Assembly (NCBI GenBank): GCA_965248925.1
Contig: CBDFLE010000006.1
Span: 4,992,001 to 5,056,000, forward strand
Length of the DNA: 64,000 bases
Reading direction: 5' to 3'
Origin: Candidatus Multivoradales bacterium
Lineage (GTDB): Bacteria > Acidobacteriota > Thermoanaerobaculia > Multivoradales > J023
Shown: piece by piece, positions 1 to 64,000 of the stretch
How positions within the stretch are numbered: the first letter of the stretch is position 1
How the letters are laid out: every line of letters begins with the position of its first letter
The notes under the pieces: generated by a model
Told to the model about the DNA's origin: nothing
Databases searched by the model: none
Seen by the model: only the letters and a program-made list of their open reading frames with translations
Translations under genes and position numbers: made by a program

Positions 1-69
1 AGATCCTGTTCAACTTGCCGAGCAGCGGTTCCCAGCGCCCTCGGTACTGACCACTGAGGAAGAATAGCC

Positions 70-585
70 ATGAACTCAAAAGACTTGCTGCGCCAGAATT
101 TAGAAGTAAACGGCAAACGCGTCCTCAACCTGCTGCAGACGATGCGCGAGCAACCCTTGACCTTCCCGACCCCCAACGGCGGCTGCCACCCGCTGTGGAT
201 TCTCGGCCATCTGGCCTACACTGAGAGCTACGTCGTCCGCACGGTGATGCTCGGCGAGCCCAATCCGTTGGCGGAGATGCAAGAGCAGTTCGGGAACGGC
301 TCGCAGCCAGTCGCCGACGCTTCGGTCTATCCCTCTTTCGACCCGCTGATAACCCGCTGTCGCGAAGTCCGCGACGCCACCTTGGCGACCCTTGAGTCGA
401 TGAGCGAAGAGGATCTCGATCAGCCCGGCCAGAAAGTACCAGAGCGCATGGCCCGCACATGGACCAGCTGCCGCAGCTGTTTGCAATTCACCGCCGACCA
501 TTGGTACATGCACTTCGGTCAGGTGCTCGACGCCCGCCGGGCCAGCCGTGGGGTGGGAGGTCGAGAAGATGAACTGCAACAGTGA
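70..585 (+). CDS. DinB/YfiT-like four-helix bundle protein
   Basis: RBS GAGGAG upstream; WILGHL and HWYMHFGQ give the His triad typical of the DinB superfamily. Confidence 0.8.
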   Translation: MNSKDLLRQNLEVNGKRVLNLLQTMREQPLTFPTPNGGCHPLWILGHLAYTESYVVRTVMLGEPNPLAEMQEQFGNGSQPVADASVYPSFDPLITRCREVRDATLATLESMSEEDLDQPGQKVPERMARTWTSCRSCLQFTADHWYMHFGQVLDARRASRGVGGREDELQQ

Positions 586-616
586 CTTAGTCCACTGCTT
601 TGTTTAGTCTTTTTGC

Positions 617-847
617 ATGACCCAGGTCAATATCCACGAAGCCAAGACTCATCTCTCGCGGTTGTTGAAGCGCGTTGTAGCTGGCGAAGAGATCGTGATC
701 GCCAAGGCTGGAATGCCGGTCGCTCGCTTGGTGGCGGTCGACAAGCGGCCGCACCGTGTCGTCGGGCAGGACGCCGGCCTGTTCGAGGTGCCCGAAGACT
801 TCAACGACCCGCTGCCCGAAACGGTGCTCGCGAGTTTCGAGGGATGA
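617..847 (+). CDS. Phd/YefM-family antitoxin
   Basis: VNIHEAKTHLSRLL...GEEIVIAKAGMPVARLV signature; ATGA overlap with the toxin gene. Confidence 0.9.
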   Translation: MTQVNIHEAKTHLSRLLKRVVAGEEIVIAKAGMPVARLVAVDKRPHRVVGQDAGLFEVPEDFNDPLPETVLASFEG

Positions 848-1236
848 GGATTCTGCTGGACACCCACTGCTGGCTCTAGATGCAGGTGTCGCCGCAGCGA
901 TTCTCCGCCGACGCACTGGCCCTGGTGGCCGACTCCGACCACGAGTTCTACTTGTCGGCGGCAAGCGCCTGGGAAATTGCCTTCAAGTGGACTCTGGGCA
1001 AGCTCCCCTTGCCTCAGCCGCCGGCGGAATACCTGCCGCGCTGCCTGGAGCGACAGGGCGTTCTGGGACTACCGCTTCAGCTTCGCCACGCCTTGCATGT
1101 GGCTAGTTTGCCACCCCACCACGGCGACCCTTTTGACCGACTTCTCGTGGCGCAGGCGCAGATCGAAGAACTCACTTTCCTCACCGCCGATCGCCAGTTG
1201 GGGGCCTACGAGGAAGTTGAAATCCTGTGGGCTTGA
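844..1236 (+). pseudogene. vapC: VapC/PIN toxin interrupted by in-frame TAG at 877-879
   Basis: MRILLDTHCWL*MQ...SAASAWEI...HGDPFDRLLVAQA...LTAD; TAG sits where Trp (TGG) is expected. Confidence 0.85.
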
Positions 1237-1239
1237 TAC

Positions 1240-2298
1240 TCAACGATCGTAATCCACCACCACCCACCCGCTCAGCGGCTCGGCTTGGCAGGTGAGGATG
1301 TAGCCGCGTTCGACGTCGTCGGGTTCGATGCCGTGGACGGTGTCCATCTTGACTTCGCCTTCGCGCAACAGGGCGCGGCAGGTGGCGCAGACGCCAGCGC
1401 GGCAGGAGTAGGGGGCGTCGCGGCGCACGCGGGCGACGGCGTCGAGGATGCGTTCGCCGGCTCGGACTTGTAAGTCGGTGGTGCGGCCGCCCAGGGTGAC
1501 GGTACCGCGAGCGATGACATCGGCATCTTCGGCAGCTTGGCGGCGAGGAGCTGGTTTGCCAGCGTAGAACAGCTCGCGGTGGATCTGGTCGTTGTCGGCA
1601 CCGGTGGCGGTGAGCACGGTGGTGACGTTTTCCACCAACTCCATCGGGCCGCAAGCGAAGTAATGATCGGCGTCTGGGGGCAAGATGCCGTGTTCTAGGA
1701 AGGCCTCTAGGCGTTCACGGTCGGGGCGGTCGGAGAGTAAAGGCAGCAGGGTGGGCTCGCGGGTGAAGACGTACCACAGCGATAGTCGGCCGAGATGGCG
1801 GTTGCGAAGCCCTTCGAGTTCATCGAGCAGCATGGTGCTGGCGGTGTTCTGGTTGATGTAAATCAGGCTCGCTCGTGAGTCGGGTTCGTGCTTCAGGATG
1901 GTGGATAAGATCGACAGAATCGGCGTAATGCCACTGCCGGCGGCGACTAGGCCATAGCTGCGGCTGCTGGCCGGCTCCAAGGTGTGGGTGAAGGAACCTG
2001 CGGGGGGCAGCACGTCGACTGAGTCGCCTGCTCTGAGCTGGTCATTGGCCCAGTTTGAGAACAGCCCCCCTGCGATGCGTTTGATGGCGACTCGCAAGGG
2101 ACCGTCCGGCGCCGGGCTGCACAGCGAGTAGCTGCGCCGGGCCTCTTGCTTGCCGAAGGAGCGGCGTAGGGTCAGATGCTGGCCATGGGCGAAGGTCCAG
2201 GGCTCACCAGCGGGTGGGTCGAAGGTCACCACCACGCTATCGTCGGTATCGCGGTGGGTCTCGGCGACCCGCAGGGCTTGAAATTTTCCGCTCGCCAT
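1240..2298 (-). CDS. paaE: phenylacetyl-CoA epoxidase reductase subunit (FAD/NAD-binding + 2Fe-2S)
   Basis: RRSYSLCS, AAGSGITP, ACGP, C-terminal CRAGVCATC...C; last gene of the paa operon; start placed at MASGKF. Confidence 0.9.
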   Translation of the reverse strand: MASGKFQALRVAETHRDTDDSVVVTFDPPAGEPWTFAHGQHLTLRRSFGKQEARRSYSLCSPAPDGPLRVAIKRIAGGLFSNWANDQLRAGDSVDVLPPAGSFTHTLEPASSRSYGLVAAGSGITPILSILSTILKHEPDSRASLIYINQNTASTMLLDELEGLRNRHLGRLSLWYVFTREPTLLPLLSDRPDRERLEAFLEHGILPPDADHYFACGPMELVENVTTVLTATGADNDQIHRELFYAGKPAPRRQAAEDADVIARGTVTLGGRTTDLQVRAGERILDAVARVRRDAPYSCRAGVCATCRALLREGEVKMDTVHGIEPDDVERGYILTCQAEPLSGWVVVDYDR

Positions 2299-2311
2299 CA
2301 GGGAAGCCTCC

Positions 2312-2797
2312 CTACAGGATCTTGAAACGCTCGAAGGGTTCTTTGCAGCTCTCGCACACACACGGCGCTTTGCAGGCCGTGCCACCGAAGCAGGAGATCT
2401 GGCGCACCTGCCGCGAACCGCAACGCGGGCAGGCGACGGTCTCAGCCGCCGCCTCGGCGCTGCCGCACTTGGCCGGAGGTGCAATGCCGGCCGCGGCCAG
2501 CTTTTCGCGACCTCTCTGGCTGATGTCGTCGCTCGACCAAGCTGGCGCCAATAGAAAACGAATCCGCGGCTGGTAACCGGCCGCCACCAAGCTGGCCTCG
2601 ACATCGGCGCGGATCTGCTCGGTTGCCGGGCAGCCGCTGTAGGTCGGAGTCAGATCGACCTCCACTTGCTGACCCTCGCAGCGCACCTCACGCACCATTC
2701 CCAGTTCGCCTATGGTGACCAGCGGCAACTCTGGATCGAGCACGTCTTCTACCAGGCGGACGGCTCGGGTGCGGAATGGCGCGGCGCTGTTGCTCAC
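2312..2797 (-). CDS. paaD: phenylacetyl-CoA epoxidase subunit PaaD
   Basis: DPELP, TPTYSGCPA, CPRCGS, CKA..C..CKEPFERFK; GTGA overlap with paaC. Confidence 0.9.
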   Translation of the reverse strand: MSNSAAPFRTRAVRLVEDVLDPELPLVTIGELGMVREVRCEGQQVEVDLTPTYSGCPATEQIRADVEASLVAAGYQPRIRFLLAPAWSSDDISQRGREKLAAAGIAPPAKCGSAEAAAETVACPRCGSRQVRQISCFGGTACKAPCVCESCKEPFERFKIL

Positions 2798-3567
2798 CAA
2801 CTGGCCCCAGGGTGGGCGCGGGCCACCACCTGCAACTCGCCGAGCAAGTACGACAGATGCTCACTGTGGAGGCCTCGCCGGCCGCCGGTGGCGGTGGCAG
2901 CGGTCTCGGGGATCCTCAAAGTGGCTTCTCTCATGGTGTCGGCGAGGGTCCGTCGCCAGGCTTGGCGGATCTCGGCCGGATCGGCTGCCACACCGGCGGC
3001 GATCAGCTGGACTTCGACCGAGTCGGTTTCGAACAGCTCGGTGTGATAGCGCCACAGCCAGTCGAAGGCTTCTTGGCAGCGGCGGTGGCTCTCCTCGGTG
3101 CCATCGCCGAGGCGCAGGATCCAGCCGCGGGCGTGGCGCAGATGGTAGCTCGATTCCTTGACCGCTTTGCCGGCGATCGCCGCCAAGGCCTGGTCGCGGC
3201 TGCTGGTCATCGCTTGCCAGTAGGGCAGGGCGAAGGCGTCGTGTAGCAGCTGGCGCACCATGGTGTGGGCGAAATCGCCATTGGGCTGCTCGACCAGCAG
3301 TGGATTCATGAACTCTTGGGCGCCACGTTGGTAAGCGTAGAAGTCCTCGTCGCGGTTGCTTCCGGGGGACTCTGAGTTTTCGATCTCGCTGGCGTATTGA
3401 TAGAGCAGCCTGGCTTGGCCGAGGAGGTCGAGGGCGATGTTGGTCAATGCCATCTCCTCTTCCAATTCGTGGGCGTGGGCGGTCCATTCGCCGAGGCGCT
3501 GCGAGAGCACCAGCAGGCGGTCGGCCTGGCGCAGGAGGTAGGTGAGGAGGGGCTGTGCTTGGCTCAT
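2794..3567 (-). CDS. paaC: phenylacetyl-CoA epoxidase subunit PaaC
   Basis: LEEEMALTNIALDLLGQAR, EQPNGDFAHT, RLGDGTEES, HPGASW. Confidence 0.95.
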   Translation of the reverse strand: MSQAQPLLTYLLRQADRLLVLSQRLGEWTAHAHELEEEMALTNIALDLLGQARLLYQYASEIENSESPGSNRDEDFYAYQRGAQEFMNPLLVEQPNGDFAHTMVRQLLHDAFALPYWQAMTSSRDQALAAIAGKAVKESSYHLRHARGWILRLGDGTEESHRRCQEAFDWLWRYHTELFETDSVEVQLIAAGVAADPAEIRQAWRRTLADTMREATLRIPETAATATGGRRGLHSEHLSYLLGELQVVARAHPGASW

Positions 3568-3586
3568 GGTGGTGCTACCTGCTCAG

Positions 3587-3877
3587 CTACATGTTGGAGA
3601 CTTCGTCTGGCAGCCGGTAGTCCGCGGCGTGGCGGTAGCTCTTGTCGGCGGCCGGATCGAAGAGTTCGTCGTGATTCTCCGGCTGTGAAGCGATGATGTG
3701 CGCGGAGCGCACCACCCACAGGCTCTCGCCCTCTTGGCGCCGGGTGAAGAGGTCGCGGGCGCCCTGCAGGGCAAGTTCGCCGTCGGCGGCGTGGACGGTG
3801 CCGACGTGACTGTGGCTGACTCCGCGATGGCTGCGGACGAAGACCTCCCAAGCAGGCTGGCCACTATCGCCGCTCAT
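3587..3877 (-). CDS. paaB: phenylacetyl-CoA epoxidase subunit PaaB
   Basis: WEVFVRS..G..H.HVG.VHAAD...A...ARD.FTRR.EG.SLWVV; ATGA overlap with paaA. Confidence 0.95.
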
Positions 3878-4830
3878 GCCGCCGCCCTTTCGCTGGCGCG
3901 TTTTTCGGCGTAGGCAGCGGCCGCATCTCGCACCCAAGCGCCATCGTCATGAGCTGCCACCCTGGTGCGCATACGTTCGGCGTTCAGCGGTCCGTCGCCC
4001 GCCACCACACGGGCAAACTCGTCCCAGTCGATGGCGCCGATCTGGTAGTGCCCGGAAGCTGAGTCAAGGCGCAGGTCGGCGTCCGGCACTTGCAAGTCGA
4101 GCAGCTCGGCTTGGGGCACCGTGGCGTCGACAAAGCGCTGTCGCAGCTCGTCGTTGGAGAAGCGCTTGATCTTCCACGCCATGCTCTGGCTGCTGTGGGT
4201 GGAGGCCGAGTCCGGCGGCCCGAACATCATTAGCGATGGCCACCACCAGCGGTCGAGGGCGTCTTGAGCCATCGCCTTCTGCGCCGCGCTACCGTTGGCC
4301 AAGGTGAGCATGATTTGGTAGCCCTGGCGTTGGTGGAAGCTCTCTTCCTTGCAGATCCGCACCATGGCGCGGGCGTAGGGGCCGAAGGAACACCGGCATA
4401 GCGGTACTTGATTCATGATCGCCGCCCCGTCCACCAACCAGCCGATAGCGCCGACATCGGCCCAGGTTAGGGTGGGGTAGTTGAAGATGCTGGAGTATTT
4501 CTGCCGCTGGCTGTGCAGCCGCTCCATCATTTCGTCGCGGCTGATGCCGAGGGTCTCAGCCGCGCCGTAAAGGTAGAGCCCGTGGCCGGCCTCGTCCTGC
4601 ACTTTGGCTATCAACACTGCCTTGCGCCGTAGCGAGGGCGCGCGGCTGATCCAGTTGCCCTCGGGTTGCATGCCGATGATTTCGGAGTGGGCGTGCTGGG
4701 CGATCTGGCGGATCAGGGTCTTGCGGTATCTCTCCGGCATCCAATCGTTGGGCTCGATCGACTGATCGGCGGCAATCAGGGAGTCGAAGCGGGCTTGCGC
4801 CGCGCTAGGCTGAGCGGTGGTGTCAGTCAT
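3874..4830 (-). CDS. paaA: phenylacetyl-CoA epoxidase catalytic subunit PaaA
   Basis: [37 protein letters not shown] di-iron motifs. Confidence 0.97.
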
Positions 4831-6868
4831 CGAGATTCTCTCCTTCGTAATTGGCAACCATGGTCAGGACGTCGTAGGCGGCGACGATCTCGTCGTTCTG
4901 ATTTAACACCTGGGTGTCCCAGCGCACTTCGCCATAGCCGGCGCCCACCCGCAGCGATTTCTGCTTGCAAGTGAAGATCACTCGCAGTTCGTCGCCAGGG
5001 TAGGCCGGAGTGATGAAGCGCAGCTTCTCGAGGCCGGTGTTGGCCAGCACCGGCCCCGGATCGGGCCACACGAAGAGGCCGGCGGCGGCGGCCACCACGA
5101 AATAGCCGTGGGCGACCCGACCTTCGAAGATTGGGCTCTGCTTGGCGGCTTCCTCATCCATGTGGGCGTAGAAGCGGTCGCCGCTTAGGTCGGCGAAGCG
5201 CTCGATGTCTTCTAGCGTGATGCGTCGCGACTCGGTCTCGATCGAGTGGCCAATCTGCAACTCTTCGAAGTGAAGTTTGAAGGGGTGAGGGCCGTCGGTG
5301 TGGCGGCTGGCGCCGGTGATGTAGCGGCCGGTGACCGCCATCAGCGAGTCGGGCGAGCCCTGCACCGCGGTGCGTTGCATGTAATGCGTCACCCCGCGCA
5401 TACCGCCGAGTTCCTCGCCGCCGCCGGCGCGACCCGGCCCGCCGTGCACCATCTGCGGCAAGGGCGAGCCGTGTCCGGTGCTGGTTTTGGCGCAAGCCTG
5501 GCTGGCGACCAGCACCCGGCCGTGGTGGCAGGCGATGCCGAGGGTCAGCTCGACGCTCTCCTGGTTGGAGCTGGCGAACACCGAGGCCACCAGGCTGCCG
5601 CCGCCGAGGGCGGCCAGGTCGATGGCATCGTCGAGTGAGTCGTAGCCGATCAAGGTCGATACCGGTCCGAAAGCCTCGATCTGGTGCACTTCCGCGGCCC
5701 GCGGGTCGCGCGCGCGCAGCACGGTGGGGGCGACAAAGGCGCCGTGCTGGTGGTCGACCGCGCCAAAAATGTCGCGATCGGGAGACAACACCACGTCGGC
5801 GGCGTCGGTGATCGAGGCGATGGCCGCCGAGACCTCGTCCACTTGGTCGCGACTGGCTAGCGGCCCCATGTCGGTGCCCTTGATTCCCGGATCGCCCACC
5901 TGGACCCGTTCGAGCTTCATGGTCAAGGCATCACCGACTGCGTCGAGCAGGGAATTGGGGACGATGGCGCGGCGGATGGCGGTGCATTTCTGTCCCGCCT
6001 TGACGGTCATTTCCTGCACTACCTCTTGCACGAAGAGATCGAATTCGGCACTGCCAGGCGCTGCCGAAGGGGCCAAGATGGCGGCGTTGAGTGAGTCCGC
6101 CTCGGCATTGAAGCGTACCGAATTGGCGATCACCGCCGGGTGCTGGCGGAGCATCTGGGCGGTGGTCGCGGAGCCGGTGAAGGCGACCACGTCCTGCCCC
6201 CCTAGGTGGTCGAGCAGGTCGCCCGCGCTACCGCAGATCAACTGGATCGAGCCTGCTGGCAAGATCTCTGAGGCGATGATGTCGCGCACCATGGCCTCGG
6301 TCAGATAGGCGGTCTGGCTGGCCGGTTTGACAATCGCTGGCATGCCGGCAAGCAAGGTCGGAGCCAGTTTTTCGAGCATCCCCCAACAGGGGAAGTTGAA
6401 GGCGTTGATGTGCACCGCCACCCCCCGCCGCGGGGTGAGGATGTGCAAGCCCAAGAAACTGCCGTCGCGCGACAGCATGTCTGGCTCGCCGTCGACCCAC
6501 ACCTTGGTGTTGGGCAGCTCACGTCGGGCCTTGCTGGAGTAGGCGAAGAGCACGCCGATGCCCCCCTCGATGTCGATCCACGAATCGCGGCGGGTGGCGC
6601 CGGTGGCGGTCGACAGCTGGTACAGGGCAGCCTTGCGCTCCAGCAGGTACTTGGCCAGCGCCTTCAACGCCAAAGCCCGTTGATGGAAATTCTGCCGCCG
6701 CAGCGCCGGCCCACCGACCCGCTTGGCGTAGTCGACCGCGGCGGCGAAATCCACCCCGGAGGACGAAATATCCGCCACCGGCTCACCGGTCGCGGCATGG
6801 CGGAGGACCTTGCCGGGGTCTATCGGTGCCGTCCAGCGGCCGCCGACATAGCTTTCCAGAGTCTGCAT
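4823..6868 (-). CDS. paaZ: bifunctional oxepin-CoA hydrolase / aldehyde dehydrogenase
   Basis: ALDH domain ([20 protein letters not shown]) plus C-terminal MaoC domain ([16 protein letters not shown]); AGGAG before MQTLESY. Confidence 0.95.
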
Positions 6869-6992
6869 GCGGGTGTGCTCTCCTCGCGAATCAGGGGCTT
6901 GGGGTGTGACGGTCATGATACTCCATTCCTGGAGTCTGTTCCAGCTGCGTATCATGTTGTGCTGGCGTAGAATCGCGGCTTTGCGGGGTAAG

Positions 6993-7940
6993 ATGTTTAC
7001 TCAAATGGTCCTCAACGCTGGCAACCTCAATTCCACCGCGGCTTGTTGCGCTAACTGCGGCCGGCCGTTGGCCGACGACCGCTACTGTGGTGACTGCGGC
7101 CAGCGAGTGATCGACCATCGGCGACCGCTGCGGCATTTGCTGGGTGAGTTCCAAGATCAGGTCTTTGCTTTCGACGGGCGCAGTTGGCGTACTTTGGTGA
7201 TGTTGATCCGCCGCCCTGGCTTGCTGACCGCCGTGTACAACGCCGGCCGCCGGGTGCTCTTTGTGCCACCGCTGCGGCTCTACCTGCTGATCAGCTTCTT
7301 CTTCTTTCTCGCCATCCAGCTGACCGACCAGCAGATCGTCCAGTTCAGCAGCACGGTGGCTTTGGAAGACGCGGCAGAGGATGCGACGGCTGTGGCGGTG
7401 GAACCCGGTGACCCGGCCCTGCCCCAGGTGTCGAGCGCCAGGCCCGCGGAGCCAGCTACTGAGACCGAGGACGAATCACCTTTCTCGCGCTTCATCTCGA
7501 CTCGTCTCGAGCACGTCGAGCAGAGCTACGACGATCCGCAGGCCGAAATCAACGAGCTGGTCAGCCGGCGAGTACCACAGACCATGTTTTTCCTGGTGCC
7601 GATGATGGCACTGATTCTCAAGCTGGTTTATTTCCGCAGAGGCGTGTTCTACGTCGAGCACCTGATCTTCGCGGTGCATGCCCACGCGGCAATTTTCTTG
7701 GCCTTGCTGGTGGCGATCCTCCTCAACGTGGCGTTGGCGCCTTGGTGGGAGCAGTCGCGGCTGGTCGGATTGCCGATCATTCTGGCGATGACCGTGCACT
7801 TCTTCAAGAGCCTGCGCCGGGTCTACCAGCAGTCGCGGCTGATTTCGGCTCTCAAGTGGATAGTGATCGGAATCGCCTACGGCCTTTCCTTCTCGGTAGC
7901 CTTCCTCGGTGTCCTCCTGATCAGCCTGCTGTTGGTCTGA
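6993..7940 (+). CDS. DUF3667-like membrane protein
   Basis: CANCG...YCGDCGQ Zn ribbon, RPGLLT..YNAGRR..FVPPLRLYL, multiple C-terminal TM helices; start uncertain. Confidence 0.8.
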   Translation: MFTQMVLNAGNLNSTAACCANCGRPLADDRYCGDCGQRVIDHRRPLRHLLGEFQDQVFAFDGRSWRTLVMLIRRPGLLTAVYNAGRRVLFVPPLRLYLLISFFFFLAIQLTDQQIVQFSSTVALEDAAEDATAVAVEPGDPALPQVSSARPAEPATETEDESPFSRFISTRLEHVEQSYDDPQAEINELVSRRVPQTMFFLVPMMALILKLVYFRRGVFYVEHLIFAVHAHAAIFLALLVAILLNVALAPWWEQSRLVGLPIILAMTVHFFKSLRRVYQQSRLISALKWIVIGIAYGLSFSVAFLGVLLISLLLV

Positions 7941-7988
7941 CGTCCCAAGGTTGAACGGGCCAGTGGCGCTGTGACCTGATAGCTGCGC

Positions 7989-9929
7989 TCAGCCATCGGC
8001 GACGAAGAAGAACTCGCCTCCTTCGTCACCGGCGTCGGTGATCGGCGCCAACTGGGGATCCTGCTCGACGCCATAGCGGGCGGCGGCCGCGACGACGCTG
8101 GCGCCGAGCTCCGAGAATACGGTCGCGGTGGCCAGCACGCCGGGGTTTTCGCTCAACACGTCGAGCAGCGCGGCGGAGAAAACCGAGTGACCACCGCTGC
8201 CCTGATCGAGCACCGGACTAAGGCCGCCAGAAGTCAGCGCCAAGCGCGAGCGCCGTTCGAGGGCTTGTTCGATGGCATCGTCGTCTCGAGGAGCCTCCAG
8301 GATGCCAGCTGAAGGGTCGGTCAAGGCGCCGGCGTAGCACGAGTCGGCGATCACCAGCAGTTGTCGGGCGGCGCTTGCCTCCAGTACCGCGGAGATCTCG
8401 TAGCGGGTGGAAATCCAATTGGCGGTGCTGTCGATCTCGGCATCCACCGGCTGCCAGTAGCCGCTCTGGCTGCGTTCATCGAGCCAACCGTGGCCGGCGT
8501 AGTAAATCAACAGATTGTCGGTCCGGGTCAGACTCTGGGCGATATCGGTAATGGCGTTGAGAATCTGGCTGCGGGTAGCGTCGGTTAGCAGAGTGACTTG
8601 GAACCCGTATTTCTGCTCCAGTACTCGGGCGATCTCTCTGGCGTCGAAGACCGCGGTTTCGAGGGTTGGAAGATGCGCGTAGGCGTCGTTGCCGATGACC
8701 AGGGCGTGGTAAGTGCCGAAAGCGATTCCTGCCGGCACGCTGCTGGCGCTGGTGCTCGTCTTGGCCGCATTGGGGTTGAATAAGTCGGCCCGCCAAGCCA
8801 GCCCAGCGCCCAGGACGAGGAGCACAAGGGCAGCACCGAGCCACTTGGCGAGAGCGCCGCCTCTAGCTTGGTGGGTCACTGCCGGCCCGGTGGCGGGGTG
8901 GATGTCGGTCTGCTGCCGCGAAGTCAGGACGGTGGCGTCGGTGGTCGCCGCGTCGAAGGTAGCTGCGCCGGTGGTAGCTGTGGCTGGAAGCACGGTGGCG
9001 GCGGTCGATCCGCGCAACAAGACTGGCGCTGGATGAGCAGCAGGTAAGACGACCGGTAGCTCAGAGGTCTCTAACCCAGTGAGGGCGTTGGACAGCTCTT
9101 GGGCGCTTTGGAAGCGATCCTCGGGACGCTTGGCGAAGGCTCTCATCACCGTTGCTCGCAGCGGATCGGGGATCAGACCTTCGGGGTCCGATTCCGCGAA
9201 CGGCCGGGGTGGGTGAATCAAGTGGCCGGCGATCAGCGACATCTGGTCGCTGCCGACGATCGGAAACTGCCCGGTGAGCAGTTGGTAGAGCACCACGCCG
9301 AACGAGTAGAGATCGCTGCGCCCATCGACCCCGGCCTTCTGGTCGCCACCACCGAGCTGCTCGGGGGAGATATAACGCACCTTGCCGACGAACATGCCGG
9401 TGCGGGTCTTCCACTGGGTGTTGTCAAGTGGTTTGGCAATTCCCAGATCGATCAGCTTGACCAGCAGCTGGCCGTCGCTGTCGCGGGTGATCATGATGTT
9501 GTCGGGCGAAATATCGCGATGCACTATCTGCTGGCGATGCAAATAGCCAAGGGCGCTAAGGGTCTGGCGGCTGACCTCGATCACTTCTTCGATCGGCAGC
9601 GCGCCATCGCGCTCCAGCTGCTCGGCCAGGTTGAGGCCATCGATGAACTCCATCACTAGGTAAGCGGTGCCGTCCTCGGTGGTGCTGAAGTCGTAAATCG
9701 CGGCGACATTGGGATGGCGGAGCTTGGTCGCTACTCGGGCCTCGCGCAAGAAGCGGGCTTGCAGCTCGGGATCCTCGCGGAACTGTGAGCGGATCAGCTT
9801 GATCACCCGCACTTCGTCGAGCAGGATGTGGCGCACCTTGTAGATGGCCCCCATCCCACCCTCGCCCATCTTGTCGAGGATCTCGTATTTGCGGCGGATC
9901 TCCGCGACGCCGATCAGTTCATCGCTCAC
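7989..9929 (-). CDS. membrane Hanks-type Ser/Thr kinase with C-terminal caspase-like (peptidase C14) domain
   Basis: GEGGMG, VIK, HRDISPDN, DLG; Thr-rich linker; one TM (WLGAALVLLVLGAGLAW); C14 motifs ALVIGN, YYAGHG, ADSCYAG. Confidence 0.92.
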   Translation of the reverse strand: MSDELIGVAEIRRKYEILDKMGEGGMGAIYKVRHILLDEVRVIKLIRSQFREDPELQARFLREARVATKLRHPNVAAIYDFSTTEDGTAYLVMEFIDGLNLAEQLERDGALPIEEVIEVSRQTLSALGYLHRQQIVHRDISPDNIMITRDSDGQLLVKLIDLGIAKPLDNTQWKTRTGMFVGKVRYISPEQLGGGDQKAGVDGRSDLYSFGVVLYQLLTGQFPIVGSDQMSLIAGHLIHPPRPFAESDPEGLIPDPLRATVMRAFAKRPEDRFQSAQELSNALTGLETSELPVVLPAAHPAPVLLRGSTAATVLPATATTGAATFDAATTDATVLTSRQQTDIHPATGPAVTHQARGGALAKWLGAALVLLVLGAGLAWRADLFNPNAAKTSTSASSVPAGIAFGTYHALVIGNDAYAHLPTLETAVFDAREIARVLEQKYGFQVTLLTDATRSQILNAITDIAQSLTRTDNLLIYYAGHGWLDERSQSGYWQPVDAEIDSTANWISTRYEISAVLEASAARQLLVIADSCYAGALTDPSAGILEAPRDDDAIEQALERRSRLALTSGGLSPVLDQGSGGHSVFSAALLDVLSENPGVLATATVFSELGASVVAAAARYGVEQDPQLAPITDAGDEGGEFFFVADG

Positions 9930-9941
9930 CGCGGTAGTTTG

Positions 9942-10340
9942 TCAGACAATCGCCTGTCGGCGTACCTCTAGCGGTCGGTCGGCGTGGCGACGAGTGCCGG
10001 TGAGGTGCCATCCGCTTGGCCGCGGCTCCTGCAGGTCATATTGACTGGCGCGAGTCCAATTCGGCGCGGCGAAGCCACAGGGGTGACGGATGTTCAACTT
10101 GTTGTCCTGAAACTCAGGATTGTCCCAGGTGCATTCGATGCGAAAGCCGTCTTCAATGGCGACGAAGGAGGGGGTCGCGGAACGGGGCAGCCAGGTCTCA
10201 CAGGCGTCGTCCAGGTAGCGAACGTGGCCGATTCCCGCTGGCAGCGGGGCTTGCATGATCTGGCCACTGAACGGGCTCCAGCCAGTAACTGGTACCCAGG
10301 AGGTAAAAACCGGCGTCGCGCCCGGAGCGGCACGCAATGT
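9942..10340 (-). pseudogene. probable remnant of a secreted beta-helix/glycoside-hydrolase-like gene
   Basis: PVFTSWVPVTGW....IMQAPLP.G...RYL resembles the N-terminal part of such proteins; no convincing start or end. Confidence 0.25.
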
Positions 10341-10359
10341 GCTCTGATATCCTCTGTAC

Positions 10360-10587
10360 ATGGCGAAATCGAGGTTTCAAGAACAGGCTGCAAGGCGGCT
10401 GAACCTGTGCTTTGAGATGTTCGACTTCGGCGCGGACATGATGCAGCAGAAGCTTCGGCGAGATCATCCTGGGGCCACGGACGAGGAGATCCGAGTTCTT
10501 CTCTCGGCTTGGCTACACCACCGACCGGGAGCGGAACACGGTGATGGGCAAGGACGTCCGGGAGCCTGGCCGCGGTCGCCGAAATGA
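10360..10587 (+). CDS. MenA1 (Rv0078B)-like antitoxin
   Basis: AARRL.L.FEMFDFG..M....LRR.HP.A...EI.....AW...RPGAE.GD matches my recollection of M. tuberculosis MenA1; ATGA overlap with the toxin. Confidence 0.75.
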   Translation: MAKSRFQEQAARRLNLCFEMFDFGADMMQQKLRRDHPGATDEEIRVLLSAWLHHRPGAEHGDGQGRPGAWPRSPK

Positions 10588-11156
10588 GCCTCAAAGAGGT
10601 TCTACGATATTTAGCCTTCGAGTTGCAGGGTGTGGCGTGGGCTTTGGTCGGCGGCATTTCTATTTCCGTCCGCATCGAACCTAGATTCACTCGAGACATC
10701 GATCTGGCTATTGCCACCCTTGACGATGCCGGAGCCGAATCGCTGGTCAACCGGTTCCTTCACCAGGGCTTCAGCGTCCACATGCTCCTCGAGCAGGAGA
10801 CGACCGGAAGGATGGCCACCGTTCGTCTCCACACGCCCATGGCTGAAGATGGCCCGCTCGTTGACCTGCTCTTCGCCTCGTCTGGGATTGAGCCAGAGGT
10901 AGTCGCAGAGGCGGAGCCTGTCGAGATAGCGTCAGGACTCATTGTCCCGGTAGCCCAACTGGGTCATCTGCTGGCGATGAAGATCCTGGCTCGGGACGAC
11001 CAGCAGCGGCCGCAAGATCTTGTAGACATCCGGGACATCTTGGCCGTTGCCCCGCCGGAGGAGTTCGAACGAGCGAGGGATGCTCTGCGATTGATCGCCA
11101 AACGAGGCTATCAACGCGACAAGGATCTATTGAAAGAACTCGCAGACTTCGAGTAG
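10584..11156 (+). CDS. MenT1 (Rv0078A)-like nucleotidyltransferase toxin
   Basis: WALVGG, EPRFTRDID, VDLLFASSGIEPE, HLLAMKILARDD..RPQD. Confidence 0.85.
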   Translation: MSLKEVLRYLAFELQGVAWALVGGISISVRIEPRFTRDIDLAIATLDDAGAESLVNRFLHQGFSVHMLLEQETTGRMATVRLHTPMAEDGPLVDLLFASSGIEPEVVAEAEPVEIASGLIVPVAQLGHLLAMKILARDDQQRPQDLVDIRDILAVAPPEEFERARDALRLIAKRGYQRDKDLLKELADFE

Positions 11157-11319
11157 ACAGAGTTTGGGCGGTGCTCGCTGGGGTGCCCCTCGGGTTGCTG
11201 TTTCCTTGCTGCCGAGAAGTGACTAGCACCGAGCAGAGGCGGCGGGCTTGCCCGAGTTTCGCGGGGTTGCCAGGCCCTCGGCTGTAGCGCGCTTCCACTA
11301 CGACGAGAGCTTTTCTGGT

Positions 11320-11502
11320 TCAGGCGGATCGCACGGATGACTGGAACCTGGCCTTTCTTGGCCGCGGATCTACAAGCTCCCTGTCGCCGCACTCTTCCTT
11401 CAGGCGGAGATCTTCAGTGATCGCCTGCAAGTCATGATCGAAGCGCTTCGAGTAGGCATCTCGAATCGCTCGAACCTCCTCGACGACTGGATCGCGCCAC
11501 AT
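11320..11502 (-). CDS. small protein downstream of PIN toxin (probable antitoxin)
   Basis: MWRDPVVEEVRAIRDAY...FDHDL.AI..DLR, a typical partner of this PIN subfamily; GGAGGAG RBS. Confidence 0.7.
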   Translation of the reverse strand: MWRDPVVEEVRAIRDAYSKRFDHDLQAITEDLRLKEECGDRELVDPRPRKARFQSSVRSA

Positions 11503-11504
11503 AA

Positions 11505-11975
11505 CTACTCCTCCATTAGCTCTATAGGTGTACAGATCACCGGCGGTTCGTAGCCGCCTGTTCGACACACCGCCTCGATTCCGTATCGGGTGGCTGCGTT
11601 GGCAATGTGTTTGCAGTTCCACGTCAGCAGGTAGTCAACACCGCCGACAACCGAGATAGCTATGTGCAGAGCGTCCGCTGTCGCTTTGTCTGGTAGCGGC
11701 ACCCCTGCCACCAACCGGCCGGCCAGTGCTGTTGCCTCCTCAGAGGTCCTTAGACTGGGTACACCCACCATGGCTCCCAGACGCTCCTTCGCAGCCTGTG
11801 GATCGCCACCGCTAGACTCTTCGATCACCAGTTGTGAGATTAGGAGATCGAAGCGGTCCCGTGTTTGCCACCATTCTCTGGTGATCTGCTGCTGGGCTGC
11901 CTTGATGAGATCGCGGCTTGGTCGGGCGGTAAGGTAGCTCGGGATCGTCGTTTCGATGTAGACCTTGAGCTTCAT
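11505..11975 (-). CDS. PIN-domain (VapC-like) protein
   Basis: KVYIETTIPSYL, DALHIA, DYLLTWNCKHIAN, PVICTP.EL. Confidence 0.9.
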   Translation of the reverse strand: MKLKVYIETTIPSYLTARPSRDLIKAAQQQITREWWQTRDRFDLLISQLVIEESSGGDPQAAKERLGAMVGVPSLRTSEEATALAGRLVAGVPLPDKATADALHIAISVVGGVDYLLTWNCKHIANAATRYGIEAVCRTGGYEPPVICTPIELMEE

Positions 11976-12194
11976 GGCGTGGTTCTCGGCGGTTCTCGAC
12001 GCCAGCCACCTGGCGAAGACTCTCCAAGACATGATATCGCACCATCAGGAGTCACCGGGCCATTGCCGGGCATGGCGAACTGATGGCCGCCGATCGCTCA
12101 GCCTGCGAAGACCTCGTCTAGCGTCGAAGTATTGGTTCAGCCGCAGCGGGAGACTGCGGACCAGCAGCTATTAGAGGAAGCACCTCGCCCTCGT

Positions 12195-12315
12195 CCTCAC
12201 AAAATCTCCACCACCACCGCCCCCCGCACCTTCGCCATACAAGCCAGGCGGCAGGAGCCGGCTTCGAGATCGCAGATGTCTTCCAGAGTCTCGGCTTCGC
12301 CGTCGGTGGCTTCGG
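12195..12315 (-). repeat. 121-bp duplicate of the 3' end of the reductase-FHA-ferredoxin gene
   Basis: matches 14668-14788 with one mismatch seen (ttcgagat vs ttctagat); includes the TGA stop. Confidence 0.95.
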
Positions 12316-12326
12316 GGATCCGTCCC

Positions 12327-13671
12327 GAGTCCTGTAGAAATTGCAAGAATGGCGTAACCTCCAGTCAGACAATGACTTTGCCACATCGGCGAAAGGAGGC
12401 TACGCCATGCAGGAAGCTACCACGACCAGCGACCCGGCCCTCACGTTTCGTCGCGACCTGAACGCCTTGCTTCGGTCTAGGATCCGTGAAGCAATTCAAG
12501 TAGTACTTGAGGAAGAGCTCGAGGAGGCGCTGGGCTGCTGTCGCTATGACCGCAGCGATGCCCGCATGGGCTACCGCCACGGCAGTATCGAGCGATGCGT
12601 GACGACTGCCAGCGGCCCGCAGACGCTAGATGTCCCGCGGGGCCGGCTGGTTAACGAGAACGGCGAGGAAACGGAGTTTCGCAGCAAGATCCTGCCTCGC
12701 TACGGGCGTCGGAGTCGTGAAGTCGATGAAGCCATCTTGGAGACCTACCTGGCGGTTGCCAACAGCCGCCGAATCCGCAAAGCGCTGGCGCCGCTTCTGG
12801 GCGAGCAGCACTTGTCGAAGAGTGCGGTTTCTCGTGTGGTCGGTCGCCTGAAGACCCACTTCTCCGACTGGCAGACTCGTGATCTCAGCGACGATCACTA
12901 CTCGATCGTCTACTTGGATGGCATTCACCTGAAGGTCCGGCTGGCTCGTCGCGTCATTTCCGTACCGGTTCTCGCCGTGATGGGGTCGATGGCGACGGCC
13001 GTAAGATACTGGTATCGCTACAGTTGGCCGTCAGTGAGGCGTCGCTACATTGGAAAGGCGTCATCGAAGACCTGCTCCGTCGAGGACTACCGACGCCCGA
13101 GTTGGTGATCGCCGATGGTCATGGCGGACTCACCAAAGCCATCACCGCTTGGCCGGAGGCTCGCGTCCAACGCTGCACCCAGCACAAGTGGCGCAACCTA
13201 AGCGAGCACTGCCCGGCTCACGCCCGCGCCGAGCTCAAACGCGACTGGGATCGGATCGTCTACGCGAACAACGGCAACGCCGCCCGCAAAGCCTACGACT
13301 CTTTGCTTCGCAAGTGGTCCACCTTGGTGCCCAGCGTGGGGCGCAGCCTCGAGGAAGCTGGGCTCCAACTCCTGACCCTCTACGAGTTCCCCAAGTCGAT
13401 GTGGAAGTCGCTGCGTAGCACCAACGCTGTGGAGAACCTCAACCGCGAGTTCCGGCGACGCACCAAGACCCAGGGATCTTTCTCGACCGAAGCCGCAGCA
13501 GTGAACCTTCTCTGGGCTCTCGTCGCATTCGGTCAGATCACGCTGCGCCGCATCGCCGGGCATCGGGAAGTTCAACTTCTCACTGACCAGCAACGCCAGG
13601 CGGCAGCCTAGAAAGTACAATCAACGCTACAGCTGGAGGCTTGGCGCCAGATCTACTTTTCTACAGACTTC
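12327..13671 (+). mobile_element. IS256-family insertion sequence
   Basis: imperfect terminal IRs gagtcctgtagaaa...cctccag / ctggagg...tttctacagacttc around the transposase; no target duplication seen. Confidence 0.85.
12407..13611 (+). pseudogene. IS256 transposase, frameshifted near 12985
   Basis: AAGGAGG RBS; YLDG, ADGH.GL, QRC.QHK, STN.VENLNREFRRR; one G missing in ATGGGGTCGAT. Confidence 0.9.
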
Positions 13672-13719
13672 GGGACACATCCAGAATCTGGCGGGCGGGT
13701 ACTCCGGCGGCTTGAGTGT

Positions 13720-13914
13720 ATGTGCGAACAGGTCTCCGTTGACGAGATGCAAGATCTCGCGGGCTATGATCTGACGTTCGTGGAGTATCTTATGAAGTCG
13801 GCAATCAAGACGTGTATCGTAGGCGATCCGCGCCAAGCCACCTACCTGACGAATCGCTCACCGAAGAGTTCCAGGTATCGAAAGCTTGGACTTCTCCAGT
13901 GGGCGGAGGAGTGA
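13720..13914 (+). pseudogene. UvrD/GajB-like helicase fragment
   Basis: VDEMQDLAGYD (motif II) and IVGDPRQATY (motif III) only; no Walker A. Confidence 0.65.
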
Positions 13915-13968
13915 GTGAAAGCGGGGCACGCAGGAAAACGAACGTCAGTAGAAGGGAAAAGAGGAAAA

Positions 13969-14244
13969 GTGGCCGGCTATATATTCGAGTGGGACGCGGT
14001 AAAGGCCGCGCGGAACAGGCGGAAGCACCGGGTCACGTTCGATGAGGCCACGACGGTCTTCGCCGATCCGCTGAGCATGCTTCGGGCCGATCCCGACCAT
14101 TCTCACACCGAGCAACGGTTCATTGTACTTGGTATGTCAAGTCAGCACCGGTTGCTTGTGGTAGCCTTCCTTGAACGATCTCCTCGCACCCGCCTGATTA
14201 CCGCAAGGCGGGCGACGCGGAAGGAGCGGCGGCAGTATGAATAG
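13969..14244 (+). CDS. brnT: BrnT-family toxin
   Basis: FEWD..KA..N..KH.VTF.EA..VF.DP...E.RF..LG...RLITARRAT..ER..Y. Confidence 0.9.
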   Translation: MAGYIFEWDAVKAARNRRKHRVTFDEATTVFADPLSMLRADPDHSHTEQRFIVLGMSSQHRLLVVAFLERSPRTRLITARRATRKERRQYE

Positions 14245-14458
14245 AAAATCTAGCGGTCGTACGAGCCCAGCTGACCGTGACACCATGCGCCCCGAGTATG
14301 ACTTCTCGGGCGCGAAGCGCGGCGTCACTGCGGCCCGGTATGCCGAGGGCACAAACGTCGTCGTGATCGACCCCGAGGTTCTCGATGTGTTCCCTGACAG
14401 CAAGACCGTGAATGCGGCTCTTCGGGCATTGGCACCAGTGATCCGCAGGCAGGGCTAG
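14237..14458 (+). CDS. BrnA-like antitoxin
   Basis: MRPEYDFSGAKRG...V.IDPEV...F.....VN.ALR; overlaps brnT. Confidence 0.85.
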   Translation: MNRKSSGRTSPADRDTMRPEYDFSGAKRGVTAARYAEGTNVVVIDPEVLDVFPDSKTVNAALRALAPVIRRQG

Positions 14459-14669
14459 CCGGGACCAAGGCGTAGCGCCAAGCCGTCGGATGCAGCGGCC
14501 TGGCCTGCGACCGGTCGACTATCGAGCAGGCCGCTCCGGCTTCACCGACTACCTGATCGGACAGCAGAATGCTGGGGCAAGTACTCGACTGTAACCCATG
14601 CGCCAGGGCCTCCCGCCGCCAACGGCTCTGCGGCCAAGCCCTTTCTGGTCAGTGCCGACCGCTCCACCC

Positions 14670-16922
14670 TCACAAAATCTCCACCACCACCGCCCCCCGC
14701 ACCTTCGCCATACAAGCCAGGCGGCAGGAGCCGGCTTCTAGATCGCAGATGTCTTCCAGAGTCTCGGCTTCGCCGTCGGTGGCTTCGGCGGCCAGGTTTT
14801 CTTGGCCGCTGAGGATGCGGATGGGGTCGCTGCCGCAGATGCCGGCGTGGCATTCGGCGGAGATCTTGATGCCGTTGGCTTCGGCGATCTCGCAGATGGT
14901 CTGGCCGGGCTCGGCGGCGCAAATTTGGCCGCTGGGTTGGAAAGTGACCGAGGGGCCATCGCTGGTGACGGCTGGCGGAGTTGCTGGCAGGGGCTGGATG
15001 GCGGTGACGTGCTTGGCCGGGCCTTGCTCGCTATCGTGGACGGTGTCGCGATTGGTGGTGAAAAGGAACTTCTGGCTGCCGGCGCGGAAGCGGTCACCCT
15101 CTTGCAGGTGGACGGCGTTGCGCACTCGCAGGAAGGTGCCGTTGACGCTTTTCAGGTCTTTGGCCAGCAGCTGGCCGCCGCTGACGGTCAACGCTAGCTG
15201 GCGGCGGGAGAGGGTGCCGTCGTCGGCGTCGAGCACGAAGTCGGGGGCGCGGCGGCCGAGCACGCTGGTGCCGGGGCGTAGGATGTGTTGGCCGAGTTCG
15301 CGGCCGCTGGAGTCGTAGTGGGTGAAGGCCCAGCTGTCGCCACTGCCGGCGAAGAGCAAGAATTGCCGGCCGGCGCGTAGCAGGTCACCGTTCGACAGGG
15401 TGATCTTGCGCTGGCTCGGCAGGTAGAGGAAGAGGCCGCTGTCGGAACCGTCGTCGCGCAGCATGCAGCCTTCTTCGGTGTGAGTGACCGAGGCGTGGCG
15501 CGGAGCTAGCAGGGTGTCGGTGGGGAAGTCTAGATCGCAGCCTGAGCGACCGATGGTGCAAACGTCGTGCGGCTCGATGCCGTGTTCGGATCCTTCGACG
15601 CCGCCGGGCAGGAGGCGGATCAGCCAGGCGACGGCGCTGCTCGGCCGGCGGTCGCGCTCGAGGCTGGCCGGCGGCGGGCCTGACGATGCCTCGGGGGCGA
15701 GGGAGGGCAGGGCGGCGAGGTCGTATTCGGGCTCTTCGGCGTCTTCTAGCGTGACTTCGATGTCGGTTTTGCCAGCCAGGCGTTGGGCCACCACTTCGGC
15801 GACGAAGACGCCGTCGCGCAGCGCCGATTTGATGTTGCCACGGTGTTTGACCTCGCGGAAATCAGCCGGGTCGGCGGCGAAATCCTCGGTTTCGAAATAT
15901 GCTTGGCTGAGCATGTCACCAATCAGATAGACGTTGGCTTGCTCGCTCTCGAGCAGGCGGTTGACCACCATGCGCCGGCGGTTGCGGGGGCCGCCCTGCG
16001 CCATGTGGATGCCGAGTTCGGCGAGCAGCTTTTCCGGGATGTCTTCGCCGATGCAAGCGATGCAGCTCTCTTTGGCAAGTTCGAGATGGACGCTCTCCGC
16101 CGGCCGATCGGCCATCTGGCGTCGGTCGATACGAATCGACAAATAGTCGCGGCGATCTTCGCCGGTGACCACCGCGGTGGGTTCGCTGCGCGGGTAGTAG
16201 CGGATGTTGCCGTTGCCGATGTAAGCCTCGAAGAAAACCTCGGCCAATGCCTTCGAGACTCGTGGCATGCGGTCGCCGCGGTAGCTCCAATAGACCGAGG
16301 TCTTGTCGTCGGCGGCGAATTTGGCTTGGGAGATGGCGATGACCGATTCGGCGGCTGAAGTACCGCCGCCGATCACGCAGGCGGGCTGGCCAACAAAGCG
16401 CTGGGGATCGTCGAGGCGGAAGGCGATGCCATCGGTGTTGCCCGGAATGTCGAAGCGGCGGGGCACGCCGCGGCCGATGGCCAACACCAGGTGGCGGGTC
16501 AACAGGGAGACCTCGCGGCGCTCGCCGTGGTGCCAGGCGATGACTCGCAGCAGACCGTCGTCGCGGCGCTCGAGGCCGGTGAGTTCGAGGCCGATCTGGC
16601 GCGGAACTTGGTGGCGCTGGTAGGAGGCTTTCCACTCGACGCACATATCGTCTTTGTCGATCGGCGCAAAACACAGGCAGTCGATCAGTTCACCCGCCTT
16701 GGGGAAGCACATGGCGTCGCCACCACCGAAACTGGGCAGGATCAGCTTGTCTTTGGAGTAATCGCGGATACGCTTCATCAAGTCGTCGAATTCGATCACC
16801 ATCGCGTCGAGGCCGAGTTCCTTGGCGCGGAAGGCGGCGGCGGTGCCTCCAGGGCCGCCACCGACGATCAGCAGATCGTGTACCGCTGGCTGCGGTGGGT
16901 CGCTGTTCGGGGTCTCAGTCAT
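14670..16922 (-). CDS. TrxR-like FAD/NAD(P)H oxidoreductase fused to two FHA domains and a [2Fe-2S] ferredoxin
   Basis: IVGGGPGG, LAIGR.G, VIGGGTSA+SYR, YLIGD; FHA motifs IGRS...LAPRHA and LGRR...LSRRQ...SVNGT; CHAGICGSD...RLAC. Confidence 0.85.
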   Translation of the reverse strand: MTETPNSDPPQPAVHDLLIVGGGPGGTAAAFRAKELGLDAMVIEFDDLMKRIRDYSKDKLILPSFGGGDAMCFPKAGELIDCLCFAPIDKDDMCVEWKASYQRHQVPRQIGLELTGLERRDDGLLRVIAWHHGERREVSLLTRHLVLAIGRGVPRRFDIPGNTDGIAFRLDDPQRFVGQPACVIGGGTSAAESVIAISQAKFAADDKTSVYWSYRGDRMPRVSKALAEVFFEAYIGNGNIRYYPRSEPTAVVTGEDRRDYLSIRIDRRQMADRPAESVHLELAKESCIACIGEDIPEKLLAELGIHMAQGGPRNRRRMVVNRLLESEQANVYLIGDMLSQAYFETEDFAADPADFREVKHRGNIKSALRDGVFVAEVVAQRLAGKTDIEVTLEDAEEPEYDLAALPSLAPEASSGPPPASLERDRRPSSAVAWLIRLLPGGVEGSEHGIEPHDVCTIGRSGCDLDFPTDTLLAPRHASVTHTEEGCMLRDDGSDSGLFLYLPSQRKITLSNGDLLRAGRQFLLFAGSGDSWAFTHYDSSGRELGQHILRPGTSVLGRRAPDFVLDADDGTLSRRQLALTVSGGQLLAKDLKSVNGTFLRVRNAVHLQEGDRFRAGSQKFLFTTNRDTVHDSEQGPAKHVTAIQPLPATPPAVTSDGPSVTFQPSGQICAAEPGQTICEIAEANGIKISAECHAGICGSDPIRILSGQENLAAEATDGEAETLEDICDLEAGSCRLACMAKVRGAVVVEIL

Positions 16923-17938
16923 CGCTCACTGCCTCCGCTACTGGCTGGGTCTTTCTCGGCTAGGTCCTTCTCGGTCGGATCGGCCTCGATCCAAATCAGC
17001 CGAGCTTCGAGTTCGCCGAAGTGGATCTCGCTGCCGACCTCTACCACGGTGGGTTGGTCGATCGCCTGGCCGGCGACAAAAGTCTTGTTCTGACTTCCCA
17101 GGTCGCTCACCGTCACCTGCTCGCCCTGGCGGTGGAGGACGGCGTGGCGGCGCGATAGGGAAGGACTGTCGAGCTGGATCTGTGCCTTACGGCCGCGGCC
17201 GAGCAGATTGTCGCCCGGCTCCAAGATGAACCTCTGGCGGCTGCTGTCAGCGGTTTGAATCTCCAGAGCGGGGACCCGTGTCGGGGGTTCTTCGGCAGGG
17301 GAGTCGCTGCTGGCGAGGCCCTCGCTGAACAGCTCGTCGAGCCCTTTCTTGGGTTTGGCAAAGGGCGAAGTCGGCGGGTCGGTCGGCCCTGTGGATGGCT
17401 CTGTGGTCGGTTCTGTGGATGGCGCCGTGGCCGGGGCGCCTAGGTTCTGTGGTATCTGGAAGGGGAGCTGTTCAATGCGGGTGCCTTCCTGGTCAACCGG
17501 CTTCTTGGGCAGCGGGATCATGCTGGGAACTTGCAGCGGCTGCTGCTCGATCTGGGTGACCCCGAGAGGGTCGCTGGGGGCGGTGCCCGCAGTGGGCTCG
17601 ACCACGTCGGCTCGGGCGCTCGCCGGGGCGCTGGTGGGTTGCAGGTCTTGGAAGACGAAATCGAGTTCCTTGGCCAGGGTGATGACATGCAAGTGACCGA
17701 GGCGTTCGGCCCTTTGCACCCGCAGACCGTCGAGTTCGGTGCCGTTCAGGCTGTCGAGGTCTTCGAGGCGGTAGCAGCCGTTGTCGCTGTCCCACTTCAG
17801 GCGCGCGTGGTGGTTCGAAATCAGGCCGCTGTCGAGCGCTATTTCGTTGTCCGCGGAGCGGCCAATACGAGCTTCGCTGGCGATTTCGAACGAGGCTCCG
17901 GCGTGTTCACCCACTTTGCAGAACAGCCTGGCACGCAT
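16919..17938 (-). CDS. double FHA-domain protein with Pro/Thr-rich linker
   Basis: IGRSADN...ISNHHA...SLNGT and LGRG...LSRRHA...SQNKT; start placed at MRARLF. Confidence 0.9.
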   Translation of the reverse strand: MRARLFCKVGEHAGASFEIASEARIGRSADNEIALDSGLISNHHARLKWDSDNGCYRLEDLDSLNGTELDGLRVQRAERLGHLHVITLAKELDFVFQDLQPTSAPASARADVVEPTAGTAPSDPLGVTQIEQQPLQVPSMIPLPKKPVDQEGTRIEQLPFQIPQNLGAPATAPSTEPTTEPSTGPTDPPTSPFAKPKKGLDELFSEGLASSDSPAEEPPTRVPALEIQTADSSRQRFILEPGDNLLGRGRKAQIQLDSPSLSRRHAVLHRQGEQVTVSDLGSQNKTFVAGQAIDQPTVVEVGSEIHFGELEARLIWIEADPTEKDLAEKDPASSGGSER

Positions 17939-17967
17939 GATTCTTGGGCCCCTCTCAGATTTTCGTT

Positions 17968-19542
17968 TCAGTCCAGATAGAGCAGCAGGTCGGCGTGGTG
18001 GCTCTTGTCCGGGTGGAAACTGTGGCAAGTGATGCAGCTATCAGACGCCAGCCGCGGATTGTGACACTGCTGACAGGTCTCGATCGGTGGCAGGTTGTGC
18101 ACCGATGCCAGATCGCCGCTGGTGTCGACCTCGCTGTCGGCCAAAGCAGCGGCGATGGGAATCTGCGAGTGGCAGTCCAGGCAGCGCAATTCGAGGATGT
18201 GGGCGCCGTGGTTGAATTCGGCGCGGCGCAGGGTCTGCTGGTTCTTTTGTACCCGCACCAGAGTGCCGTCCCGCAGCTGGTGGCACTGCTGGCAGGGCTG
18301 GCTGATCTGGCCGATCAATTCTTCGATCTCCGCGGCTCGCTCGGCGCTGACCTCGTCGCGCCGCGCGCGGCTTTCGGCGAAGAGGAACTGACTCTCGTCG
18401 AGGGGGGTGAAGGGATCGCGCAAGGCTTGTCGCAAACTGCGCAGCTGGGCGTCGATCTGGCTCAGTTCTTGTTGGATCAGCGGTTCCGGGCGACCCCGCA
18501 GGACGAGGGCGAGCAGCTCCAGATTGTCGATCGCTTCCTGATAGAGCTCGCCGAGTTGGTGCGGTGCCACGTCGGCGGTGGTGGTCAGCAGGTCGGCGAG
18601 TTCGGAGCTTTGCCACAGTTGGTCGCGCAAGTGGCGCAGGTTGGTCAGGATCCATGGGTCGCGGTGGTGGATGACTTTCTTGATCACCCGCGAGCCCACC
18701 TCTTGGAATTCGGCCGCGCTGGTGTAGTCGGCCCAGCGACTGGCCGGGTCGTGGCGCTGGCGGATCATCGCCAAGGTTTCGACTCCTGGAGGCTGATCTT
18801 CGGCGCGGCCGATCGGCAGGCGAGGGGTCCGTACCGCGGTATCCAGATGGCAAGCATCGCAGCTGCGATCGAAGTCGATCGGTGCGAAGTTCTTACCGTC
18901 GGCGAGGGGCTGGTGGCAAGCCAGACAGCTGCGTTCGACATCGATCCATCCCTGGCGTTCGCTGATCTCTCGCACATGGCGGATATGGCCAAAGCTCAGT
19001 CCAGCGCCGTCGGGGATGTTGTCGGCGATGACATCGAATTGGGGGTGCTGGTCGCCGAACGAGCCGAATTGGTGGCAGTCGAGGCAGCGCGAGTCGGCCA
19101 CCTGAGTGATGTTGGCGTCGCGACCCCGATGCTCGGGATGGCAAGCGGCGCAGGGGCTTTCACCGTCGCGACTCTCGAGACGCTGGAAGTCGTTTGAACG
19201 GTAGAGGTAGTGAGCCGAGAAAGTGTAGATGCCGAGCTCGTCGCCGGTTTTTTCGTGGCAGCTGGAACATGCCTGGTTGGTGACCCGTGAATCCTGGTGG
19301 CAGGCGGCGCAGTCGTTTTCCAACACCGCATGATTCGACGATAGGGGGCCACTGGAGACGAATTTTGCCTGACCCAAGAAGAAGTCGGTTGCCGCCCACG
19401 CGAGCAGCGCGACCGCCAGCAGAGCACCCAGCCATAGCAATTTGGATGTCGAGGCCAGTCGCGGGTAGCGAGTGGCCACCGGCAGCCGGGCCTTGCCGAA
19501 AGTGCCTTTGCGCCCGCGTTGATTGTTGGAATCACTCATCAC
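17968..19542 (-). CDS. membrane-anchored decaheme c-type cytochrome
   Basis: 10 CXXCH; N-terminal TM anchor; c3/c7-like F.H..H distal-His motifs. Confidence 0.9.
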   Translation of the reverse strand: MMSDSNNQRGRKGTFGKARLPVATRYPRLASTSKLLWLGALLAVALLAWAATDFFLGQAKFVSSGPLSSNHAVLENDCAACHQDSRVTNQACSSCHEKTGDELGIYTFSAHYLYRSNDFQRLESRDGESPCAACHPEHRGRDANITQVADSRCLDCHQFGSFGDQHPQFDVIADNIPDGAGLSFGHIRHVREISERQGWIDVERSCLACHQPLADGKNFAPIDFDRSCDACHLDTAVRTPRLPIGRAEDQPPGVETLAMIRQRHDPASRWADYTSAAEFQEVGSRVIKKVIHHRDPWILTNLRHLRDQLWQSSELADLLTTTADVAPHQLGELYQEAIDNLELLALVLRGRPEPLIQQELSQIDAQLRSLRQALRDPFTPLDESQFLFAESRARRDEVSAERAAEIEELIGQISQPCQQCHQLRDGTLVRVQKNQQTLRRAEFNHGAHILELRCLDCHSQIPIAAALADSEVDTSGDLASVHNLPPIETCQQCHNPRLASDSCITCHSFHPDKSHHADLLLYLD

Positions 19543-19573
19543 TCATCTTTCGCTCATCAGTAGAGCACTACCC

Positions 19574-20425
19574 TCAGTAGAGCACCACCATCGCAATGTG
19601 CAGAACGATCAACGCCAACACCGCCAGGGAAATCGGCACATGCAGGTAGAGCCAGACACGCAGCACTGGTTGCAGAGTGTAGTGGGCGTCGATCTCGAGT
19701 TTAGCGCGGTAGAGGTGTTCGAGTTCTGCCAGGCGTTGACGCTCTTCACCGGCCAGGAAGCGCGCCAGGTATTCGAACTCCTTGAGCTTGTTGTTGAGAC
19801 CGCCGGTGATGTCGACAAAGTAGGCCAGCCGGCGCCGCGGCTGGCTCAGGGTGGCGGCGACCTGGTGTTCGTAGAGCCGCCGCACCGGCTCGCTAGCCGC
19901 CACCGCCAGAGCCTCGGCCTGGCGGCGAATATCTTCGGTGAGTTCGGGAATGCGCTGGTAGTTGATCTCGGTCCACAGGCCAGAGGACAGCACTTTGGGA
20001 ATCCACCGCTGCAGCACGACGCCTACCAGTCCGCTGAGAACGGTCCACAAGCTCAGCCCCCACAGCCAGAGATTGAGAGCGCCGGTGGGCAGACGGAAAG
20101 CGCTGTGCATCAGCAACAGCAGGGCGAAGAGCAGACCGCCGTAAAGGTGAAAATCCAGCCAAGCACGGGCGCTGCCCAGCCGCCGTCGCGACACCCAGCG
20201 CATCAGCCGCCGGCGAGCGCCATAGAGCGCCACCCCGAGGCAGAGCAGGGCAGCGGCGATACCCCAGCCGATACCCCAGGCATTGCCCGGACGCACTTCA
20301 CCGAAGCCAAGCTGCCACAGGTAACTCAGCACGCAGAGCAAGGAGACCACGCCGAAGGTGAGTAGCGAATTCCGCGATCCGCCCAAGCCGTAGCGCTGGC
20401 CAAGTCGCCGCGGAACTTTGTTCAT
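19574..20425 (-). CDS. integral membrane protein, probable di-heme cytochrome b / ferric-reductase-like
   Basis: ~7 TM helices; His in WLDFHLY, LMHS, WLYLHVP, VLHI; ATGA overlap with the upstream gene. Confidence 0.7.
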   Translation of the reverse strand: MNKVPRRLGQRYGLGGSRNSLLTFGVVSLLCVLSYLWQLGFGEVRPGNAWGIGWGIAAALLCLGVALYGARRRLMRWVSRRRLGSARAWLDFHLYGGLLFALLLLMHSAFRLPTGALNLWLWGLSLWTVLSGLVGVVLQRWIPKVLSSGLWTEINYQRIPELTEDIRRQAEALAVAASEPVRRLYEHQVAATLSQPRRRLAYFVDITGGLNNKLKEFEYLARFLAGEERQRLAELEHLYRAKLEIDAHYTLQPVLRVWLYLHVPISLAVLALIVLHIAMVVLY

Positions 20426-22062
20426 CGTTCCTCCCGGGCGAGGTCGAGCAAATTGGTGACCTCTTCCAGAGAGCCTACTCGGGTGGCGCAGCCTTGCGGA
20501 CAGTTGCTGACGCAGGCCGGCTCGTGACCGGTGTCGTGGCAGAGGTCGCATTTGCTGGCCACTCGCCGGGGCTGACCGCGCAGGGCTTGGGGCAGCATGT
20601 CCCCAGGCCAGGTCTCGCCGGTGTCGTGCATGAGGATGGCGTCGTAGGGGCAATTGCCGCCACAGGTGCCGCAGCCGATGCACAGCAGGTCGTCGATCTC
20701 GATCACTGCCTCGATGCCGGCGCGATGAATGGCGCCGGTCGGACAGCCAATCAGGCAAACTGGGTCGCGGCAGTGGTAGCAGGAGCGGGCGATCAAGATG
20801 TCGCCGTGTTTGGCCCCCTCGCGGACGAAACGGGCGCGGCCGCCGTGAGTATCGGCACAGGCTCGCACACAGTCGTCGCAGCGGGTGCAGGTTTCGAGGT
20901 CGATGGCGAGCATGCTGGTGCCTTGCACTAGGCCGCTGCTGAGCGCCGCGTTGGTGAATTTCGCGTGGCCGATGTCGCGGCGACTGTAGCCGGCCTCTTT
21001 GATCCGCTGGATAGCGCTGCGCCACAGCTCTTGCTCGATCTTGGGTGAGCTGCCGACCAAGTCGGCAAACACCCGCGCCGGTATCTCCACTAACTCGGCA
21101 TGCTCCACCGCGGTGGCGGTGACCTGCCAGCCGTCCAGATCTTCGACCAGCAGCTCGACTTCGCCCAGAGTCATGCCCTTGGACAGATAGGACACCGCCA
21201 GATCACCCTCGCCGAAGCGTTGCGACAGCTTGACGAAGCCGGAGCGCATCAGGTAGAGCGCCGCCACCGGCTCGCCCTGGCGGACGATGGGCTCTTCGGG
21301 CTCGCAGGAGCGCAACGCGACAACTTCTTTGATAGCGCCCAAGAAGAGATCCGAGCAATGGCTGAACAGCGGAGTGCTCTTCAGCTGCGAGAGTAAGGCG
21401 CGGTCGCGATAGAGCGTGTCGATACGCTCTTTCAAAGCTGGCGACCTGCGCTTCATCGCCCGCAGCGCGGGGAGTCTGATCTGTACCAACTGACAGCGGC
21501 CAGTGGCGCGGGCGGTGACCGACTGCGGCCAGCCCGAGAGGGCGCCAATCTCGCCGAAAAGCTCGCCCTTGCCAAGCCGGGCGCCACTGCCGCGAGGCAG
21601 GTTGAAGTCCATGGTGGCGAGAAAGGTAATCTCGCCGTTCGCCGCTGGCCGAGGCAAGAAGCCACTGGCAGGGGCCAGCAGGTTGCCAGTGGGCGGCGCG
21701 GCGGGCTCGATGACGGTGCGCGTCAAGTCGAAGACCGGTTGGGAGACGGTGTGGTCGTCGATTCCGCTCAAAAAGAGATCGACAGTACCATCAGCGACAA
21801 AGAAGGCGAGGTCGAGATAGCTGCCTTCCTCGAACAGCACCGCCCCTGGCTCCCACACCGCCACCGAGATGTCGGGACTGATCTTCTCCAGAAAGCGGTC
21901 GTCATAGTCGGCGAAGATCTCGAACGCCCGCAACTCTTCGGCCTTCAGCCGGTCGGAGATCGACTCAATGCCCCCTTGGTCGCCATACGAGGTCCAGCGG
22001 TCCCGATGTTGTTCCAGCCGCCGTTGCCTGGTGACCGTGTTCGGATCTGGGAGCTGACTCAT
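20422..22062 (-). CDS. tandem cNMP-binding (CAP_ED) domains fused to a DmsB/NrfC-like 4x[4Fe-4S] domain
   Basis: LFEEG...FGEIG; IVRQGEP...LGEV; CTRCDDCVRAC, CYHCRDPVCLIGCP, CIGCGTCGGNCP, CDLC..PACVSNCP. Confidence 0.9.
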   Translation of the reverse strand: MSQLPDPNTVTRQRRLEQHRDRWTSYGDQGGIESISDRLKAEELRAFEIFADYDDRFLEKISPDISVAVWEPGAVLFEEGSYLDLAFFVADGTVDLFLSGIDDHTVSQPVFDLTRTVIEPAAPPTGNLLAPASGFLPRPAANGEITFLATMDFNLPRGSGARLGKGELFGEIGALSGWPQSVTARATGRCQLVQIRLPALRAMKRRSPALKERIDTLYRDRALLSQLKSTPLFSHCSDLFLGAIKEVVALRSCEPEEPIVRQGEPVAALYLMRSGFVKLSQRFGEGDLAVSYLSKGMTLGEVELLVEDLDGWQVTATAVEHAELVEIPARVFADLVGSSPKIEQELWRSAIQRIKEAGYSRRDIGHAKFTNAALSSGLVQGTSMLAIDLETCTRCDDCVRACADTHGGRARFVREGAKHGDILIARSCYHCRDPVCLIGCPTGAIHRAGIEAVIEIDDLLCIGCGTCGGNCPYDAILMHDTGETWPGDMLPQALRGQPRRVASKCDLCHDTGHEPACVSNCPQGCATRVGSLEEVTNLLDLAREER

Positions 22063-24710
22063 GGGGTCTCTCCTTGGGAGCGAATCGCGGCGTAAAGCAG
22101 TTCGAGCCGACGTTTGAGCTGCACCAGAGCTTGCTCGATCGGCGTCGAGGAGTCGAGGGCGGGGAAGGGGGGCAGCTCGATGCTGCCCAAGCGTCGACTG
22201 ATCGGCTCGGCCCCGCCACCGTCGGCTGGGGGTGATGTTGGCCGCGGCTTGGGGATCTCCAAGATATTGCTGGGCTTTCGAGTGTTGAGTGTCCCTCGCC
22301 GCCGGCGGCCACCGCGCTTCTCCAGGGCGCGGTCAAAGGCCGCCACCAGTTCAACGGTCGGGGTCAGCGGCGCTTGCCAGTGGCGTACTGAGGCCATGCC
22401 CCCAGCGTAGTCGAAATCGGCGCCGGTCGGGTGGCCGGCCGAGACCAGGCGCTGTTCGGTGATGTAGTGGCAGCTGTTGCAGCGGGTGGCGCGAACCGGC
22501 AGATCCTTGAGCCTCACCATGCCGATCTCGAGGGCCTTCAAGTAGCCAGGGCGGCGCGTGCCGAGGGCCTTATCACCTTCTTGATGTGGTTCCAGATAGT
22601 CCCCCGCTGGACCGTGGCAACTCTCACAACCGACCCCGGCTTGCGCTTCGCGGCGCTCCTTGCCGGTGACCACTGAGCCGTGGCAATCCATGCAGATCTG
22701 ATTGCCGCGGGTGATCTCGCCGCTCGCCAAGCCGAATAAGCGAGCGATGCGAAGAGCCTTGGGGTCGCCGCTGAGGAGACCGTCAGCGGAGCTGTAGTGG
22801 CGATCGTCAAACCACCAGGCATTCTCCTCCTTGTGGCAACCGCTGCAAGCGCCAGGGCCTCGGCTGGCGTGGGGTGAGAGTGGATGAACGCGAGTGTTCT
22901 TGGCTCCCACCACCTTGGCTTGCACAGCTCTTTCGCTAGTCTGCTCACTGGTCGGTGGAGTCGCCGTGGCCGATTCGTCAGCTGGTTGGGTCGCTGGATC
23001 CTCGCTGGTGGCAGGGGCCGGCTCAGCCAGGGGGTTCAACAGCGTTGGATCGCGGGCTGGCACCGGTCCCCGCTCGGCCAGGGCGCTGCTGAAGGCGGCT
23101 TGCAGAACCGTCGAGGAGGCCAACGGGTGCTGCCAGTGGCGCACTCGCGCCATGCCGCCGACAAAGTCGAAATCGTTGCCGTCGGGATGGCCGGTGGCGA
23201 TCAGCTTGCGGTCGGTGATGTAGTGACAGCTGGTGCAGGTCTGGGCACGGCGTGCGTGATCCTTGAGTTCGGTCATGCCCAGGCCGAGGGCGGCGATGTA
23301 GCCCGGACGCTTCAGGCCGAGGGCCTTGTCGCCCTCGCGATGGGCTTCGATGTAGCCGCCGGCCGGGCCATGGCAGCTCTCACAGCTGGCGCCGTCCTGG
23401 ACTTCGCGGGCCAGTTTGGCCGAAGCCGCGGTGCCATGGCAGCCCATGCAGGCCGATGTGCCGCGGGCCATCTCCTCCGCGCTCAAACCATAGAGCCTGG
23501 CGATCTCCAAGTTGCGCGGCTCTCGATCGAGAAAGGGCTCGATCGAAGCAGCGTGCGGATCCTCGAGCCACCAAACGTTCTGCTCAGCATGGCAGCCGCT
23601 GCAGGCGGCCTGGCCCAGGGTCGGAAAGTCGTGGCTGACCGGGCGTGGTCCGATGCTTGGAGTGGGGGCGGTGGTAGCGCTCCGAGTGCCGCCAGAGCCG
23701 TTTTCGGCGCGGGCCACCGGCGCGGCGGTACCGTCGAGCAGTGGATCGAGGGCAGCGAGCTGTTGGCCGTCGTGGCGGTCGAGCAGGCGGCGGCCGGCCT
23801 GGTCGATGCGGTCGGCGGCGGCCAGCAGCGCGGTGCGGTTGTCGAGTCCGACGGTCAGGCCGCGTACCGCCTTCAGCATCTCATCGACTTCGCTGAGTTC
23901 GACGCTGGTCGCAATCGCCCGCAGCTCGGCGGCGGCATTGCGCTGGCGGCGGGTCATCGCTTTCAGGTAGATCCCCGGCCGGCTGGCGGCGGCCACCCCG
24001 CGCAAGCTGTACTCGAGGTCCAGGGTGCGGCCGACCACATACATCAGCCGTCGCCGCGCCGCGCCGCGCAGGGCGTTGTCGCTGCCGTCGCCGTTGAGAA
24101 AGCTGGTCAGGAAGTTGTGGCGGATGTCGCCCTGGGTCCACTCGACCAGCTCAAAACCGCCGCTGCCGCTGGTATGACCGCCAATATTGACCAGGCCCTC
24201 GTAGGGCACCGTGTGGCAAGCGAAACAAGTGGCCGCCACGTCGTAGAGGTCCGAGGGGCGCCGCATGCCAGCTTGACGGCTCTCAAGGATGCGCTGGGAG
24301 CGGTGCTCAGCGGTTTCGCTGCGGTGGTCAAGACCCTTGCCACCATAGTCGTTGTGCAGCTCGATCCACGACTTGCCGGCGCCGTGGCAGGACTCGCAGG
24401 ACACTCCCGATGCGGCCCGCACCTCATCCCCTTTCAGGGTCGGAGTGTAATGGCAATTCAGGCATAGGCTGTCGCGTTTGATCAGCTTGAAGCCCATTTT
24501 TTCGGCGATCTTGGTGGCGCTCTCTTTGCGGTGCAGAGTCTTGAAACCGGTGGCGTGGGGGGTTCGATTCCACACCTCGTATTCGGCGACGTGGCATTCG
24601 CCGCAAGCCTCGACTTGGGCGAAGTCCTGCGGCGGCTGGCGGGAGTAGGCTTCGGAACTCGGCTGAGCCAGGGCGCGGTGGGCGAGACCGCAGCCCAGCG
24701 CTAAGGCCAA
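22059..24710 (-). CDS. 12-heme cytochrome c built from three c554-like tetraheme repeats
   Basis: 12 CXXCH in three blocks, each containing CESCHG; signal-peptide-like N-terminus (ALA-Q); start uncertain (TTG 24710 or CTG 24755). Confidence 0.9.
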   Translation of the reverse strand: MALALGCGLAHRALAQPSSEAYSRQPPQDFAQVEACGECHVAEYEVWNRTPHATGFKTLHRKESATKIAEKMGFKLIKRDSLCLNCHYTPTLKGDEVRAASGVSCESCHGAGKSWIELHNDYGGKGLDHRSETAEHRSQRILESRQAGMRRPSDLYDVAATCFACHTVPYEGLVNIGGHTSGSGGFELVEWTQGDIRHNFLTSFLNGDGSDNALRGAARRRLMYVVGRTLDLEYSLRGVAAASRPGIYLKAMTRRQRNAAAELRAIATSVELSEVDEMLKAVRGLTVGLDNRTALLAAADRIDQAGRRLLDRHDGQQLAALDPLLDGTAAPVARAENGSGGTRSATTAPTPSIGPRPVSHDFPTLGQAACSGCHAEQNVWWLEDPHAASIEPFLDREPRNLEIARLYGLSAEEMARGTSACMGCHGTAASAKLAREVQDGASCESCHGPAGGYIEAHREGDKALGLKRPGYIAALGLGMTELKDHARRAQTCTSCHYITDRKLIATGHPDGNDFDFVGGMARVRHWQHPLASSTVLQAAFSSALAERGPVPARDPTLLNPLAEPAPATSEDPATQPADESATATPPTSEQTSERAVQAKVVGAKNTRVHPLSPHASRGPGACSGCHKEENAWWFDDRHYSSADGLLSGDPKALRIARLFGLASGEITRGNQICMDCHGSVVTGKERREAQAGVGCESCHGPAGDYLEPHQEGDKALGTRRPGYLKALEIGMVRLKDLPVRATRCNSCHYITEQRLVSAGHPTGADFDYAGGMASVRHWQAPLTPTVELVAAFDRALEKRGGRRRRGTLNTRKPSNILEIPKPRPTSPPADGGGAEPISRRLGSIELPPFPALDSSTPIEQALVQLKRRLELLYAAIRSQGETP

Positions 24711-24751
24711 GCACCACAGAGCACGGGTCGGCGAAGCCAGGGACTCGTCGG

Positions 24752-26323
24752 TCAGAATTTCACCACCAACTCAAGGCGGCCGCCGAAGGGTGTTTGGTCG
24801 CCGCCGGCCCGCTGGCGTTGACTGATAAACGCGTCAGTGACCACCAGCACTCGACGACCGAAGGCGGCTTGGTAGCGCGCGGTCAGACCGTAGGAGTCCT
24901 CGACCGCGTCTTCCAGTCCCAGCCGAGCGGCAACTTCGACCACCAGCTGCCGTCGGCTGTGGCCGAGAAACTTCTGGTAGCCGATAGCTCCGCCGACCAC
25001 ATCTTGCGCCAGATTGCTCAGTGGAGCGCCGTAGCTACCCAGGCCGACCGCCGCGAAGTTGATGCCGACGCGGCCCAAAGGGCCACCGGCCGCGGGGCCG
25101 CGAGCTGCCGAGGAAAAACGGTCGAAGGCCACGAAGTTGTTGATGTAGAAAAGATCCGAAGTGTAGGCCGGGGTCCACGAAAGTTCACTCATCAACAGAG
25201 TGCCATTGCCGCTGAATGGGGTTTCTTCATCGATGGCGAACGAACTCAGCAGGCGGAACGAAGAGCTGGTCTTGCCGAAGCGTTGCACCGCCGAGATTCC
25301 GGCCACTGCCAGGTCGCCCGCCAGGCTGTCGGAGCGCACGTAGGCGAGGTCGACATCGAAGGTCGAGCGTGCGGTGTCGGTCGAGGTGAACAGGGCGAAG
25401 AGTTGGGCGTCCTTGTCTTCTACATTGCCACCTGCCACAGAGCCACGGTGAAGATTGTCCCAACCGTAGAAGAAGGTGGCGCGGAAGTTGGAAGTGTTGG
25501 CTGGCAGCAGGGTGTTGCGGGTGAAGCCGATACCGTCGATGGTGTCGGCGATCAACAATCCTTCCTGAAAAGATATCGGCTGGCGGCCGATCGAGAAGCC
25601 TACATCCAGCGCACCAAAATCCTCACGGTCGAGGTTGGGGAAGATCTCGCCGATGTCACCTTCGAAGTAAAGACTGCTGATTTCGGCATTGAGTTCGCTC
25701 TCGAATTCTCCGTCGAGATTGGCGTCGGGATGCTCGAAGAAGTAGCTGGTAAAGCGCCCGTCCTCGTCGAGAGCCCGCAAGCCCACCACCAGACGTTCGC
25801 TGCCCGACAGTTGCAGGTTGAAGAAGAGGTCGAGCCGATTGGCCCACTCAGTCACCCTCCCCTCGACTCCTTGCAAGTCCGGTTCGAAGGTCTGAATGGC
25901 GCTGCGAAAGGTGCCGAAGGCGAGCAGCGAGGGCTGCCAGACGGCACCGGTGGGCAGGCGAAAACCCGGTTTCAGAGTGCCTGTGCCGAGGAATGGCTCG
26001 CCGAGTTCCAGCAGTGGTTTCGGGCGCTGCGGGAAGCCTTCGAGCTGTAAGGGAATCTCCTCGTCGGAAAAGCGACTCGAATGTCCCCCTTTGCCGTGCT
26101 CCTCCCTGTCTTCTCCGCTATGTTCTTTCTTGGCCTGCTCCGCGTCGCCTTGATCATCCGCGGTCGACTCGCCGCTGTGCGGATCAGTGGAGGAGGGAGT
26201 GGGGTCGTTGGCGGCGTTGGTGGGAGCGGCGAGCAGCAGCAGAATCACCAGAGCAGCATCGATCCACAGCCAGCTCGCTGGCTGGCGACCGCGGGCGGCG
26301 AGAGAGTTGCCGCGATGCTTCAT
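24752..26323 (-). CDS. probable outer-membrane beta-barrel protein
   Basis: signal peptide, long amphipathic beta-strand pattern, terminal RLELVVKF (BAM-type signal); ATGA overlap. Confidence 0.7.
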   Translation of the reverse strand: MKHRGNSLAARGRQPASWLWIDAALVILLLLAAPTNAANDPTPSSTDPHSGESTADDQGDAEQAKKEHSGEDREEHGKGGHSSRFSDEEIPLQLEGFPQRPKPLLELGEPFLGTGTLKPGFRLPTGAVWQPSLLAFGTFRSAIQTFEPDLQGVEGRVTEWANRLDLFFNLQLSGSERLVVGLRALDEDGRFTSYFFEHPDANLDGEFESELNAEISSLYFEGDIGEIFPNLDREDFGALDVGFSIGRQPISFQEGLLIADTIDGIGFTRNTLLPANTSNFRATFFYGWDNLHRGSVAGGNVEDKDAQLFALFTSTDTARSTFDVDLAYVRSDSLAGDLAVAGISAVQRFGKTSSSFRLLSSFAIDEETPFSGNGTLLMSELSWTPAYTSDLFYINNFVAFDRFSSAARGPAAGGPLGRVGINFAAVGLGSYGAPLSNLAQDVVGGAIGYQKFLGHSRRQLVVEVAARLGLEDAVEDSYGLTARYQAAFGRRVLVVTDAFISQRQRAGGDQTPFGGRLELVVKF

Positions 26324-28185
26324 CTTGTGCTCGCTGGCGCGCTGCCGCTTGTGGGTTGATGGTTGGTATTCGCTACCGGAATCTCCAGATCGGTTTCCCA
26401 CAGCACCTGATGCCCTTCTACCACCCGATCGGCCACTTCGCGGGGGCTCAGGAAGTAGTCAAAACCGACAATCTTGATCTCGTTCACCAGGTTGACCGGG
26501 ATCATTCCCGCAATCAGCTGGATGCGCGCCTTATAAGGTGCCTTGCCGGTCAGCTGCTCGGGCCGGATTCGGTACTTGCCGACCCGCTTGCCGCCAGGTG
26601 AAATGCCTCTCTTATGCTTGCGCACCCCAGCCGGTCGGCCGGTGAGAATGGTGGAAGAAGTAGAAGGGCGCAAGAAGGGCAGAGGGTCGGGCGAGTAATT
26701 CAGTGCCAATACTTGCTCGCGCTCGCCGCCGCGAGCCATGCGGGTCATGAATTTGGCTTGCAGACTCAGCAAGTCGCGATCCAGCGGTAGTTCGCCATTG
26801 TGAACATACAGCGAATGTAGGTCGCGAATGTCGCCGTTGGGGTCGAGGTCGCCAGAGCGGTAAACCACCTGGCCGTCGCTGTCGGCTACCGTGACCCGCA
26901 CAAACACCAGTCGTTCGGCGTCGAAGCCGGTTGGCACACTGTGGCCGTTGGTGGCGTTGAGCACCTCGACCTCGAACACCACTCCCCGTTTGGAGTCGGC
27001 CCGGCGGACGGAAATATCGCCGAATTGATAACCGTTTTGCAGGATCTTGAGCCGGTCGCGATCGGCTTCGGCGAGTAGCTCCAGATTGTCGTCGAGAATG
27101 TCGCGCGCATCATAGCGATCGTCGATCGCCGACCAGCGCGGGGGAAATTCGAAGTCCTCAGGCTTGCTGTCTTCGAACTCATCCGTACCCCAGCCGTCGC
27201 GCCACTCGAAGCTCAACCACTCGCGAATGGTGGCTAGCTCCGAAGCCTTGATGTTGTGCGGGAAGATACCGGGGTGGATTACCGAGTAGTCGGGGCCGAT
27301 GAACATGTGGTTGGTGCGTTTGCGCGGCGCGGTCGTCCGCGAGCCGACCAGCGCCGCCGGGGCTTCGGCATAGCCCGAATCGACCCCCGGCACAGTGCTC
27401 ATGTGGCAATCCTGGCAGGACACCCCTTCCTTCGCCGCCGGCGAATGTTTGAATTCGCTGAAGGCTTCCTCAAGGCGAAAACCGTTGACCAGGTTGACAT
27501 CGTGGCAGGTGCCGCAAAAACCTGAAGCGCTGAGTTGAAAGAACTTCTGCGCCTCGGTGTGGATCGCCCGCCCGGCCTTGCCGCGGACCGTGTTGACCCG
27601 GAACTCACTGCTGTTGATCACCCGCTCCAGTTCGTCATTGCCGCTGGGGCCGTACACCGGTTCGAAGAGATCTCCTTCGACAATCGCCAGCCGGCCGCTG
27701 AGCTTGCCGTAGGCCTTGTTGACCCGGTGGCAGACGATACAAGTGACCCCCTCGCGCGATGTTGGATGGCGGTCCATATTGCTCATGAACTCAGGTTCGC
27801 CCAGGTTCATCCCCACCGGCGTGTGGCAGCGGATGCAGAAGTCGCCGTTGGTGCCGTTGGTGATCTTCAGCACCGTGCCGTGAAAAGCGTTGAAAACCGG
27901 GCTCATCTGCGAGTAGGCGTGGGGCGAGACCGACCACTCACGGTAGTGATCAGGGTGGCAGGTGCCGCAAGTCGTAGCGGCTGGAAAGCGGTTCTCCAAG
28001 AACAACAGCTCGTGCTCCTGGTCGGTCGTCGTGGGGGTGTCGGCTTCACTGCTGTCCTGGGCCGCGACCCCTAGCACGAAGAGTGATGGCAGAATTAGCA
28101 ACAGCCATAGCCACCCCTCTCGCTGCTGCCCTGGGCCGCTCCTTGGGTGTCTTCCGTCGCCGCTCCGGATCGCCTGCTCAGTCAT
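26320..28185 (-). CDS. exported pentaheme cytochrome c (c554/c552-like) with C-terminal beta domain
   Basis: CGTCH, CIRCH, CIVCH, CGTCH, CQDCH; W..S.HA; GHSVPTG; N-terminal hydrophobic signal. Confidence 0.9.
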   Translation of the reverse strand: MTEQAIRSGDGRHPRSGPGQQREGWLWLLLILPSLFVLGVAAQDSSEADTPTTTDQEHELLFLENRFPAATTCGTCHPDHYREWSVSPHAYSQMSPVFNAFHGTVLKITNGTNGDFCIRCHTPVGMNLGEPEFMSNMDRHPTSREGVTCIVCHRVNKAYGKLSGRLAIVEGDLFEPVYGPSGNDELERVINSSEFRVNTVRGKAGRAIHTEAQKFFQLSASGFCGTCHDVNLVNGFRLEEAFSEFKHSPAAKEGVSCQDCHMSTVPGVDSGYAEAPAALVGSRTTAPRKRTNHMFIGPDYSVIHPGIFPHNIKASELATIREWLSFEWRDGWGTDEFEDSKPEDFEFPPRWSAIDDRYDARDILDDNLELLAEADRDRLKILQNGYQFGDISVRRADSKRGVVFEVEVLNATNGHSVPTGFDAERLVFVRVTVADSDGQVVYRSGDLDPNGDIRDLHSLYVHNGELPLDRDLLSLQAKFMTRMARGGEREQVLALNYSPDPLPFLRPSTSSTILTGRPAGVRKHKRGISPGGKRVGKYRIRPEQLTGKAPYKARIQLIAGMIPVNLVNEIKIVGFDYFLSPREVADRVVEGHQVLWETDLEIPVANTNHQPTSGSAPASTR

Positions 28186-28225
28186 ACCAACACCGCCTTC
28201 CAGTGGCGCCTTCCAGTAGCGCCTC

Positions 28226-28245
28226 ATATGCGATCAGCTGCATAT
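28226..28245. promoter_or_regulatory. candidate operator ATATGC-N8-GCATAT
   Basis: perfect 6-8-6 inverted repeat ~40 bp upstream of the cytochrome operon, in a divergent intergenic region. Confidence 0.35.
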
Positions 28246-28367
28246 CTAGTTGCTTATGTGGCTGGATGATAACGGCTTCCGCCCTCGTTGGCCAGATTGC
28301 GGAAGGACCATTTAGGCTCTATCGACGGCGAGTTGGTAGCTGCCCATATTTGTGCGAAGATGGTTTT

Positions 28368-28655
28368 ATGCGAACCACCATCGATTTGCCGAGTCGCTTG
28401 CTGCGCCAGGCCAAGGCTCGGGCGGCTCTGGATGGCACGACTCTCAAGCAGCTGGTGACGCGGTGGGTGGAGCAGGGCTTGAAGCGGGCAACGGATCCCG
28501 GCCTGGCCGCGCCCCAGCGCCAGCGGAGCGAGCTGCCGGTCGCCCGGTCGGCCACCGGCAGGCTACTGCCCAACCTGACCAATGCGGACCTCCACCAGAT
28601 TCTCACCGACGAAGAGATCGCCCGTAGTGAGACCACTGAGATCTCCGGTGGGTGA
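28368..28655 (+). CDS. VapB-type (RHH) antitoxin
   Basis: MRTTIDLP..LL..AK..AA..G.TL..LV. Confidence 0.85.
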   Translation: MRTTIDLPSRLLRQAKARAALDGTTLKQLVTRWVEQGLKRATDPGLAAPQRQRSELPVARSATGRLLPNLTNADLHQILTDEEIARSETTEISGG

Positions 28656-29085
28656 AACCACCGACCTGCTCGACGTCAACGTCTGGTTGGCGCTCAGCCT
28701 ACCCGACCATCCCCACCACTCGCGGGCCAAACGCTATTGGTTCAACGAATCGGGACTCGAGCTGGCCTTTTGCAGAATCACTGCGGTAGGTTTTCTGCGG
28801 CTATGCACTCAGCCAGCGGTGATGGGAGGAAGGCCGCTCAGCGTGGGTCAGGCTTGGCAGGCCTACCGAGCTTTCTGCGGTTTGCCGGAAGTTGTATTCG
28901 CCGCCGAGCCGGCCGGTTGTGAATCGCGCTTGCAGGATTGGGCAATGTCAGGCAACCCTGCGGCACGCTTGTGGAACGACTCCTATCTCGCCGCTTTTGC
29001 GGTTGCCGGCGCCTTTCGCCTGGTCAGCTTCGATGGCGATTTCACTCGCTTTGCAGACCTCGATCTCTGGCGACTCGAAGGCTGA
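28648..29085 (+). CDS. vapC: VapC/PIN toxin
   Basis: LLDVNVWLAL....HPHH..A, GFLRL.T, WNDSYLAAFA, LVSFDGDF. Confidence 0.9.
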   Translation: MGETTDLLDVNVWLALSLPDHPHHSRAKRYWFNESGLELAFCRITAVGFLRLCTQPAVMGGRPLSVGQAWQAYRAFCGLPEVVFAAEPAGCESRLQDWAMSGNPAARLWNDSYLAAFAVAGAFRLVSFDGDFTRFADLDLWRLEG

Positions 29086-29126
29086 GCCGCGAGGGGCTTT
29101 TGGGGACAGTTGGTCGACGCAAGAGC

Positions 29127-29146
29127 CCAGAACTCCTGACATACCC
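29127..29146. repeat. solitary terminal IR of the 29597-32127 element family
   Basis: ccagaactcctgacataccc equals the reverse complement of the element's right end. Confidence 0.8.
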
Positions 29147-29596
29147 CTCTTTGAAAAGGGGGGAATTACAGCGCCTCAGAGGCCGAAAATCCCGCCGATT
29201 TCTTCCACGCGCACACCCTGTAAGTGCTTGACCGGTCAGTGTTTAATCCCGTCGTGCCCATGATGGTGTCAGCTGACCATGCGGGGGCACTGCGATGTCA
29301 AGGGGGCACTGGCGGGGCAGCACTCTGCCCCGCTGCCCCATGCTTCTCAACGGCGGGCCACACGAAACCGGTTGATGCAGAAGTCTGCGAGCTTCCGGCG
29401 CATGTGGCGTCCGTCGATGCGGTGGACCACATTGAGACGTGCTGTCAAGGCACGCTGGCGGCCCAACGGGTCGGCAACAAAGCGACGTGCGCGGTGACCT
29501 GAAAGGGCAACCGCATCTAATCTGGGTCAGGCTCTCGAAAGACCAAGGAACCAGATTGCTACTCCGAAAGATTGTGCTTGACAGTACCGACCGACT

Positions 29597-32127
29597 CCAG
29601 ACCTCCTGACCTACCCCTCCTAACCCTCTGAAAACACAGGACCGCCCCTCAGAGGTGGTGCGGACCCAAAACTGTCCGCTTTTTTCGGTGCCGAGGCATG
29701 ATCGAGCATGGCACTGACGAGCGAGCACACCGTCCTGTTCCCAGACCACGCCGGGGTCCCCGATGGGGTTGTGGTGATCAACGACCGCTGCCGCCTCCAG
29801 CAGAGGGGCGGCTATCGGGTGGTGGTGGTCAGCGGCATGCCGCTCGCTCACTTCGCTGCCGGCGACAGGACAGGCGAGGCCCACGCGATGGTGAGTCTCG
29901 TTGAATTGGGCTGGGCACAGCAACGCGAGGTGGCCCTTGCGTTCGCTTGTGATGTGCGGACTGTGCGCCGGAATCAGCGCCGCTTCGAAGAAGGTGGGCT
30001 GGCTGCTCTGGGCCGGCCGCGCGGTTTTCCCCGGGGTCAGTCTCGGGTAGCGCAGGGCCGCCTGGACGCGGTCAACGGCTGGAAGGCCGAGGGTGTGTCG
30101 AATCGCGAGATTGGCCGGCGGCTGGGCATCGATGAGAAGGCCGTTCGCAAGCTCGCCAAGCGCCTGGGCTGGAAAGAGCGGTCGGTAGTGCAGATGACGA
30201 TGCCCTTCGAGAGTGCGGACCCAAAACTGTCCGCCTCTGATGAGCAGCAGGTCGACGGCCCCCTGAAAACTGCGGATCTTGCGCTCGACGCTGAGGGTGG
30301 CGGTGACCCAGCGGCTGCGGACCCAAAACTGTCCGCTTCTGCGTCCGAGCAAGATCAGGTTCCCCTCTCGCTGGACCTCGATCCAGCGGATCGCGCCAGC
30401 GATCGGCTGCTGGCGAGGCTGGGATTCCTCGATGATGCGGCGCCGATCTTCGGAGCGGCGACCCAGCTACCGGGCGCCGGTGCTCTGCTGGCGATTCCCG
30501 CCCTGGTGGACAGCGGCGTGCTCTCCATCGCGCAGGAGCTGTACGGCAGCATCGGGCCGGCCTTCTATGGGCTGCGCACCACTCTGGTAACCCTGCTGCT
30601 GATGGCACTGTTGCGGGTCAAGCGACCCGAAGGGCTCAAGGAGCGCTCACCCCGGCATTTGGGTCAGCTTCTCGGGCTCGACCGAGCGCCGGAAGTGAAA
30701 ACCTTGCGCAACAAGCTCGCTCGGCTGGCCGCGCATGGCCTGGCCGCGGATCTCGGTCGCGCCCTCGCTCAGCGCCGGGTCGCCACCAGGGGCCATGCCA
30801 TGGGCTTCCTCTACGTGGACGGGCATGTGCGCGCCTACCACGGTGGCCGAGAGATTCCCAAGACACACGTAGCGCGGATGCGGATCGCGATGCCGGCCAC
30901 CACCGACTACTGGGTCAACGATGCTGAGAGCGAGCCTCTCTTCGTGGTCCCCACCGAGGCCAACAAGGGGCTTGCGACGATGCTTCCCCTCATTCTCGAA
31001 GAGGTACGAAAGCTACTCGGAGACCGGCGAGTCACCGTCGTCTTCGACCGTGGGGGTTGGAGCCCGAAGCTGTTTGCGAAGCTCATCGCCAAGAAGTTCG
31101 ACATCCTCACATACCGAAAGGCCCCCTTTCGTCCGGTGCCGTTGAGCAAGTTCGGGCAGATCAAGGACACGATCCACGGGCGGAAGCTCGAGTACCTCCT
31201 CGCCGATCAGCGTATCTACCTCGAGTATGGCCCGAGGAAGAAGCGCAAGCGGCTGTACCTGCGCCAGGTCACCCGCCTCTGCGACAACGGCCACCAGACG
31301 TCCATCATCACCTCCCGCCGCGACCTCTCCACACTCGAGGTCGCCTACCGCATGTTCGATCGTTGGAGGCAAGAGAACTTCTTCAAATACCTGCGCGAAG
31401 AATTCGCACTCGATGCCCTGGTGGACTATGGCACCGAGCCAGCGGACGCCGCCCGCGATGTGCCGAATCCCGAGCGCGGCAAGATCAATGCAGAGCTGCG
31501 CAAAGCTCACGCACATCTCGAGCAGCTCCGGGCCCACATCGGGATCGCTGCTCTTGAAAACCGCGAGGATCGGCGGCGCACGATGCGCGGATTCAAGATC
31601 GCCAACGCCGCCATCTCCGCCAGGGTCCGGGCAGCGATAGAGCAGATCACCGAACTCGAGAACCAGCGCGCGACCCTCCCCGTCCGCGTCCCCGTCCAAG
31701 AGGTCGTCGAAGCGGATGTCATCAAGCTGTCCGTCGAGCGCAAGCACCTCACCGATATTCTCAAGATGGTCGCCTACCAGGCCGAAGGTGATCTTCTCCG
31801 GCTCCTATCACCCCACTACCGCCGCACCGAGCAGGAGGGACGCACCCTGATCCAAAGCGCTTTCGCGGCCGGCGGCGATATGGAGGTTACCGACACCGTG
31901 CTGCTCCTTTCCATCGACCCGCTCAGCTCTCCCCACAAGACGGCGGCGATCGCCGCCGTCTGCGAAGAACTCAACGCTACCGCCACCCACTTCCCCGGCA
32001 CCGAGCTACGGATGCGGTTCGCGATCAAGAAGGCGCCACCCCGGAGCCTGGCCTTCCCAGGGCCTCGGAACACCTCCGGAGAGGCTCAACCGGACATTTG
32101 AGAAAAAGGGTATGTCAGGAGTTCTGG
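29597..32127 (+). mobile_element. complete IS with large DDE transposase (family uncertain)
   Basis: IRs ccagacctcctgacctaccc / gggtatgtcaggagttctgg; flanked by a direct repeat ACT (or GACTC if the ends are CAG/CTG). Confidence 0.9.
29708..32101 (+). CDS. 797-aa DDE transposase with N-terminal HTH domains
   Basis: HTHs (QREVALAF; SNREIGRRLGIDEKAV); YVDGH, VFDRGG, RWRQENFFK catalytic motifs. Confidence 0.88.
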   Translation: MALTSEHTVLFPDHAGVPDGVVVINDRCRLQQRGGYRVVVVSGMPLAHFAAGDRTGEAHAMVSLVELGWAQQREVALAFACDVRTVRRNQRRFEEGGLAALGRPRGFPRGQSRVAQGRLDAVNGWKAEGVSNREIGRRLGIDEKAVRKLAKRLGWKERSVVQMTMPFESADPKLSASDEQQVDGPLKTADLALDAEGGGDPAAADPKLSASASEQDQVPLSLDLDPADRASDRLLARLGFLDDAAPIFGAATQLPGAGALLAIPALVDSGVLSIAQELYGSIGPAFYGLRTTLVTLLLMALLRVKRPEGLKERSPRHLGQLLGLDRAPEVKTLRNKLARLAAHGLAADLGRALAQRRVATRGHAMGFLYVDGHVRAYHGGREIPKTHVARMRIAMPATTDYWVNDAESEPLFVVPTEANKGLATMLPLILEEVRKLLGDRRVTVVFDRGGWSPKLFAKLIAKKFDILTYRKAPFRPVPLSKFGQIKDTIHGRKLEYLLADQRIYLEYGPRKKRKRLYLRQVTRLCDNGHQTSIITSRRDLSTLEVAYRMFDRWRQENFFKYLREEFALDALVDYGTEPADAARDVPNPERGKINAELRKAHAHLEQLRAHIGIAALENREDRRRTMRGFKIANAAISARVRAAIEQITELENQRATLPVRVPVQEVVEADVIKLSVERKHLTDILKMVAYQAEGDLLRLLSPHYRRTEQEGRTLIQSAFAAGGDMEVTDTVLLLSIDPLSSPHKTAAIAAVCEELNATATHFPGTELRMRFAIKKAPPRSLAFPGPRNTSGEAQPDI

Positions 32128-32319
32128 ACTCGTAGAGGGGATCTCGGTCACAGCGCGATACGCGACTTACACAGATCGGAGCCAGGAACTGGCGATTCTT
32201 AGCCCGCTACGAAGACGAGTTGTGGCGGTCGAGGAAGACGACGAAGAAGCGCGCGACGAGGAAATAAAATCGACGAGTCTCTAGCCAAGAAATCGGCGGG
32301 CTCAAAAGCCCGTTGACTG

Positions 32320-32464
32320 CCGCCCTTACGTCGGCGACCTCGGCGAGCCACTTCCGCAGCTGGCCATTGAGCCCGTTGAGGTCGGCGACTTCGCGTCCTT
32401 CCAGGAAACTACCTTTCAGGTAGGAGATGGCGCGCTCCACCTTGCCCTTCGCCCGCGGTGCCAA
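32320..32464 (-). pseudogene. IS21 IstA fragment
   Basis: PRAKGKVERAISYLKGSF...LN.QLRKWL. Confidence 0.75.
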
Positions 32465-32843
32465 GGGGCATCCAGCAGCAACCCCTGGTGTGGCCTTCGG
32501 TCAGGTGGGCGCATCGGCCGCCCTTCGCTCGTCGATCCGGCCGCGTCGAGCGAACCTCGCCGAGATCGCCGAAGTGCTCGCACGACGGCCGCCCTTGGCG
32601 GGCGTAAAGCGTGCCCGCGCCGGCGTGAAAGGCCACCTCGCAACGATATGGTGTCCTTCCGGCCGAAAGTGAATCATGCGTGGCAGCTGTGCGGACGGAT
32701 TCACGGCAGGTTGGTGGCCGGTTGGCGGGCTTTGTGGTAGGAACCGTCGCGCACCGGAGGAACGGGTGTTTAATGGCCTTCCGGCATCGTTAGACAGGAC
32801 CAATCGATGAAGCTCAATCTGGCGTCATCGAAAGGTAATAAGG

Positions 32844-33515
32844 ATGGAGAACAGGATATTACTCAGGACTGTTAGACGGTTGTCGGTGTTTGTTTGTTGT
32901 GCGGTAATGTGTGTTTTCATTTCGGCCTGTCGCAGTGATTGTTACGGGTTTTACCTGGAGAAAGAAGATCTTGATGAACTGGTGACATTGTTGCGTGGTG
33001 GCAAGGATGTTGCGGCGTTTTTTACCGCAAGGAATTATCCGTTTACTGAGACAGAGGCGGGTGAAATAAACCTTAGTGATGGATATCCTTTGGCTTTAAA
33101 GACGGATGAGAATTATTCTGCGGACCTGTACAGTTCTTCTGGGGAGTGTGTGCCGGTGTTCCGGGTGCTACGTGTCAGGCGAAAAAATGATGATGGAGAG
33201 ACTTTGTTTGAGTCAGTGGTTTTCATATACCGTGATAAGGCCGCCTATCTGGATCAGAGGAAGAAGTTGGCAGTTGATAGTTTCGTGGTGGGAGGTTTGC
33301 TGAGTCCGATAAACAGTCATCATCTGAGGTATCTTAATGAGCGTATCGGTCTTGTGTTTGACCATCCCCGTCTGAAAGTACGCAATACTTCGCAGATAAG
33401 AAGTGAGAGTCAAGACGTTCAGCTTGATTACTTCGCCGTATCGAAGGAACCGGAGGCTAACGGGAACGAGACGTATTTTATTTCACTGGGTGTTTATAGA
33501 TTTTTTACTCAGTGA
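32844..33515 (+). CDS. hypothetical lipoprotein-like protein, visibly lower GC than flanks
   Basis: basic/hydrophobic N-terminus ending FISAC (lipobox-like); AT-rich codon usage. Confidence 0.65.
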   Translation: MENRILLRTVRRLSVFVCCAVMCVFISACRSDCYGFYLEKEDLDELVTLLRGGKDVAAFFTARNYPFTETEAGEINLSDGYPLALKTDENYSADLYSSSGECVPVFRVLRVRRKNDDGETLFESVVFIYRDKAAYLDQRKKLAVDSFVVGGLLSPINSHHLRYLNERIGLVFDHPRLKVRNTSQIRSESQDVQLDYFAVSKEPEANGNETYFISLGVYRFFTQ

Positions 33516-33649
33516 CCGCCGTGTTGTCCGGAATAGTAGCGCTCCTTGTTCCAGGCTGATGCGGGACTGATCGAGTCCGCCGCCGCTGTTTCCACGGGCA
33601 AGGGGCTTGCCATCCACGTCGTGAACGGTAACCATACCGGTTCCGGAGT

Positions 33650-34088
33650 GGCCGTCGGGCATGGTGACTGTCACGTCGAGATCACGTGCTTCTCGTCCAG
33701 CACCGCCACCCCCCCTTGGGTATTGCCTTCGGTGTGGCGTTCTAGCGTGCAGACGGTCTCGCCGGAGTCGACGTTCCAGACGCGGGCGTAGGGTGTCGTC
33801 TTTAGACTCCGAGAGCAGGCGGTTCTCGTCCAGCACCGCCATCGCGGTGACCGAGTTGGTGTGCCCATGGGGCGTGCCCATCGTCGCGCCGGACTTGAGG
33901 TCCCAAAGGCGCAGGGTTTGGTCATCAGACGCCGAGACTACACGCTTCTCGTCCAGCACCGCCACCGCTGAGCCCCTGTCGGTATGGCCATTGAGCGTAC
34001 GGATGATCTCGCCGGAGTCGAGGTCCCAGACACGCAGGGTGTGGTCCTGAGACGCCGAGACTACGCGCTCGTCGAGGTGGGCGAGCAC
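33650..34088 (-). pseudogene. WD40-repeat gene fragment, frameshifted
   Basis: repeats VSAS.D.TLR.WDL.SG....TL.GHT; frame change near 33790. Confidence 0.8.
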
Positions 34089-34115
34089 CCCGGTGGCCGC
34101 GTCGAGGCCGAATGG

Positions 34116-35159
34116 CTACCACCGGACGACGTATTCGATGTTCTGCTCGTTCTCGCGCTCGTCCTTGTAGTCACATTTGTTTCGACTGAACGAGGATGTC
34201 GTTTCGACGAGAGGTCCAGATCGGTCAACAGATCTCCGGTCTGGAACATAGACGCCACTCTTGTCGGAAAAGAAATGAATGATGGAGCCCAGATTGGAGA
34301 AACGCGTCATGATAAAGGCAGCCACCGGATCTCCAAACTGGGTCGACAGGACGAAGGTGCACTCGTCCGCAGTGTCCTGCCTGGATCCACCGAAGGCGTG
34401 CATTGAAAACACGGAAGCAAACTCGGCCGGCATGTAATCGAGTGCTTCCAGCACGTCGCCGAGAGCCTCCCCCTGTGCCCGAATTTCGTCGTCTTGGATT
34501 ATGACAAAGAACGTGTGATGACTTCCGAGCGTGTGCATGATGGGCTTGAGATGGGGTCGTTCTTCCAAGAGGTCGCCTTGCTGCTCGGAGGCGACCTGAA
34601 GCACCGCTTCGACGGCTGCCGGAGCGCCCACGACAAGCGTCCGCTCATCCAAGGCGAGCCACGCATTCTGCGGCGTTGAATCGCCGGGAGACAGGACAAC
34701 GTTCCACTCACCAACGGCGACCGAGGTGTAGCCTTGCCGTCCCGAGAGTCTCTCGATCGCGGGCCCTGCCTCAGGCGTTACAAAAACGACAAAGAAACCG
34801 TCTTTCGTGAAAACTCTGGCGACGGACTCGGCCTGACTTCCCGTCAGGGAAGCGGCGTCCACAAGCGGTTGCAGGAGCCCGACTGGCATACTCATGCCAT
34901 GACGATCCTGGAGGGCCTCCAACTTTTCCGTATAACGAACCTCATACGTGCCTGGAGGCAAGATGCTTGCAATCTGCGGCTTTCCGGGTAGAAAGCCTGG
35001 CCACAGAATCCAGACTAGAATGATGACGGCAAAGACCCCGAAACATCCACAGCCCTGCCGCAGACAGCCCCGGCATCCCTTTCCCTTTTTCTGAGGCTTC
35101 GGAACCCCAGGAGCTGTGGGATGTTCCGGCGGAGCTGGGGTTGATTCATTCGCTTCCAT
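34116..35159 (-). CDS. hypothetical single-pass membrane protein
   Basis: AGGAG RBS; KKGKGC.GC...GCGC followed by a TM helix; 347-aa ORF. Confidence 0.7.
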   Translation of the reverse strand: MEANESTPAPPEHPTAPGVPKPQKKGKGCRGCLRQGCGCFGVFAVIILVWILWPGFLPGKPQIASILPPGTYEVRYTEKLEALQDRHGMSMPVGLLQPLVDAASLTGSQAESVARVFTKDGFFVVFVTPEAGPAIERLSGRQGYTSVAVGEWNVVLSPGDSTPQNAWLALDERTLVVGAPAAVEAVLQVASEQQGDLLEERPHLKPIMHTLGSHHTFFVIIQDDEIRAQGEALGDVLEALDYMPAEFASVFSMHAFGGSRQDTADECTFVLSTQFGDPVAAFIMTRFSNLGSIIHFFSDKSGVYVPDRRSVDRSGPLVETTSSFSRNKCDYKDERENEQNIEYVVRW

Positions 35160-35398
35160 TTTCTTTTCTCCTGAAGGATTGGCCCATGTCGGGCCAGCGT
35201 TTTCTCAATGTCCTGGTAAACGTGGTGCTGACGACATTCTATTCGCTGAAGACGGCGCGGGACCTCGACCCGGCGGGTGACCTGGCCGGTGAGCCTCGAC
35301 CGAGCTGGTGAGCCTAGAATTCCCTCTGCAGCCGTCGAGCTGGTCTTCGAAGCCCCAAAAAGCGTCCGGCACGATCAGCCGGCAGCTCGGAGTTCACC

Positions 35399-35426
35399 CC
35401 AAAAAGGTTCCACCCCTTTCTGGGAG
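35399..35426. repeat. 28-bp direct repeat, copy 1
   Basis: ccaaaaaggttccacccctttctgggag, identical to 43527-43554. Confidence 0.85.
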
Positions 35427-36073
35427 AAACCCCAACCTTTGATCGATTTGGCCGATTGATCCGCCCTAAACGATGACCGGGAGTGCCGAAATGGTAGGAA
35501 ACCCTTCAACGGAGGGCACGCACATCAAGACTCTTGACACATGTACTCCAGGTGGATCTCCCAAAGCAAGGCTCCCACCCCGAAAAGGTTCCCTCCCAGA
35601 ACTCCTGACCTACCCCCTCTTGGTCGAGCGACAAAGCGGACAGCCTTGGGTCCGCAGCCGCTGGGTCACTGCCATCCCCCGGATCGAGCGCAAATCTCGC
35701 ATCTATTCAGGGTGGCATCGACCTGCTGCTCGTCAGAAGCGGACAGCCTTGGGTCCGCACTCGCAAAGGGCATCGTCATATGCACTACCGGTCGTTCTTC
35801 CCAGCCCAGGCGCTTGTCGAGCTTGCGGACGGCCTTCTCATCGATGCCCAATCGCCAGCCAATCTCGCGATTCGATACACCCTTTGTGCATCAGCGACAA
35901 TTAGAAATGTGCAAACCCGCCGCCGCCGTAGCCGCTGGGCTGTGGGAAACGCGCAGCGTTTTCCAAGGGGTGTGGGAGGGTGCCGTCTGCGGCAGCCTTC
36001 CATGCCCCGGCAGACCGGCGGCTGGGGGGAGTTGGGGGTCCGGGGGAAGAGGGGGGGTTGGTTTTCCACAGGT

Positions 36074-36841
36074 TCAGGATTTCCTCCGTAAGTTGTTGTT
36101 GTTCTTGACGGCCACCTGGGCGCGGTAACTCTTGCCTGAAAGCTCCAGGATGGTGGCGTGATGGACGAGTCGATCGATGGCGCATGCAGTGGTCATGGGG
36201 TCCTTGAAGATCTTGTCCCACTCGGAGAAAACCAGGTTCGAGGTGATCATCACGCTCTTGCGCTCGTAGCGCTCGGAGAGGAAAGTGAAGAGCACCTCCA
36301 TCTCTTCGCGGCTATGTTGGACGTAGCCGATATCGTCGAGGATGACGACCTCGAAGCGATCGAGTCGCTTGAGTACGATCTCTAGCTCGAGATCGCGTTT
36401 GGCGACCAGCAAGCGCTGGACGAGCTTGAAGGCCGGCAGGAAGAGCACGGAGACGCCTCGCTGGACGAGTTCATATCCAATGGCGCTGACCAGGTGCGTC
36501 TTGCCACGACCGGGCAGACCGAAGGCGAGCAGGTTCTCGCACCGCTCTGCGAAACCGCCCTCGCTCAGGTTGGGCAGTTGCCGGCGAACCGCGACCGGCA
36601 GTCGGGCGCGATCGAGAGTCGCTAGGGTTTTCTCGTGCGGCAGACCGGAGCTGCGAAGCAGCCGTTCGACGCGGCGCCGACGGCGGTCTTCGATCTCCAC
36701 TTCGGCGAGCTGACGGAGAAAGCGTTCGAAGCTCCAGCCTTCTTGCTCTGCCTTGGTACTCACCTCTGCGAGAGCGCTCACGAAGCTGGGCAACTTCAAG
36801 GTGCGAAGCAAGCCGGGGAGACTGTCGTTGGTGACGCTCAC
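36074..36841 (-). CDS. istB: IstB ATPase (outer IS21)
   Basis: GLPGRGKTHL, ILDDIGY, ITSNL.F.EW, IDRLVHH. Confidence 0.95.
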   Translation of the reverse strand: MSVTNDSLPGLLRTLKLPSFVSALAEVSTKAEQEGWSFERFLRQLAEVEIEDRRRRRVERLLRSSGLPHEKTLATLDRARLPVAVRRQLPNLSEGGFAERCENLLAFGLPGRGKTHLVSAIGYELVQRGVSVLFLPAFKLVQRLLVAKRDLELEIVLKRLDRFEVVILDDIGYVQHSREEMEVLFTFLSERYERKSVMITSNLVFSEWDKIFKDPMTTACAIDRLVHHATILELSGKSYRAQVAVKNNNNLRRKS

Positions 36842-38203
36842 TGGACCACCTCCACGCTGCTGGTGAGCAGTTGGTCATAGCTGGCGAGATCGGCCACCAG
36901 TGGTTCCATGTTGGGAATCTGAGGAGTTGCGAGCCGGGTCAGCGCTTCAACCGCCTCGAAACGGGGTAGCTTCCGCTCGGCCTCGATCAACTCCAGCGCC
37001 GCCTCGACCTCGCACTGCATGGTGGTCGCGGCCAGCTTCAGGATCCGCAGATAGTCCAGGTCGGCCTGGCGCTGCGAGAGGCCCTCGCTCAGGATGTCAT
37101 AGGCCCTTCGGAAGACCAGGGTAGGGAACATCGCATCGCGGAACCGGTAGCGTGCGAACGCGCCCGGCTTGCGCACCAAGGATGCGATCACATGCCGGTA
37201 GTCGACCCGATGCTTGCCGTGGCCACACAGGCGCTCGATACTGAGCTGCTTGCGGCCACCGTAGAGCACCTCCAAGGTCATCTCGCGCAGCAGCACCACC
37301 ACCTGCTCGCCGATCAGTCGCGACGGCACCGAGTAGGTGTTGTTCTTCACCCGAATGGTGCTGCACGAGTTCACCCGGAGACGCAGCCTACGGTGCTGCG
37401 GGAGCCGATCGGCTTGTAGCAGCCGCATGACCGCAAGTTCCTCGCGCAAGCGCTTCGCGCGCCGCGCATTGGCCTGCTCCAGCCGCTCGCTGATCCACGC
37501 TTGGTAGAGCTCGACGCTGTCGAAGTCCCGGCTGCCACGGAGCAGAAGATGCTGCTTCAGCTGCCGCTTCAGCGCCCCGTTGGCCGCCTCGATGTCGCCG
37601 TTCTGGTGGCTCTGGCCGATGCCGATCGTCCGCGGCTTCATCCCCAAATGCTCCATCACCGAGACGTACTCGTCATTGAAACCTCGCTGCCCGGTCTTGA
37701 GGTCATGGGTCGCTGCCGTCGAGTTGTCCGTCTGGTGGTACCGGGGCACCCGGCCCAGCCGGAAAACGGCGGTCTGGACTCCCTGGCGAATCGCCAGCAT
37801 CGACTCGGAAAAGCACACCGTCGCCGACTGCCAGTTGCTGTACGGCAGCACCGAGTGGCACAGCAGGTGATGGAACACCTCGCCGCCGATCCTCACCCCC
37901 AGCTTCTTGCAGCAGGTGAAGTCGGTCTGCAACGCCTCACCAGGCCGGTGGTTTTGGCCGAAGAACACCTCCTTCTCTGGACCCTCAGTTGCCTGCACCG
38001 ACGGAAACCGACCACCGATTCCGATTGAAAGTGACCAGTGATTCCAACGGAATCTGACCATCGATTCCGATCGAAAGTGACCACTTTTCCGGGTCGATCG
38101 GAATGGGTGGTCAGATTGGATCGGAATCCTGGCCACGGCGGAGTTCGACGGTAGCGCGCTCCTCACAATTGGGGTATTCCAGCCTCCTTGAAAGGAGGAT
38201 TGG

Positions 38204-39778
38204 ATGCCGAGAGTGAGGACATCGATGCGCAAGATACGCGAGGTACTGAGACTGAAATGGCAGCATGGCCTGTCGCACCGCCAGATCGGACGGTCGGTTC
38301 GGCTGGGCCACGTGACGGTGTGCAACTACCTGCTGCGAGCCAAGGTTGAAGGCCTGAGCTGGGAGCAAGTAGCAGCTTTGAGCGACGCTGAGCTGGAGCA
38401 ACGCCTGTACCCTCGGCCGCAGCCGCTTCGGAGGGGTGGTCAGCGAGCCTTGCCCGACTGGACCAAGGTGCATGGCGAGCTGAAGAAGAAGGGCGTAACC
38501 CTGTCGCTGCTGTGGCAGGAGTACCGGGAGGACCATCCTGACGGCTACGGTCTCAGCCGCTTCTGTCAGCTGTACCGGATCTGGGAAGGGCGCCTGGATG
38601 TGTGCCTGCGCCAAGCCTACCGGGCGGGCGAGAAGCTGTTCGTCGACTATGCCGGACAGACCGTGAGGGTGATCGACCCGGCGACTGGCAAAGCGCGCGA
38701 AGCGCAGATCTTCGTGGCGGTGCTGGGGGCGAGCAACTACACCTATGCCGAATCAACGTGGAGCCAGGGCCTGGAGGACTGGATCGGCTCTCATGTGCGG
38801 ACCTTCGCGGCTCTGGGCGGGGTGAGCGAGCTGGTGGTGCCGGACAATCTGAAGAGCGGCGTGACCAGCCCGTGCCGCTACGAGCCGGAGATCAATCGCA
38901 CCTACGCGGAGTTGGCCGAGCACTACGGCGTGGCGGTGGTGCCGGCGCGGGTGAGGAAGCCCCAAGACAAGGCGAAGGTCGAAAACGGTGTATTGCAAGT
39001 GGAGCGCTGGATTCTGGCCCGGCTGCGTAGCCAGCAGTTCTTCAGCCTGCGAGAGCTCAACGAGAGCATCGCGAAGCTTCTGGTCGAGCTTAACGACCGT
39101 CCGCTGAAGGTGTTGGGCGTCTCGCGCCGAGCGCTGTTCGAGCAGGTCGATCGTCCTGCTCTGGGTGCTTTGCCGCTCCAGCCCTACGAGCTTGCCGAAT
39201 GGAAGAAGGTACGCGTTGCCCCGGACTACCACGTCGAGTTCGAGGGCCACTATTACAGTGTGCCGTACCAGCTGATCAAGAAGCAGCTCGATCTGCGGGC
39301 GACGGCGCAACTGGTGGAGGTGCTCGATCGCGGCAAGCGTGTGGCTGCTCATCGTCGCAATCGGTGTCGGGGTCGGCACACGACCCAGAGCGAGCACATG
39401 CCCAAAGCGCACCAGGCGTACCTGGAGTGGACACCGACACGGCTGATCAGCTGGGCGGCGAAAACAGGCCAGGCGACGGCCGAACTGGTGGAGACCATCA
39501 TGCTTAACCGCTCCCATCCTCAGCACGGCTTTCGCTCGTGTCTGGGGCTGATGCGCCTGGGCAAGACCTATGGTGCCAATCGTTTGGAGGCTGCGTGCCG
39601 CCGCGCGCTCGCCATTCACGGCCTGTCCTACAAGAGCGTGAAGTCGATCCTGAAGAGCGGCCTGGACCAGCAAGCAGCGCCCGAGCCCACCGAAGTGACG
39701 GCGCCGATCGAGCACCGCAACGTCCGCGGCGCCAGCTACTACAGTGCCGCGCGCCGCGAGGAGACGCCGCCATGCTGA
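38204..39778 (+). CDS. istA: IstA transposase
   Basis: FVDYAG, VPDNLKSGV, P.DKAKVE. Confidence 0.95.
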   Translation: MPRVRTSMRKIREVLRLKWQHGLSHRQIGRSVRLGHVTVCNYLLRAKVEGLSWEQVAALSDAELEQRLYPRPQPLRRGGQRALPDWTKVHGELKKKGVTLSLLWQEYREDHPDGYGLSRFCQLYRIWEGRLDVCLRQAYRAGEKLFVDYAGQTVRVIDPATGKAREAQIFVAVLGASNYTYAESTWSQGLEDWIGSHVRTFAALGGVSELVVPDNLKSGVTSPCRYEPEINRTYAELAEHYGVAVVPARVRKPQDKAKVENGVLQVERWILARLRSQQFFSLRELNESIAKLLVELNDRPLKVLGVSRRALFEQVDRPALGALPLQPYELAEWKKVRVAPDYHVEFEGHYYSVPYQLIKKQLDLRATAQLVEVLDRGKRVAAHRRNRCRGRHTTQSEHMPKAHQAYLEWTPTRLISWAAKTGQATAELVETIMLNRSHPQHGFRSCLGLMRLGKTYGANRLEAACRRALAIHGLSYKSVKSILKSGLDQQAAPEPTEVTAPIEHRNVRGASYYSAARREETPPC

Positions 39779-40536
39779 GGCACGCGACGCTCGATCAACT
39801 CGCCGCGCTCAAGCTCCACGGTATGGCCAAAGCCTTTGAGGAGCAGCTGTCGATGGTCGATGTCTCAGAGCTCTCCTTCGAAGAGCGCCTCGGGCTGCTG
39901 GTCGAGCGCGAAGCGACCGAGCGATCCAGCCGCCGCTTGATAGCGCGGTTGCGAAAAGCCAAGCTGCGCGAGCAGGCGGCCATCGAAGACATCGACTGGC
40001 GAGCCAAGAGGGGCCTGGACAAAGGCCAGATCCTGCGCCTGGCCTCGTGCCAGTGGATCGCCGAGCATCTCAACGTGCTGATCACCGGCAAGGCCGGGGT
40101 GGGCAAGACCTTTCTCGCCTGCGCCTTCGCGCACAAGGCATGTCGGGAGGGTTACACCGCTTTGTACCTGCGGGTGCCGAGGCTGTTTCGCCAGCTCGCC
40201 ATCGCGCGGGGTGATGGTAGCTACGAGAAGCTGCTCAAGAGCTATGCTCGCACAGACCTGCTCATCCTCGACGACTGGGGGCTGGCGCCGATCGGGGCCA
40301 GCGAGCGGCGCGACCTGCTCGAGATTCTTGAGGACCGCTACGGCAATCGCTCCACGCTGGTGACCTCCCAGCTACCGGTTGAGAGCTGGTACGAGGTCAT
40401 CGGCGATCCGACCTTGGCCGACGCCATCCTCGATCGCATTGTCCACGGCGCCTACAAGCTCGCCGTGGACGGTGACTCCATGCGGGCGAAGAGAGCCGGC
40501 GGTATTCGCAAGGCCGCCCAGCGAGAGGCAAGGTGA
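39772..40536 (+). CDS. istB: IstB ATPase
   Basis: GKAGVGKT, ILDDWG, TSQLP, ADAILDR; start at MLRHAT. Confidence 0.95.
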   Translation: MLRHATLDQLAALKLHGMAKAFEEQLSMVDVSELSFEERLGLLVEREATERSSRRLIARLRKAKLREQAAIEDIDWRAKRGLDKGQILRLASCQWIAEHLNVLITGKAGVGKTFLACAFAHKACREGYTALYLRVPRLFRQLAIARGDGSYEKLLKSYARTDLLILDDWGLAPIGASERRDLLEILEDRYGNRSTLVTSQLPVESWYEVIGDPTLADAILDRIVHGAYKLAVDGDSMRAKRAGGIRKAAQREAR

Positions 40537-41857
40537 GATCCAAGAGCATGCTGAAGCGATCGCCAATCCTGACCCATCAGCGGGCCTGCGGCCCGATCCG
40601 GACCCGACCCAAGATGGACTGTGGAAGCTGCCGCGGCTGTGGAAATCGCTCTGCGATTCCCACAGCCGCTTGGAAAACGCCCCCCGGCCATCCAACCTGC
40701 GTTTCCCACAGCTACGCACAGCCCCGACGACGGGTTATTTGAATACAATCAACCAAGAAGAAAAGCCGGAAGGAGGGCTCCAGCTACAGCGAAAGTGGAC
40801 ACCTACAACTGAGGAGAGCGCCAGCGTCGCTTCGCTCCGACAAGTGGTCGGTTTCGATCGGAATGGCTGGTCAGTTTCGTCGGAATAGGCACTCAGTCGC
40901 CCGCCACTGCTTCACATGGCGCTGAAAGGTGCGCAGCTGCCCCTGGTGATAGCGGTCGGGATGGCGGGCCATCAGATCCTCGAAAAGCGCCTTGCCCTCC
41001 AGCTCGGGAGCCGACTCCAGGCGGGCGGTGATCGCTGGCCAATCGGCCGGGAAAGGGTCCTTGCGGGTACGCCACCGGCGGTCCGCTTTCAACTCCGACG
41101 GCAGACCACCAGCCGCCACATACCGGCGCGCCGTGTTGCGGTGAATGCCGGCTGGTAGAGAGGCCACGCCGATACCGGCGCCTTGCTTCAGCTCGCTCAT
41201 CAGTTTCCTCACTTGTGCGTCTGTAATCACGCCCGCTCCTCGGTCGAGAAAACGAGCATTTTCCCGCCTCTTGGGGGTCGCTAGCGACCCCCAAGAGGCG
41301 GGACTCGGATGCACAGGAGTAATTGTCGTCAGTGCACAGGTCTAATTGTCGCTGAGCACACCCTCGGCCTTCCTGGCGTTAACGGCGTCCAGGCGGCCTT
41401 GCGGTACCCGAGACTGGCCCCGGGGAAAACCACGCGGCCGGCCCAAGGCGGCCAGCCCACCCCCCTCGTAGCGACGCTGGTTCCGACGCCCAGTCCGCAC
41501 ATTACATCTGAACGCGCGGGCGACCTCTCGCTGCTTTGCCCAGCCCTGATCCACGAGGCTCACCATCGCGAAGGCTTCGCCTGCCCGGTCGCCCGCGGCG
41601 AAGTGAGCCAGCGGCATGCTGCTGACGACCACCACTCGGTAGCCGCCCCTCTGCTGAAGGCGGCAGCGGTCGTTGATCACCACGACCCTATCGGGAAAGC
41701 CGATGCGGTCAGGAAACAGGACGGGATTGGCGGTCGTCGGTGCCATACCAGATCATGTCTCGGCAGCGAAAAAGGCGGACAGCCTTGGGTCCGCACCCTC
41801 TCTGAGGACCGACCTTGTGTTTTCAGAGAGTTAGGAGGGGTAGGTCAGGAGGTCTGG

Positions 41858-42495
41858 AATCTGGTGACCCAATGCGATGGCAGTTTGTTCGTTGTTGGCG
41901 CGCACAACACGAAGAGAAGCGGCCGGGGTCACGATTGGGTGGATTGGTATTCGGTCACCATCGGTCCGAACAACACCGTTGGCGTGGCCAAGATCGGCAA
42001 ACACCATCTCTATTTCGACTACCCGGAAGGTAGCAGCGGTAAGTCTCGTCACTGCAATCTGCAGGCCGCGGGCGGAACCTACGTCGACCCCGACGGGCGG
42101 CTGCTGTTCTACAGCACCGAGCATGACAACGACGGGCCGATAGGCAGTGTCAAGTTCGAAGAGTTCCGCTCCAAGACTCTCGGCGACTGCCCGACCATCG
42201 ACCAAGCCTGGACCGACCTCTATGCCGACCCGGACTACAAAGACCGCGGAGTGACCCTCGACTACGCCGACCGAAACTTCGCAACTATCGTAATTGCGAC
42301 GATGTAGAGGACTTCGAAGACAGCATGTCGGGACTGCGCTGGTGCGCCCTGCCGGGGTGGCGCCTACGGCTCTACGAGCATAAGAACCCCTGCGGCGGAG
42401 CTTCGGTGGATCTGCAGAGCAGCGGCGGAATCTCGAGCATCCACTACCAGGGCTTCGGCGACAAACTCTCCTGTTCTCGGTGGCTCCACTTCTGA
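41858..42495 (+). pseudogene. 3' remnant of a gene with a beta/gamma-crystallin-like C-terminus
   Basis: 5' end cut by the IS end; frameshift near 42282; LY.DPDY..R, DSMSGLRW...GW.LRLYEH.N, GFGDKLSC.RW. Confidence 0.5.
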
Positions 42496-42525
42496 GTCAA
42501 CATTTCATATCAGCTTGTGCTAATA

Positions 42526-42539
42526 TAAGTGTACACTTA
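42526..42539. promoter_or_regulatory. probable ArsR operator
   Basis: perfect palindrome TAAGTGTACACTTA just upstream of the AAGGAGG RBS; a second imperfect IR at 42507-42526. Confidence 0.65.
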
Positions 42540-42555
42540 ATTAAGGAGGCCAGCG

Positions 42556-43191
42556 ATGGACTACAGTCAGGCGTTAGGAACGGTGTTTCAAGAGGTCCGG
42601 GAACTCGAGTACGAGGGCAAGCCGGCCAGAGCGGTAGAGGGTTCGCGTTTCTATCCGACCGATGCTGCCGACCTGTGGGACGCACTGACCAACGCCGAGC
42701 GCATTCCACGGTGGTTTCTCCCTATCCGCGGCGACTTGCAGCTAGGTGGTCGTTACCAACTCGAAGGGAACGCGGCTGGAACCGTCACGCGGTGCGATCC
42801 ACCACAAGCCCTCGAGGTAACCTGGGAATTCGGCGGAAACGTGAGCTGGGTGAGTGCGCAGCTAGCACCGGGAAAAGATGGCGTCCGCCTGACCTTGGTG
42901 CACACCATGCTGAAGGACGAGGCCGGCGAGGCGCATTGGGCGACTTATGGCCCCGGCGCCACAGGGGTGGGCTGGGACCTGTCGTTCCTGGGTCTGGGGC
43001 TGCATCTCGAGAGTGGCGGAGAGAATCTTGACCGGGCGGCTGGCGAAGCGTGGCTGGCCTCGGATCCGGGCAAGAGTTTCATCCGCGCCTGTGCCGAGTC
43101 CTGGGGCCAGGCCCACATTAAGGCTGGCGAGAATGAGCAGGTCGCTCAGGCGATGGCCGAGCGCACGGCCAGCTTCTACGCCGGCGAATGA
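42556..43191 (+). CDS. SRPBCC/AHSA1 (START-like) protein
   Basis: DLWDALT.AERI.RWF, CDPP..L.VTW, GVGWD. Confidence 0.9.
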   Translation: MDYSQALGTVFQEVRELEYEGKPARAVEGSRFYPTDAADLWDALTNAERIPRWFLPIRGDLQLGGRYQLEGNAAGTVTRCDPPQALEVTWEFGGNVSWVSAQLAPGKDGVRLTLVHTMLKDEAGEAHWATYGPGATGVGWDLSFLGLGLHLESGGENLDRAAGEAWLASDPGKSFIRACAESWGQAHIKAGENEQVAQAMAERTASFYAGE

Positions 43192-43520
43192 TGCACGCCT
43201 TTGGCGTCCTCGGCGACCCCGTCAGGCGGCGCATCCTAGAGATCCTCGCCGAGGACGGTCACGCTTCGGGAGAGATCGTGGGGATCGTAGGCCGAGAGTT
43301 CGGCATCACCCAGTCCGCTATCTCCCAGCACTTGAAAGTTCTGCGAGACAATGGTTTCGCAACGGTTCAGGTCGAGGGACCGCGCAGGATCTACGAGATC
43401 GACCCAAGTCCGATCGCCGAAGTCGATCAGTGGCTGGAGCGCTTTCGCCGCTTCTGGGCACCTAAGCTCGACGCCCTAGCGATGGAAGTCGAGCGCGGCA
43501 AGCGGCAGCGCCGAAAGTAA
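43188..43520 (+). CDS. ArsR/SmtB-family regulator
   Basis: LGDPVRRRILE.L, ITQSAISQHLKVLRDNG. Confidence 0.93.
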   Translation: MMHAFGVLGDPVRRRILEILAEDGHASGEIVGIVGREFGITQSAISQHLKVLRDNGFATVQVEGPRRIYEIDPSPIAEVDQWLERFRRFWAPKLDALAMEVERGKRQRRK

Positions 43521-43526
43521 ATCCCT

Positions 43527-43554
43527 CCAAAAAGGTTCCACCCCTTTCTGGGAG
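43527..43554. repeat. 28-bp direct repeat, copy 2
   Basis: identical to 35399-35426. Confidence 0.85.
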
Positions 43555-43615
43555 GGGGAACCTTACGCACGGTAGTGTGGTAGGAGGGGGTGCGTGAGCC
43601 CCCCCTCCTACCCGC

Positions 43616-43810
43616 TCGGCCGCGGCGGCGATCACCGAGAGCGGCGGGCCGTTGTCGCACGGTGCGATCACCGCTCGCGAGGTCGGCGTGCCGGCGGCAA
43701 TGGCGGTCAGCGGGTCGCTGAGCAGCTTGGCGGATGGCGAGGTGGTGCGGGTCAATAGTGGCCGTGGTTCGGTGGAGCGCTTGGCCGGCGTAGTAGAGAC
43801 CGCCGCCTGA
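43616..43810 (+). pseudogene. PEP-utilising enzyme phosphohistidine (mobile) domain remnant
   Basis: my translation: ITESGGPLSHGAITAREVGVPAAMAV...LADGEVVRVNSGRGSV; no start codon. Confidence 0.75.
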
Positions 43811-44600
43811 GGTAGCCGTTACCTAGTTGCAAGTCCGTCAGCAGCGATGGGCCGCTGTCGACCAGCGGGATGTTCTCGAGGCGAAGTGTTACGTTGGCAC
43901 GGGTCGCTTCGGCGGCCAGCTTGACGGCGAGAAAAGTGGCGCCGCGGCCACTGACGAGGCTCGCCGCTGGAATCCGCAGCACGGTGACGCCGGCTAGCTG
44001 AGTCACGTTCGGGGAAGCGGTGGGCATGCCGAGGGCGATCTCGGCGCACGTGGCCATTCTCGCCCGGTGGTTCCCCTGCAGGTAGAGCCGCGTCGGATCG
44101 ATGCAGAATACGCTATCGAGTAAGGTCGGGGAGTCGTGAATCGCGTGATAGCTGATGGCTGACCAGGCAATCTCTGGCACTTGCCTGAGCCGGCTGAGCA
44201 GCCGGCCGACTACCGGCCCACCGTCGGCTCTCGCCAGCCAGCTCAATCGCTCGCTCTGGTGGATGATCATCGGTGCATGTTGTGGGCCGTTGGCTAGAGG
44301 TTCGGGATGCGGTATCAAGCCAAGCAGGCGCAGCACGCGGCGCCGCAAAGGCGCAGAGATTCCGGCCCTCCAGCGCACCGCGATCCGACGTGAGTCGGGG
44401 CGGCAAGTGCCGAAGCTAGGATGGGTAAAGTCGGCTTTCCCGGCCAGTGCTCTGCCGCCTTTCCCTAGTTTGACGCTGTTGCCAGCGGTGTTGTGATTGT
44501 CAGGGTTCATGGGACCTTTACCGAGGTGTCTGACTGCGGCGGAGCCTTTCCTTTGCCGACGACTCTCCAGGCTCCGCCGCTATTCACTGGGTGGTTCCAG

Positions 44601-45014
44601 TCACTTGGTGATGACCGCTCGTAGTGTTCCCTTGTCGGTGGCTTCGAATTCGCCGAAGCCGGTGATGCCGTCAGAGAAGAGCACGACAATGCGGGCTCCC
44701 GACATGTCGAGTACCCGCACTCCTGAGGAGGTGTCGCCGGTGAAGTCGGGGTCGATACCGGCGAATTTCACCGTGTCGCCTGGGTCGAAGTTCGAGAAGC
44801 GGATGAAAACAACTTCGCTGTCCAGTCCTACCGTGGACGTTACCGCCGCGCGGCCGGAGAACGAGCCGAATGAATCCCATGTAGTTGGGAACTTCGCAGT
44901 GCGTCCGCTGATGCCGAAGGCGCGAACTGAGCATTTGCTGGAGTTGTCGAGGGTCAGATTGATGCTGAAGGAATTTAGCGGTCCTGAGAAGGTTGCGACT
45001 AGTTCTTGTGCCAT
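44601..45014 (-). CDS. hypothetical 137-aa beta-rich protein
   Basis: AGGAG RBS, natural-looking composition, no recognisable motif. Confidence 0.7.
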   Translation of the reverse strand: MAQELVATFSGPLNSFSINLTLDNSSKCSVRAFGISGRTAKFPTTWDSFGSFSGRAAVTSTVGLDSEVVFIRFSNFDPGDTVKFAGIDPDFTGDTSSGVRVLDMSGARIVVLFSDGITGFGEFEATDKGTLRAVITK

Positions 45015-45067
45015 TGTGTTTGCTCCTGGTTCTATCAGTCAGTTTTAGATAATGGTCATTGTCAGGA

Positions 45068-46340
45068 CACTGCTGTCCCGTTAACTTCCGACGATTACCA
45101 GTTGTCTTTCGTCTAGTCCTGGGATCGGCGGCGGCTCTCGTTTCAAGAGGGCCATGAGGTCGCGGCGCTCAAAGAGGTTCAATTGAAGGAGGCGCAAGGC
45201 CTCCCGTAAACTACTGGAAAGACGGTGCTTGTGCTTGATGAAAGCGAGCAATAGGTAGACGCACATGGCGATCCAAAGCTGAGTCAGCACGGCGTTGCGG
45301 CTGGTGCCGACGAAAGTCTTGATCTTCAGATTCTGCTTGATCCACTTGAAGAAGAGTTCAATTTGCCAACGTTCGTGGTAGATATCGGCAATGGTCTGAG
45401 GTGACAGGCGGAACAGGTTCGTCAAGAAATAGTAGATCTTGCCGGTCTCAGGGTCGCGATAGCCTACTCTCCGCAGAGGCATCGGGCAGTCACGACACGC
45501 CTTCACACCGGTCCATTCGATCGTTTGGTCGCTCATCAAACCCTTGGAACGATTGACTCTTCGACGTTCGGTCACGCGGTACTTGGCCCCGCGCTTCAGA
45601 CGGGTCACAAAGAAAAGACCCTTCTCGCTCAGCTGACGAAACCAGCTGTAGCTGTTGTAACCACGATCACAAGCTACGATGCTTCCTCGTGGCAGCGTCA
45701 GGCTCTTGCAGCCCGCGATGTCACCTGTTTTTCCATCCGAGATCGCAACGAAGGCAGGCAAGTAGCCACCGTGATCCAACCCCACATGCAGCTTGATCGC
45801 TCCCTTGGTCGTACGAAACTTCGCCCATGGGAATATCGACAGACAGAGGTCTATCACCGAGGCGTCAAGCGAGAACAAGCGGTTCTTGAACCGGAACGTA
45901 TGCTTGGGCGCCACTGCCTGAGCATGCCCCAGAAGTCTCCCAAATAGCTCTTCAAAAAGGAGATAGGGCTTCTCTTCGTTGATCCGTGCCAAGTTAGATC
46001 GCGACAGGACTCGGCAGCCGAGATGGTAGAGCTTGTGCCGCTGCGCTCGTAGATTGTCAACGATGTCGCGCAAGCTAGAACGCCCGGACAGCTGGGCCAT
46101 CATCAGAGCCACCAGCTGCGACCAGCGGCTCGCAGTGCGGAACTGGCGACCGGCGTGGTGGCGTTTTGCGAGGGCCTCGAATTCATGTCTCGAAATCAGT
46201 TGCAGTAGCTGGGCGAAGACGGTGCTATGATGTGCCAAGGCTCAGATCTCCCTTTGATTCAGCCGTTTAGCGATGACTGATTCTATCAAGACCAGGGAGG
46301 TTTGAGCCTATTTTTCTGCGAAGTTAACGGGACAGCAGTG
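45068..46340 (-). mobile_element. intact IS4-family element
   Basis: perfect 20-bp IR cactgctgtcccgttaactt; 9-bp duplication TTGTCAGGA (45059-45067, 46341-46349). Confidence 0.97.
45081..46238 (-). CDS. IS4-family transposase (DUF4372 + DDE_Tnp_1 type)
   Basis: SLDAS, CDRGY, Y..RWQIELFFKWIKQ. Confidence 0.95.
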   Translation of the reverse strand: MAHHSTVFAQLLQLISRHEFEALAKRHHAGRQFRTASRWSQLVALMMAQLSGRSSLRDIVDNLRAQRHKLYHLGCRVLSRSNLARINEEKPYLLFEELFGRLLGHAQAVAPKHTFRFKNRLFSLDASVIDLCLSIFPWAKFRTTKGAIKLHVGLDHGGYLPAFVAISDGKTGDIAGCKSLTLPRGSIVACDRGYNSYSWFRQLSEKGLFFVTRLKRGAKYRVTERRRVNRSKGLMSDQTIEWTGVKACRDCPMPLRRVGYRDPETGKIYYFLTNLFRLSPQTIADIYHERWQIELFFKWIKQNLKIKTFVGTSRNAVLTQLWIAMCVYLLLAFIKHKHRLSSSLREALRLLQLNLFERRDLMALLKREPPPIPGLDERQLVIVGS

Positions 46341-46519
46341 TTGTCAGGACCATTTCTGATTAGATTACTATTGGTATAGTCCAGAAGACTCAAGGAAGGT
46401 TTAGAAATAGATCCTGGAGAGGTGATTGTTCAGGATAATACGGTGATGATCATGAGCTGCCTAGGCTTCGTTGAAGACCGAAGCAGCTCAGTAGTCGGTA
46501 TGCACATGCCACCTGAGCT

Positions 46520-49048
46520 TTAGCTCGGTTGTTGAGCGAGTCGCCAGGTGATCCGGCCAACTTCCTCGCCTTCGAACAGCTGGCGGATGACCAGCGAGGA
46601 GCCGGCTGCTGTTCCCTGCGGCAAAGTCACCGTGAAGGAAGCTATGTAAGGTGGCTCGGCGGCGAGCTGCACGGCGGGGAATCCCAGTCGCGGAGCGCGC
46701 GGCAGCTGCAAGTCCATGCCCGGTGGGTCAGTCGCCGGCTGGGCGGGAGGCAGGCGATCGTTCCACAATCTGGCGGCCAGATGGCGCGGCACCCGCAAAG
46801 TCACCTCAGTGCCTGGCGGCATGCTCTGCAGGATCTCGAAGTCGAAGACTCTGGGTCGATCGGCAGCGCCGACAATACAGAAGTAAAGGCGACTGCTGGG
46901 GTTGGCGTCCTCGACAATGCTTCGCTTGGCGTGCTGGCGGTTGAAGCTGAGGAACTCGCGCCAGCGAAAGTAGGGACGGGGCGGTGGCAGTGCCGGCGTT
47001 GGATCCTGGCAGTAGTCGAGCACCGCCAGGAAAGAGGCGTCTGCCGTGCTGGCCTGGTGGTCCAGACCTACCGCATGTGGCTGATTGCCTGCTGGCACGT
47101 CTATCTTTGGCGTGCCGCCGATCCGGTTCGCCGTCGTTGGTAGGATCAAGGTCGAGAGGGGCAGCTGGTAGACCGTGGCCTCGGCCTCGGTGGTGGCCAG
47201 CCCGTAGTTGCGCAGCTGCAGTGTGATGCTGCCGTCGACGGCCACCTCGAGGTCCGGACTGGAGCAGGTGACGTGGCCGGAGAGTCCGTCGCCATCGTCC
47301 CCCAGGTGGGCCCGCAGGTAAACCCGCGGGTCCAGCGCCAGGCTCTTGCAGATGGCGCCCAGATCGGGCATCACGCCAATGTGTCCCGCCACGCCGCCGC
47401 CTTGTCGAGTGCCGGTAGTGCGGTCGGCGAGGATGGCGCGCATCTGGCTCGGTGAGAGCCGCTGTCCGGCTTTCGATTGGTGTATGTTCTGCAAGATCAA
47501 GGCGGCGCCGGCGACGATCGGTACGGCGCTGCTGGTACCGCCGAAAGTCTGCGTGTGGGCGTTGTTCTGGCGATCGTCGAGATCGCCGTAGCCGGTCGTC
47601 ACCACCCCTTCACCGCAGGCGAAGCAGTCGAGCCGCGAGCCGTAATTCGAGAACCGAGCGCGGTCGTTCGGGTAGCGCGAGCGTGATGCACCGACCAGGA
47701 TCGCTCCGGAGTCGCGGAAGCCGCCCCGTCGGCGGTCGAGCACCGCGCGGCCCGAGGGATCGCGGTAGGAGTCGAGGTCGAAGCCGCCGTTGCCGGCTGC
47801 CGCGACGACGATCAACCCATGTGCCGTCGCCAGCCGGATGGCCGCGAAGTCGGCCGGGTCGACCTCGGCTGGCAAGAAGCCGCGTTGCACCTCGACCAGC
47901 AACACGTCTCCCGGCTGCAGGGTCGTTCCTTCGGTGAGGTCGTCCACCGCCGCGGTGATCGCATCCGCCACGTTGCCGGCCCCTTGGCCAGCGAGAAAGT
48001 GCGACAGCAGGTGGACTTGACTGCCCGGTGCGACGCCCTCGATGCCGCTGCTGTTGCGACTGGCGGCGAGCTGGCCAACCACCGCGGTGCCGTGATGGCC
48101 GCGGTAGGTGTCCGGCCCCTGGCCGTTCGCCTGGTGGCGATTGTTGCCGTGCAGCAGGGCTGGAATGCCGTCGTCCCACAGCTCGTCGTTGGCGACCCAG
48201 CCTTGCTCGAGGTCGACGGCGTCGACCCTCTGGCCGTTGGTCAGTGGCCTGGCCCAGCTGGCGCCGATGCCGACCGGAGCCCGATCGAGGTAGTGCTGGT
48301 GCTGGGCGAAGGCGTCGGCAGACTGCGGGTCGTTGGCGGCCAGCTCGCGGTAGGCGAGATCGACCCAGACAAGATCGTTGAGCAGGCTGATAGCACGCTC
48401 CGCCGCCGCCGCCGGAAGATGCCTCGCATCGACCCGGCGATAGGCCGCCAAGCTGTGCGATGGTGGCCAGGGGGTCTTGCTGGCCCGCTCCTCGAGCTCG
48501 AGAATTCGCTGCTGACTGTCTCGGTGATATTCCGGCCCGTACCTCGGCAGGTTGACCAAATTCCGCGGACGCCCCTTCTCCGAGCGCAGTAGAGAGACGA
48601 CGCTTTGCAGGTCCGACTCTTCCTCGGTTTTGGCTGCCAGCAGTCGGTAGGGCCAGCTCAGCTGGGCGCGCTGATGCTCGAGCGACTCGCTGAGCAGCTG
48701 CTGCAGGGTGTCGGCGTCGGCCAGGGTGTGCTGCTTGCGTAGACGGATGATGATCGAGCCGCTGTACTCCGCCTCGGGTACCGGAAACTCGTGGGATCGC
48801 GGTCCAGTGGCGATGTTATCTACCGCTGCCGCGGCTGCCCCCGGAAGGGTCGCTTGGCCCAGCCTGGTGGATGGAGGACCCAGCCTGGTGGATGGGTCCT
48901 CCAGCGGAACCAGCACTGGGCTGTCTTCTGGGTCGAGCCGCTGCTGGACTGTGTTGGCAGGATCCTCGAGGGGCACGAGTACTGGACTATCCTCGGGGTC
49001 TCCGATCTGGCCAAAAGAGCCCCCGGCTGGGTTCTTGAAATTGTGCAT
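46520..49048 (-). CDS. S8 subtilisin-like serine protease
   Basis: triad VDLEQG, HHGTAV, GTSSAVP; AAGNG; AGGAGG RBS; no obvious signal peptide. Confidence 0.9.
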   Translation of the reverse strand: MHNFKNPAGGSFGQIGDPEDSPVLVPLEDPANTVQQRLDPEDSPVLVPLEDPSTRLGPPSTRLGQATLPGAAAAAVDNIATGPRSHEFPVPEAEYSGSIIIRLRKQHTLADADTLQQLLSESLEHQRAQLSWPYRLLAAKTEEESDLQSVVSLLRSEKGRPRNLVNLPRYGPEYHRDSQQRILELEERASKTPWPPSHSLAAYRRVDARHLPAAAAERAISLLNDLVWVDLAYRELAANDPQSADAFAQHQHYLDRAPVGIGASWARPLTNGQRVDAVDLEQGWVANDELWDDGIPALLHGNNRHQANGQGPDTYRGHHGTAVVGQLAASRNSSGIEGVAPGSQVHLLSHFLAGQGAGNVADAITAAVDDLTEGTTLQPGDVLLVEVQRGFLPAEVDPADFAAIRLATAHGLIVVAAAGNGGFDLDSYRDPSGRAVLDRRRGGFRDSGAILVGASRSRYPNDRARFSNYGSRLDCFACGEGVVTTGYGDLDDRQNNAHTQTFGGTSSAVPIVAGAALILQNIHQSKAGQRLSPSQMRAILADRTTGTRQGGGVAGHIGVMPDLGAICKSLALDPRVYLRAHLGDDGDGLSGHVTCSSPDLEVAVDGSITLQLRNYGLATTEAEATVYQLPLSTLILPTTANRIGGTPKIDVPAGNQPHAVGLDHQASTADASFLAVLDYCQDPTPALPPPRPYFRWREFLSFNRQHAKRSIVEDANPSSRLYFCIVGAADRPRVFDFEILQSMPPGTEVTLRVPRHLAARLWNDRLPPAQPATDPPGMDLQLPRAPRLGFPAVQLAAEPPYIASFTVTLPQGTAAGSSLVIRQLFEGEEVGRITWRLAQQPS

Positions 49049-49253
49049 GGCGCCTCCTTGCGAAAGTATTGAAATCGACCTCCGAGATACGGATCTCTGC
49101 GTCCGTGGGAGGCGCCAGCTTGGTGGTCCCAGCTTGGCGATCCCAGAATGTGACAGGTGCAGGGGTCTCTAGACGCTGCTAGAGAATGTTGATCTCGGTA
49201 GCTCTGCTGAGCGGGTTCTGTTGTTCTAAGAGTCCGGTGTCGGGCTGTGGGGT

Positions 49254-52200
49254 TTAGTCTGGCGTTGGATCAGCGTCGCCCAAGGGGCGCCATTCGCCCT
49301 GGATAACCCAGGCGGCCCAGGCAAAGGGTGAGGAGTGCTGGCGGGTTCGTCGCAAGGCCAGCTGTGCCTGACGCAGGGCAGCGGCCGGGGACTGCTGGCC
49401 GCGCAAGAGTTCCTCGTAGAAGGTACTCATCAGCGCGCGGGTGCTGTCGTCCCCTATTTCCCACAAGCTGACCATCACCCGGCTGGCGCCGGCCGAGAAA
49501 AAGCCCTGGGTCAGGCCCACCAACCCCTCGCCCGCTACTTCTTGACCGAGAGCGGATTCGCAGGCCGAGAGGACGACCAGCTCGGCCGGAATGTCGAGGT
49601 CGTGAATCTCGTGCGCCCGGAGGTCGCCGTCGAGCGGCCTGTCTTGAGGGTCAAGACGCGATAGAGCGAGGTAGGAGAGTTCCGGGAAACGCTCGTTGAG
49701 CTTGCCGTGGGTGGCGAAGTGAACGATGCGAAAGTGCGCCAGATCGCCGCTGGTGGCGAGGTCCTTGGTCGCCTCGAAGCCCATCGCGCTGAAGCCGCTA
49801 CCGGGAGGTAGTAGGGCGAGGATCGCGTCGGCTTCGTGGCGAGTCTGCGGCAGCTGCGGTAGGGGCTGGGTGGGCAGGAGCGGGTCGTTGCGGTGGAAAA
49901 CCGGATCCGCTAGAACGGCCAGCATCCTCGGCGCGGGTCGGCGTTTGCGGCCGACCTTGCGCAATGCCGCCAAGGTCGATCCCGAGGGCAGGTAGCTCAC
50001 CAGGTGACCTTCGAGCAGCGGCGCTCGGGACGGGTCGGTCAGGCAATCACCCAGCATCGCCGGGTCAGGGAGGGCAGCGAAAGGGATGAGGCGCAGGGCT
50101 CCGTCCGGTGCGACCAGCAGGTGGCTGCCTGGGGACACCAACTCTGCGGCCGGTGCCAGAATCATTTGGCCGAGCTTGCACAGGGCGATCTCGGCGGCGG
50201 ACCTACGGCTGGCATTGAAGCTCTCGATCAGCGGCTCGTAGGCTTGAAAAACGGCCGTCTCGATCTGCTGCCGGTCAGCTAGCTCGAAGGATTCGAAGCG
50301 CTCCGGGGTTACCAACCAAAGATGGCTCCGGCGCTCGCCGAGGCGGTAGGCCAGCAGCACCGTGTGCGGGTCCAGCAGGTCCTGAACCGCGGCCAGGTCC
50401 AGAGTCTGGAGAGGCGCTGACTGCCGCTCCAAGATGTTGCTGCGGGTCTCATCGAGCTTGGCCAACTGGTCGAGCAAACGCGCTTCTACGGTGCTGACCA
50501 GGGGTGTTGGCTGCGACTCAGCGTCCAATCTACTCAGCTCGGCGACGGTGGCATTAATACTGCGGTTCAGCTCGCGCTGGCGCTTGGCAAGCTGCGGGTC
50601 CGCCGCTACATTGACGCGGTTCAAGAGATCGAGCAGCGACCGCGACCGCGACCGTTCGTTGAGTTCGAAGGCGCGCTGGTCGAGGCCGAGGTCAGTCAGA
50701 ACCTCGACGCCGAGGTCGAAGATCGGTTGGAAGGTGGCGAAATAGGCCATTCGCAGATCATTGCCGCGCGGTTGGCCGCGGACCTGCTCGGCGATCCGCA
50801 GTGCGTTCCCGACCGCTTGCCGGGCGCCTCGCAGGTCGCCCCACCCATACCGAGCGCCAGCGATCTCGCCCCAGATCTCTGCTTCGGCGAGCTGGTCGCC
50901 GACTTCGTGAACCAACTCCAGGGCGTGCTGCCGGGCGTCGATCGCCGCCTTTCGTTGACCGGGGTCGGCCTGGAGGAGGGAGGCCAGGCAAAGCAGCGAG
51001 CTGGCCTGGTTGCGCGACAGCTTCAGCTGATCGAGAATCTTCTCGGCCTCGCTGCAGCTGGCGAGCGCCTCTCGAGGGCGATCGAGGGCTTGCTCGATAC
51101 GGCCGATTCGCCACAGAGTCGAACCCTTGCCAGCTCGGTCTTCGATCTGCTGGCGCAGCTTCAGCGCGCGGTGGAAGAAGTCGAGCGCTGGCTCCAGTTC
51201 CCCTTTGTCCAAGTGCAGCTGTCCGAGTTGATTCAGCGTCGTCGCCAATGATCTCTGTGCATCAAGGTCTTTCCAGATGGCCATCGCCTTGTCGAAGGAG
51301 ACTTGCGCCAGGGGCCATTTGCCCAGGGCGCGGAACAGGGTGCCAAGATCGTGCTGGGCGGTGGCGACATTGACCCGCAGGCCGTGAGCATCGCTCTGAT
51401 CGCGGGCCCTTTCGTAGTGGTCTTGAGCTTCTCGTACGCGGCCTTGAATACGGTAGGCGGTGGCCAGATTGATCCTCAGGCTGGCTTCGCCCCAAGTATC
51501 CGAACGCCGTTGCCAGATTCTCAAGGCGAGCTCGAAATAGCGGATCGCTAGCTCGGTATCGTTGGCGGTGAATTGCAGGAGCCCCAATTGGCCCAAGGCC
51601 TGGCCTTCGCGGAACTCGTCGCTGCGGTCATGAAACAGCTTGACCGCTGAGCGGAAAGCCTCGATCGCTGGACGGCGGTGTTCCGGGGAACGGTGAGCAA
51701 GCGCCTTGTAACACCAACCGATCCGGGCCTGGGTTTCGGCAATCCAAGCGCTGTCGCCGAGCAGCTGCCAGCGCTCGAGAGCGAGCGAGAACTGCTCCAG
51801 GGCTTCGCTGTTGTGCCGATCGCGGCGCAGCTGACTTGCTTGATAGAAGAGCTTTGCGGCCCTCGCTCTATCACGTTCCGTGGCGCTGGCGGGCCCGCTG
51901 CCGTGGACCTCGATGGCGTAGCTGCCGTCGCTGCTGGACTCGATTCGCAGATGGTGGACGCCGGTGGTCTCGGCCCGCAGCACGACCCGCTCAACACCCT
52001 GGTCGCGGGTCGGCCCGTCAACCTCGAACAGCGGCCCCTCCGGTCCGCTGACCGCGAGCACGACATCGACCCCCCGTTGGTGGACCGTCAGCCGCAGGTA
52101 CTGGCCGCTTTCGAGGCGAAAATCGAAGTCTTGAGCGTGGCTTTCGCCCAACTGCCGGTCGGCTCGCAGGCCGACGCCCAGGTCGAGAGTTTCGGCGTCT

Positions 52201-52301
52201 CTCGGCGGCGGTTGCGGAAGTCGGCAATGCGACAGCGCCAGACAGCCCAGGCCGGCGATCAAGAAAGCGCCGAGTGTGAGGCTCGTCCGGGCTTGATTCA
52301 T
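49254..52301 (-). CDS. TPR + CHAT (caspase HetF-associated) protease
   Basis: signal/lipoprotein-like N-terminus, PPC-like domain, TPR array, PDG.L..IPFAAL, HFATHG, LSACES, SLW. Confidence 0.92.
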   Translation of the reverse strand: MNQARTSLTLGAFLIAGLGCLALSHCRLPQPPPRDAETLDLGVGLRADRQLGESHAQDFDFRLESGQYLRLTVHQRGVDVVLAVSGPEGPLFEVDGPTRDQGVERVVLRAETTGVHHLRIESSSDGSYAIEVHGSGPASATERDRARAAKLFYQASQLRRDRHNSEALEQFSLALERWQLLGDSAWIAETQARIGWCYKALAHRSPEHRRPAIEAFRSAVKLFHDRSDEFREGQALGQLGLLQFTANDTELAIRYFELALRIWQRRSDTWGEASLRINLATAYRIQGRVREAQDHYERARDQSDAHGLRVNVATAQHDLGTLFRALGKWPLAQVSFDKAMAIWKDLDAQRSLATTLNQLGQLHLDKGELEPALDFFHRALKLRQQIEDRAGKGSTLWRIGRIEQALDRPREALASCSEAEKILDQLKLSRNQASSLLCLASLLQADPGQRKAAIDARQHALELVHEVGDQLAEAEIWGEIAGARYGWGDLRGARQAVGNALRIAEQVRGQPRGNDLRMAYFATFQPIFDLGVEVLTDLGLDQRAFELNERSRSRSLLDLLNRVNVAADPQLAKRQRELNRSINATVAELSRLDAESQPTPLVSTVEARLLDQLAKLDETRSNILERQSAPLQTLDLAAVQDLLDPHTVLLAYRLGERRSHLWLVTPERFESFELADRQQIETAVFQAYEPLIESFNASRRSAAEIALCKLGQMILAPAAELVSPGSHLLVAPDGALRLIPFAALPDPAMLGDCLTDPSRAPLLEGHLVSYLPSGSTLAALRKVGRKRRPAPRMLAVLADPVFHRNDPLLPTQPLPQLPQTRHEADAILALLPPGSGFSAMGFEATKDLATSGDLAHFRIVHFATHGKLNERFPELSYLALSRLDPQDRPLDGDLRAHEIHDLDIPAELVVLSACESALGQEVAGEGLVGLTQGFFSAGASRVMVSLWEIGDDSTRALMSTFYEELLRGQQSPAAALRQAQLALRRTRQHSSPFAWAAWVIQGEWRPLGDADPTPD

Positions 52302-53089
52302 CGATCTGGAGGATCCTCTGGTAAAAAATGCAAATGGACCTTTCGCACAAATTGGGGCTCGCCGTCCCCGAGGCCGTAAAGCTCAACCCATAGGCCGGTG
52401 GCTGGAAGAGCGTCGCGGTACAGCAATGCTCTGGCGCTCCCCTTGTCGTCGACGAAGAGATCGAGGCTGCCGAGAAGCTGGTCATCGAACGACACCAACC
52501 GCAGCTGGTATTCGCTGAATGGATGATCGCCCCGCGAGAAGTCGAGGATGAAGAAAGGGGCGCTGGACTTCAACTCGAGGGATTTCACATCGCTGCGCAT
52601 AGGCGGGCCGATTATGAACAAAGCGGGGTTGGCCCGCGGCCTCTGCAACTCGGCGAGACGTAGTGTCAAGTCGTCGACGCTACTACGCAGATGTAGGCCA
52701 TCGACCGCCAAACCGAGGGGGAGGATGACGAAGATCGCCGCCGCCGCTGCTCGCCATCGCCGCGAGGTTGGCAGACTTGGTCTTGCTGATTGCCCGCCGA
52801 TCCTGTTTTGCAGTTCCCTCCAAGAGGCCGCGAGCTCGAAATCCACCACCCCCTCCACCGACGGCTCTTCGGGCTCGGCCAGTGGCGCCATATCGAGTAG
52901 CCGAGCCGCGCACCGCGGGCAGCTCACCAGGTGGTCTCTAGTCTGCTCCTCGGTCTTTGGATCGAGGGCATCGGCGTAATAGTCGAGCAAGCGCTGATCA
53001 GCGGGATGCTCGAAGTCGGTTTCGGCTTGGGCCTGGCGTGCCAGCGTACTGACCAAGCCTGCGAAATCACTCACCTCTCGGTCCTTCAT
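52298..53089 (-). CDS. zinc-finger membrane anti-sigma factor
   Basis: DHLVSCPRC (HxxxCxxC), one TM helix; ATGA overlaps on both sides. Confidence 0.85.
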   Translation of the reverse strand: MKDREVSDFAGLVSTLARQAQAETDFEHPADQRLLDYYADALDPKTEEQTRDHLVSCPRCAARLLDMAPLAEPEEPSVEGVVDFELAASWRELQNRIGGQSARPSLPTSRRWRAAAAAIFVILPLGLAVDGLHLRSSVDDLTLRLAELQRPRANPALFIIGPPMRSDVKSLELKSSAPFFILDFSRGDHPFSEYQLRLVSFDDQLLGSLDLFVDDKGSARALLYRDALPATGLWVELYGLGDGEPQFVRKVHLHFLPEDPPDR

Positions 53090-53781
53090 TCCGTGACCTC
53101 GGATTTCAACTCGGTCAGCGCGAACTCGCTGAGATTCAACAGCAGCTTTTGCCGCCCCTGGAACATGTGCGCCTTGACGGTGTTGAGCTTGACTTTCATG
53201 ACGGTGGCGATCTCGGTATAGCTCAAACCCTGGTAGAGGTGCAGGGTCATGCACTGCCGCATCTGCTTGGGCAACTCGCCGACGGCATCGCGCATGATCT
53301 GGCGGCGCTCGCCGTCGAGGACAGTATCAAGCTGTTCGGCGGGCATTGCCATGGCCGCTGCTAGTGCTTCCTGGTCGTCGTCATGTGAGATCTCGTAGGC
53401 TGATCGTTTTGCCGTCGCCGCCGCTCGCCGTCGTTTCAAGTAGGTGGTTTTGGCCAGCTGGTAGAGCCAGCCTTGAAACCGATCCTGGTGGCGGTAGGCC
53501 TTCAATCCTCTAAGAATGCCAACGAAGGTCTCCTGGGTTAGATCGAAGCACTCTTCGGCGGCAAAGCCCTGCCGCGAGAAGAAGCGCTGCAGCGGTCGGT
53601 AGAAGCTCTGATAGAGAAAACGGAAGTTGGCCTCGTGGTCGACGCCCGCGGCCAGGGCCGCCGCCGCCCGATTAACCTGCTCATATTTGTCCGCGGCAGG
53701 CTTGGCGGAGCGGGCGAGGTCATCAGCAGGCGTCGAATCGCCGCGCCGACGGTCGGCGGCGGCATCTTGGGAAGCGTCCAT
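53086..53781 (-). CDS. ECF sigma-70 factor
   Basis: DLTQETF, F.GWLY.LA, LP...RQC..L....GLSY.EIA..M....NTVKAH. Confidence 0.93.
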   Translation of the reverse strand: MDASQDAAADRRRGDSTPADDLARSAKPAADKYEQVNRAAAALAAGVDHEANFRFLYQSFYRPLQRFFSRQGFAAEECFDLTQETFVGILRGLKAYRHQDRFQGWLYQLAKTTYLKRRRAAATAKRSAYEISHDDDQEALAAAMAMPAEQLDTVLDGERRQIMRDAVGELPKQMRQCMTLHLYQGLSYTEIATVMKVKLNTVKAHMFQGRQKLLLNLSEFALTELKSEVTE

Positions 53782-53954
53782 CGGTCGTTACTCTTTCCTG
53801 GAAACCTAAATTTTGAGTCCAGGATACACGGATCGCTGGCACTTGGGTCAAGTCTGATTCACTCCCCGCCGTCGCTGAGCGGTGCTATCATTCACCAAGA
53901 GATTCAGTTTACCAGGGGCTCGCGCAGCCCGAGCCTGGACGAAAGGACGATCCA

Positions 53955-55607
53955 ATGTCTGCGAGCATTTGCAACGGAAGGTCGGTGGCGCGCCCGCGCC
54001 GCGGCGCGGGCTGGCTTGGTGGCTTGGCCCTCGCCCTAACCCTCTTCATGCCGACTTCGGCCGTCGCCAAACGCGGTTCCGCCGATTCGCCCAAAAAAAC
54101 CGCGACCGCGGACGATCTACTGATCGTTGATTGCTTGCTACCGGCGCGAGTGCGGCGGCTGGGTGGGCGAACCACCTTCCTGGCGCCACGCCGGCCGCTA
54201 AAAACCACGGCGGTGGATTGCCGTATTCGCGGCGGCGAGTACACCGAGCCGGGCCAGGCCGATTACCGCACCGCCTTGCAAGTTTGGCTACCGCAAGCCA
54301 AGGCCGGCGACGCCGAAGCACAATTCTATGCTGGGCAGATATTCGAGCGGGGCCTCGGCACGGCACCGGACTTCGCCAGCGCGGTGCTCTGGTATCGCCA
54401 AGCCGCGGAGCAGGACTACGCCCCGGCGCAAGTGAATCTTGGCTTCATGTACGAGCAGGGCCTGGGGGTCGACAAAGACGAAGTCCAGGCCCTGACCTGG
54501 TACCGGCGGGCGGCCGGTGCGGCCGAAGACCTGGTAGTGCTCGAACAAGCGGACTATGCCGAACTGGTGGCGGCGCGGGAGGAGTTGGCCAGCAAGAGCG
54601 CCGAGGTCGAGCAGCTGGAGACTCAGGTCGAGGCACTGCGCCAGCAGCTCAAAGCGTCGGCCAGCGAGTCGGTGGAGAACCGCCAGCAGCAAACGACTCT
54701 GCGGTCGTTGCTCGACAATCTGGAGCGAGAGCTGGGCCAGCGCAACCGGGCGCTCAGCGAGCGCGGCCAGCGCCTGCTGAGCCTGGAACAAGCTTTGGCC
54801 CAGCAGACCACTGCCGGGCAACAGCCTGAGGCCGCGAGTTCGCTGGCGGCGGTGCGCCAGGAAATAGACTTTGGTGGCTACCACGCCCTGGTGATCGGCA
54901 ATAGCAATTACCAGCAGCTGCCAGCGCTGGAGACGGCAGTCAACGATGCCCGCGAGGTGGCCGACCTGCTGCGCGAGAAATACGGTTTCGAGGTCCGCCT
55001 GCTGCTTGACGCCACCCGCTACCAGTTGATGACCGCTCTCAATGAGCTGCGAGAAGATCTCACCAGCGAGGACAATTTGTTGGTTTACTACGCCGGCCAC
55101 GGCAGCCGCGACCTGACTGCAGATAGCGGCTACTGGCAGCCGGTCGATGCCGCTGCTGACAATCGCGTCGATTGGATACCCAACGCGATGATTGCCGAGC
55201 ACCTCGATCTGGTGCCGGCGCGCCATGTGTTGGTGGTCGCCGACGGCCACTTCTCGGGACTGAGAACGCGCTCGGCAGTGGCTCAACTACCTACCGGTAT
55301 GACTGGCGAGGAACGTTTTCATCACCTGCGGCTGATGACCGAGCGGCGCTCGCGCTTGGTGCTGACCTCGGGCGGCTTGCGGCCTCGGGTGGAGCGCGCG
55401 GGGGCCAAGAGTTCGCGCTTCTCCTCCGCCTTTGTCGAGGCGTTGCGGGAGAACGACGGGGTGCTCGAAGCTTCGCGAGTCTACCGCCAGGTGCAAAGCA
55501 AGGTCGGCACTGCCGCCGCGGATGTCGAGGTGCCCGCCTTCGCCGCCATGCGCTGGGCGCGCAACAACGTCGCAGACTTTTTCTTTGTGCCCCGCTCCGG
55601 GAGCTGA
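53955..55607 (+). CDS. exported Sel1-repeat / coiled-coil / caspase-like protein lacking the catalytic Cys
   Basis: signal peptide; Sel1 repeats (AQFYAG.IFERGLG, AQVNLG.MYEQGLG); YYAGHG present but ADGHFSG in place of ADSCxxG. Confidence 0.88.
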   Translation: MSASICNGRSVARPRRGAGWLGGLALALTLFMPTSAVAKRGSADSPKKTATADDLLIVDCLLPARVRRLGGRTTFLAPRRPLKTTAVDCRIRGGEYTEPGQADYRTALQVWLPQAKAGDAEAQFYAGQIFERGLGTAPDFASAVLWYRQAAEQDYAPAQVNLGFMYEQGLGVDKDEVQALTWYRRAAGAAEDLVVLEQADYAELVAAREELASKSAEVEQLETQVEALRQQLKASASESVENRQQQTTLRSLLDNLERELGQRNRALSERGQRLLSLEQALAQQTTAGQQPEAASSLAAVRQEIDFGGYHALVIGNSNYQQLPALETAVNDAREVADLLREKYGFEVRLLLDATRYQLMTALNELREDLTSEDNLLVYYAGHGSRDLTADSGYWQPVDAAADNRVDWIPNAMIAEHLDLVPARHVLVVADGHFSGLRTRSAVAQLPTGMTGEERFHHLRLMTERRSRLVLTSGGLRPRVERAGAKSSRFSSAFVEALRENDGVLEASRVYRQVQSKVGTAAADVEVPAFAAMRWARNNVADFFFVPRSGS

Positions 55608-55610
55608 TCG

Positions 55611-56834
55611 ATGACCGTTTGTACTAAGTGGGTGGCACTTCTAAGTGGAGTTTGCGGGTGGCTGCTCGGCGCCACCGGTGGCGCCGCCCAGCTACCACCA
55701 GCGGCGCAATTGGTGCTGGTGCCGGCGGCCTCGCCGATGGGCTATGTTCCGTTGGCCAATTTCGGCATCCAACCGCTGCCGTGCCTGGTCGATCCTGACT
55801 GCAACGAGCAGATGGAGGTGATCACTGGCCTGGACTTCTTCTATCTCGGGCGCCGCTACGACCGGGTGGAGATGTCAACCAATGGCTTTCTGGTGATCGA
55901 CGGCAACGGCGCCGACCCGGCACCGATCAATCAGGCGCTGCCCGATCCGGCACCGCCAAACAATGTGCTGGCGCCCTTCTGGACCGACCTTGACCTGCTC
56001 GACTCTGGCATGAGGGGCATCGGTGGCGGCTTATTTTTCTATGGCGACGTAACCTCTGGCCAGCAAGTTTATCATGTTTTCGAGTGGCAGCTGGCGCAGC
56101 TCTTCGGTGGCACGGGTGAAGAGTTCACCTTCCAGGTCTGGATCGAGCGTGGCAGCTCGAACATCTGGTTCGTCTATCAGGATCTGCCGCTAATGCCGGC
56201 GAATCTGACGGTGGGGGCCGAGGACACAACCGCCGGGTTCGGGGTGACGCGCTACTTCGATGGCAATGGCATGCCGCCGTTGGTCGGCGAGGATCTCAAA
56301 CTCGAGGTGCGGCTGACCGTCGATTTCGATCAACTAGCGCCTGGCATTGTAGTGACCGATCAGCTGCCGCTGGTGAGTTTCGCCACCGATCCGGGTTTCG
56401 AAGTGCAGACCACCGCGGTCGATCTGGGTTCGTCGTTGCCGAATATCATTTGTACCGTGCCGCTAGGCGTGGGAGCCACTTGTGTCAACCGTCTGGTGGT
56501 CGATTTCTCACCACCGGTCAGTGGACTGAGCTTTACCGCCTTGGGGCTCAAGAACGTGATGGCCGCGGCACAGATCGATATCTTCGAGAATGGTGTCTTC
56601 AGTTTCACGGTCAGTATTCCGGGGCCAAGTCTTGCACCCGCAGTGCCACCGTTTACGGTCTTTCTGCCTTTCGTTAGCAACATCACCCGGATTGAGATCT
56701 ACAACATTGACGACGCCGCCGGTATTGGCTGGGATGATTTCAGCTTTGTCTTTGAGCCGCAGCGACTTGGCGAACTCTTCGCTGATGGGTTCGAGAGCGG
56801 CGATACGGTGGCTTGGTCGGGGGTTCAGCCTTGA
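55611..56834 (+). CDS. secreted two-domain protein with FADGFESGD tail
   Basis: signal peptide; STNGFL and LAPFWTDLD (nidogen-like); C-terminal LFADGFESGDTVAWS. Confidence 0.75.
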   Translation: MTVCTKWVALLSGVCGWLLGATGGAAQLPPAAQLVLVPAASPMGYVPLANFGIQPLPCLVDPDCNEQMEVITGLDFFYLGRRYDRVEMSTNGFLVIDGNGADPAPINQALPDPAPPNNVLAPFWTDLDLLDSGMRGIGGGLFFYGDVTSGQQVYHVFEWQLAQLFGGTGEEFTFQVWIERGSSNIWFVYQDLPLMPANLTVGAEDTTAGFGVTRYFDGNGMPPLVGEDLKLEVRLTVDFDQLAPGIVVTDQLPLVSFATDPGFEVQTTAVDLGSSLPNIICTVPLGVGATCVNRLVVDFSPPVSGLSFTALGLKNVMAAAQIDIFENGVFSFTVSIPGPSLAPAVPPFTVFLPFVSNITRIEIYNIDDAAGIGWDDFSFVFEPQRLGELFADGFESGDTVAWSGVQP

Positions 56835-56845
56835 GCATCGAGAGC

Positions 56846-59800
56846 ATGTATCAGCTGCCGTCACCGTACCGTTTTCGCTTGGCCGGGTCGGCCGTGTTGC
56901 TGGTTTGTGCCTGGGCCTCGATAGCTGGCGCGCAGACCCTGTCGATCGACGACGTGGTGCTCATGGAAGGGAATGTCGGCATTGTCAGTGCGGTGTTCAC
57001 CGTGACTCTGAGTGACATCACTCCCTTGCAGGTTTCGGTGAATTACAACACCGTTGACGGTTCGGCAACGGTGAGTGGTGGAGATTACTTACCGGCAGCC
57101 GGCACTTTGCTGTTCACCGGCAACACTCCGCAGACCATCGTCGTAACCGTGCTGGGCGATGCGCTCGATGAATTCGACGAGATGTTCCAGGTGCAGCTCT
57201 CAAGTCCGCTCAACGCCACCCTGCTCGATGGCTCGGGAACGGCGACGATCATCGACGACGACCTGGCCGCCATGCCCACCCTGTCGATCAGCGATGCTGA
57301 GATTGTCGAAGGTGGCGCCGGCAATGTAGACGCGCTGTTCATCGTCAGACTGTCAGGGGTCAGCCCGACACCGGTGACCGTGAACTTCGCCACCACCGAT
57401 GGCTCGGCCACGGTCGCCGACGGCGATTATCTAGCGGCGGCCGGAATGGTGACCATCCCCGCCAACCAGATTGGCCAGAATATCCGAGTCTCGGTCGTCG
57501 GCGACACCCGAGTCGAGGCCGATGAGACTTTTGTCGTCACCCTATCCTCGCCAGACGGCGCCACCCTGGTCGACGCTCAGGGCTTCGGTCTGATCCGTGA
57601 CGATGACCAGCCCGCAGTCACCGCCGGCTTGTCGATCAATGATGTGGAGTTGTTCGAGGGTGATAGCGGCAATGTGGAAGCACGTTTCACTGTGTCATTG
57701 TCTGCGCCGACTCCGAATCAAGTGAGCTTCACCTTCGCCACCCGAGACGGTACCGCCAGTGCCGAGGCTGGTGACTACCAAGCCAGCGAAGGCCAGCTGG
57801 CGATCGCCGCTGGCGACTTGCAGCGCGCGGTGGTGATCCAAGTCGCGGGCGACACCGAGGTCGAGGCTGACGAGACTTTCTTTGTCGATCTCAGCGACCT
57901 GGTGGGCGCCGTGTGGGCCGATGGCGAGGGTCAAGCGACGATTCGCAACGACGATCAACCGACCCTATCGATCGGCGATGCGGCGGTGCTCGAAGGCGAT
58001 AGCGGTACGGTCGAGGCGCGGTTCACCGTCGAGTTGTCGAGCCCCCAGGCGATGGCGGTGCAGGTCGATTTCGCCACCCGCGACGGTAGCGCCTCGGCGG
58101 CGGCGGGGGATTACCAGGCGCGTAGCGGCCGGCTTGAGATTGCCGCCGGCCAAGTCCAGGCGCAACTAGTCGTGCCAGTGCGGGGCGACCTGCTGGTTGA
58201 AGGGGAGGAGGTCTTCTTTGTCGATCTCAGCGCGCCTGCCGGGGCTTCTCTGAGCGATGGCGAAGGGCGCGCAACGATCCAGGACGACGATTTGCCGGCG
58301 CTGTCGATCGACGACTTGCGCGTCGCCGAGGGCGATAGCGGCGGCACCACGGCTCGTTTCACGGTCAGCTTGTCGCAGGCCCCGGTGGCGCCGGTTGGGG
58401 TTGCCTTCGCCACTGTCGACGGCTCGGCGACGGTGGCTGATGGTGATTATCGGGCGCTTTCCGGCCAACTCGCCTTTGCCGCCGGCCAGCTCACCGCCGA
58501 AGTCGAGGTTACGGTGGTGGGCGACCTGCGGGACGAGGCCGATGAGTTCTTCTCAGTGGGGCTGGCGAACGCCACGGGCGCCACCCTGGCCGATGGCGAG
58601 GGGCAGGCGACGATCGTCGACGACGACTCCACGGCCCCGGCTCTAGCCAGTGTTTCCATTGCGGACACGGCGGTGGTCGAAGGCGATAGCGGGGTGGTCG
58701 AAGCGCGCGCCAGCGTCCGCTTGTCGCGCGCCGCCGCGACCAAGGTAGCGGTTGATTTCGCAACTCGTGACGGCGTTGACGAGAGCGCCGCCACGGTGGC
58801 TGACGGCGACTACCGGGCTGCCGGCGGTACCCTGACTTTCTTGCCGGGTGAGACCGAATTGCAGATCGTCGTGCAAGTGCTGGGCGATCTGCGGGTCGAA
58901 CTTGACGAGCGGTTTTCGGTTGAATTGACCGCTGCTCGCGGCGCCGTTTTGGGCACCAGTGAGGCGACGGTGACGGTGCGCAATGACGATGATCCGGCGG
59001 TGCTCGAAGCCGTGGGTGAAACCCGCTTGGGCACTCGGGTGAGCCAGGAGCTGACCCTGCAGACACGGGTTCACCGTACCGACGGCACGCTCCTCGCTGG
59101 GGTGGTGGTGCTTTGGCGCTTGGAGAGAGGCGAAGCGATCCTGCTGGGAGGCGAGGGCGCTGAAGCTTCTTCCATCAGCGGCGCTGACGGGGTTGCCGAG
59201 CTGCTGGTCCAAGTCGGTTCGATGGCAGGAGAGTTGTTCGTTTCGGCGCAGTTGCCGGACACGGACCAGCAAGTGGTTTTTGAGCTGACGGTGGCTGGTG
59301 ATCTGTCCGAGCTTGATGGCTTGCTGGAGGATTCCGGCGAGCGGGCGGTCGGCGAGGTTCTCGATCAAGCTTGTCCGGGAGCCAGCGGCGAGCTGGCCCA
59401 ACTCTGCGACTATGTCTTCGGTCTCGAACAGACCAGCGATCAGCTCGCCGTGCTCGGTGAACTCACCCCGCGGGAGGCCGCGGCGCAGATCGATGCCGCG
59501 ATGCGCTCGCCCGTGGCCCAACAGCGCCACATCCGCGTCCGCTTGGCCGAAGTGCGAAGTGGCCAGATCGCCGCCAATAGTGCGCGTCTGGCGCTCAACC
59601 TGCGAGGTCAGAATCTGCAGCTCAATTCACTGTTCGAGGAAGCCCAGCGCGACGACCTGCGACCGCGGTGGGCCAGAGGTTTCGGTGACACTGCCCAACT
59701 GGCTCGGCTGAGCAACGATGGGCCAGCGGTTGCTGCCCCGCCGAGCGCCGTCGCCCAGGCCGCCCAGCAGATTGACGAGCCGTCGCGCTTGGGGTTCTTC

Positions 59801-60637
59801 TTCAATGGCAGCATTTCCTTCGGCGACCGGCCAGGGAGTACTCGCGAAACCGGCCTGGAATTCGATAGCCAGGAACTCACCGCCGGCCTCGACTACCGCT
59901 TGACTGAGAGTTGGGTGGTGGGCGGCGCCTTGGGCTACTCAGAGTCCAGTTCAGACTACTCAGGCGGCGGTGGCAGCCTGGACGCCGAGGGCTACAGTCT
60001 GACCGGCTACCTGTCTTATTTTGTGCGTAACTTCTATCTCGAAGCGGTCGGCGGCTATGGCCGCGACGATTTCGACTCGGTGCGCAATATTGACCTGCCG
60101 ACGCCATTCCAAGGCCAAGGTCGGCTAGCGGCGCGGGCGGTGCCCGAAGGCTCGCAGCTGTCGCTCAGTGTCGGCGGCGGTTTTGAAGCCGCGTTTGGCC
60201 GTTGGGCTCTGGGCACCTTTGGCCGGCTGTCCTGGGCAGACATCGACATCGATGCCTACGCCGAGAGCGGCGCCGGACCCTTCTCCCTAGCCATCAGCGA
60301 GCAAAATGTCGAGTCGTTGCTCACCGAGGCTGGCGTCGAGCTGATCTACGCCAAGAGCTACGGCTGGGGGGTGTTGCAACCGATCGCGCGCCTCGCTTGG
60401 CTGCACCAGCTCAAAGACGACAGCCGCTTGATCCGTGGCCGTTTCGTCGCCGATCCTGGTGCCAATGTCTTCGCCGTGCCCACCGAGTCGCCCGATCGCG
60501 ACTACCTCAACCTCGGCGCTGGCTTCGCCGCCACCCTGCGCCACGGTCGCTCCTTCTACATGCTCTGGGACACCGACCTGGGCCGCAGCGATCTCAATCT
60601 CGACACCCTGACTTTCGGCTTCCGCGCCGAGTTGTAA
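56846..60637 (+). CDS. autotransporter with six Calx-beta repeats
   Basis: six LSI.D..V.EG.SG...DG.A....DY...I.DDD repeats, an Ig-like domain, C-terminal barrel (GLDYRL, ...TFGFRAEL). Confidence 0.92.
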   Translation: MYQLPSPYRFRLAGSAVLLVCAWASIAGAQTLSIDDVVLMEGNVGIVSAVFTVTLSDITPLQVSVNYNTVDGSATVSGGDYLPAAGTLLFTGNTPQTIVVTVLGDALDEFDEMFQVQLSSPLNATLLDGSGTATIIDDDLAAMPTLSISDAEIVEGGAGNVDALFIVRLSGVSPTPVTVNFATTDGSATVADGDYLAAAGMVTIPANQIGQNIRVSVVGDTRVEADETFVVTLSSPDGATLVDAQGFGLIRDDDQPAVTAGLSINDVELFEGDSGNVEARFTVSLSAPTPNQVSFTFATRDGTASAEAGDYQASEGQLAIAAGDLQRAVVIQVAGDTEVEADETFFVDLSDLVGAVWADGEGQATIRNDDQPTLSIGDAAVLEGDSGTVEARFTVELSSPQAMAVQVDFATRDGSASAAAGDYQARSGRLEIAAGQVQAQLVVPVRGDLLVEGEEVFFVDLSAPAGASLSDGEGRATIQDDDLPALSIDDLRVAEGDSGGTTARFTVSLSQAPVAPVGVAFATVDGSATVADGDYRALSGQLAFAAGQLTAEVEVTVVGDLRDEADEFFSVGLANATGATLADGEGQATIVDDDSTAPALASVSIADTAVVEGDSGVVEARASVRLSRAAATKVAVDFATRDGVDESAATVADGDYRAAGGTLTFLPGETELQIVVQVLGDLRVELDERFSVELTAARGAVLGTSEATVTVRNDDDPAVLEAVGETRLGTRVSQELTLQTRVHRTDGTLLAGVVVLWRLERGEAILLGGEGAEASSISGADGVAELLVQVGSMAGELFVSAQLPDTDQQVVFELTVAGDLSELDGLLEDSGERAVGEVLDQACPGASGELAQLCDYVFGLEQTSDQLAVLGELTPREAAAQIDAAMRSPVAQQRHIRVRLAEVRSGQIAANSARLALNLRGQNLQLNSLFEEAQRDDLRPRWARGFGDTAQLARLSNDGPAVAAPPSAVAQAAQQIDEPSRLGFFFNGSISFGDRPGSTRETGLEFDSQELTAGLDYRLTESWVVGGALGYSESSSDYSGGGGSLDAEGYSLTGYLSYFVRNFYLEAVGGYGRDDFDSVRNIDLPTPFQGQGRLAARAVPEGSQLSLSVGGGFEAAFGRWALGTFGRLSWADIDIDAYAESGAGPFSLAISEQNVESLLTEAGVELIYAKSYGWGVLQPIARLAWLHQLKDDSRLIRGRFVADPGANVFAVPTESPDRDYLNLGAGFAATLRHGRSFYMLWDTDLGRSDLNLDTLTFGFRAEL

Positions 60638-60714
60638 GCGGCCGGCTTCGGCACCCGGCGGGCGAGTGTGTCGAGGCTGTAGCGAGCATTTGACGAGATC
60701 CTGGACATCTGCCA

Positions 60715-60732
60715 GACTTAGTTAACTTGGTC
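60715..60732. promoter_or_regulatory. candidate antitoxin operator
   Basis: imperfect palindrome gacttagttaacttggtc; GACTTAGT also precedes the paralogous TA pair at 584. Confidence 0.4.
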
Positions 60733-60762
60733 ACATGCTGCGAACTACCGAGAGCCGAGCCT

Positions 60763-60999
60763 ATGGCAACAGTGAATGTTCACCAAGCGAAGACCCATCT
60801 CTCCCGACTCCTCGAACGGGTTTCAAAGGGTGAGGAGATCACCATCGCCAAGAGCGGTAAGCCGGTCGCCAGGTTGGTGGGGATCTCCAAAGCGCGCCGT
60901 CGTCCGGGCCGCCTCAAGGGCAAGATCCGGATGACCGAAGACTTCGATGCTGCCCTACCCGAGGGCATTGCCGGGCCGTTTCGAGGCGCCGGCAAGTGA
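60763..60999 (+). CDS. Phd/YefM-family antitoxin
   Basis: MATVNVHQAKTHLSRLL...GEEITIAKSGKPVARLV. Confidence 0.9.
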   Translation: MATVNVHQAKTHLSRLLERVSKGEEITIAKSGKPVARLVGISKARRRPGRLKGKIRMTEDFDAALPEGIAGPFRGAGK

Positions 61000-61373
61000 G
61001 GCTACTGGCCGATACTCACGCCTACCTTTGGTGGCTGCTTGATGACCCCAAACTGAGTGCAGAGGCCCGACAGGCAATGGCTGATCCGAGTACGGCTGTT
61101 TTTGTCAGCGCAGCCAGTATCTGGGAGATCTCTATCAAAGTCAGTCTCGGCAAGCTAGAGTTCGCAGGAGATCCGGTAGCTGAGATCCGGGACAATGGCT
61201 TCGACGAACTGCCGATGACCGCACAGCACGCTCAGCACGCCGGGTGCTAGCCTAGCTATCACGAAGACCCCTTCCACCGCATGCTAATTGCTCAGGCAAA
61301 GCTGGAGAATCTGGTACTTCTTTCTCGTGATGCTGCTTTCTCTAAGTACGGTGTGCAGGTTCTCCCCGCCTGA
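60996..61373 (+). pseudogene. vapC: VapC/PIN toxin interrupted by in-frame TAG at 61248-61250
   Basis: frame continues after the stop: PSYHEDPFHRMLIAQA...LSRDAAF..YGV to TGA at 61373. Confidence 0.85.
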
Positions 61374-61438
61374 GACACCGACTGCCACTTTGGGCAGCCG
61401 ATGGATCTTCTCTTGTGGATTCGTAGGTGGCAGGTGAG

Positions 61439-64000
61439 TTAGCGGAAGAGGACTCCTAGCTGTACGGTGAGGAATTCCAGATCATCGAAATCGGTCTGGA
61501 CGTTGTGATAATCGGCTCCTATCTCAATAGCGTTGGGGCCGCTGCCGAAAGGGATCTGGGCTCCGAACCCGAGGTTGAAACCGACTTCGCTGGAGCCGCT
61601 TTCGGGCCAGTAGACGCCGGGGCCGCCCTGGACGAACCATTTCAATCCCGAGGCGGTGGGCAACAACGTCTGGATGTTGACCGATAGGTTGATCCAACGT
61701 GGGTGGTCGGCGCCGCTGGCAGTCTCGGCGGTGAGTTGGGAATAGCCGGCCATTGCCAGCAGGCGGAAGCGATCGGTGAATGGGTAACTCGCGTCGAGAC
61801 GGAAATGAATGTTCGAATCGGTGGGTCCGTCGAGCTCGCCCAAAGGGTGGGTGGAGCCGATGTGGAAACTGCCGGTGAGCAGACGGTCAGAGATCGAAAC
61901 GGGGCCAGGATCCGGATCGCTGACCCCGGTCTCGATGGCTTCGATCCGCTGAGTGGCGAGATAGGTCGTGGCAAAACCGCGTTCACCGGTGACCGTGACA
62001 TCGAATTCACAGTCGGCTCGGCGTCCCGGATCGGTGATGGTGCGGCATACCCGGCGTGCGATCCCCGGTTTCAGAGGCTTGGCGACGGGTTCTCGGGGCA
62101 GGATGCAGGGAGGATTCCGCCGCGGCCAGCTGTCGAGTGTGAAGTCGGCGGTCGAACTCCCTGGAGAGTAGTCGAACAGGCTTGTAGAGGAGTTCACCCT
62201 CCAAGAGTCGGCGAAGGTTTCGTAGAGTTCGACGTAGCGCCGCTCAGGATCGGCGGGTTTGGCTCCCAACGAACTACCATCGGCCAGTGCCGGCAGCCAG
62301 CTCCCGCGGGAAAGCGCGCCCATGATTCCTTCGCCGGCTGTGGTGTCGTAGGCGTTGAGGTTGAGGTACCACTTACTCTGCGAAGCCCACCAGCCGGGGG
62401 TGACCACCATGCGGGTTTCGTTGGGAAAGAGGATGCGCAAGCCACCAGGCGCCTGGGTCTGCTCGATGCGGCCACCGCCCGCGAGGTTTATGCCCATGGC
62501 GGGCAAGGTGCGCAGGGCACCGTCAATTCGCAGCTCGAGGCCACTGGGATCGGGCACTCCGTCGAGCCGAGGTTGGTAGGTGACGCGGTGGGAGCCCACT
62601 TGCGCCGCCACCGCCGTATTGAGGCTGACGCAGGTCGCCAGGCCGGTGTAAGCATTGGTCCCAGGGTTGAAGGACGTTGCGATGGCGGTCTGGCGGGTCT
62701 GGATCTCCAATCCATCACCGGTCAGGGCGACAAATTCGCCAGCGCTCTGAAAGTCGTAGCGCAGTCCGTCGACGGTGGTGATGTGGGGGTCGCCTTCGCA
62801 AGCGGCCGTACCGCCGCTGACGATGTCGGTGTAGGCGTCGTAGCGGCCCGTACCATTTGGATTGTCGGCGGTGCTATTGGAATTGTCGGCCCAGATCGGG
62901 TGGACCCGGCCTTGAAAATAAGCCAGCCCCGAGTAGTCGCCGTACTGAATGTCCCGTTGGCCAGCGGCTGGAGGACTAGAACCGCTGCCGGTCGCGGTGC
63001 CGTCGCTGATGGGTGTGCTAGCTTGGAAGTTAGGTGCCGAGCCCTTCGGCGTGGCGATCGTGCAGTATTCCTGCATGGTGTTGTTGCTCAGTGAACCGCG
63101 GGCGTCGTGCCAGCAGACCGCAATGTTGCCCGAGAGGGGGTTGCTGGCAATGCGGGGTAAGAATTGGCTGCGGATCGGCAGTACCGGATCGTCGTTGACC
63201 CGGATCGGAGTGCTCCAGGTGGCGCCAATGTTGTCGGAGAAGCGCACCATGATGTCGGTGTCGTTGTTCTCCGCCGCGGTTTCCTCCGTGTAGACCAGAT
63301 ACAGCCGGCCAAAATGCGGACTCATGGCAAAGCTGTCGAAGGCCAGGCCGGCTTCGGCATCGATCGATCTGACGTTCTGCGCCGGGATGAAGTCGAAGCC
63401 ACCGACATTGGTAGTGGTTGCCGCGATCGATGAGCCAAAATTGCCAGGTCCCAGCCCATCGGCATCGATATTGACCCGAATTGTTGCTGGCCCCTCGTCA
63501 CCGGTGGGATTCTGGCAGGCTTGCACGACCGCTCCACTGGGGGCGATCGCCACGTCACCGAAGCTGCAACCGAGGGTCCCTGGGATAGTTTGCACCGCGC
63601 CGAATGCTCCTACCGCCCCGAGGCCGGTAACGGCGGCACCACTGGCGCGCATGCGGTTGCTTTGATTCCACACTATCCACAGCGCCACCGGCGCTCCGGC
63701 AGCGGTGGTGTTGGCTGCCACCACCGTCGGCTGGTCGGTGCTGCCGAGGAAAGTGGTGAGAGTGGTGAAGGTGCGGCCACTGTCGGTGCTGAGCAGAATC
63801 ACCACGCCGCTGGCGCCGCTGCGAAGATAGCCGAGATAGAGGTTGCCGAAGGAGTCCCAAGTCAGGGTCGGGTCGCAGCAGGCCAAGGGACCTTGGCCTG
63901 CATCGCCGTCGGCTAGGGTTCGATCAACCGGATCCGGATAAGTCCAGGTGGCCCCCAAGTCGTCACTGCGAGCAGCAAACAGGCCCGGCCCGGCGTTGTT
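61439..64000 (-). CDS. BNR/sialidase-like propeller + VWD domain + C-terminal small beta-barrel (5' end outside window)
   Basis: Asp boxes SDDLGATW, STDSGRTF, SDNIGATW; GDYSG; GDPHITTVDG..YDFQ..GEF; amphipathic C-terminus ending QLGVLFR; frame open to 64000. Confidence 0.85.
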   Translation of the reverse strand, partial: NNAGPGLFAARSDDLGATWTYPDPVDRTLADGDAGQGPLACCDPTLTWDSFGNLYLGYLRSGASGVVILLSTDSGRTFTTLTTFLGSTDQPTVVAANTTAAGAPVALWIVWNQSNRMRASGAAVTGLGAVGAFGAVQTIPGTLGCSFGDVAIAPSGAVVQACQNPTGDEGPATIRVNIDADGLGPGNFGSSIAATTTNVGGFDFIPAQNVRSIDAEAGLAFDSFAMSPHFGRLYLVYTEETAAENNDTDIMVRFSDNIGATWSTPIRVNDDPVLPIRSQFLPRIASNPLSGNIAVCWHDARGSLSNNTMQEYCTIATPKGSAPNFQASTPISDGTATGSGSSPPAAGQRDIQYGDYSGLAYFQGRVHPIWADNSNSTADNPNGTGRYDAYTDIVSGGTAACEGDPHITTVDGLRYDFQSAGEFVALTGDGLEIQTRQTAIATSFNPGTNAYTGLATCVSLNTAVAAQVGSHRVTYQPRLDGVPDPSGLELRIDGALRTLPAMGINLAGGGRIEQTQAPGGLRILFPNETRMVVTPGWWASQSKWYLNLNAYDTTAGEGIMGALSRGSWLPALADGSSLGAKPADPERRYVELYETFADSWRVNSSTSLFDYSPGSSTADFTLDSWPRRNPPCILPREPVAKPLKPGIARRVCRTITDPGRRADCEFDVTVTGERGFATTYLATQRIEAIETGVSDPDPGPVSISDRLLTGSFHIGSTHPLGELDGPTDSNIHFRLDASYPFTDRFRLLAMAGYSQLTAETASGADHPRWINLSVNIQTLLPTASGLKWFVQGGPGVYWPESGSSEVGFNLGFGAQIPFGSGPNAIEIGADYHNVQTDFDDLEFLTVQLGVLFR

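What the first reader, a model, noticed from the sequence alone, without database searches (positions are those of the whole stretch)
14670..28185. Candidate undescribed system: signal-gated trans-envelope electron conduit (27 c-hemes) with built-in FHA and cNMP-type domains
Seen: eight co-oriented genes, several coupled by ATGA overlaps. In order: pentaheme cytochrome, probable OM barrel, 12-heme cytochrome, cNMPx2-4x[4Fe-4S] protein, 4-His membrane protein, anchored decaheme cytochrome, FHAx2 protein, and NAD(P)H flavoprotein-FHAx2-[2Fe-2S]. Established: porin-cytochrome conduits (MtrAB, Pcc) move electrons across the envelope, but to my knowledge they do not carry phosphopeptide- or nucleotide-sensing domains on the redox subunits. 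Inference: a path NAD(P)H > FAD > 2Fe-2S > 4Fe-4S > heme b > periplasmic hemes > barrel, whose cytoplasmic end assembles only upon Thr phosphorylation, loosely analogous to NADPH-oxidase activation. Direction and terminal substrate cannot be read from sequence.
Basis: partly seen in the sequence, partly recalled or inferred. Interest (0 to 1): 0.9.

Follow-up and report, generated by a model that had tools for sequence, protein, structure and literature searches.

The report
FHA-equipped variant of ptd cytochrome operon
This is an intact eight-gene redox operon that appears to wire a cytoplasmic NAD(P)H flavoprotein through iron-sulfur clusters, a membrane protein with four conserved histidines and 27 c-type hemes to an outer-membrane barrel; relatives were named ptd in a preprint, its function is untested, and this version carries phosphothreonine-reader domains.

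Summary
There are eight co-oriented minus-strand genes with 27 CxxCH motifs and four ATGA overlaps, and every domain call is confirmed.

The system is not undescribed. Its core matches the ptdABCDEFG operon named in bioRxiv 10.1101/2023.11.21.568154, which states the function is unknown.

What differs here:
- The ptd FNR-type flavoprotein PtdC is replaced by an unrelated TrxR-type flavoprotein-FHAx2-[2Fe-2S] protein plus an FHAx2 protein.
- An orthologous Ser/Thr kinase flanks the cluster in three related loci and lies 4.7 kb away here.

Support for one cytoplasm-to-periplasm chain:
- The membrane protein has two invariant H-x13-H pairs.
- Natural fusions link flavoprotein, FeS, membrane, heme and FHA parts.

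- A complex model scores 0.89 against a best control of 0.00. It places a heme-free hairpin of the pentaheme protein inside the 18-20-strand barrel, so an Mtr-like heme path across the outer membrane is not supported.
- The cNMP-like domains lack the phosphate-binding Arg.

Direction of electron flow and the substrate remain unknown.

The parts
26320..28227 (-). G1, PtdA-like pentaheme cytochrome (635 aa; alternative start at Met15 = 28185). N-terminal five-heme domain, a C-terminal domain, and a conserved hairpin at about residues 494-548.
   Evidence: 5 CxxCH and no other Cys. Cytochrome_C554 E 7e-9. PDB 5ze8 pentaheme c552 E 9.2e-12. 62-75% identical across phyla. Modelled docking to G2 scores 0.89 against a best control of 0.00.
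24752..26323 (-). G2, PtdB-like outer-membrane beta-barrel (523 aa). Signal-like helix, about 85 disordered Asp/Glu/His/Gly-rich residues, then an 18-20-strand barrel ending in ...VVKF.
   Evidence: No Pfam or NCBIfam family. AF2 model. Foldseek finds 265 PDB matches at E<=1e-3, top MOMP, AlgE, OccK and chitoporin. ATGA overlap with G1.
22059..24710 (-). G3, PtdD-like periplasmic cytochrome expanded to 12 hemes (883 aa): three tetraheme c554-like modules.
   Evidence: 12 CxxCH at residues 36-744. Three Cytochrome_C554 stretches. Modules 2 and 3 are 56% identical. Homologues carry 3-10 hemes.
20422..22062 (-). G4, PtdE-like cytoplasmic protein (546 aa): two cNMP-binding-like domains plus a four-cluster [4Fe-4S] domain.
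   Evidence: Pfam. 16 Cys of four motifs invariant in 20 of 20; Q180 replaces the PBC Arg in 20 of 20. Nearest solved FeS domain is HycB3, 7qv7_A, E 1.6e-22.
19574..20425 (-). G5, PtdF-like inner-membrane protein (283 aa): five TM helices, a cytoplasmic helical insert, and two H-x13-H pairs. Probable dihaem cytochrome b.
17968..19542 (-). G6, PtdG-like decaheme cytochrome (524 aa): conserved 35-residue cytoplasmic tail, one TM anchor, periplasmic heme domain.
   Evidence: 10 CxxCH. 10 hemes in 19 of the 22 homologues recovered. Conserved tail motif KG.FG...LPVA..Y seen in the sequences printed.
16919..17938 (-). G7, protein with two canonical FHA domains joined by a Pro/Thr-rich linker (339 aa from ATG 17938; the longest ORF runs to 18028).
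   Evidence: FHA E 5.9e-34, two stretches. Homologues present in the related loci.
14670..16922 (-). G8, TrxR-type FAD/NAD(P)H flavoprotein + degenerate FHA + canonical FHA + [2Fe-2S] domain (750 aa).
   Evidence: Pfam. Invariant C691, C696, D699, C737; FHA-2 residues G556 R557 S572 R573 N594 G595 invariant. Nearest solved structures are TrxR-like, YpdA and TrxR-type FNR. 873 relatives at E<=1e-20, with only generic names among the best 120 listed.
7989..9929 (-). Probable partner Ser/Thr kinase (Pkinase + caspase-like domain), 4.7 kb downstream of G8 beyond a transposase/toxin-antitoxin insert.
   Evidence: Pfam. Kinase domain 49-59% identical to kinases that directly flank the cluster in L015, L021 and L034, against 30-37% to other flanking kinases.
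28266..28294 (-). Single sigma-70-like match upstream of G1. Weak, and no more than chance gives.
   Evidence: 1 found against 1.8 expected.

Best explanation
This is an FHA-equipped variant of the ptd multiheme operon: a fixed, quinone-independent redox chain that links cytoplasmic NAD(P)H to the outer membrane.

The chain, step by step:
- G8 takes electrons from NAD(P)H onto FAD and its own [2Fe-2S] cluster.
- G4 carries them along four [4Fe-4S] clusters to the cytoplasmic face of G5.
- The two bis-His hemes b of G5 move them across the inner membrane.
- The anchored decaheme G6 and the 12-heme G3 carry them across the periplasm to the pentaheme G1.
- G1 is docked on the periplasmic mouth of barrel G2, with a heme-free hairpin inserted in the lumen.

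On this reading the barrel is an anchor and substrate channel for a periplasmic terminal heme enzyme, not a heme-filled conduit. Electron entry is controlled by phosphothreonine: three canonical FHA domains (two in G7, one in G8) read marks written by a dedicated Hanks kinase.

Shown: the genes, motifs, conservation, fusions and models. Inferred: cofactor binding, outward direction, G1 lying on the periplasmic side, and phospho-gating. The substrate is unknown.
For: - Domains and motifs are confirmed.
- All eight genes recur in 15 of 30 loci from several phyla, 12 of them in the same order.
- Four His are invariant in 20 of 20 G5 homologues. The same two H-x13-H motifs are in 4 of 4 distant paralogues and in 6 of 6 classic PtdF-like proteins.
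- Sixteen FeS Cys are invariant in 20 of 20.
- Fusions link the parts. G4-G5 is a single ORF in L016 and L023 and in P0002 and P0041. Related loci encode flavoprotein-cNMP-Fer4, cNMP-Fer4-5TM, FHA-TM-heme and FHA-TM-heme-TM-Fer4-flavoprotein proteins.
- In classic ptd loci, 6 of 6 PtdC candidates are FAD_binding_6 + NAD_binding_1, and 5 of the 6 also carry Fer2. They are unrelated to G8 but have the same predicted chemistry.
- The G1-G2 complex model scores 0.89, 0.89 and 0.90 against a best control of 0.00, with 227-235 contacts, partner pLDDT 87-88 and at least 91% contact agreement between runs. That mark was reached by 116 of 157 solved complexes and 2 of 215 mismatched pairs.
- In that model G1 residues 494-548 touch alternate residues of nearly all barrel strands. 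Heme-domain residues touch the barrel's short turns and its N-terminus.
- A Hanks kinase directly flanks the cluster in 5 of 17 surveyed loci. Those genomes hold only 17-78 Pkinase matches in 4.8-9.3 Mb. Three of the kinases and the window's kinase form one 49-59% identity group.
Against: - No experiment exists on any member. Both preprints state the function is unknown.
- The side of the barrel on which G1 sits is my inference from contact lists and from the recalled rule of short periplasmic turns. I had no coordinates.
- Direction of flow cannot be read from sequence.
- The cNMP-like domains lack the canonical Arg, so one proposed regulatory input is doubtful.
- FHA-1 of G8 is degenerate, and no pThr target is identified.
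- Kinase adjacency is confined to Acidobacteriota loci, which are related by descent.
- G3 has no clear signal peptide at its annotated start.
- The cluster sits between transposases.
Confidence: 0.5

Rival explanations
1. It is an Mtr/Pcc-like porin-cytochrome conduit that passes electrons through the outer membrane to insoluble extracellular acceptors such as Fe(III), Mn(IV) or humics. This is what the first reader and the ptd preprint suggest.
For: The barrel gene is translationally coupled to a multiheme cytochrome gene. There are 27 hemes. Pfam and NCBIfam give weak, sub-threshold similarity to MtrC/MtrF domains and DmsE-family decahemes. The preprint proposes extracellular electron transfer.
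Against: - The barrel resembles 18-strand substrate porins (MOMP, AlgE, OccK), not large cytochrome-sheathing barrels.
- In the complex model the lumen holds a hairpin without any CxxCH.
- No extracellular cytochrome and no quinol dehydrogenase gene lies in the cluster.
- DmsE-family score is 32.5 bits against a cut-off of 192.2.
Confidence: 0.17
2. The chain runs inward. A periplasmic or imported donor is oxidised at G1, and the electrons reach cytoplasmic FeS, flavin and NAD(P)+ (reverse or uptake mode).
For: All cofactors in the chain are reversible carriers. The Ferrigenium preprint places its related nonaheme module in an Fe(II) oxidiser. The ptd preprint reports ptd genes in nitrite oxidisers.
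Against: From my own knowledge: reducing NAD(P)+ (about -320 mV) needs a very low-potential donor, and inward electron movement works against the membrane potential. No coupling-ion or quinone module is present in the cluster.
Confidence: 0.13
3. It is mainly a redox sensor. The heme/FeS chain reports periplasmic or external redox state to the cytoplasm, and the FHA, kinase and cNMP-like domains are the signalling output rather than the gate.
For: Signalling-type domains are built into redox subunits in every variant examined. A response-regulator-kinase fusion and a histidine kinase follow the cluster in L014.
Against: 27 hemes, a dedicated barrel and a highly conserved terminal pentaheme protein (62-75% identity across phyla) are costly for a sensor. 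Classic ptd operons lack FHA yet keep the whole chain.
Confidence: 0.1

Closest known systems
ptdABCDEFG operon (bioRxiv 10.1101/2023.11.21.568154; I read section 8 and passages of the discussion)
   Same: [quoted passage not shown] Function is stated as unknown. Metagenome loci fetched here show that classic layout.
   Different: - PtdC there is an FNR-type FAD_binding_6/NAD_binding_1/Fer2 protein of about 420 aa lying between B and D. Here it is replaced by an unrelated TrxR-type flavoprotein with two FHA domains at the operon end, plus a separate FHAx2 gene.
- PtdD has 12 hemes here, not 4.
- The preprint counts two 4Fe-4S clusters in PtdE; four motifs are invariant here.
- FHA and 2Fe-2S are not mentioned in its main text.
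- Equivalence rests on matching descriptions and on metagenome loci, not on the preprint's own sequences. Its supplementary tables were not readable.
Nonaheme cytochrome module of Ferrigenium straubiae (bioRxiv 10.64898/2026.01.22.701106, section 6.3.2 read)
   Same: Three neighbouring genes: a [4Fe-4S] protein, a 5-TM protein without a known family, and an inner-membrane-anchored multiheme cytochrome carrying a cytosolic FHA domain. This resembles G4-G5-G6/G7 and the compact loci L037-L040.
   Different: No barrel, pentaheme or flavoprotein genes are described there. Its authors saw no redox motif in the 5-TM protein. Homology to the window's proteins was not tested by sequence.
MtrCAB / Pcc porin-cytochrome conduits (recalled knowledge)
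   Same: A barrel gene paired with a multiheme cytochrome gene, and long heme chains in the periplasm.
   Different: The barrel is of the 18-20-strand substrate-porin type. The modelled lumen content is a heme-free hairpin. There is no surface cytochrome, and input comes from cytoplasmic flavin/FeS rather than from quinol.
NADPH oxidase / STEAP / ferric-reductase-domain proteins (motif details recalled)
   Different: No Pfam ferric-reductase match. G5 has five rather than six TM helices. The flavoprotein is a separate protein, with five FeS clusters interposed. The acceptor is a heme c chain.
Tmc / Hmc / DsrMKJOP and NarGHI / FdnGHI-type membrane redox complexes (recalled knowledge)
   Same: A periplasmic multiheme or catalytic subunit is linked through a dihaem cytochrome b to a four-cluster or other FeS protein. 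NCBIfam gives sub-threshold hits to DsrO, HmcB, QrcC, DsrJ and HmcA. FdnI and HyaC are among the structural matches.
   Different: All NCBIfam scores are far below their cut-offs. There is no molybdopterin, CCG or NrfD subunit. G5 matches no solved cytochrome b by sequence.
MccSep/ExtKL polysulfide reductase (bioRxiv 10.1101/2025.11.18.688581; sections 4, 7, 8, 11 read) and the T. tepidum pentaheme c552 (PDB 5ze8)
   Same: A five-heme N-terminal cap plus a C-terminal beta domain with an extended hairpin. MccSep is periplasmic and its substrate's route across the outer membrane is unknown. G1 matches 5ze8 at E 9.2e-12 and the ExtKL model at E 2.8e-12.
   Different: G1 has no Cys outside its CxxCH motifs, so it has no His/Cys heme and no Sec/Cys catalytic residue. 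The ExtKL score is 45.9 bits against a cut-off of 250.

Membership tests
ptd operon (preprint definition) | Pentaheme PtdA with a C-terminal beta domain related to T. tepidum c552, followed by a porin gene | tested here: met
   5 CxxCH. 5ze8 E 9.2e-12, including a third aligned stretch in the C-terminal domain. Barrel model and porin matches.
ptd operon (preprint definition) | PtdC FAD/NAD(P) oxidoreductase between porin and tetraheme genes | tested here: not met
   No gene lies between G2 and G3; the gap is 41 nt. The flavoprotein is last in the operon and is Pyr_redox_2-type with FHA domains. PtdC candidates in classic loci are FAD_binding_6/NAD_binding_1. G8 gave no tblastn hit at 1e-6 in any of the 36 metagenome loci of at least 9 kb that were listed.
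ptd operon (preprint definition) | Tetraheme PtdD, cNMP/FeS PtdE, membrane PtdF and decaheme PtdG in this order | tested here: met
   The order D-E-F-G is kept. PtdD is triplicated to 12 hemes. Classic loci show 4-heme D and 10-heme G.
MtrAB/Pcc porin-cytochrome conduit | Multiheme cytochrome threaded through a large barrel so that hemes span the outer membrane | tested here: not met
   In the complex model the segment in the lumen is G1 residues 494-548, which has no CxxCH. Barrel matches are substrate porins. This rests on a model, not a structure.
MtrAB/Pcc porin-cytochrome conduit | Sequence membership of the periplasmic cytochrome in the MtrA/DmsE family | tested here: not met
   TIGR03508 scores 32.5 bits (G1) and 25.8 bits (G3) against a cut-off of 192.2.
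Ferric-reductase-domain (NOX/STEAP/MsrQ) family | Two bis-His heme b sites formed by paired His on two TM helices | tested here: inconclusive
Four-cluster FeS proteins (DmsB/NrfC/HycB type) | Four Cys motifs binding four cubane clusters | tested here: met
   16 Cys invariant in 20 of 20. HycB3 E 1.6e-22, and NrfC and FdnH also matched. All equivalog NCBIfam scores are below cut-off, so it is a relative of these, not a member of any named enzyme.
Cyclic-nucleotide-binding domain | Phosphate-binding cassette with Gly-Glu and the Arg that holds the cyclic phosphate (motif recalled) | tested here: not met
   The fold family is matched (cNMP_binding E 1.4e-25), but domain 1 reads FGEIGA..GWPQS with Q180 invariant in 20 of 20, and domain 2 has no R-[ST]-A. 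Paralogues in L037, L039 and L040 keep the Arg.
FHA phosphothreonine-binding domain | Conserved Gly-Arg, Ser-x-x-His and Asn-Gly residues (motif recalled) | tested here: met
   Present in both FHA domains of G7 (sequence). Invariant in FHA-2 of G8: G556 R557 S572 R573 N594 G595. FHA-1 of G8 lacks a conserved Arg, Ser and Asn. Peptide binding is untested.
MccSep/ExtKL polysulfide reductase | His/Cys-ligated heme 2 and a catalytic Sec/Cys | tested here: not met
   G1 has 10 Cys, all within CxxCH motifs. No other invariant Cys in 15 homologues. NF040886 scores 45.9 bits against a cut-off of 250.

The most novel reading that the evidence does not exclude
A kinase- and FHA-gated 'electron valve'. 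In this reading a bacterial, NADPH-oxidase-like machine bypasses the quinone pool. When a dedicated Ser/Thr kinase licenses it, it sends NAD(P)H electrons across the inner membrane into a continuous 27-heme wire. That wire spans the whole periplasm to a pentaheme enzyme plugged into its own outer-membrane channel. The same logic recurs in fused compact forms across many phyla.
Probability: 0.3. Interest if true: 0.85.

Novelty: new variant of a known kind. Interest (0 to 1): 0.62.

Why it matters
The 5-TM four-His family is large and carries no Pfam or NCBIfam annotation. The profile search found 4057 representatives at E<=1e-3 among 1.84 billion clustered proteins, and no function is known for any of them.

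If the chain works as proposed, it would be a quinone-independent route between cytoplasmic NAD(P)H and periplasmic multiheme enzymes. It occurs in widespread uncultured soil, sediment and marine bacteria (Acidobacteriota, Gemmatimonadota, Rhodothermales, Nitrospirota, and the marine groups of the ptd preprint). It would also place Ser/Thr-phosphorylation readers directly on respiratory-type subunits, which the Ferrigenium preprint says had not been reported for multiheme cytochromes.

The analysis gives concrete handles for experiment:
- four His residues to mutate;
- a hairpin-in-barrel model to test;
- an orthologous kinase as candidate regulator;
- two unrelated flavoproteins that should be interchangeable.

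Tried and rejected
- Foldseek of the G5 model against the PDB gave no match at E<=1e-3. The G5 profile against PDB sequences had a best E of 0.5. The fold therefore stays unassigned, apart from weak helical-bundle matches.
- RNA evidence: no RNA holder was listed. Four DNA runs from one study hold the stretch.
- Promoter and terminator scan: 1 promoter-like site against 1.8 expected, and 10 terminator-like sites against 9.7 expected. Not informative.
- Earlier notes on this window's surroundings: none.
- The peat Acidobacteriota EET preprint (10.64898/2026.05.27.727921, passages only) describes other porin-cytochrome clusters, with no mention of FHA, cyclic nucleotide or 4Fe-4S. I judged it unrelated.
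- MccSep-type chemistry for G1 is rejected because G1 has no extra Cys.
- A disulfide-reductase role for G8 is rejected. There is no conserved CxxC: only C182 and C290 are invariant in the flavin domain.
- PP2C phosphatase or nucleotide cyclase as conserved neighbours: none was seen among 70 flank ORFs of 17 loci.
- A regex for the G1 hairpin motif found nothing in 6 classic PtdA-like proteins. Whether they have the hairpin is left open.
- One Pfam call failed on a mis-framed reference and was repeated without it.

Full report
**1. What is there**

The minus strand between 14670 and 28227 holds eight tightly packed ORFs. I call them G1 to G8 in transcription order.

| Gene | Coordinates | Product |
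|---|---|---|
| G1 | 26320-28227 | 635 aa, 5 CxxCH |
| G2 | 24752-26323 | 523 aa |
| G3 | 22059-24710 | 883 aa, 12 CxxCH |
| G4 | 20422-22062 | 546 aa |
| G5 | 19574-20425 | 283 aa |
| G6 | 17968-19542 | 524 aa, 10 CxxCH |
| G7 | 16919-17938 | 339 aa (longest ORF runs to 18028) |
| G8 | 14670-16922 | 750 aa |

A script confirmed 27 CxxCH motifs in the three exported cytochromes. It also confirmed ATGA overlaps at G1/G2, G3/G4, G4/G5 and G7/G8.

- c554/c7/c3-type heme families on G1, G3 and G6.
- Two cNMP_binding stretches plus 4Fe-4S dicluster families on G4.
- Two FHA domains on G7.
- Pyr_redox_2, two FHA domains and Fer2 on G8.

G2 and G5 match no family in either library.

The cluster sits in an IS-rich stretch. 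A frameshifted Mutator transposase and a BrnT toxin gene lie downstream. A PIN gene and a Transposase_29 gene lie upstream.

**2. The two unannotated proteins**

*G2.* Folded with 17 homologues, G2 gives a beta-barrel from about residue 120 to the C-terminal ...VVKF (pLDDT 69.7). Before the barrel come a signal-like helix and about 85 disordered residues rich in Asp, Glu, His and Gly. Foldseek finds 265 PDB chains at E<=1e-3. All the top ones are outer-membrane substrate porins: MOMP, AlgE, OccK/OprD and chitoporin.

*G5.* Folded with 20 homologues, G5 gives a confident helical model (pLDDT 89.8). H93, H107, H262 and H276 are invariant in 20 of 20 sequences, forming H-x13-H on the third and the last helix.

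From the charge distribution I read the N-terminus as cytoplasmic and both His-bearing helices as running inside to outside. This is my own inference. It would stack one His pair near each face of the membrane, the classic arrangement for two bis-His hemes b.

The fold evidence is weak:
- Foldseek found nothing at E<=1e-3.
- The family profile matches no solved sequence (best E 0.5).

The family is large. The profile search found 4057 representatives at E<=1e-3, 1823 at E<=1e-10 and 396 at E<=1e-30 among 1.84 billion clustered proteins.

**3. Conservation**

A scan of species-representative genomes with G4 returned 30 loci.
- tblastn with all eight proteins shows hits to all eight in 15 of the 30 loci.
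- 12 of those 15 keep the window's order.
- Two Vicinamibacterales-type loci have the FHAx2 gene upstream. One Nitrospirota locus has G1-G2 inverted.
- Most of the remaining loci are cut by contig ends.

The carriers are MAGs labelled Thermoanaerobaculia, other Acidobacteriota, Gemmatimonadota, Rhodothermales/Salinibacter, Nitrospirota, KSB1 and Zixibacteria.

G1 is the most conserved protein, at 62-75% identity across phyla. G1 always has 5 hemes, and G6 has 10 in 19 of the 22 homologues recovered. G3 varies from 3 to 12 hemes. The window's G3 is three tetraheme modules, and the last two are 56% identical.

In a sample of 201 genomes of the window's own phylum, 36 have a G5-family match at E<=1e-10 and 9 have a strong one below 1e-80. 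The gene is therefore patchy. That tally includes one genome flagged unpublished, G049.

**4. It is already named, but not understood**

A full-text search led to bioRxiv 10.1101/2023.11.21.568154. I read its section 8 and passages of the discussion.

It defines a ptdABCDEFG operon:
- PtdB: porin.
- PtdC: FAD/NAD(P) oxidoreductase.
- PtdD: tetraheme.
- PtdE: cNMP domain protein with 4Fe-4S clusters.
- PtdF: 'ferric reductase-like' membrane protein.
- PtdG: decaheme.

It states that the function 'remains completely unknown'. G1 does match that c552 (PDB 5ze8, E 9.2e-12).

The terms FHA, forkhead and 2Fe-2S do not occur in the preprint's main text. A search for ptdABCDEFG and related terms found no other relevant paper in the library. 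Its supplementary tables could not be read and may hold further domain calls. I recall that it was later published in a journal, but I did not check this.

A second preprint (10.64898/2026.01.22.701106, section 6.3.2 read) describes a three-gene group in Ferrigenium: a [4Fe-4S] protein, a 5-TM protein, and an anchored nonaheme cytochrome with a cytosolic FHA domain. Its function is also unknown.

**5. How this variant differs from classic ptd**

A metagenome scan with the G1 alignment gave 80 loci. Of these, 36 are at least 9 kb long and were analysed.

Many of them show A-B, then a 1.3-1.5 kb gap, then D-E-F-G. The E, F and G proteins are only 23-33% identical to the window's.

G8 gave no hit at 1e-6 in any of the 36 loci. 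G7 gave a hit in one (L043), a close relative of the window's type.

The gap gene, or its counterpart placed after G or after B, is FAD_binding_6 + NAD_binding_1 in 6 of 6 candidates examined. Fer2 is present in 5 of the 6. None has an FHA domain.

So two unrelated flavoproteins with the same predicted chemistry (NAD(P)H, FAD, [2Fe-2S]) occupy the same operon. This is good evidence that an NAD(P)H-linked 2Fe-2S module is the cytoplasmic terminus of the system.

G8's flavin domain is nearest to TrxR-like proteins, YpdA and TrxR-type ferredoxin-NADP reductases. It has no conserved CxxC. Its C-terminal domain keeps C691, C696, D699 and C737. I recall this C-x4-C-G-S-D...C pattern from SdhB-type 2Fe-2S sites, but did not test that.

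G8 relatives number 873 at E<=1e-20. The best 120 listed carry only generic names such as 'FHA domain-containing protein'.

**6. Fusions tie the parts together**

- G4 and G5 are one ORF in a KSB1 locus (823 aa) and in a Nitrospirota locus (828 aa). They are also one protein in two database representatives of 828 and 771 aa.
- In three more distant loci of the window's phylum, a cNMPx2-Fer4-5TM fusion (816-1067 aa) is followed by a protein that starts with an FHA domain, crosses the membrane and carries seven hemes. In two of the three it crosses back and ends in Fer4 plus a Pyr_redox flavoprotein.
- In a fourth locus (L040) the genes encode a Pyr_redox-cNMPx2-Fer4 fusion, a 5-TM protein, and a decaheme protein that ends in two FHA domains.

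All four distant 5-TM domains keep both H-x13-H motifs. So do 6 of 6 classic PtdF-like proteins.

These architectures link flavoprotein to FeS protein, FeS protein to membrane protein, and FHA to anchored cytochrome. They also place FHA on the cytoplasmic side of the cytochrome's anchor.

**7. The outer-membrane end**

| Measure | Result |
|---|---|
| Score, three runs | 0.89, 0.89, 0.90 |
| Best of three controls | 0.00 |
| Contacts | 227-235 |
| Partner pLDDT | 87-88 |
| Contact agreement between runs | at least 91% |
| Calibration: solved complexes reaching the mark | 116 of 157 |
| Calibration: mismatched pairs reaching the mark | 2 of 215 |

The tool's verdict is that the model supports binding but does not show it. 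My own alignments were used, so the calibration holds only roughly.

The G1 residues in contact are mainly 494-548, a conserved stretch (GGEREQVLA.NYSPDPLPFLRPST...LTGRP.G.RKHK) that has no CxxCH. They touch alternating residues of almost every strand, which means the lumen wall.

Heme-domain residues of G1 (122-125, 171-183, 234-270) touch the barrel's short turns and its N-terminal segment.

Outer-membrane barrels end in the periplasm and have short periplasmic turns (recalled rule). From this I infer that G1 sits under the barrel and pushes a heme-free hairpin up the lumen. This is an inference from contact lists; I had no coordinates.

It argues against a heme path through the outer membrane. 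It fits a periplasmic terminal enzyme with a private channel.

A related precedent is MccSep/ExtKL, a periplasmic pentaheme polysulfide reductase with an Ig-like stem and an extended hairpin. Its substrate's route across the outer membrane is unknown (bioRxiv 10.1101/2025.11.18.688581; sections 4, 7, 8, 11 read). G1 cannot use that chemistry, because all ten of its Cys are in CxxCH motifs.

**8. The regulatory parts**

*FHA domains.* Both FHA domains of G7 and the second FHA domain of G8 keep the Gly-Arg, Ser-x-x-His and Asn-Gly residues. The first FHA domain of G8 does not.

*Kinase.* Among 70 flanking ORFs from 17 loci, a Hanks-type kinase directly abuts the cluster in 5 loci: L014, L015, L021, L026 and L034. 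All five are Acidobacteriota. Those genomes hold only 17-78 Pkinase matches in 4.8-9.3 Mb.

The kinases of L015, L021 (the downstream one) and L034 are 49-59% identical in the kinase domain, both to each other and to the window's kinase at 7989-9929. They are only 30-37% identical to the rest. The window's kinase lies 4.7 kb from G8, beyond the transposase and toxin genes. It is therefore a credible partner.

Two cautions apply. The loci are related by descent. And no kinase flanks the Rhodothermales, Gemmatimonadota, Nitrospirota or KSB1 loci.

*cNMP-like domains.* The first domain of G4 reads FGEIGA..GWPQS, with Gln invariant in 20 of 20 sequences where the phosphate-binding Arg should be. 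The second domain has no such motif either. Paralogues in L037, L039 and L040 keep the Arg. Cyclic-nucleotide control is thus plausible for sister modules and doubtful here.

*FeS clusters.* The 16 Cys of four FeS motifs are invariant. G4 therefore carries four clusters, not the two stated in the preprint.

**9. Mechanism and odds**

Best reading, about 0.5: a quinone-independent chain in which electrons pass NAD(P)H > FAD > [2Fe-2S] (G8) > 4x[4Fe-4S] (G4) > 2 hemes b (G5) > 10 + 12 + 5 hemes c (G6, G3, G1). It ends at a barrel-docked periplasmic enzyme. FHA and kinase control the cytoplasmic end.

I favour outward flow on thermodynamic grounds. This rests on my own knowledge, not on any call.

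Rival readings:
- An Mtr-like extracellular conduit (0.17).
- Inward flow from a periplasmic donor (0.13).
- Mainly a redox sensor (0.10).

Nothing here identifies the substrate.

**10. Verdict**

The system is not undescribed, the barrel is probably not a heme conduit, and nucleotide sensing is doubtful.

It is best filed as a new variant of the named but uncharacterised ptd kind. Three features distinguish it: a displaced FHA-bearing flavoprotein, an extra FHAx2 protein, and an associated kinase.

Noticed in passing
window 19545-19585 (minus strand, G5/G6 junction): The last 12 bases of G5 including its stop codon (GTGCTCTACTGA) occur twice in tandem, 6 bases apart, just before the G6 start. 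G6 has a GTG start immediately followed by ATG.
   Followed up: no
window 12341-13611 (+) and 13915-14244 (+): A Mutator-family transposase is split into two overlapping ORFs (probably a frameshift). A BrnT toxin gene lies next to it. Both sit between the operon and its probable kinase, so the insertion may have separated them.
   Followed up: partly
window 1240-6955 (-): Phenylacetate catabolism genes: two PaaA/PaaC-family proteins, an aldehyde dehydrogenase-MaoC fusion (PaaZ-like), and an FAD_binding_6/NAD_binding_1/Fer2 reductase. That reductase has the same domain type as classic PtdC, but here it belongs to the paa genes.
   Followed up: no
window 29708-32101, 36074-40536, 45081-46238: A dense set of mobile elements: a Transposase_29 gene, two IS21-type IstA/IstB pairs in opposite orientation, and a DDE_Tnp_1 transposase. 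The whole region looks like a plastic island.
   Followed up: no
window 7989-9929, 49254-52301, 53955-55607: Three caspase/CHAT-type protease-domain proteins lie in one window: kinase-caspase, TPR-CHAT and Sel1-caspase. An ECF-type sigma factor gene lies at 53086-53781.
   Followed up: no
L016:1684-3381 and L040:11491-13203: HbpS-like proteins of about 565-570 aa lie next to two different variants of the module (a KSB1 locus and a compact locus of the window's phylum). They may be an accessory heme-related component.
   Followed up: no
L037:10288-11418 and L037:13753-17025: In one compact variant, an AAA_2/ClpB-type ATPase gene lies between the FHA-heptaheme gene and the Fer4-flavoprotein gene. 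A large CarboxypepD_reg + OMP_b-brl_4 barrel gene follows.
   Followed up: no
G2 residues 34-117 (window about 25970-26222) and homologues: The N-terminal periplasmic extension of the barrel protein is disordered and rich in His, Asp, Glu and Gly in several phyla (for example HGKGGHSS here and GHGDDGHGESD in Rhodothermales loci). This hints at cation binding.
   Followed up: no
G6 residues 1-35 and homologues: The cytoplasmic tail of the anchored decaheme protein carries a motif conserved across phyla, KG-x-FG-x3-LPVA-x2-Y. It is a candidate docking site for G5, G4 or an FHA domain. The Thr at the third position is not conserved.
   Followed up: partly
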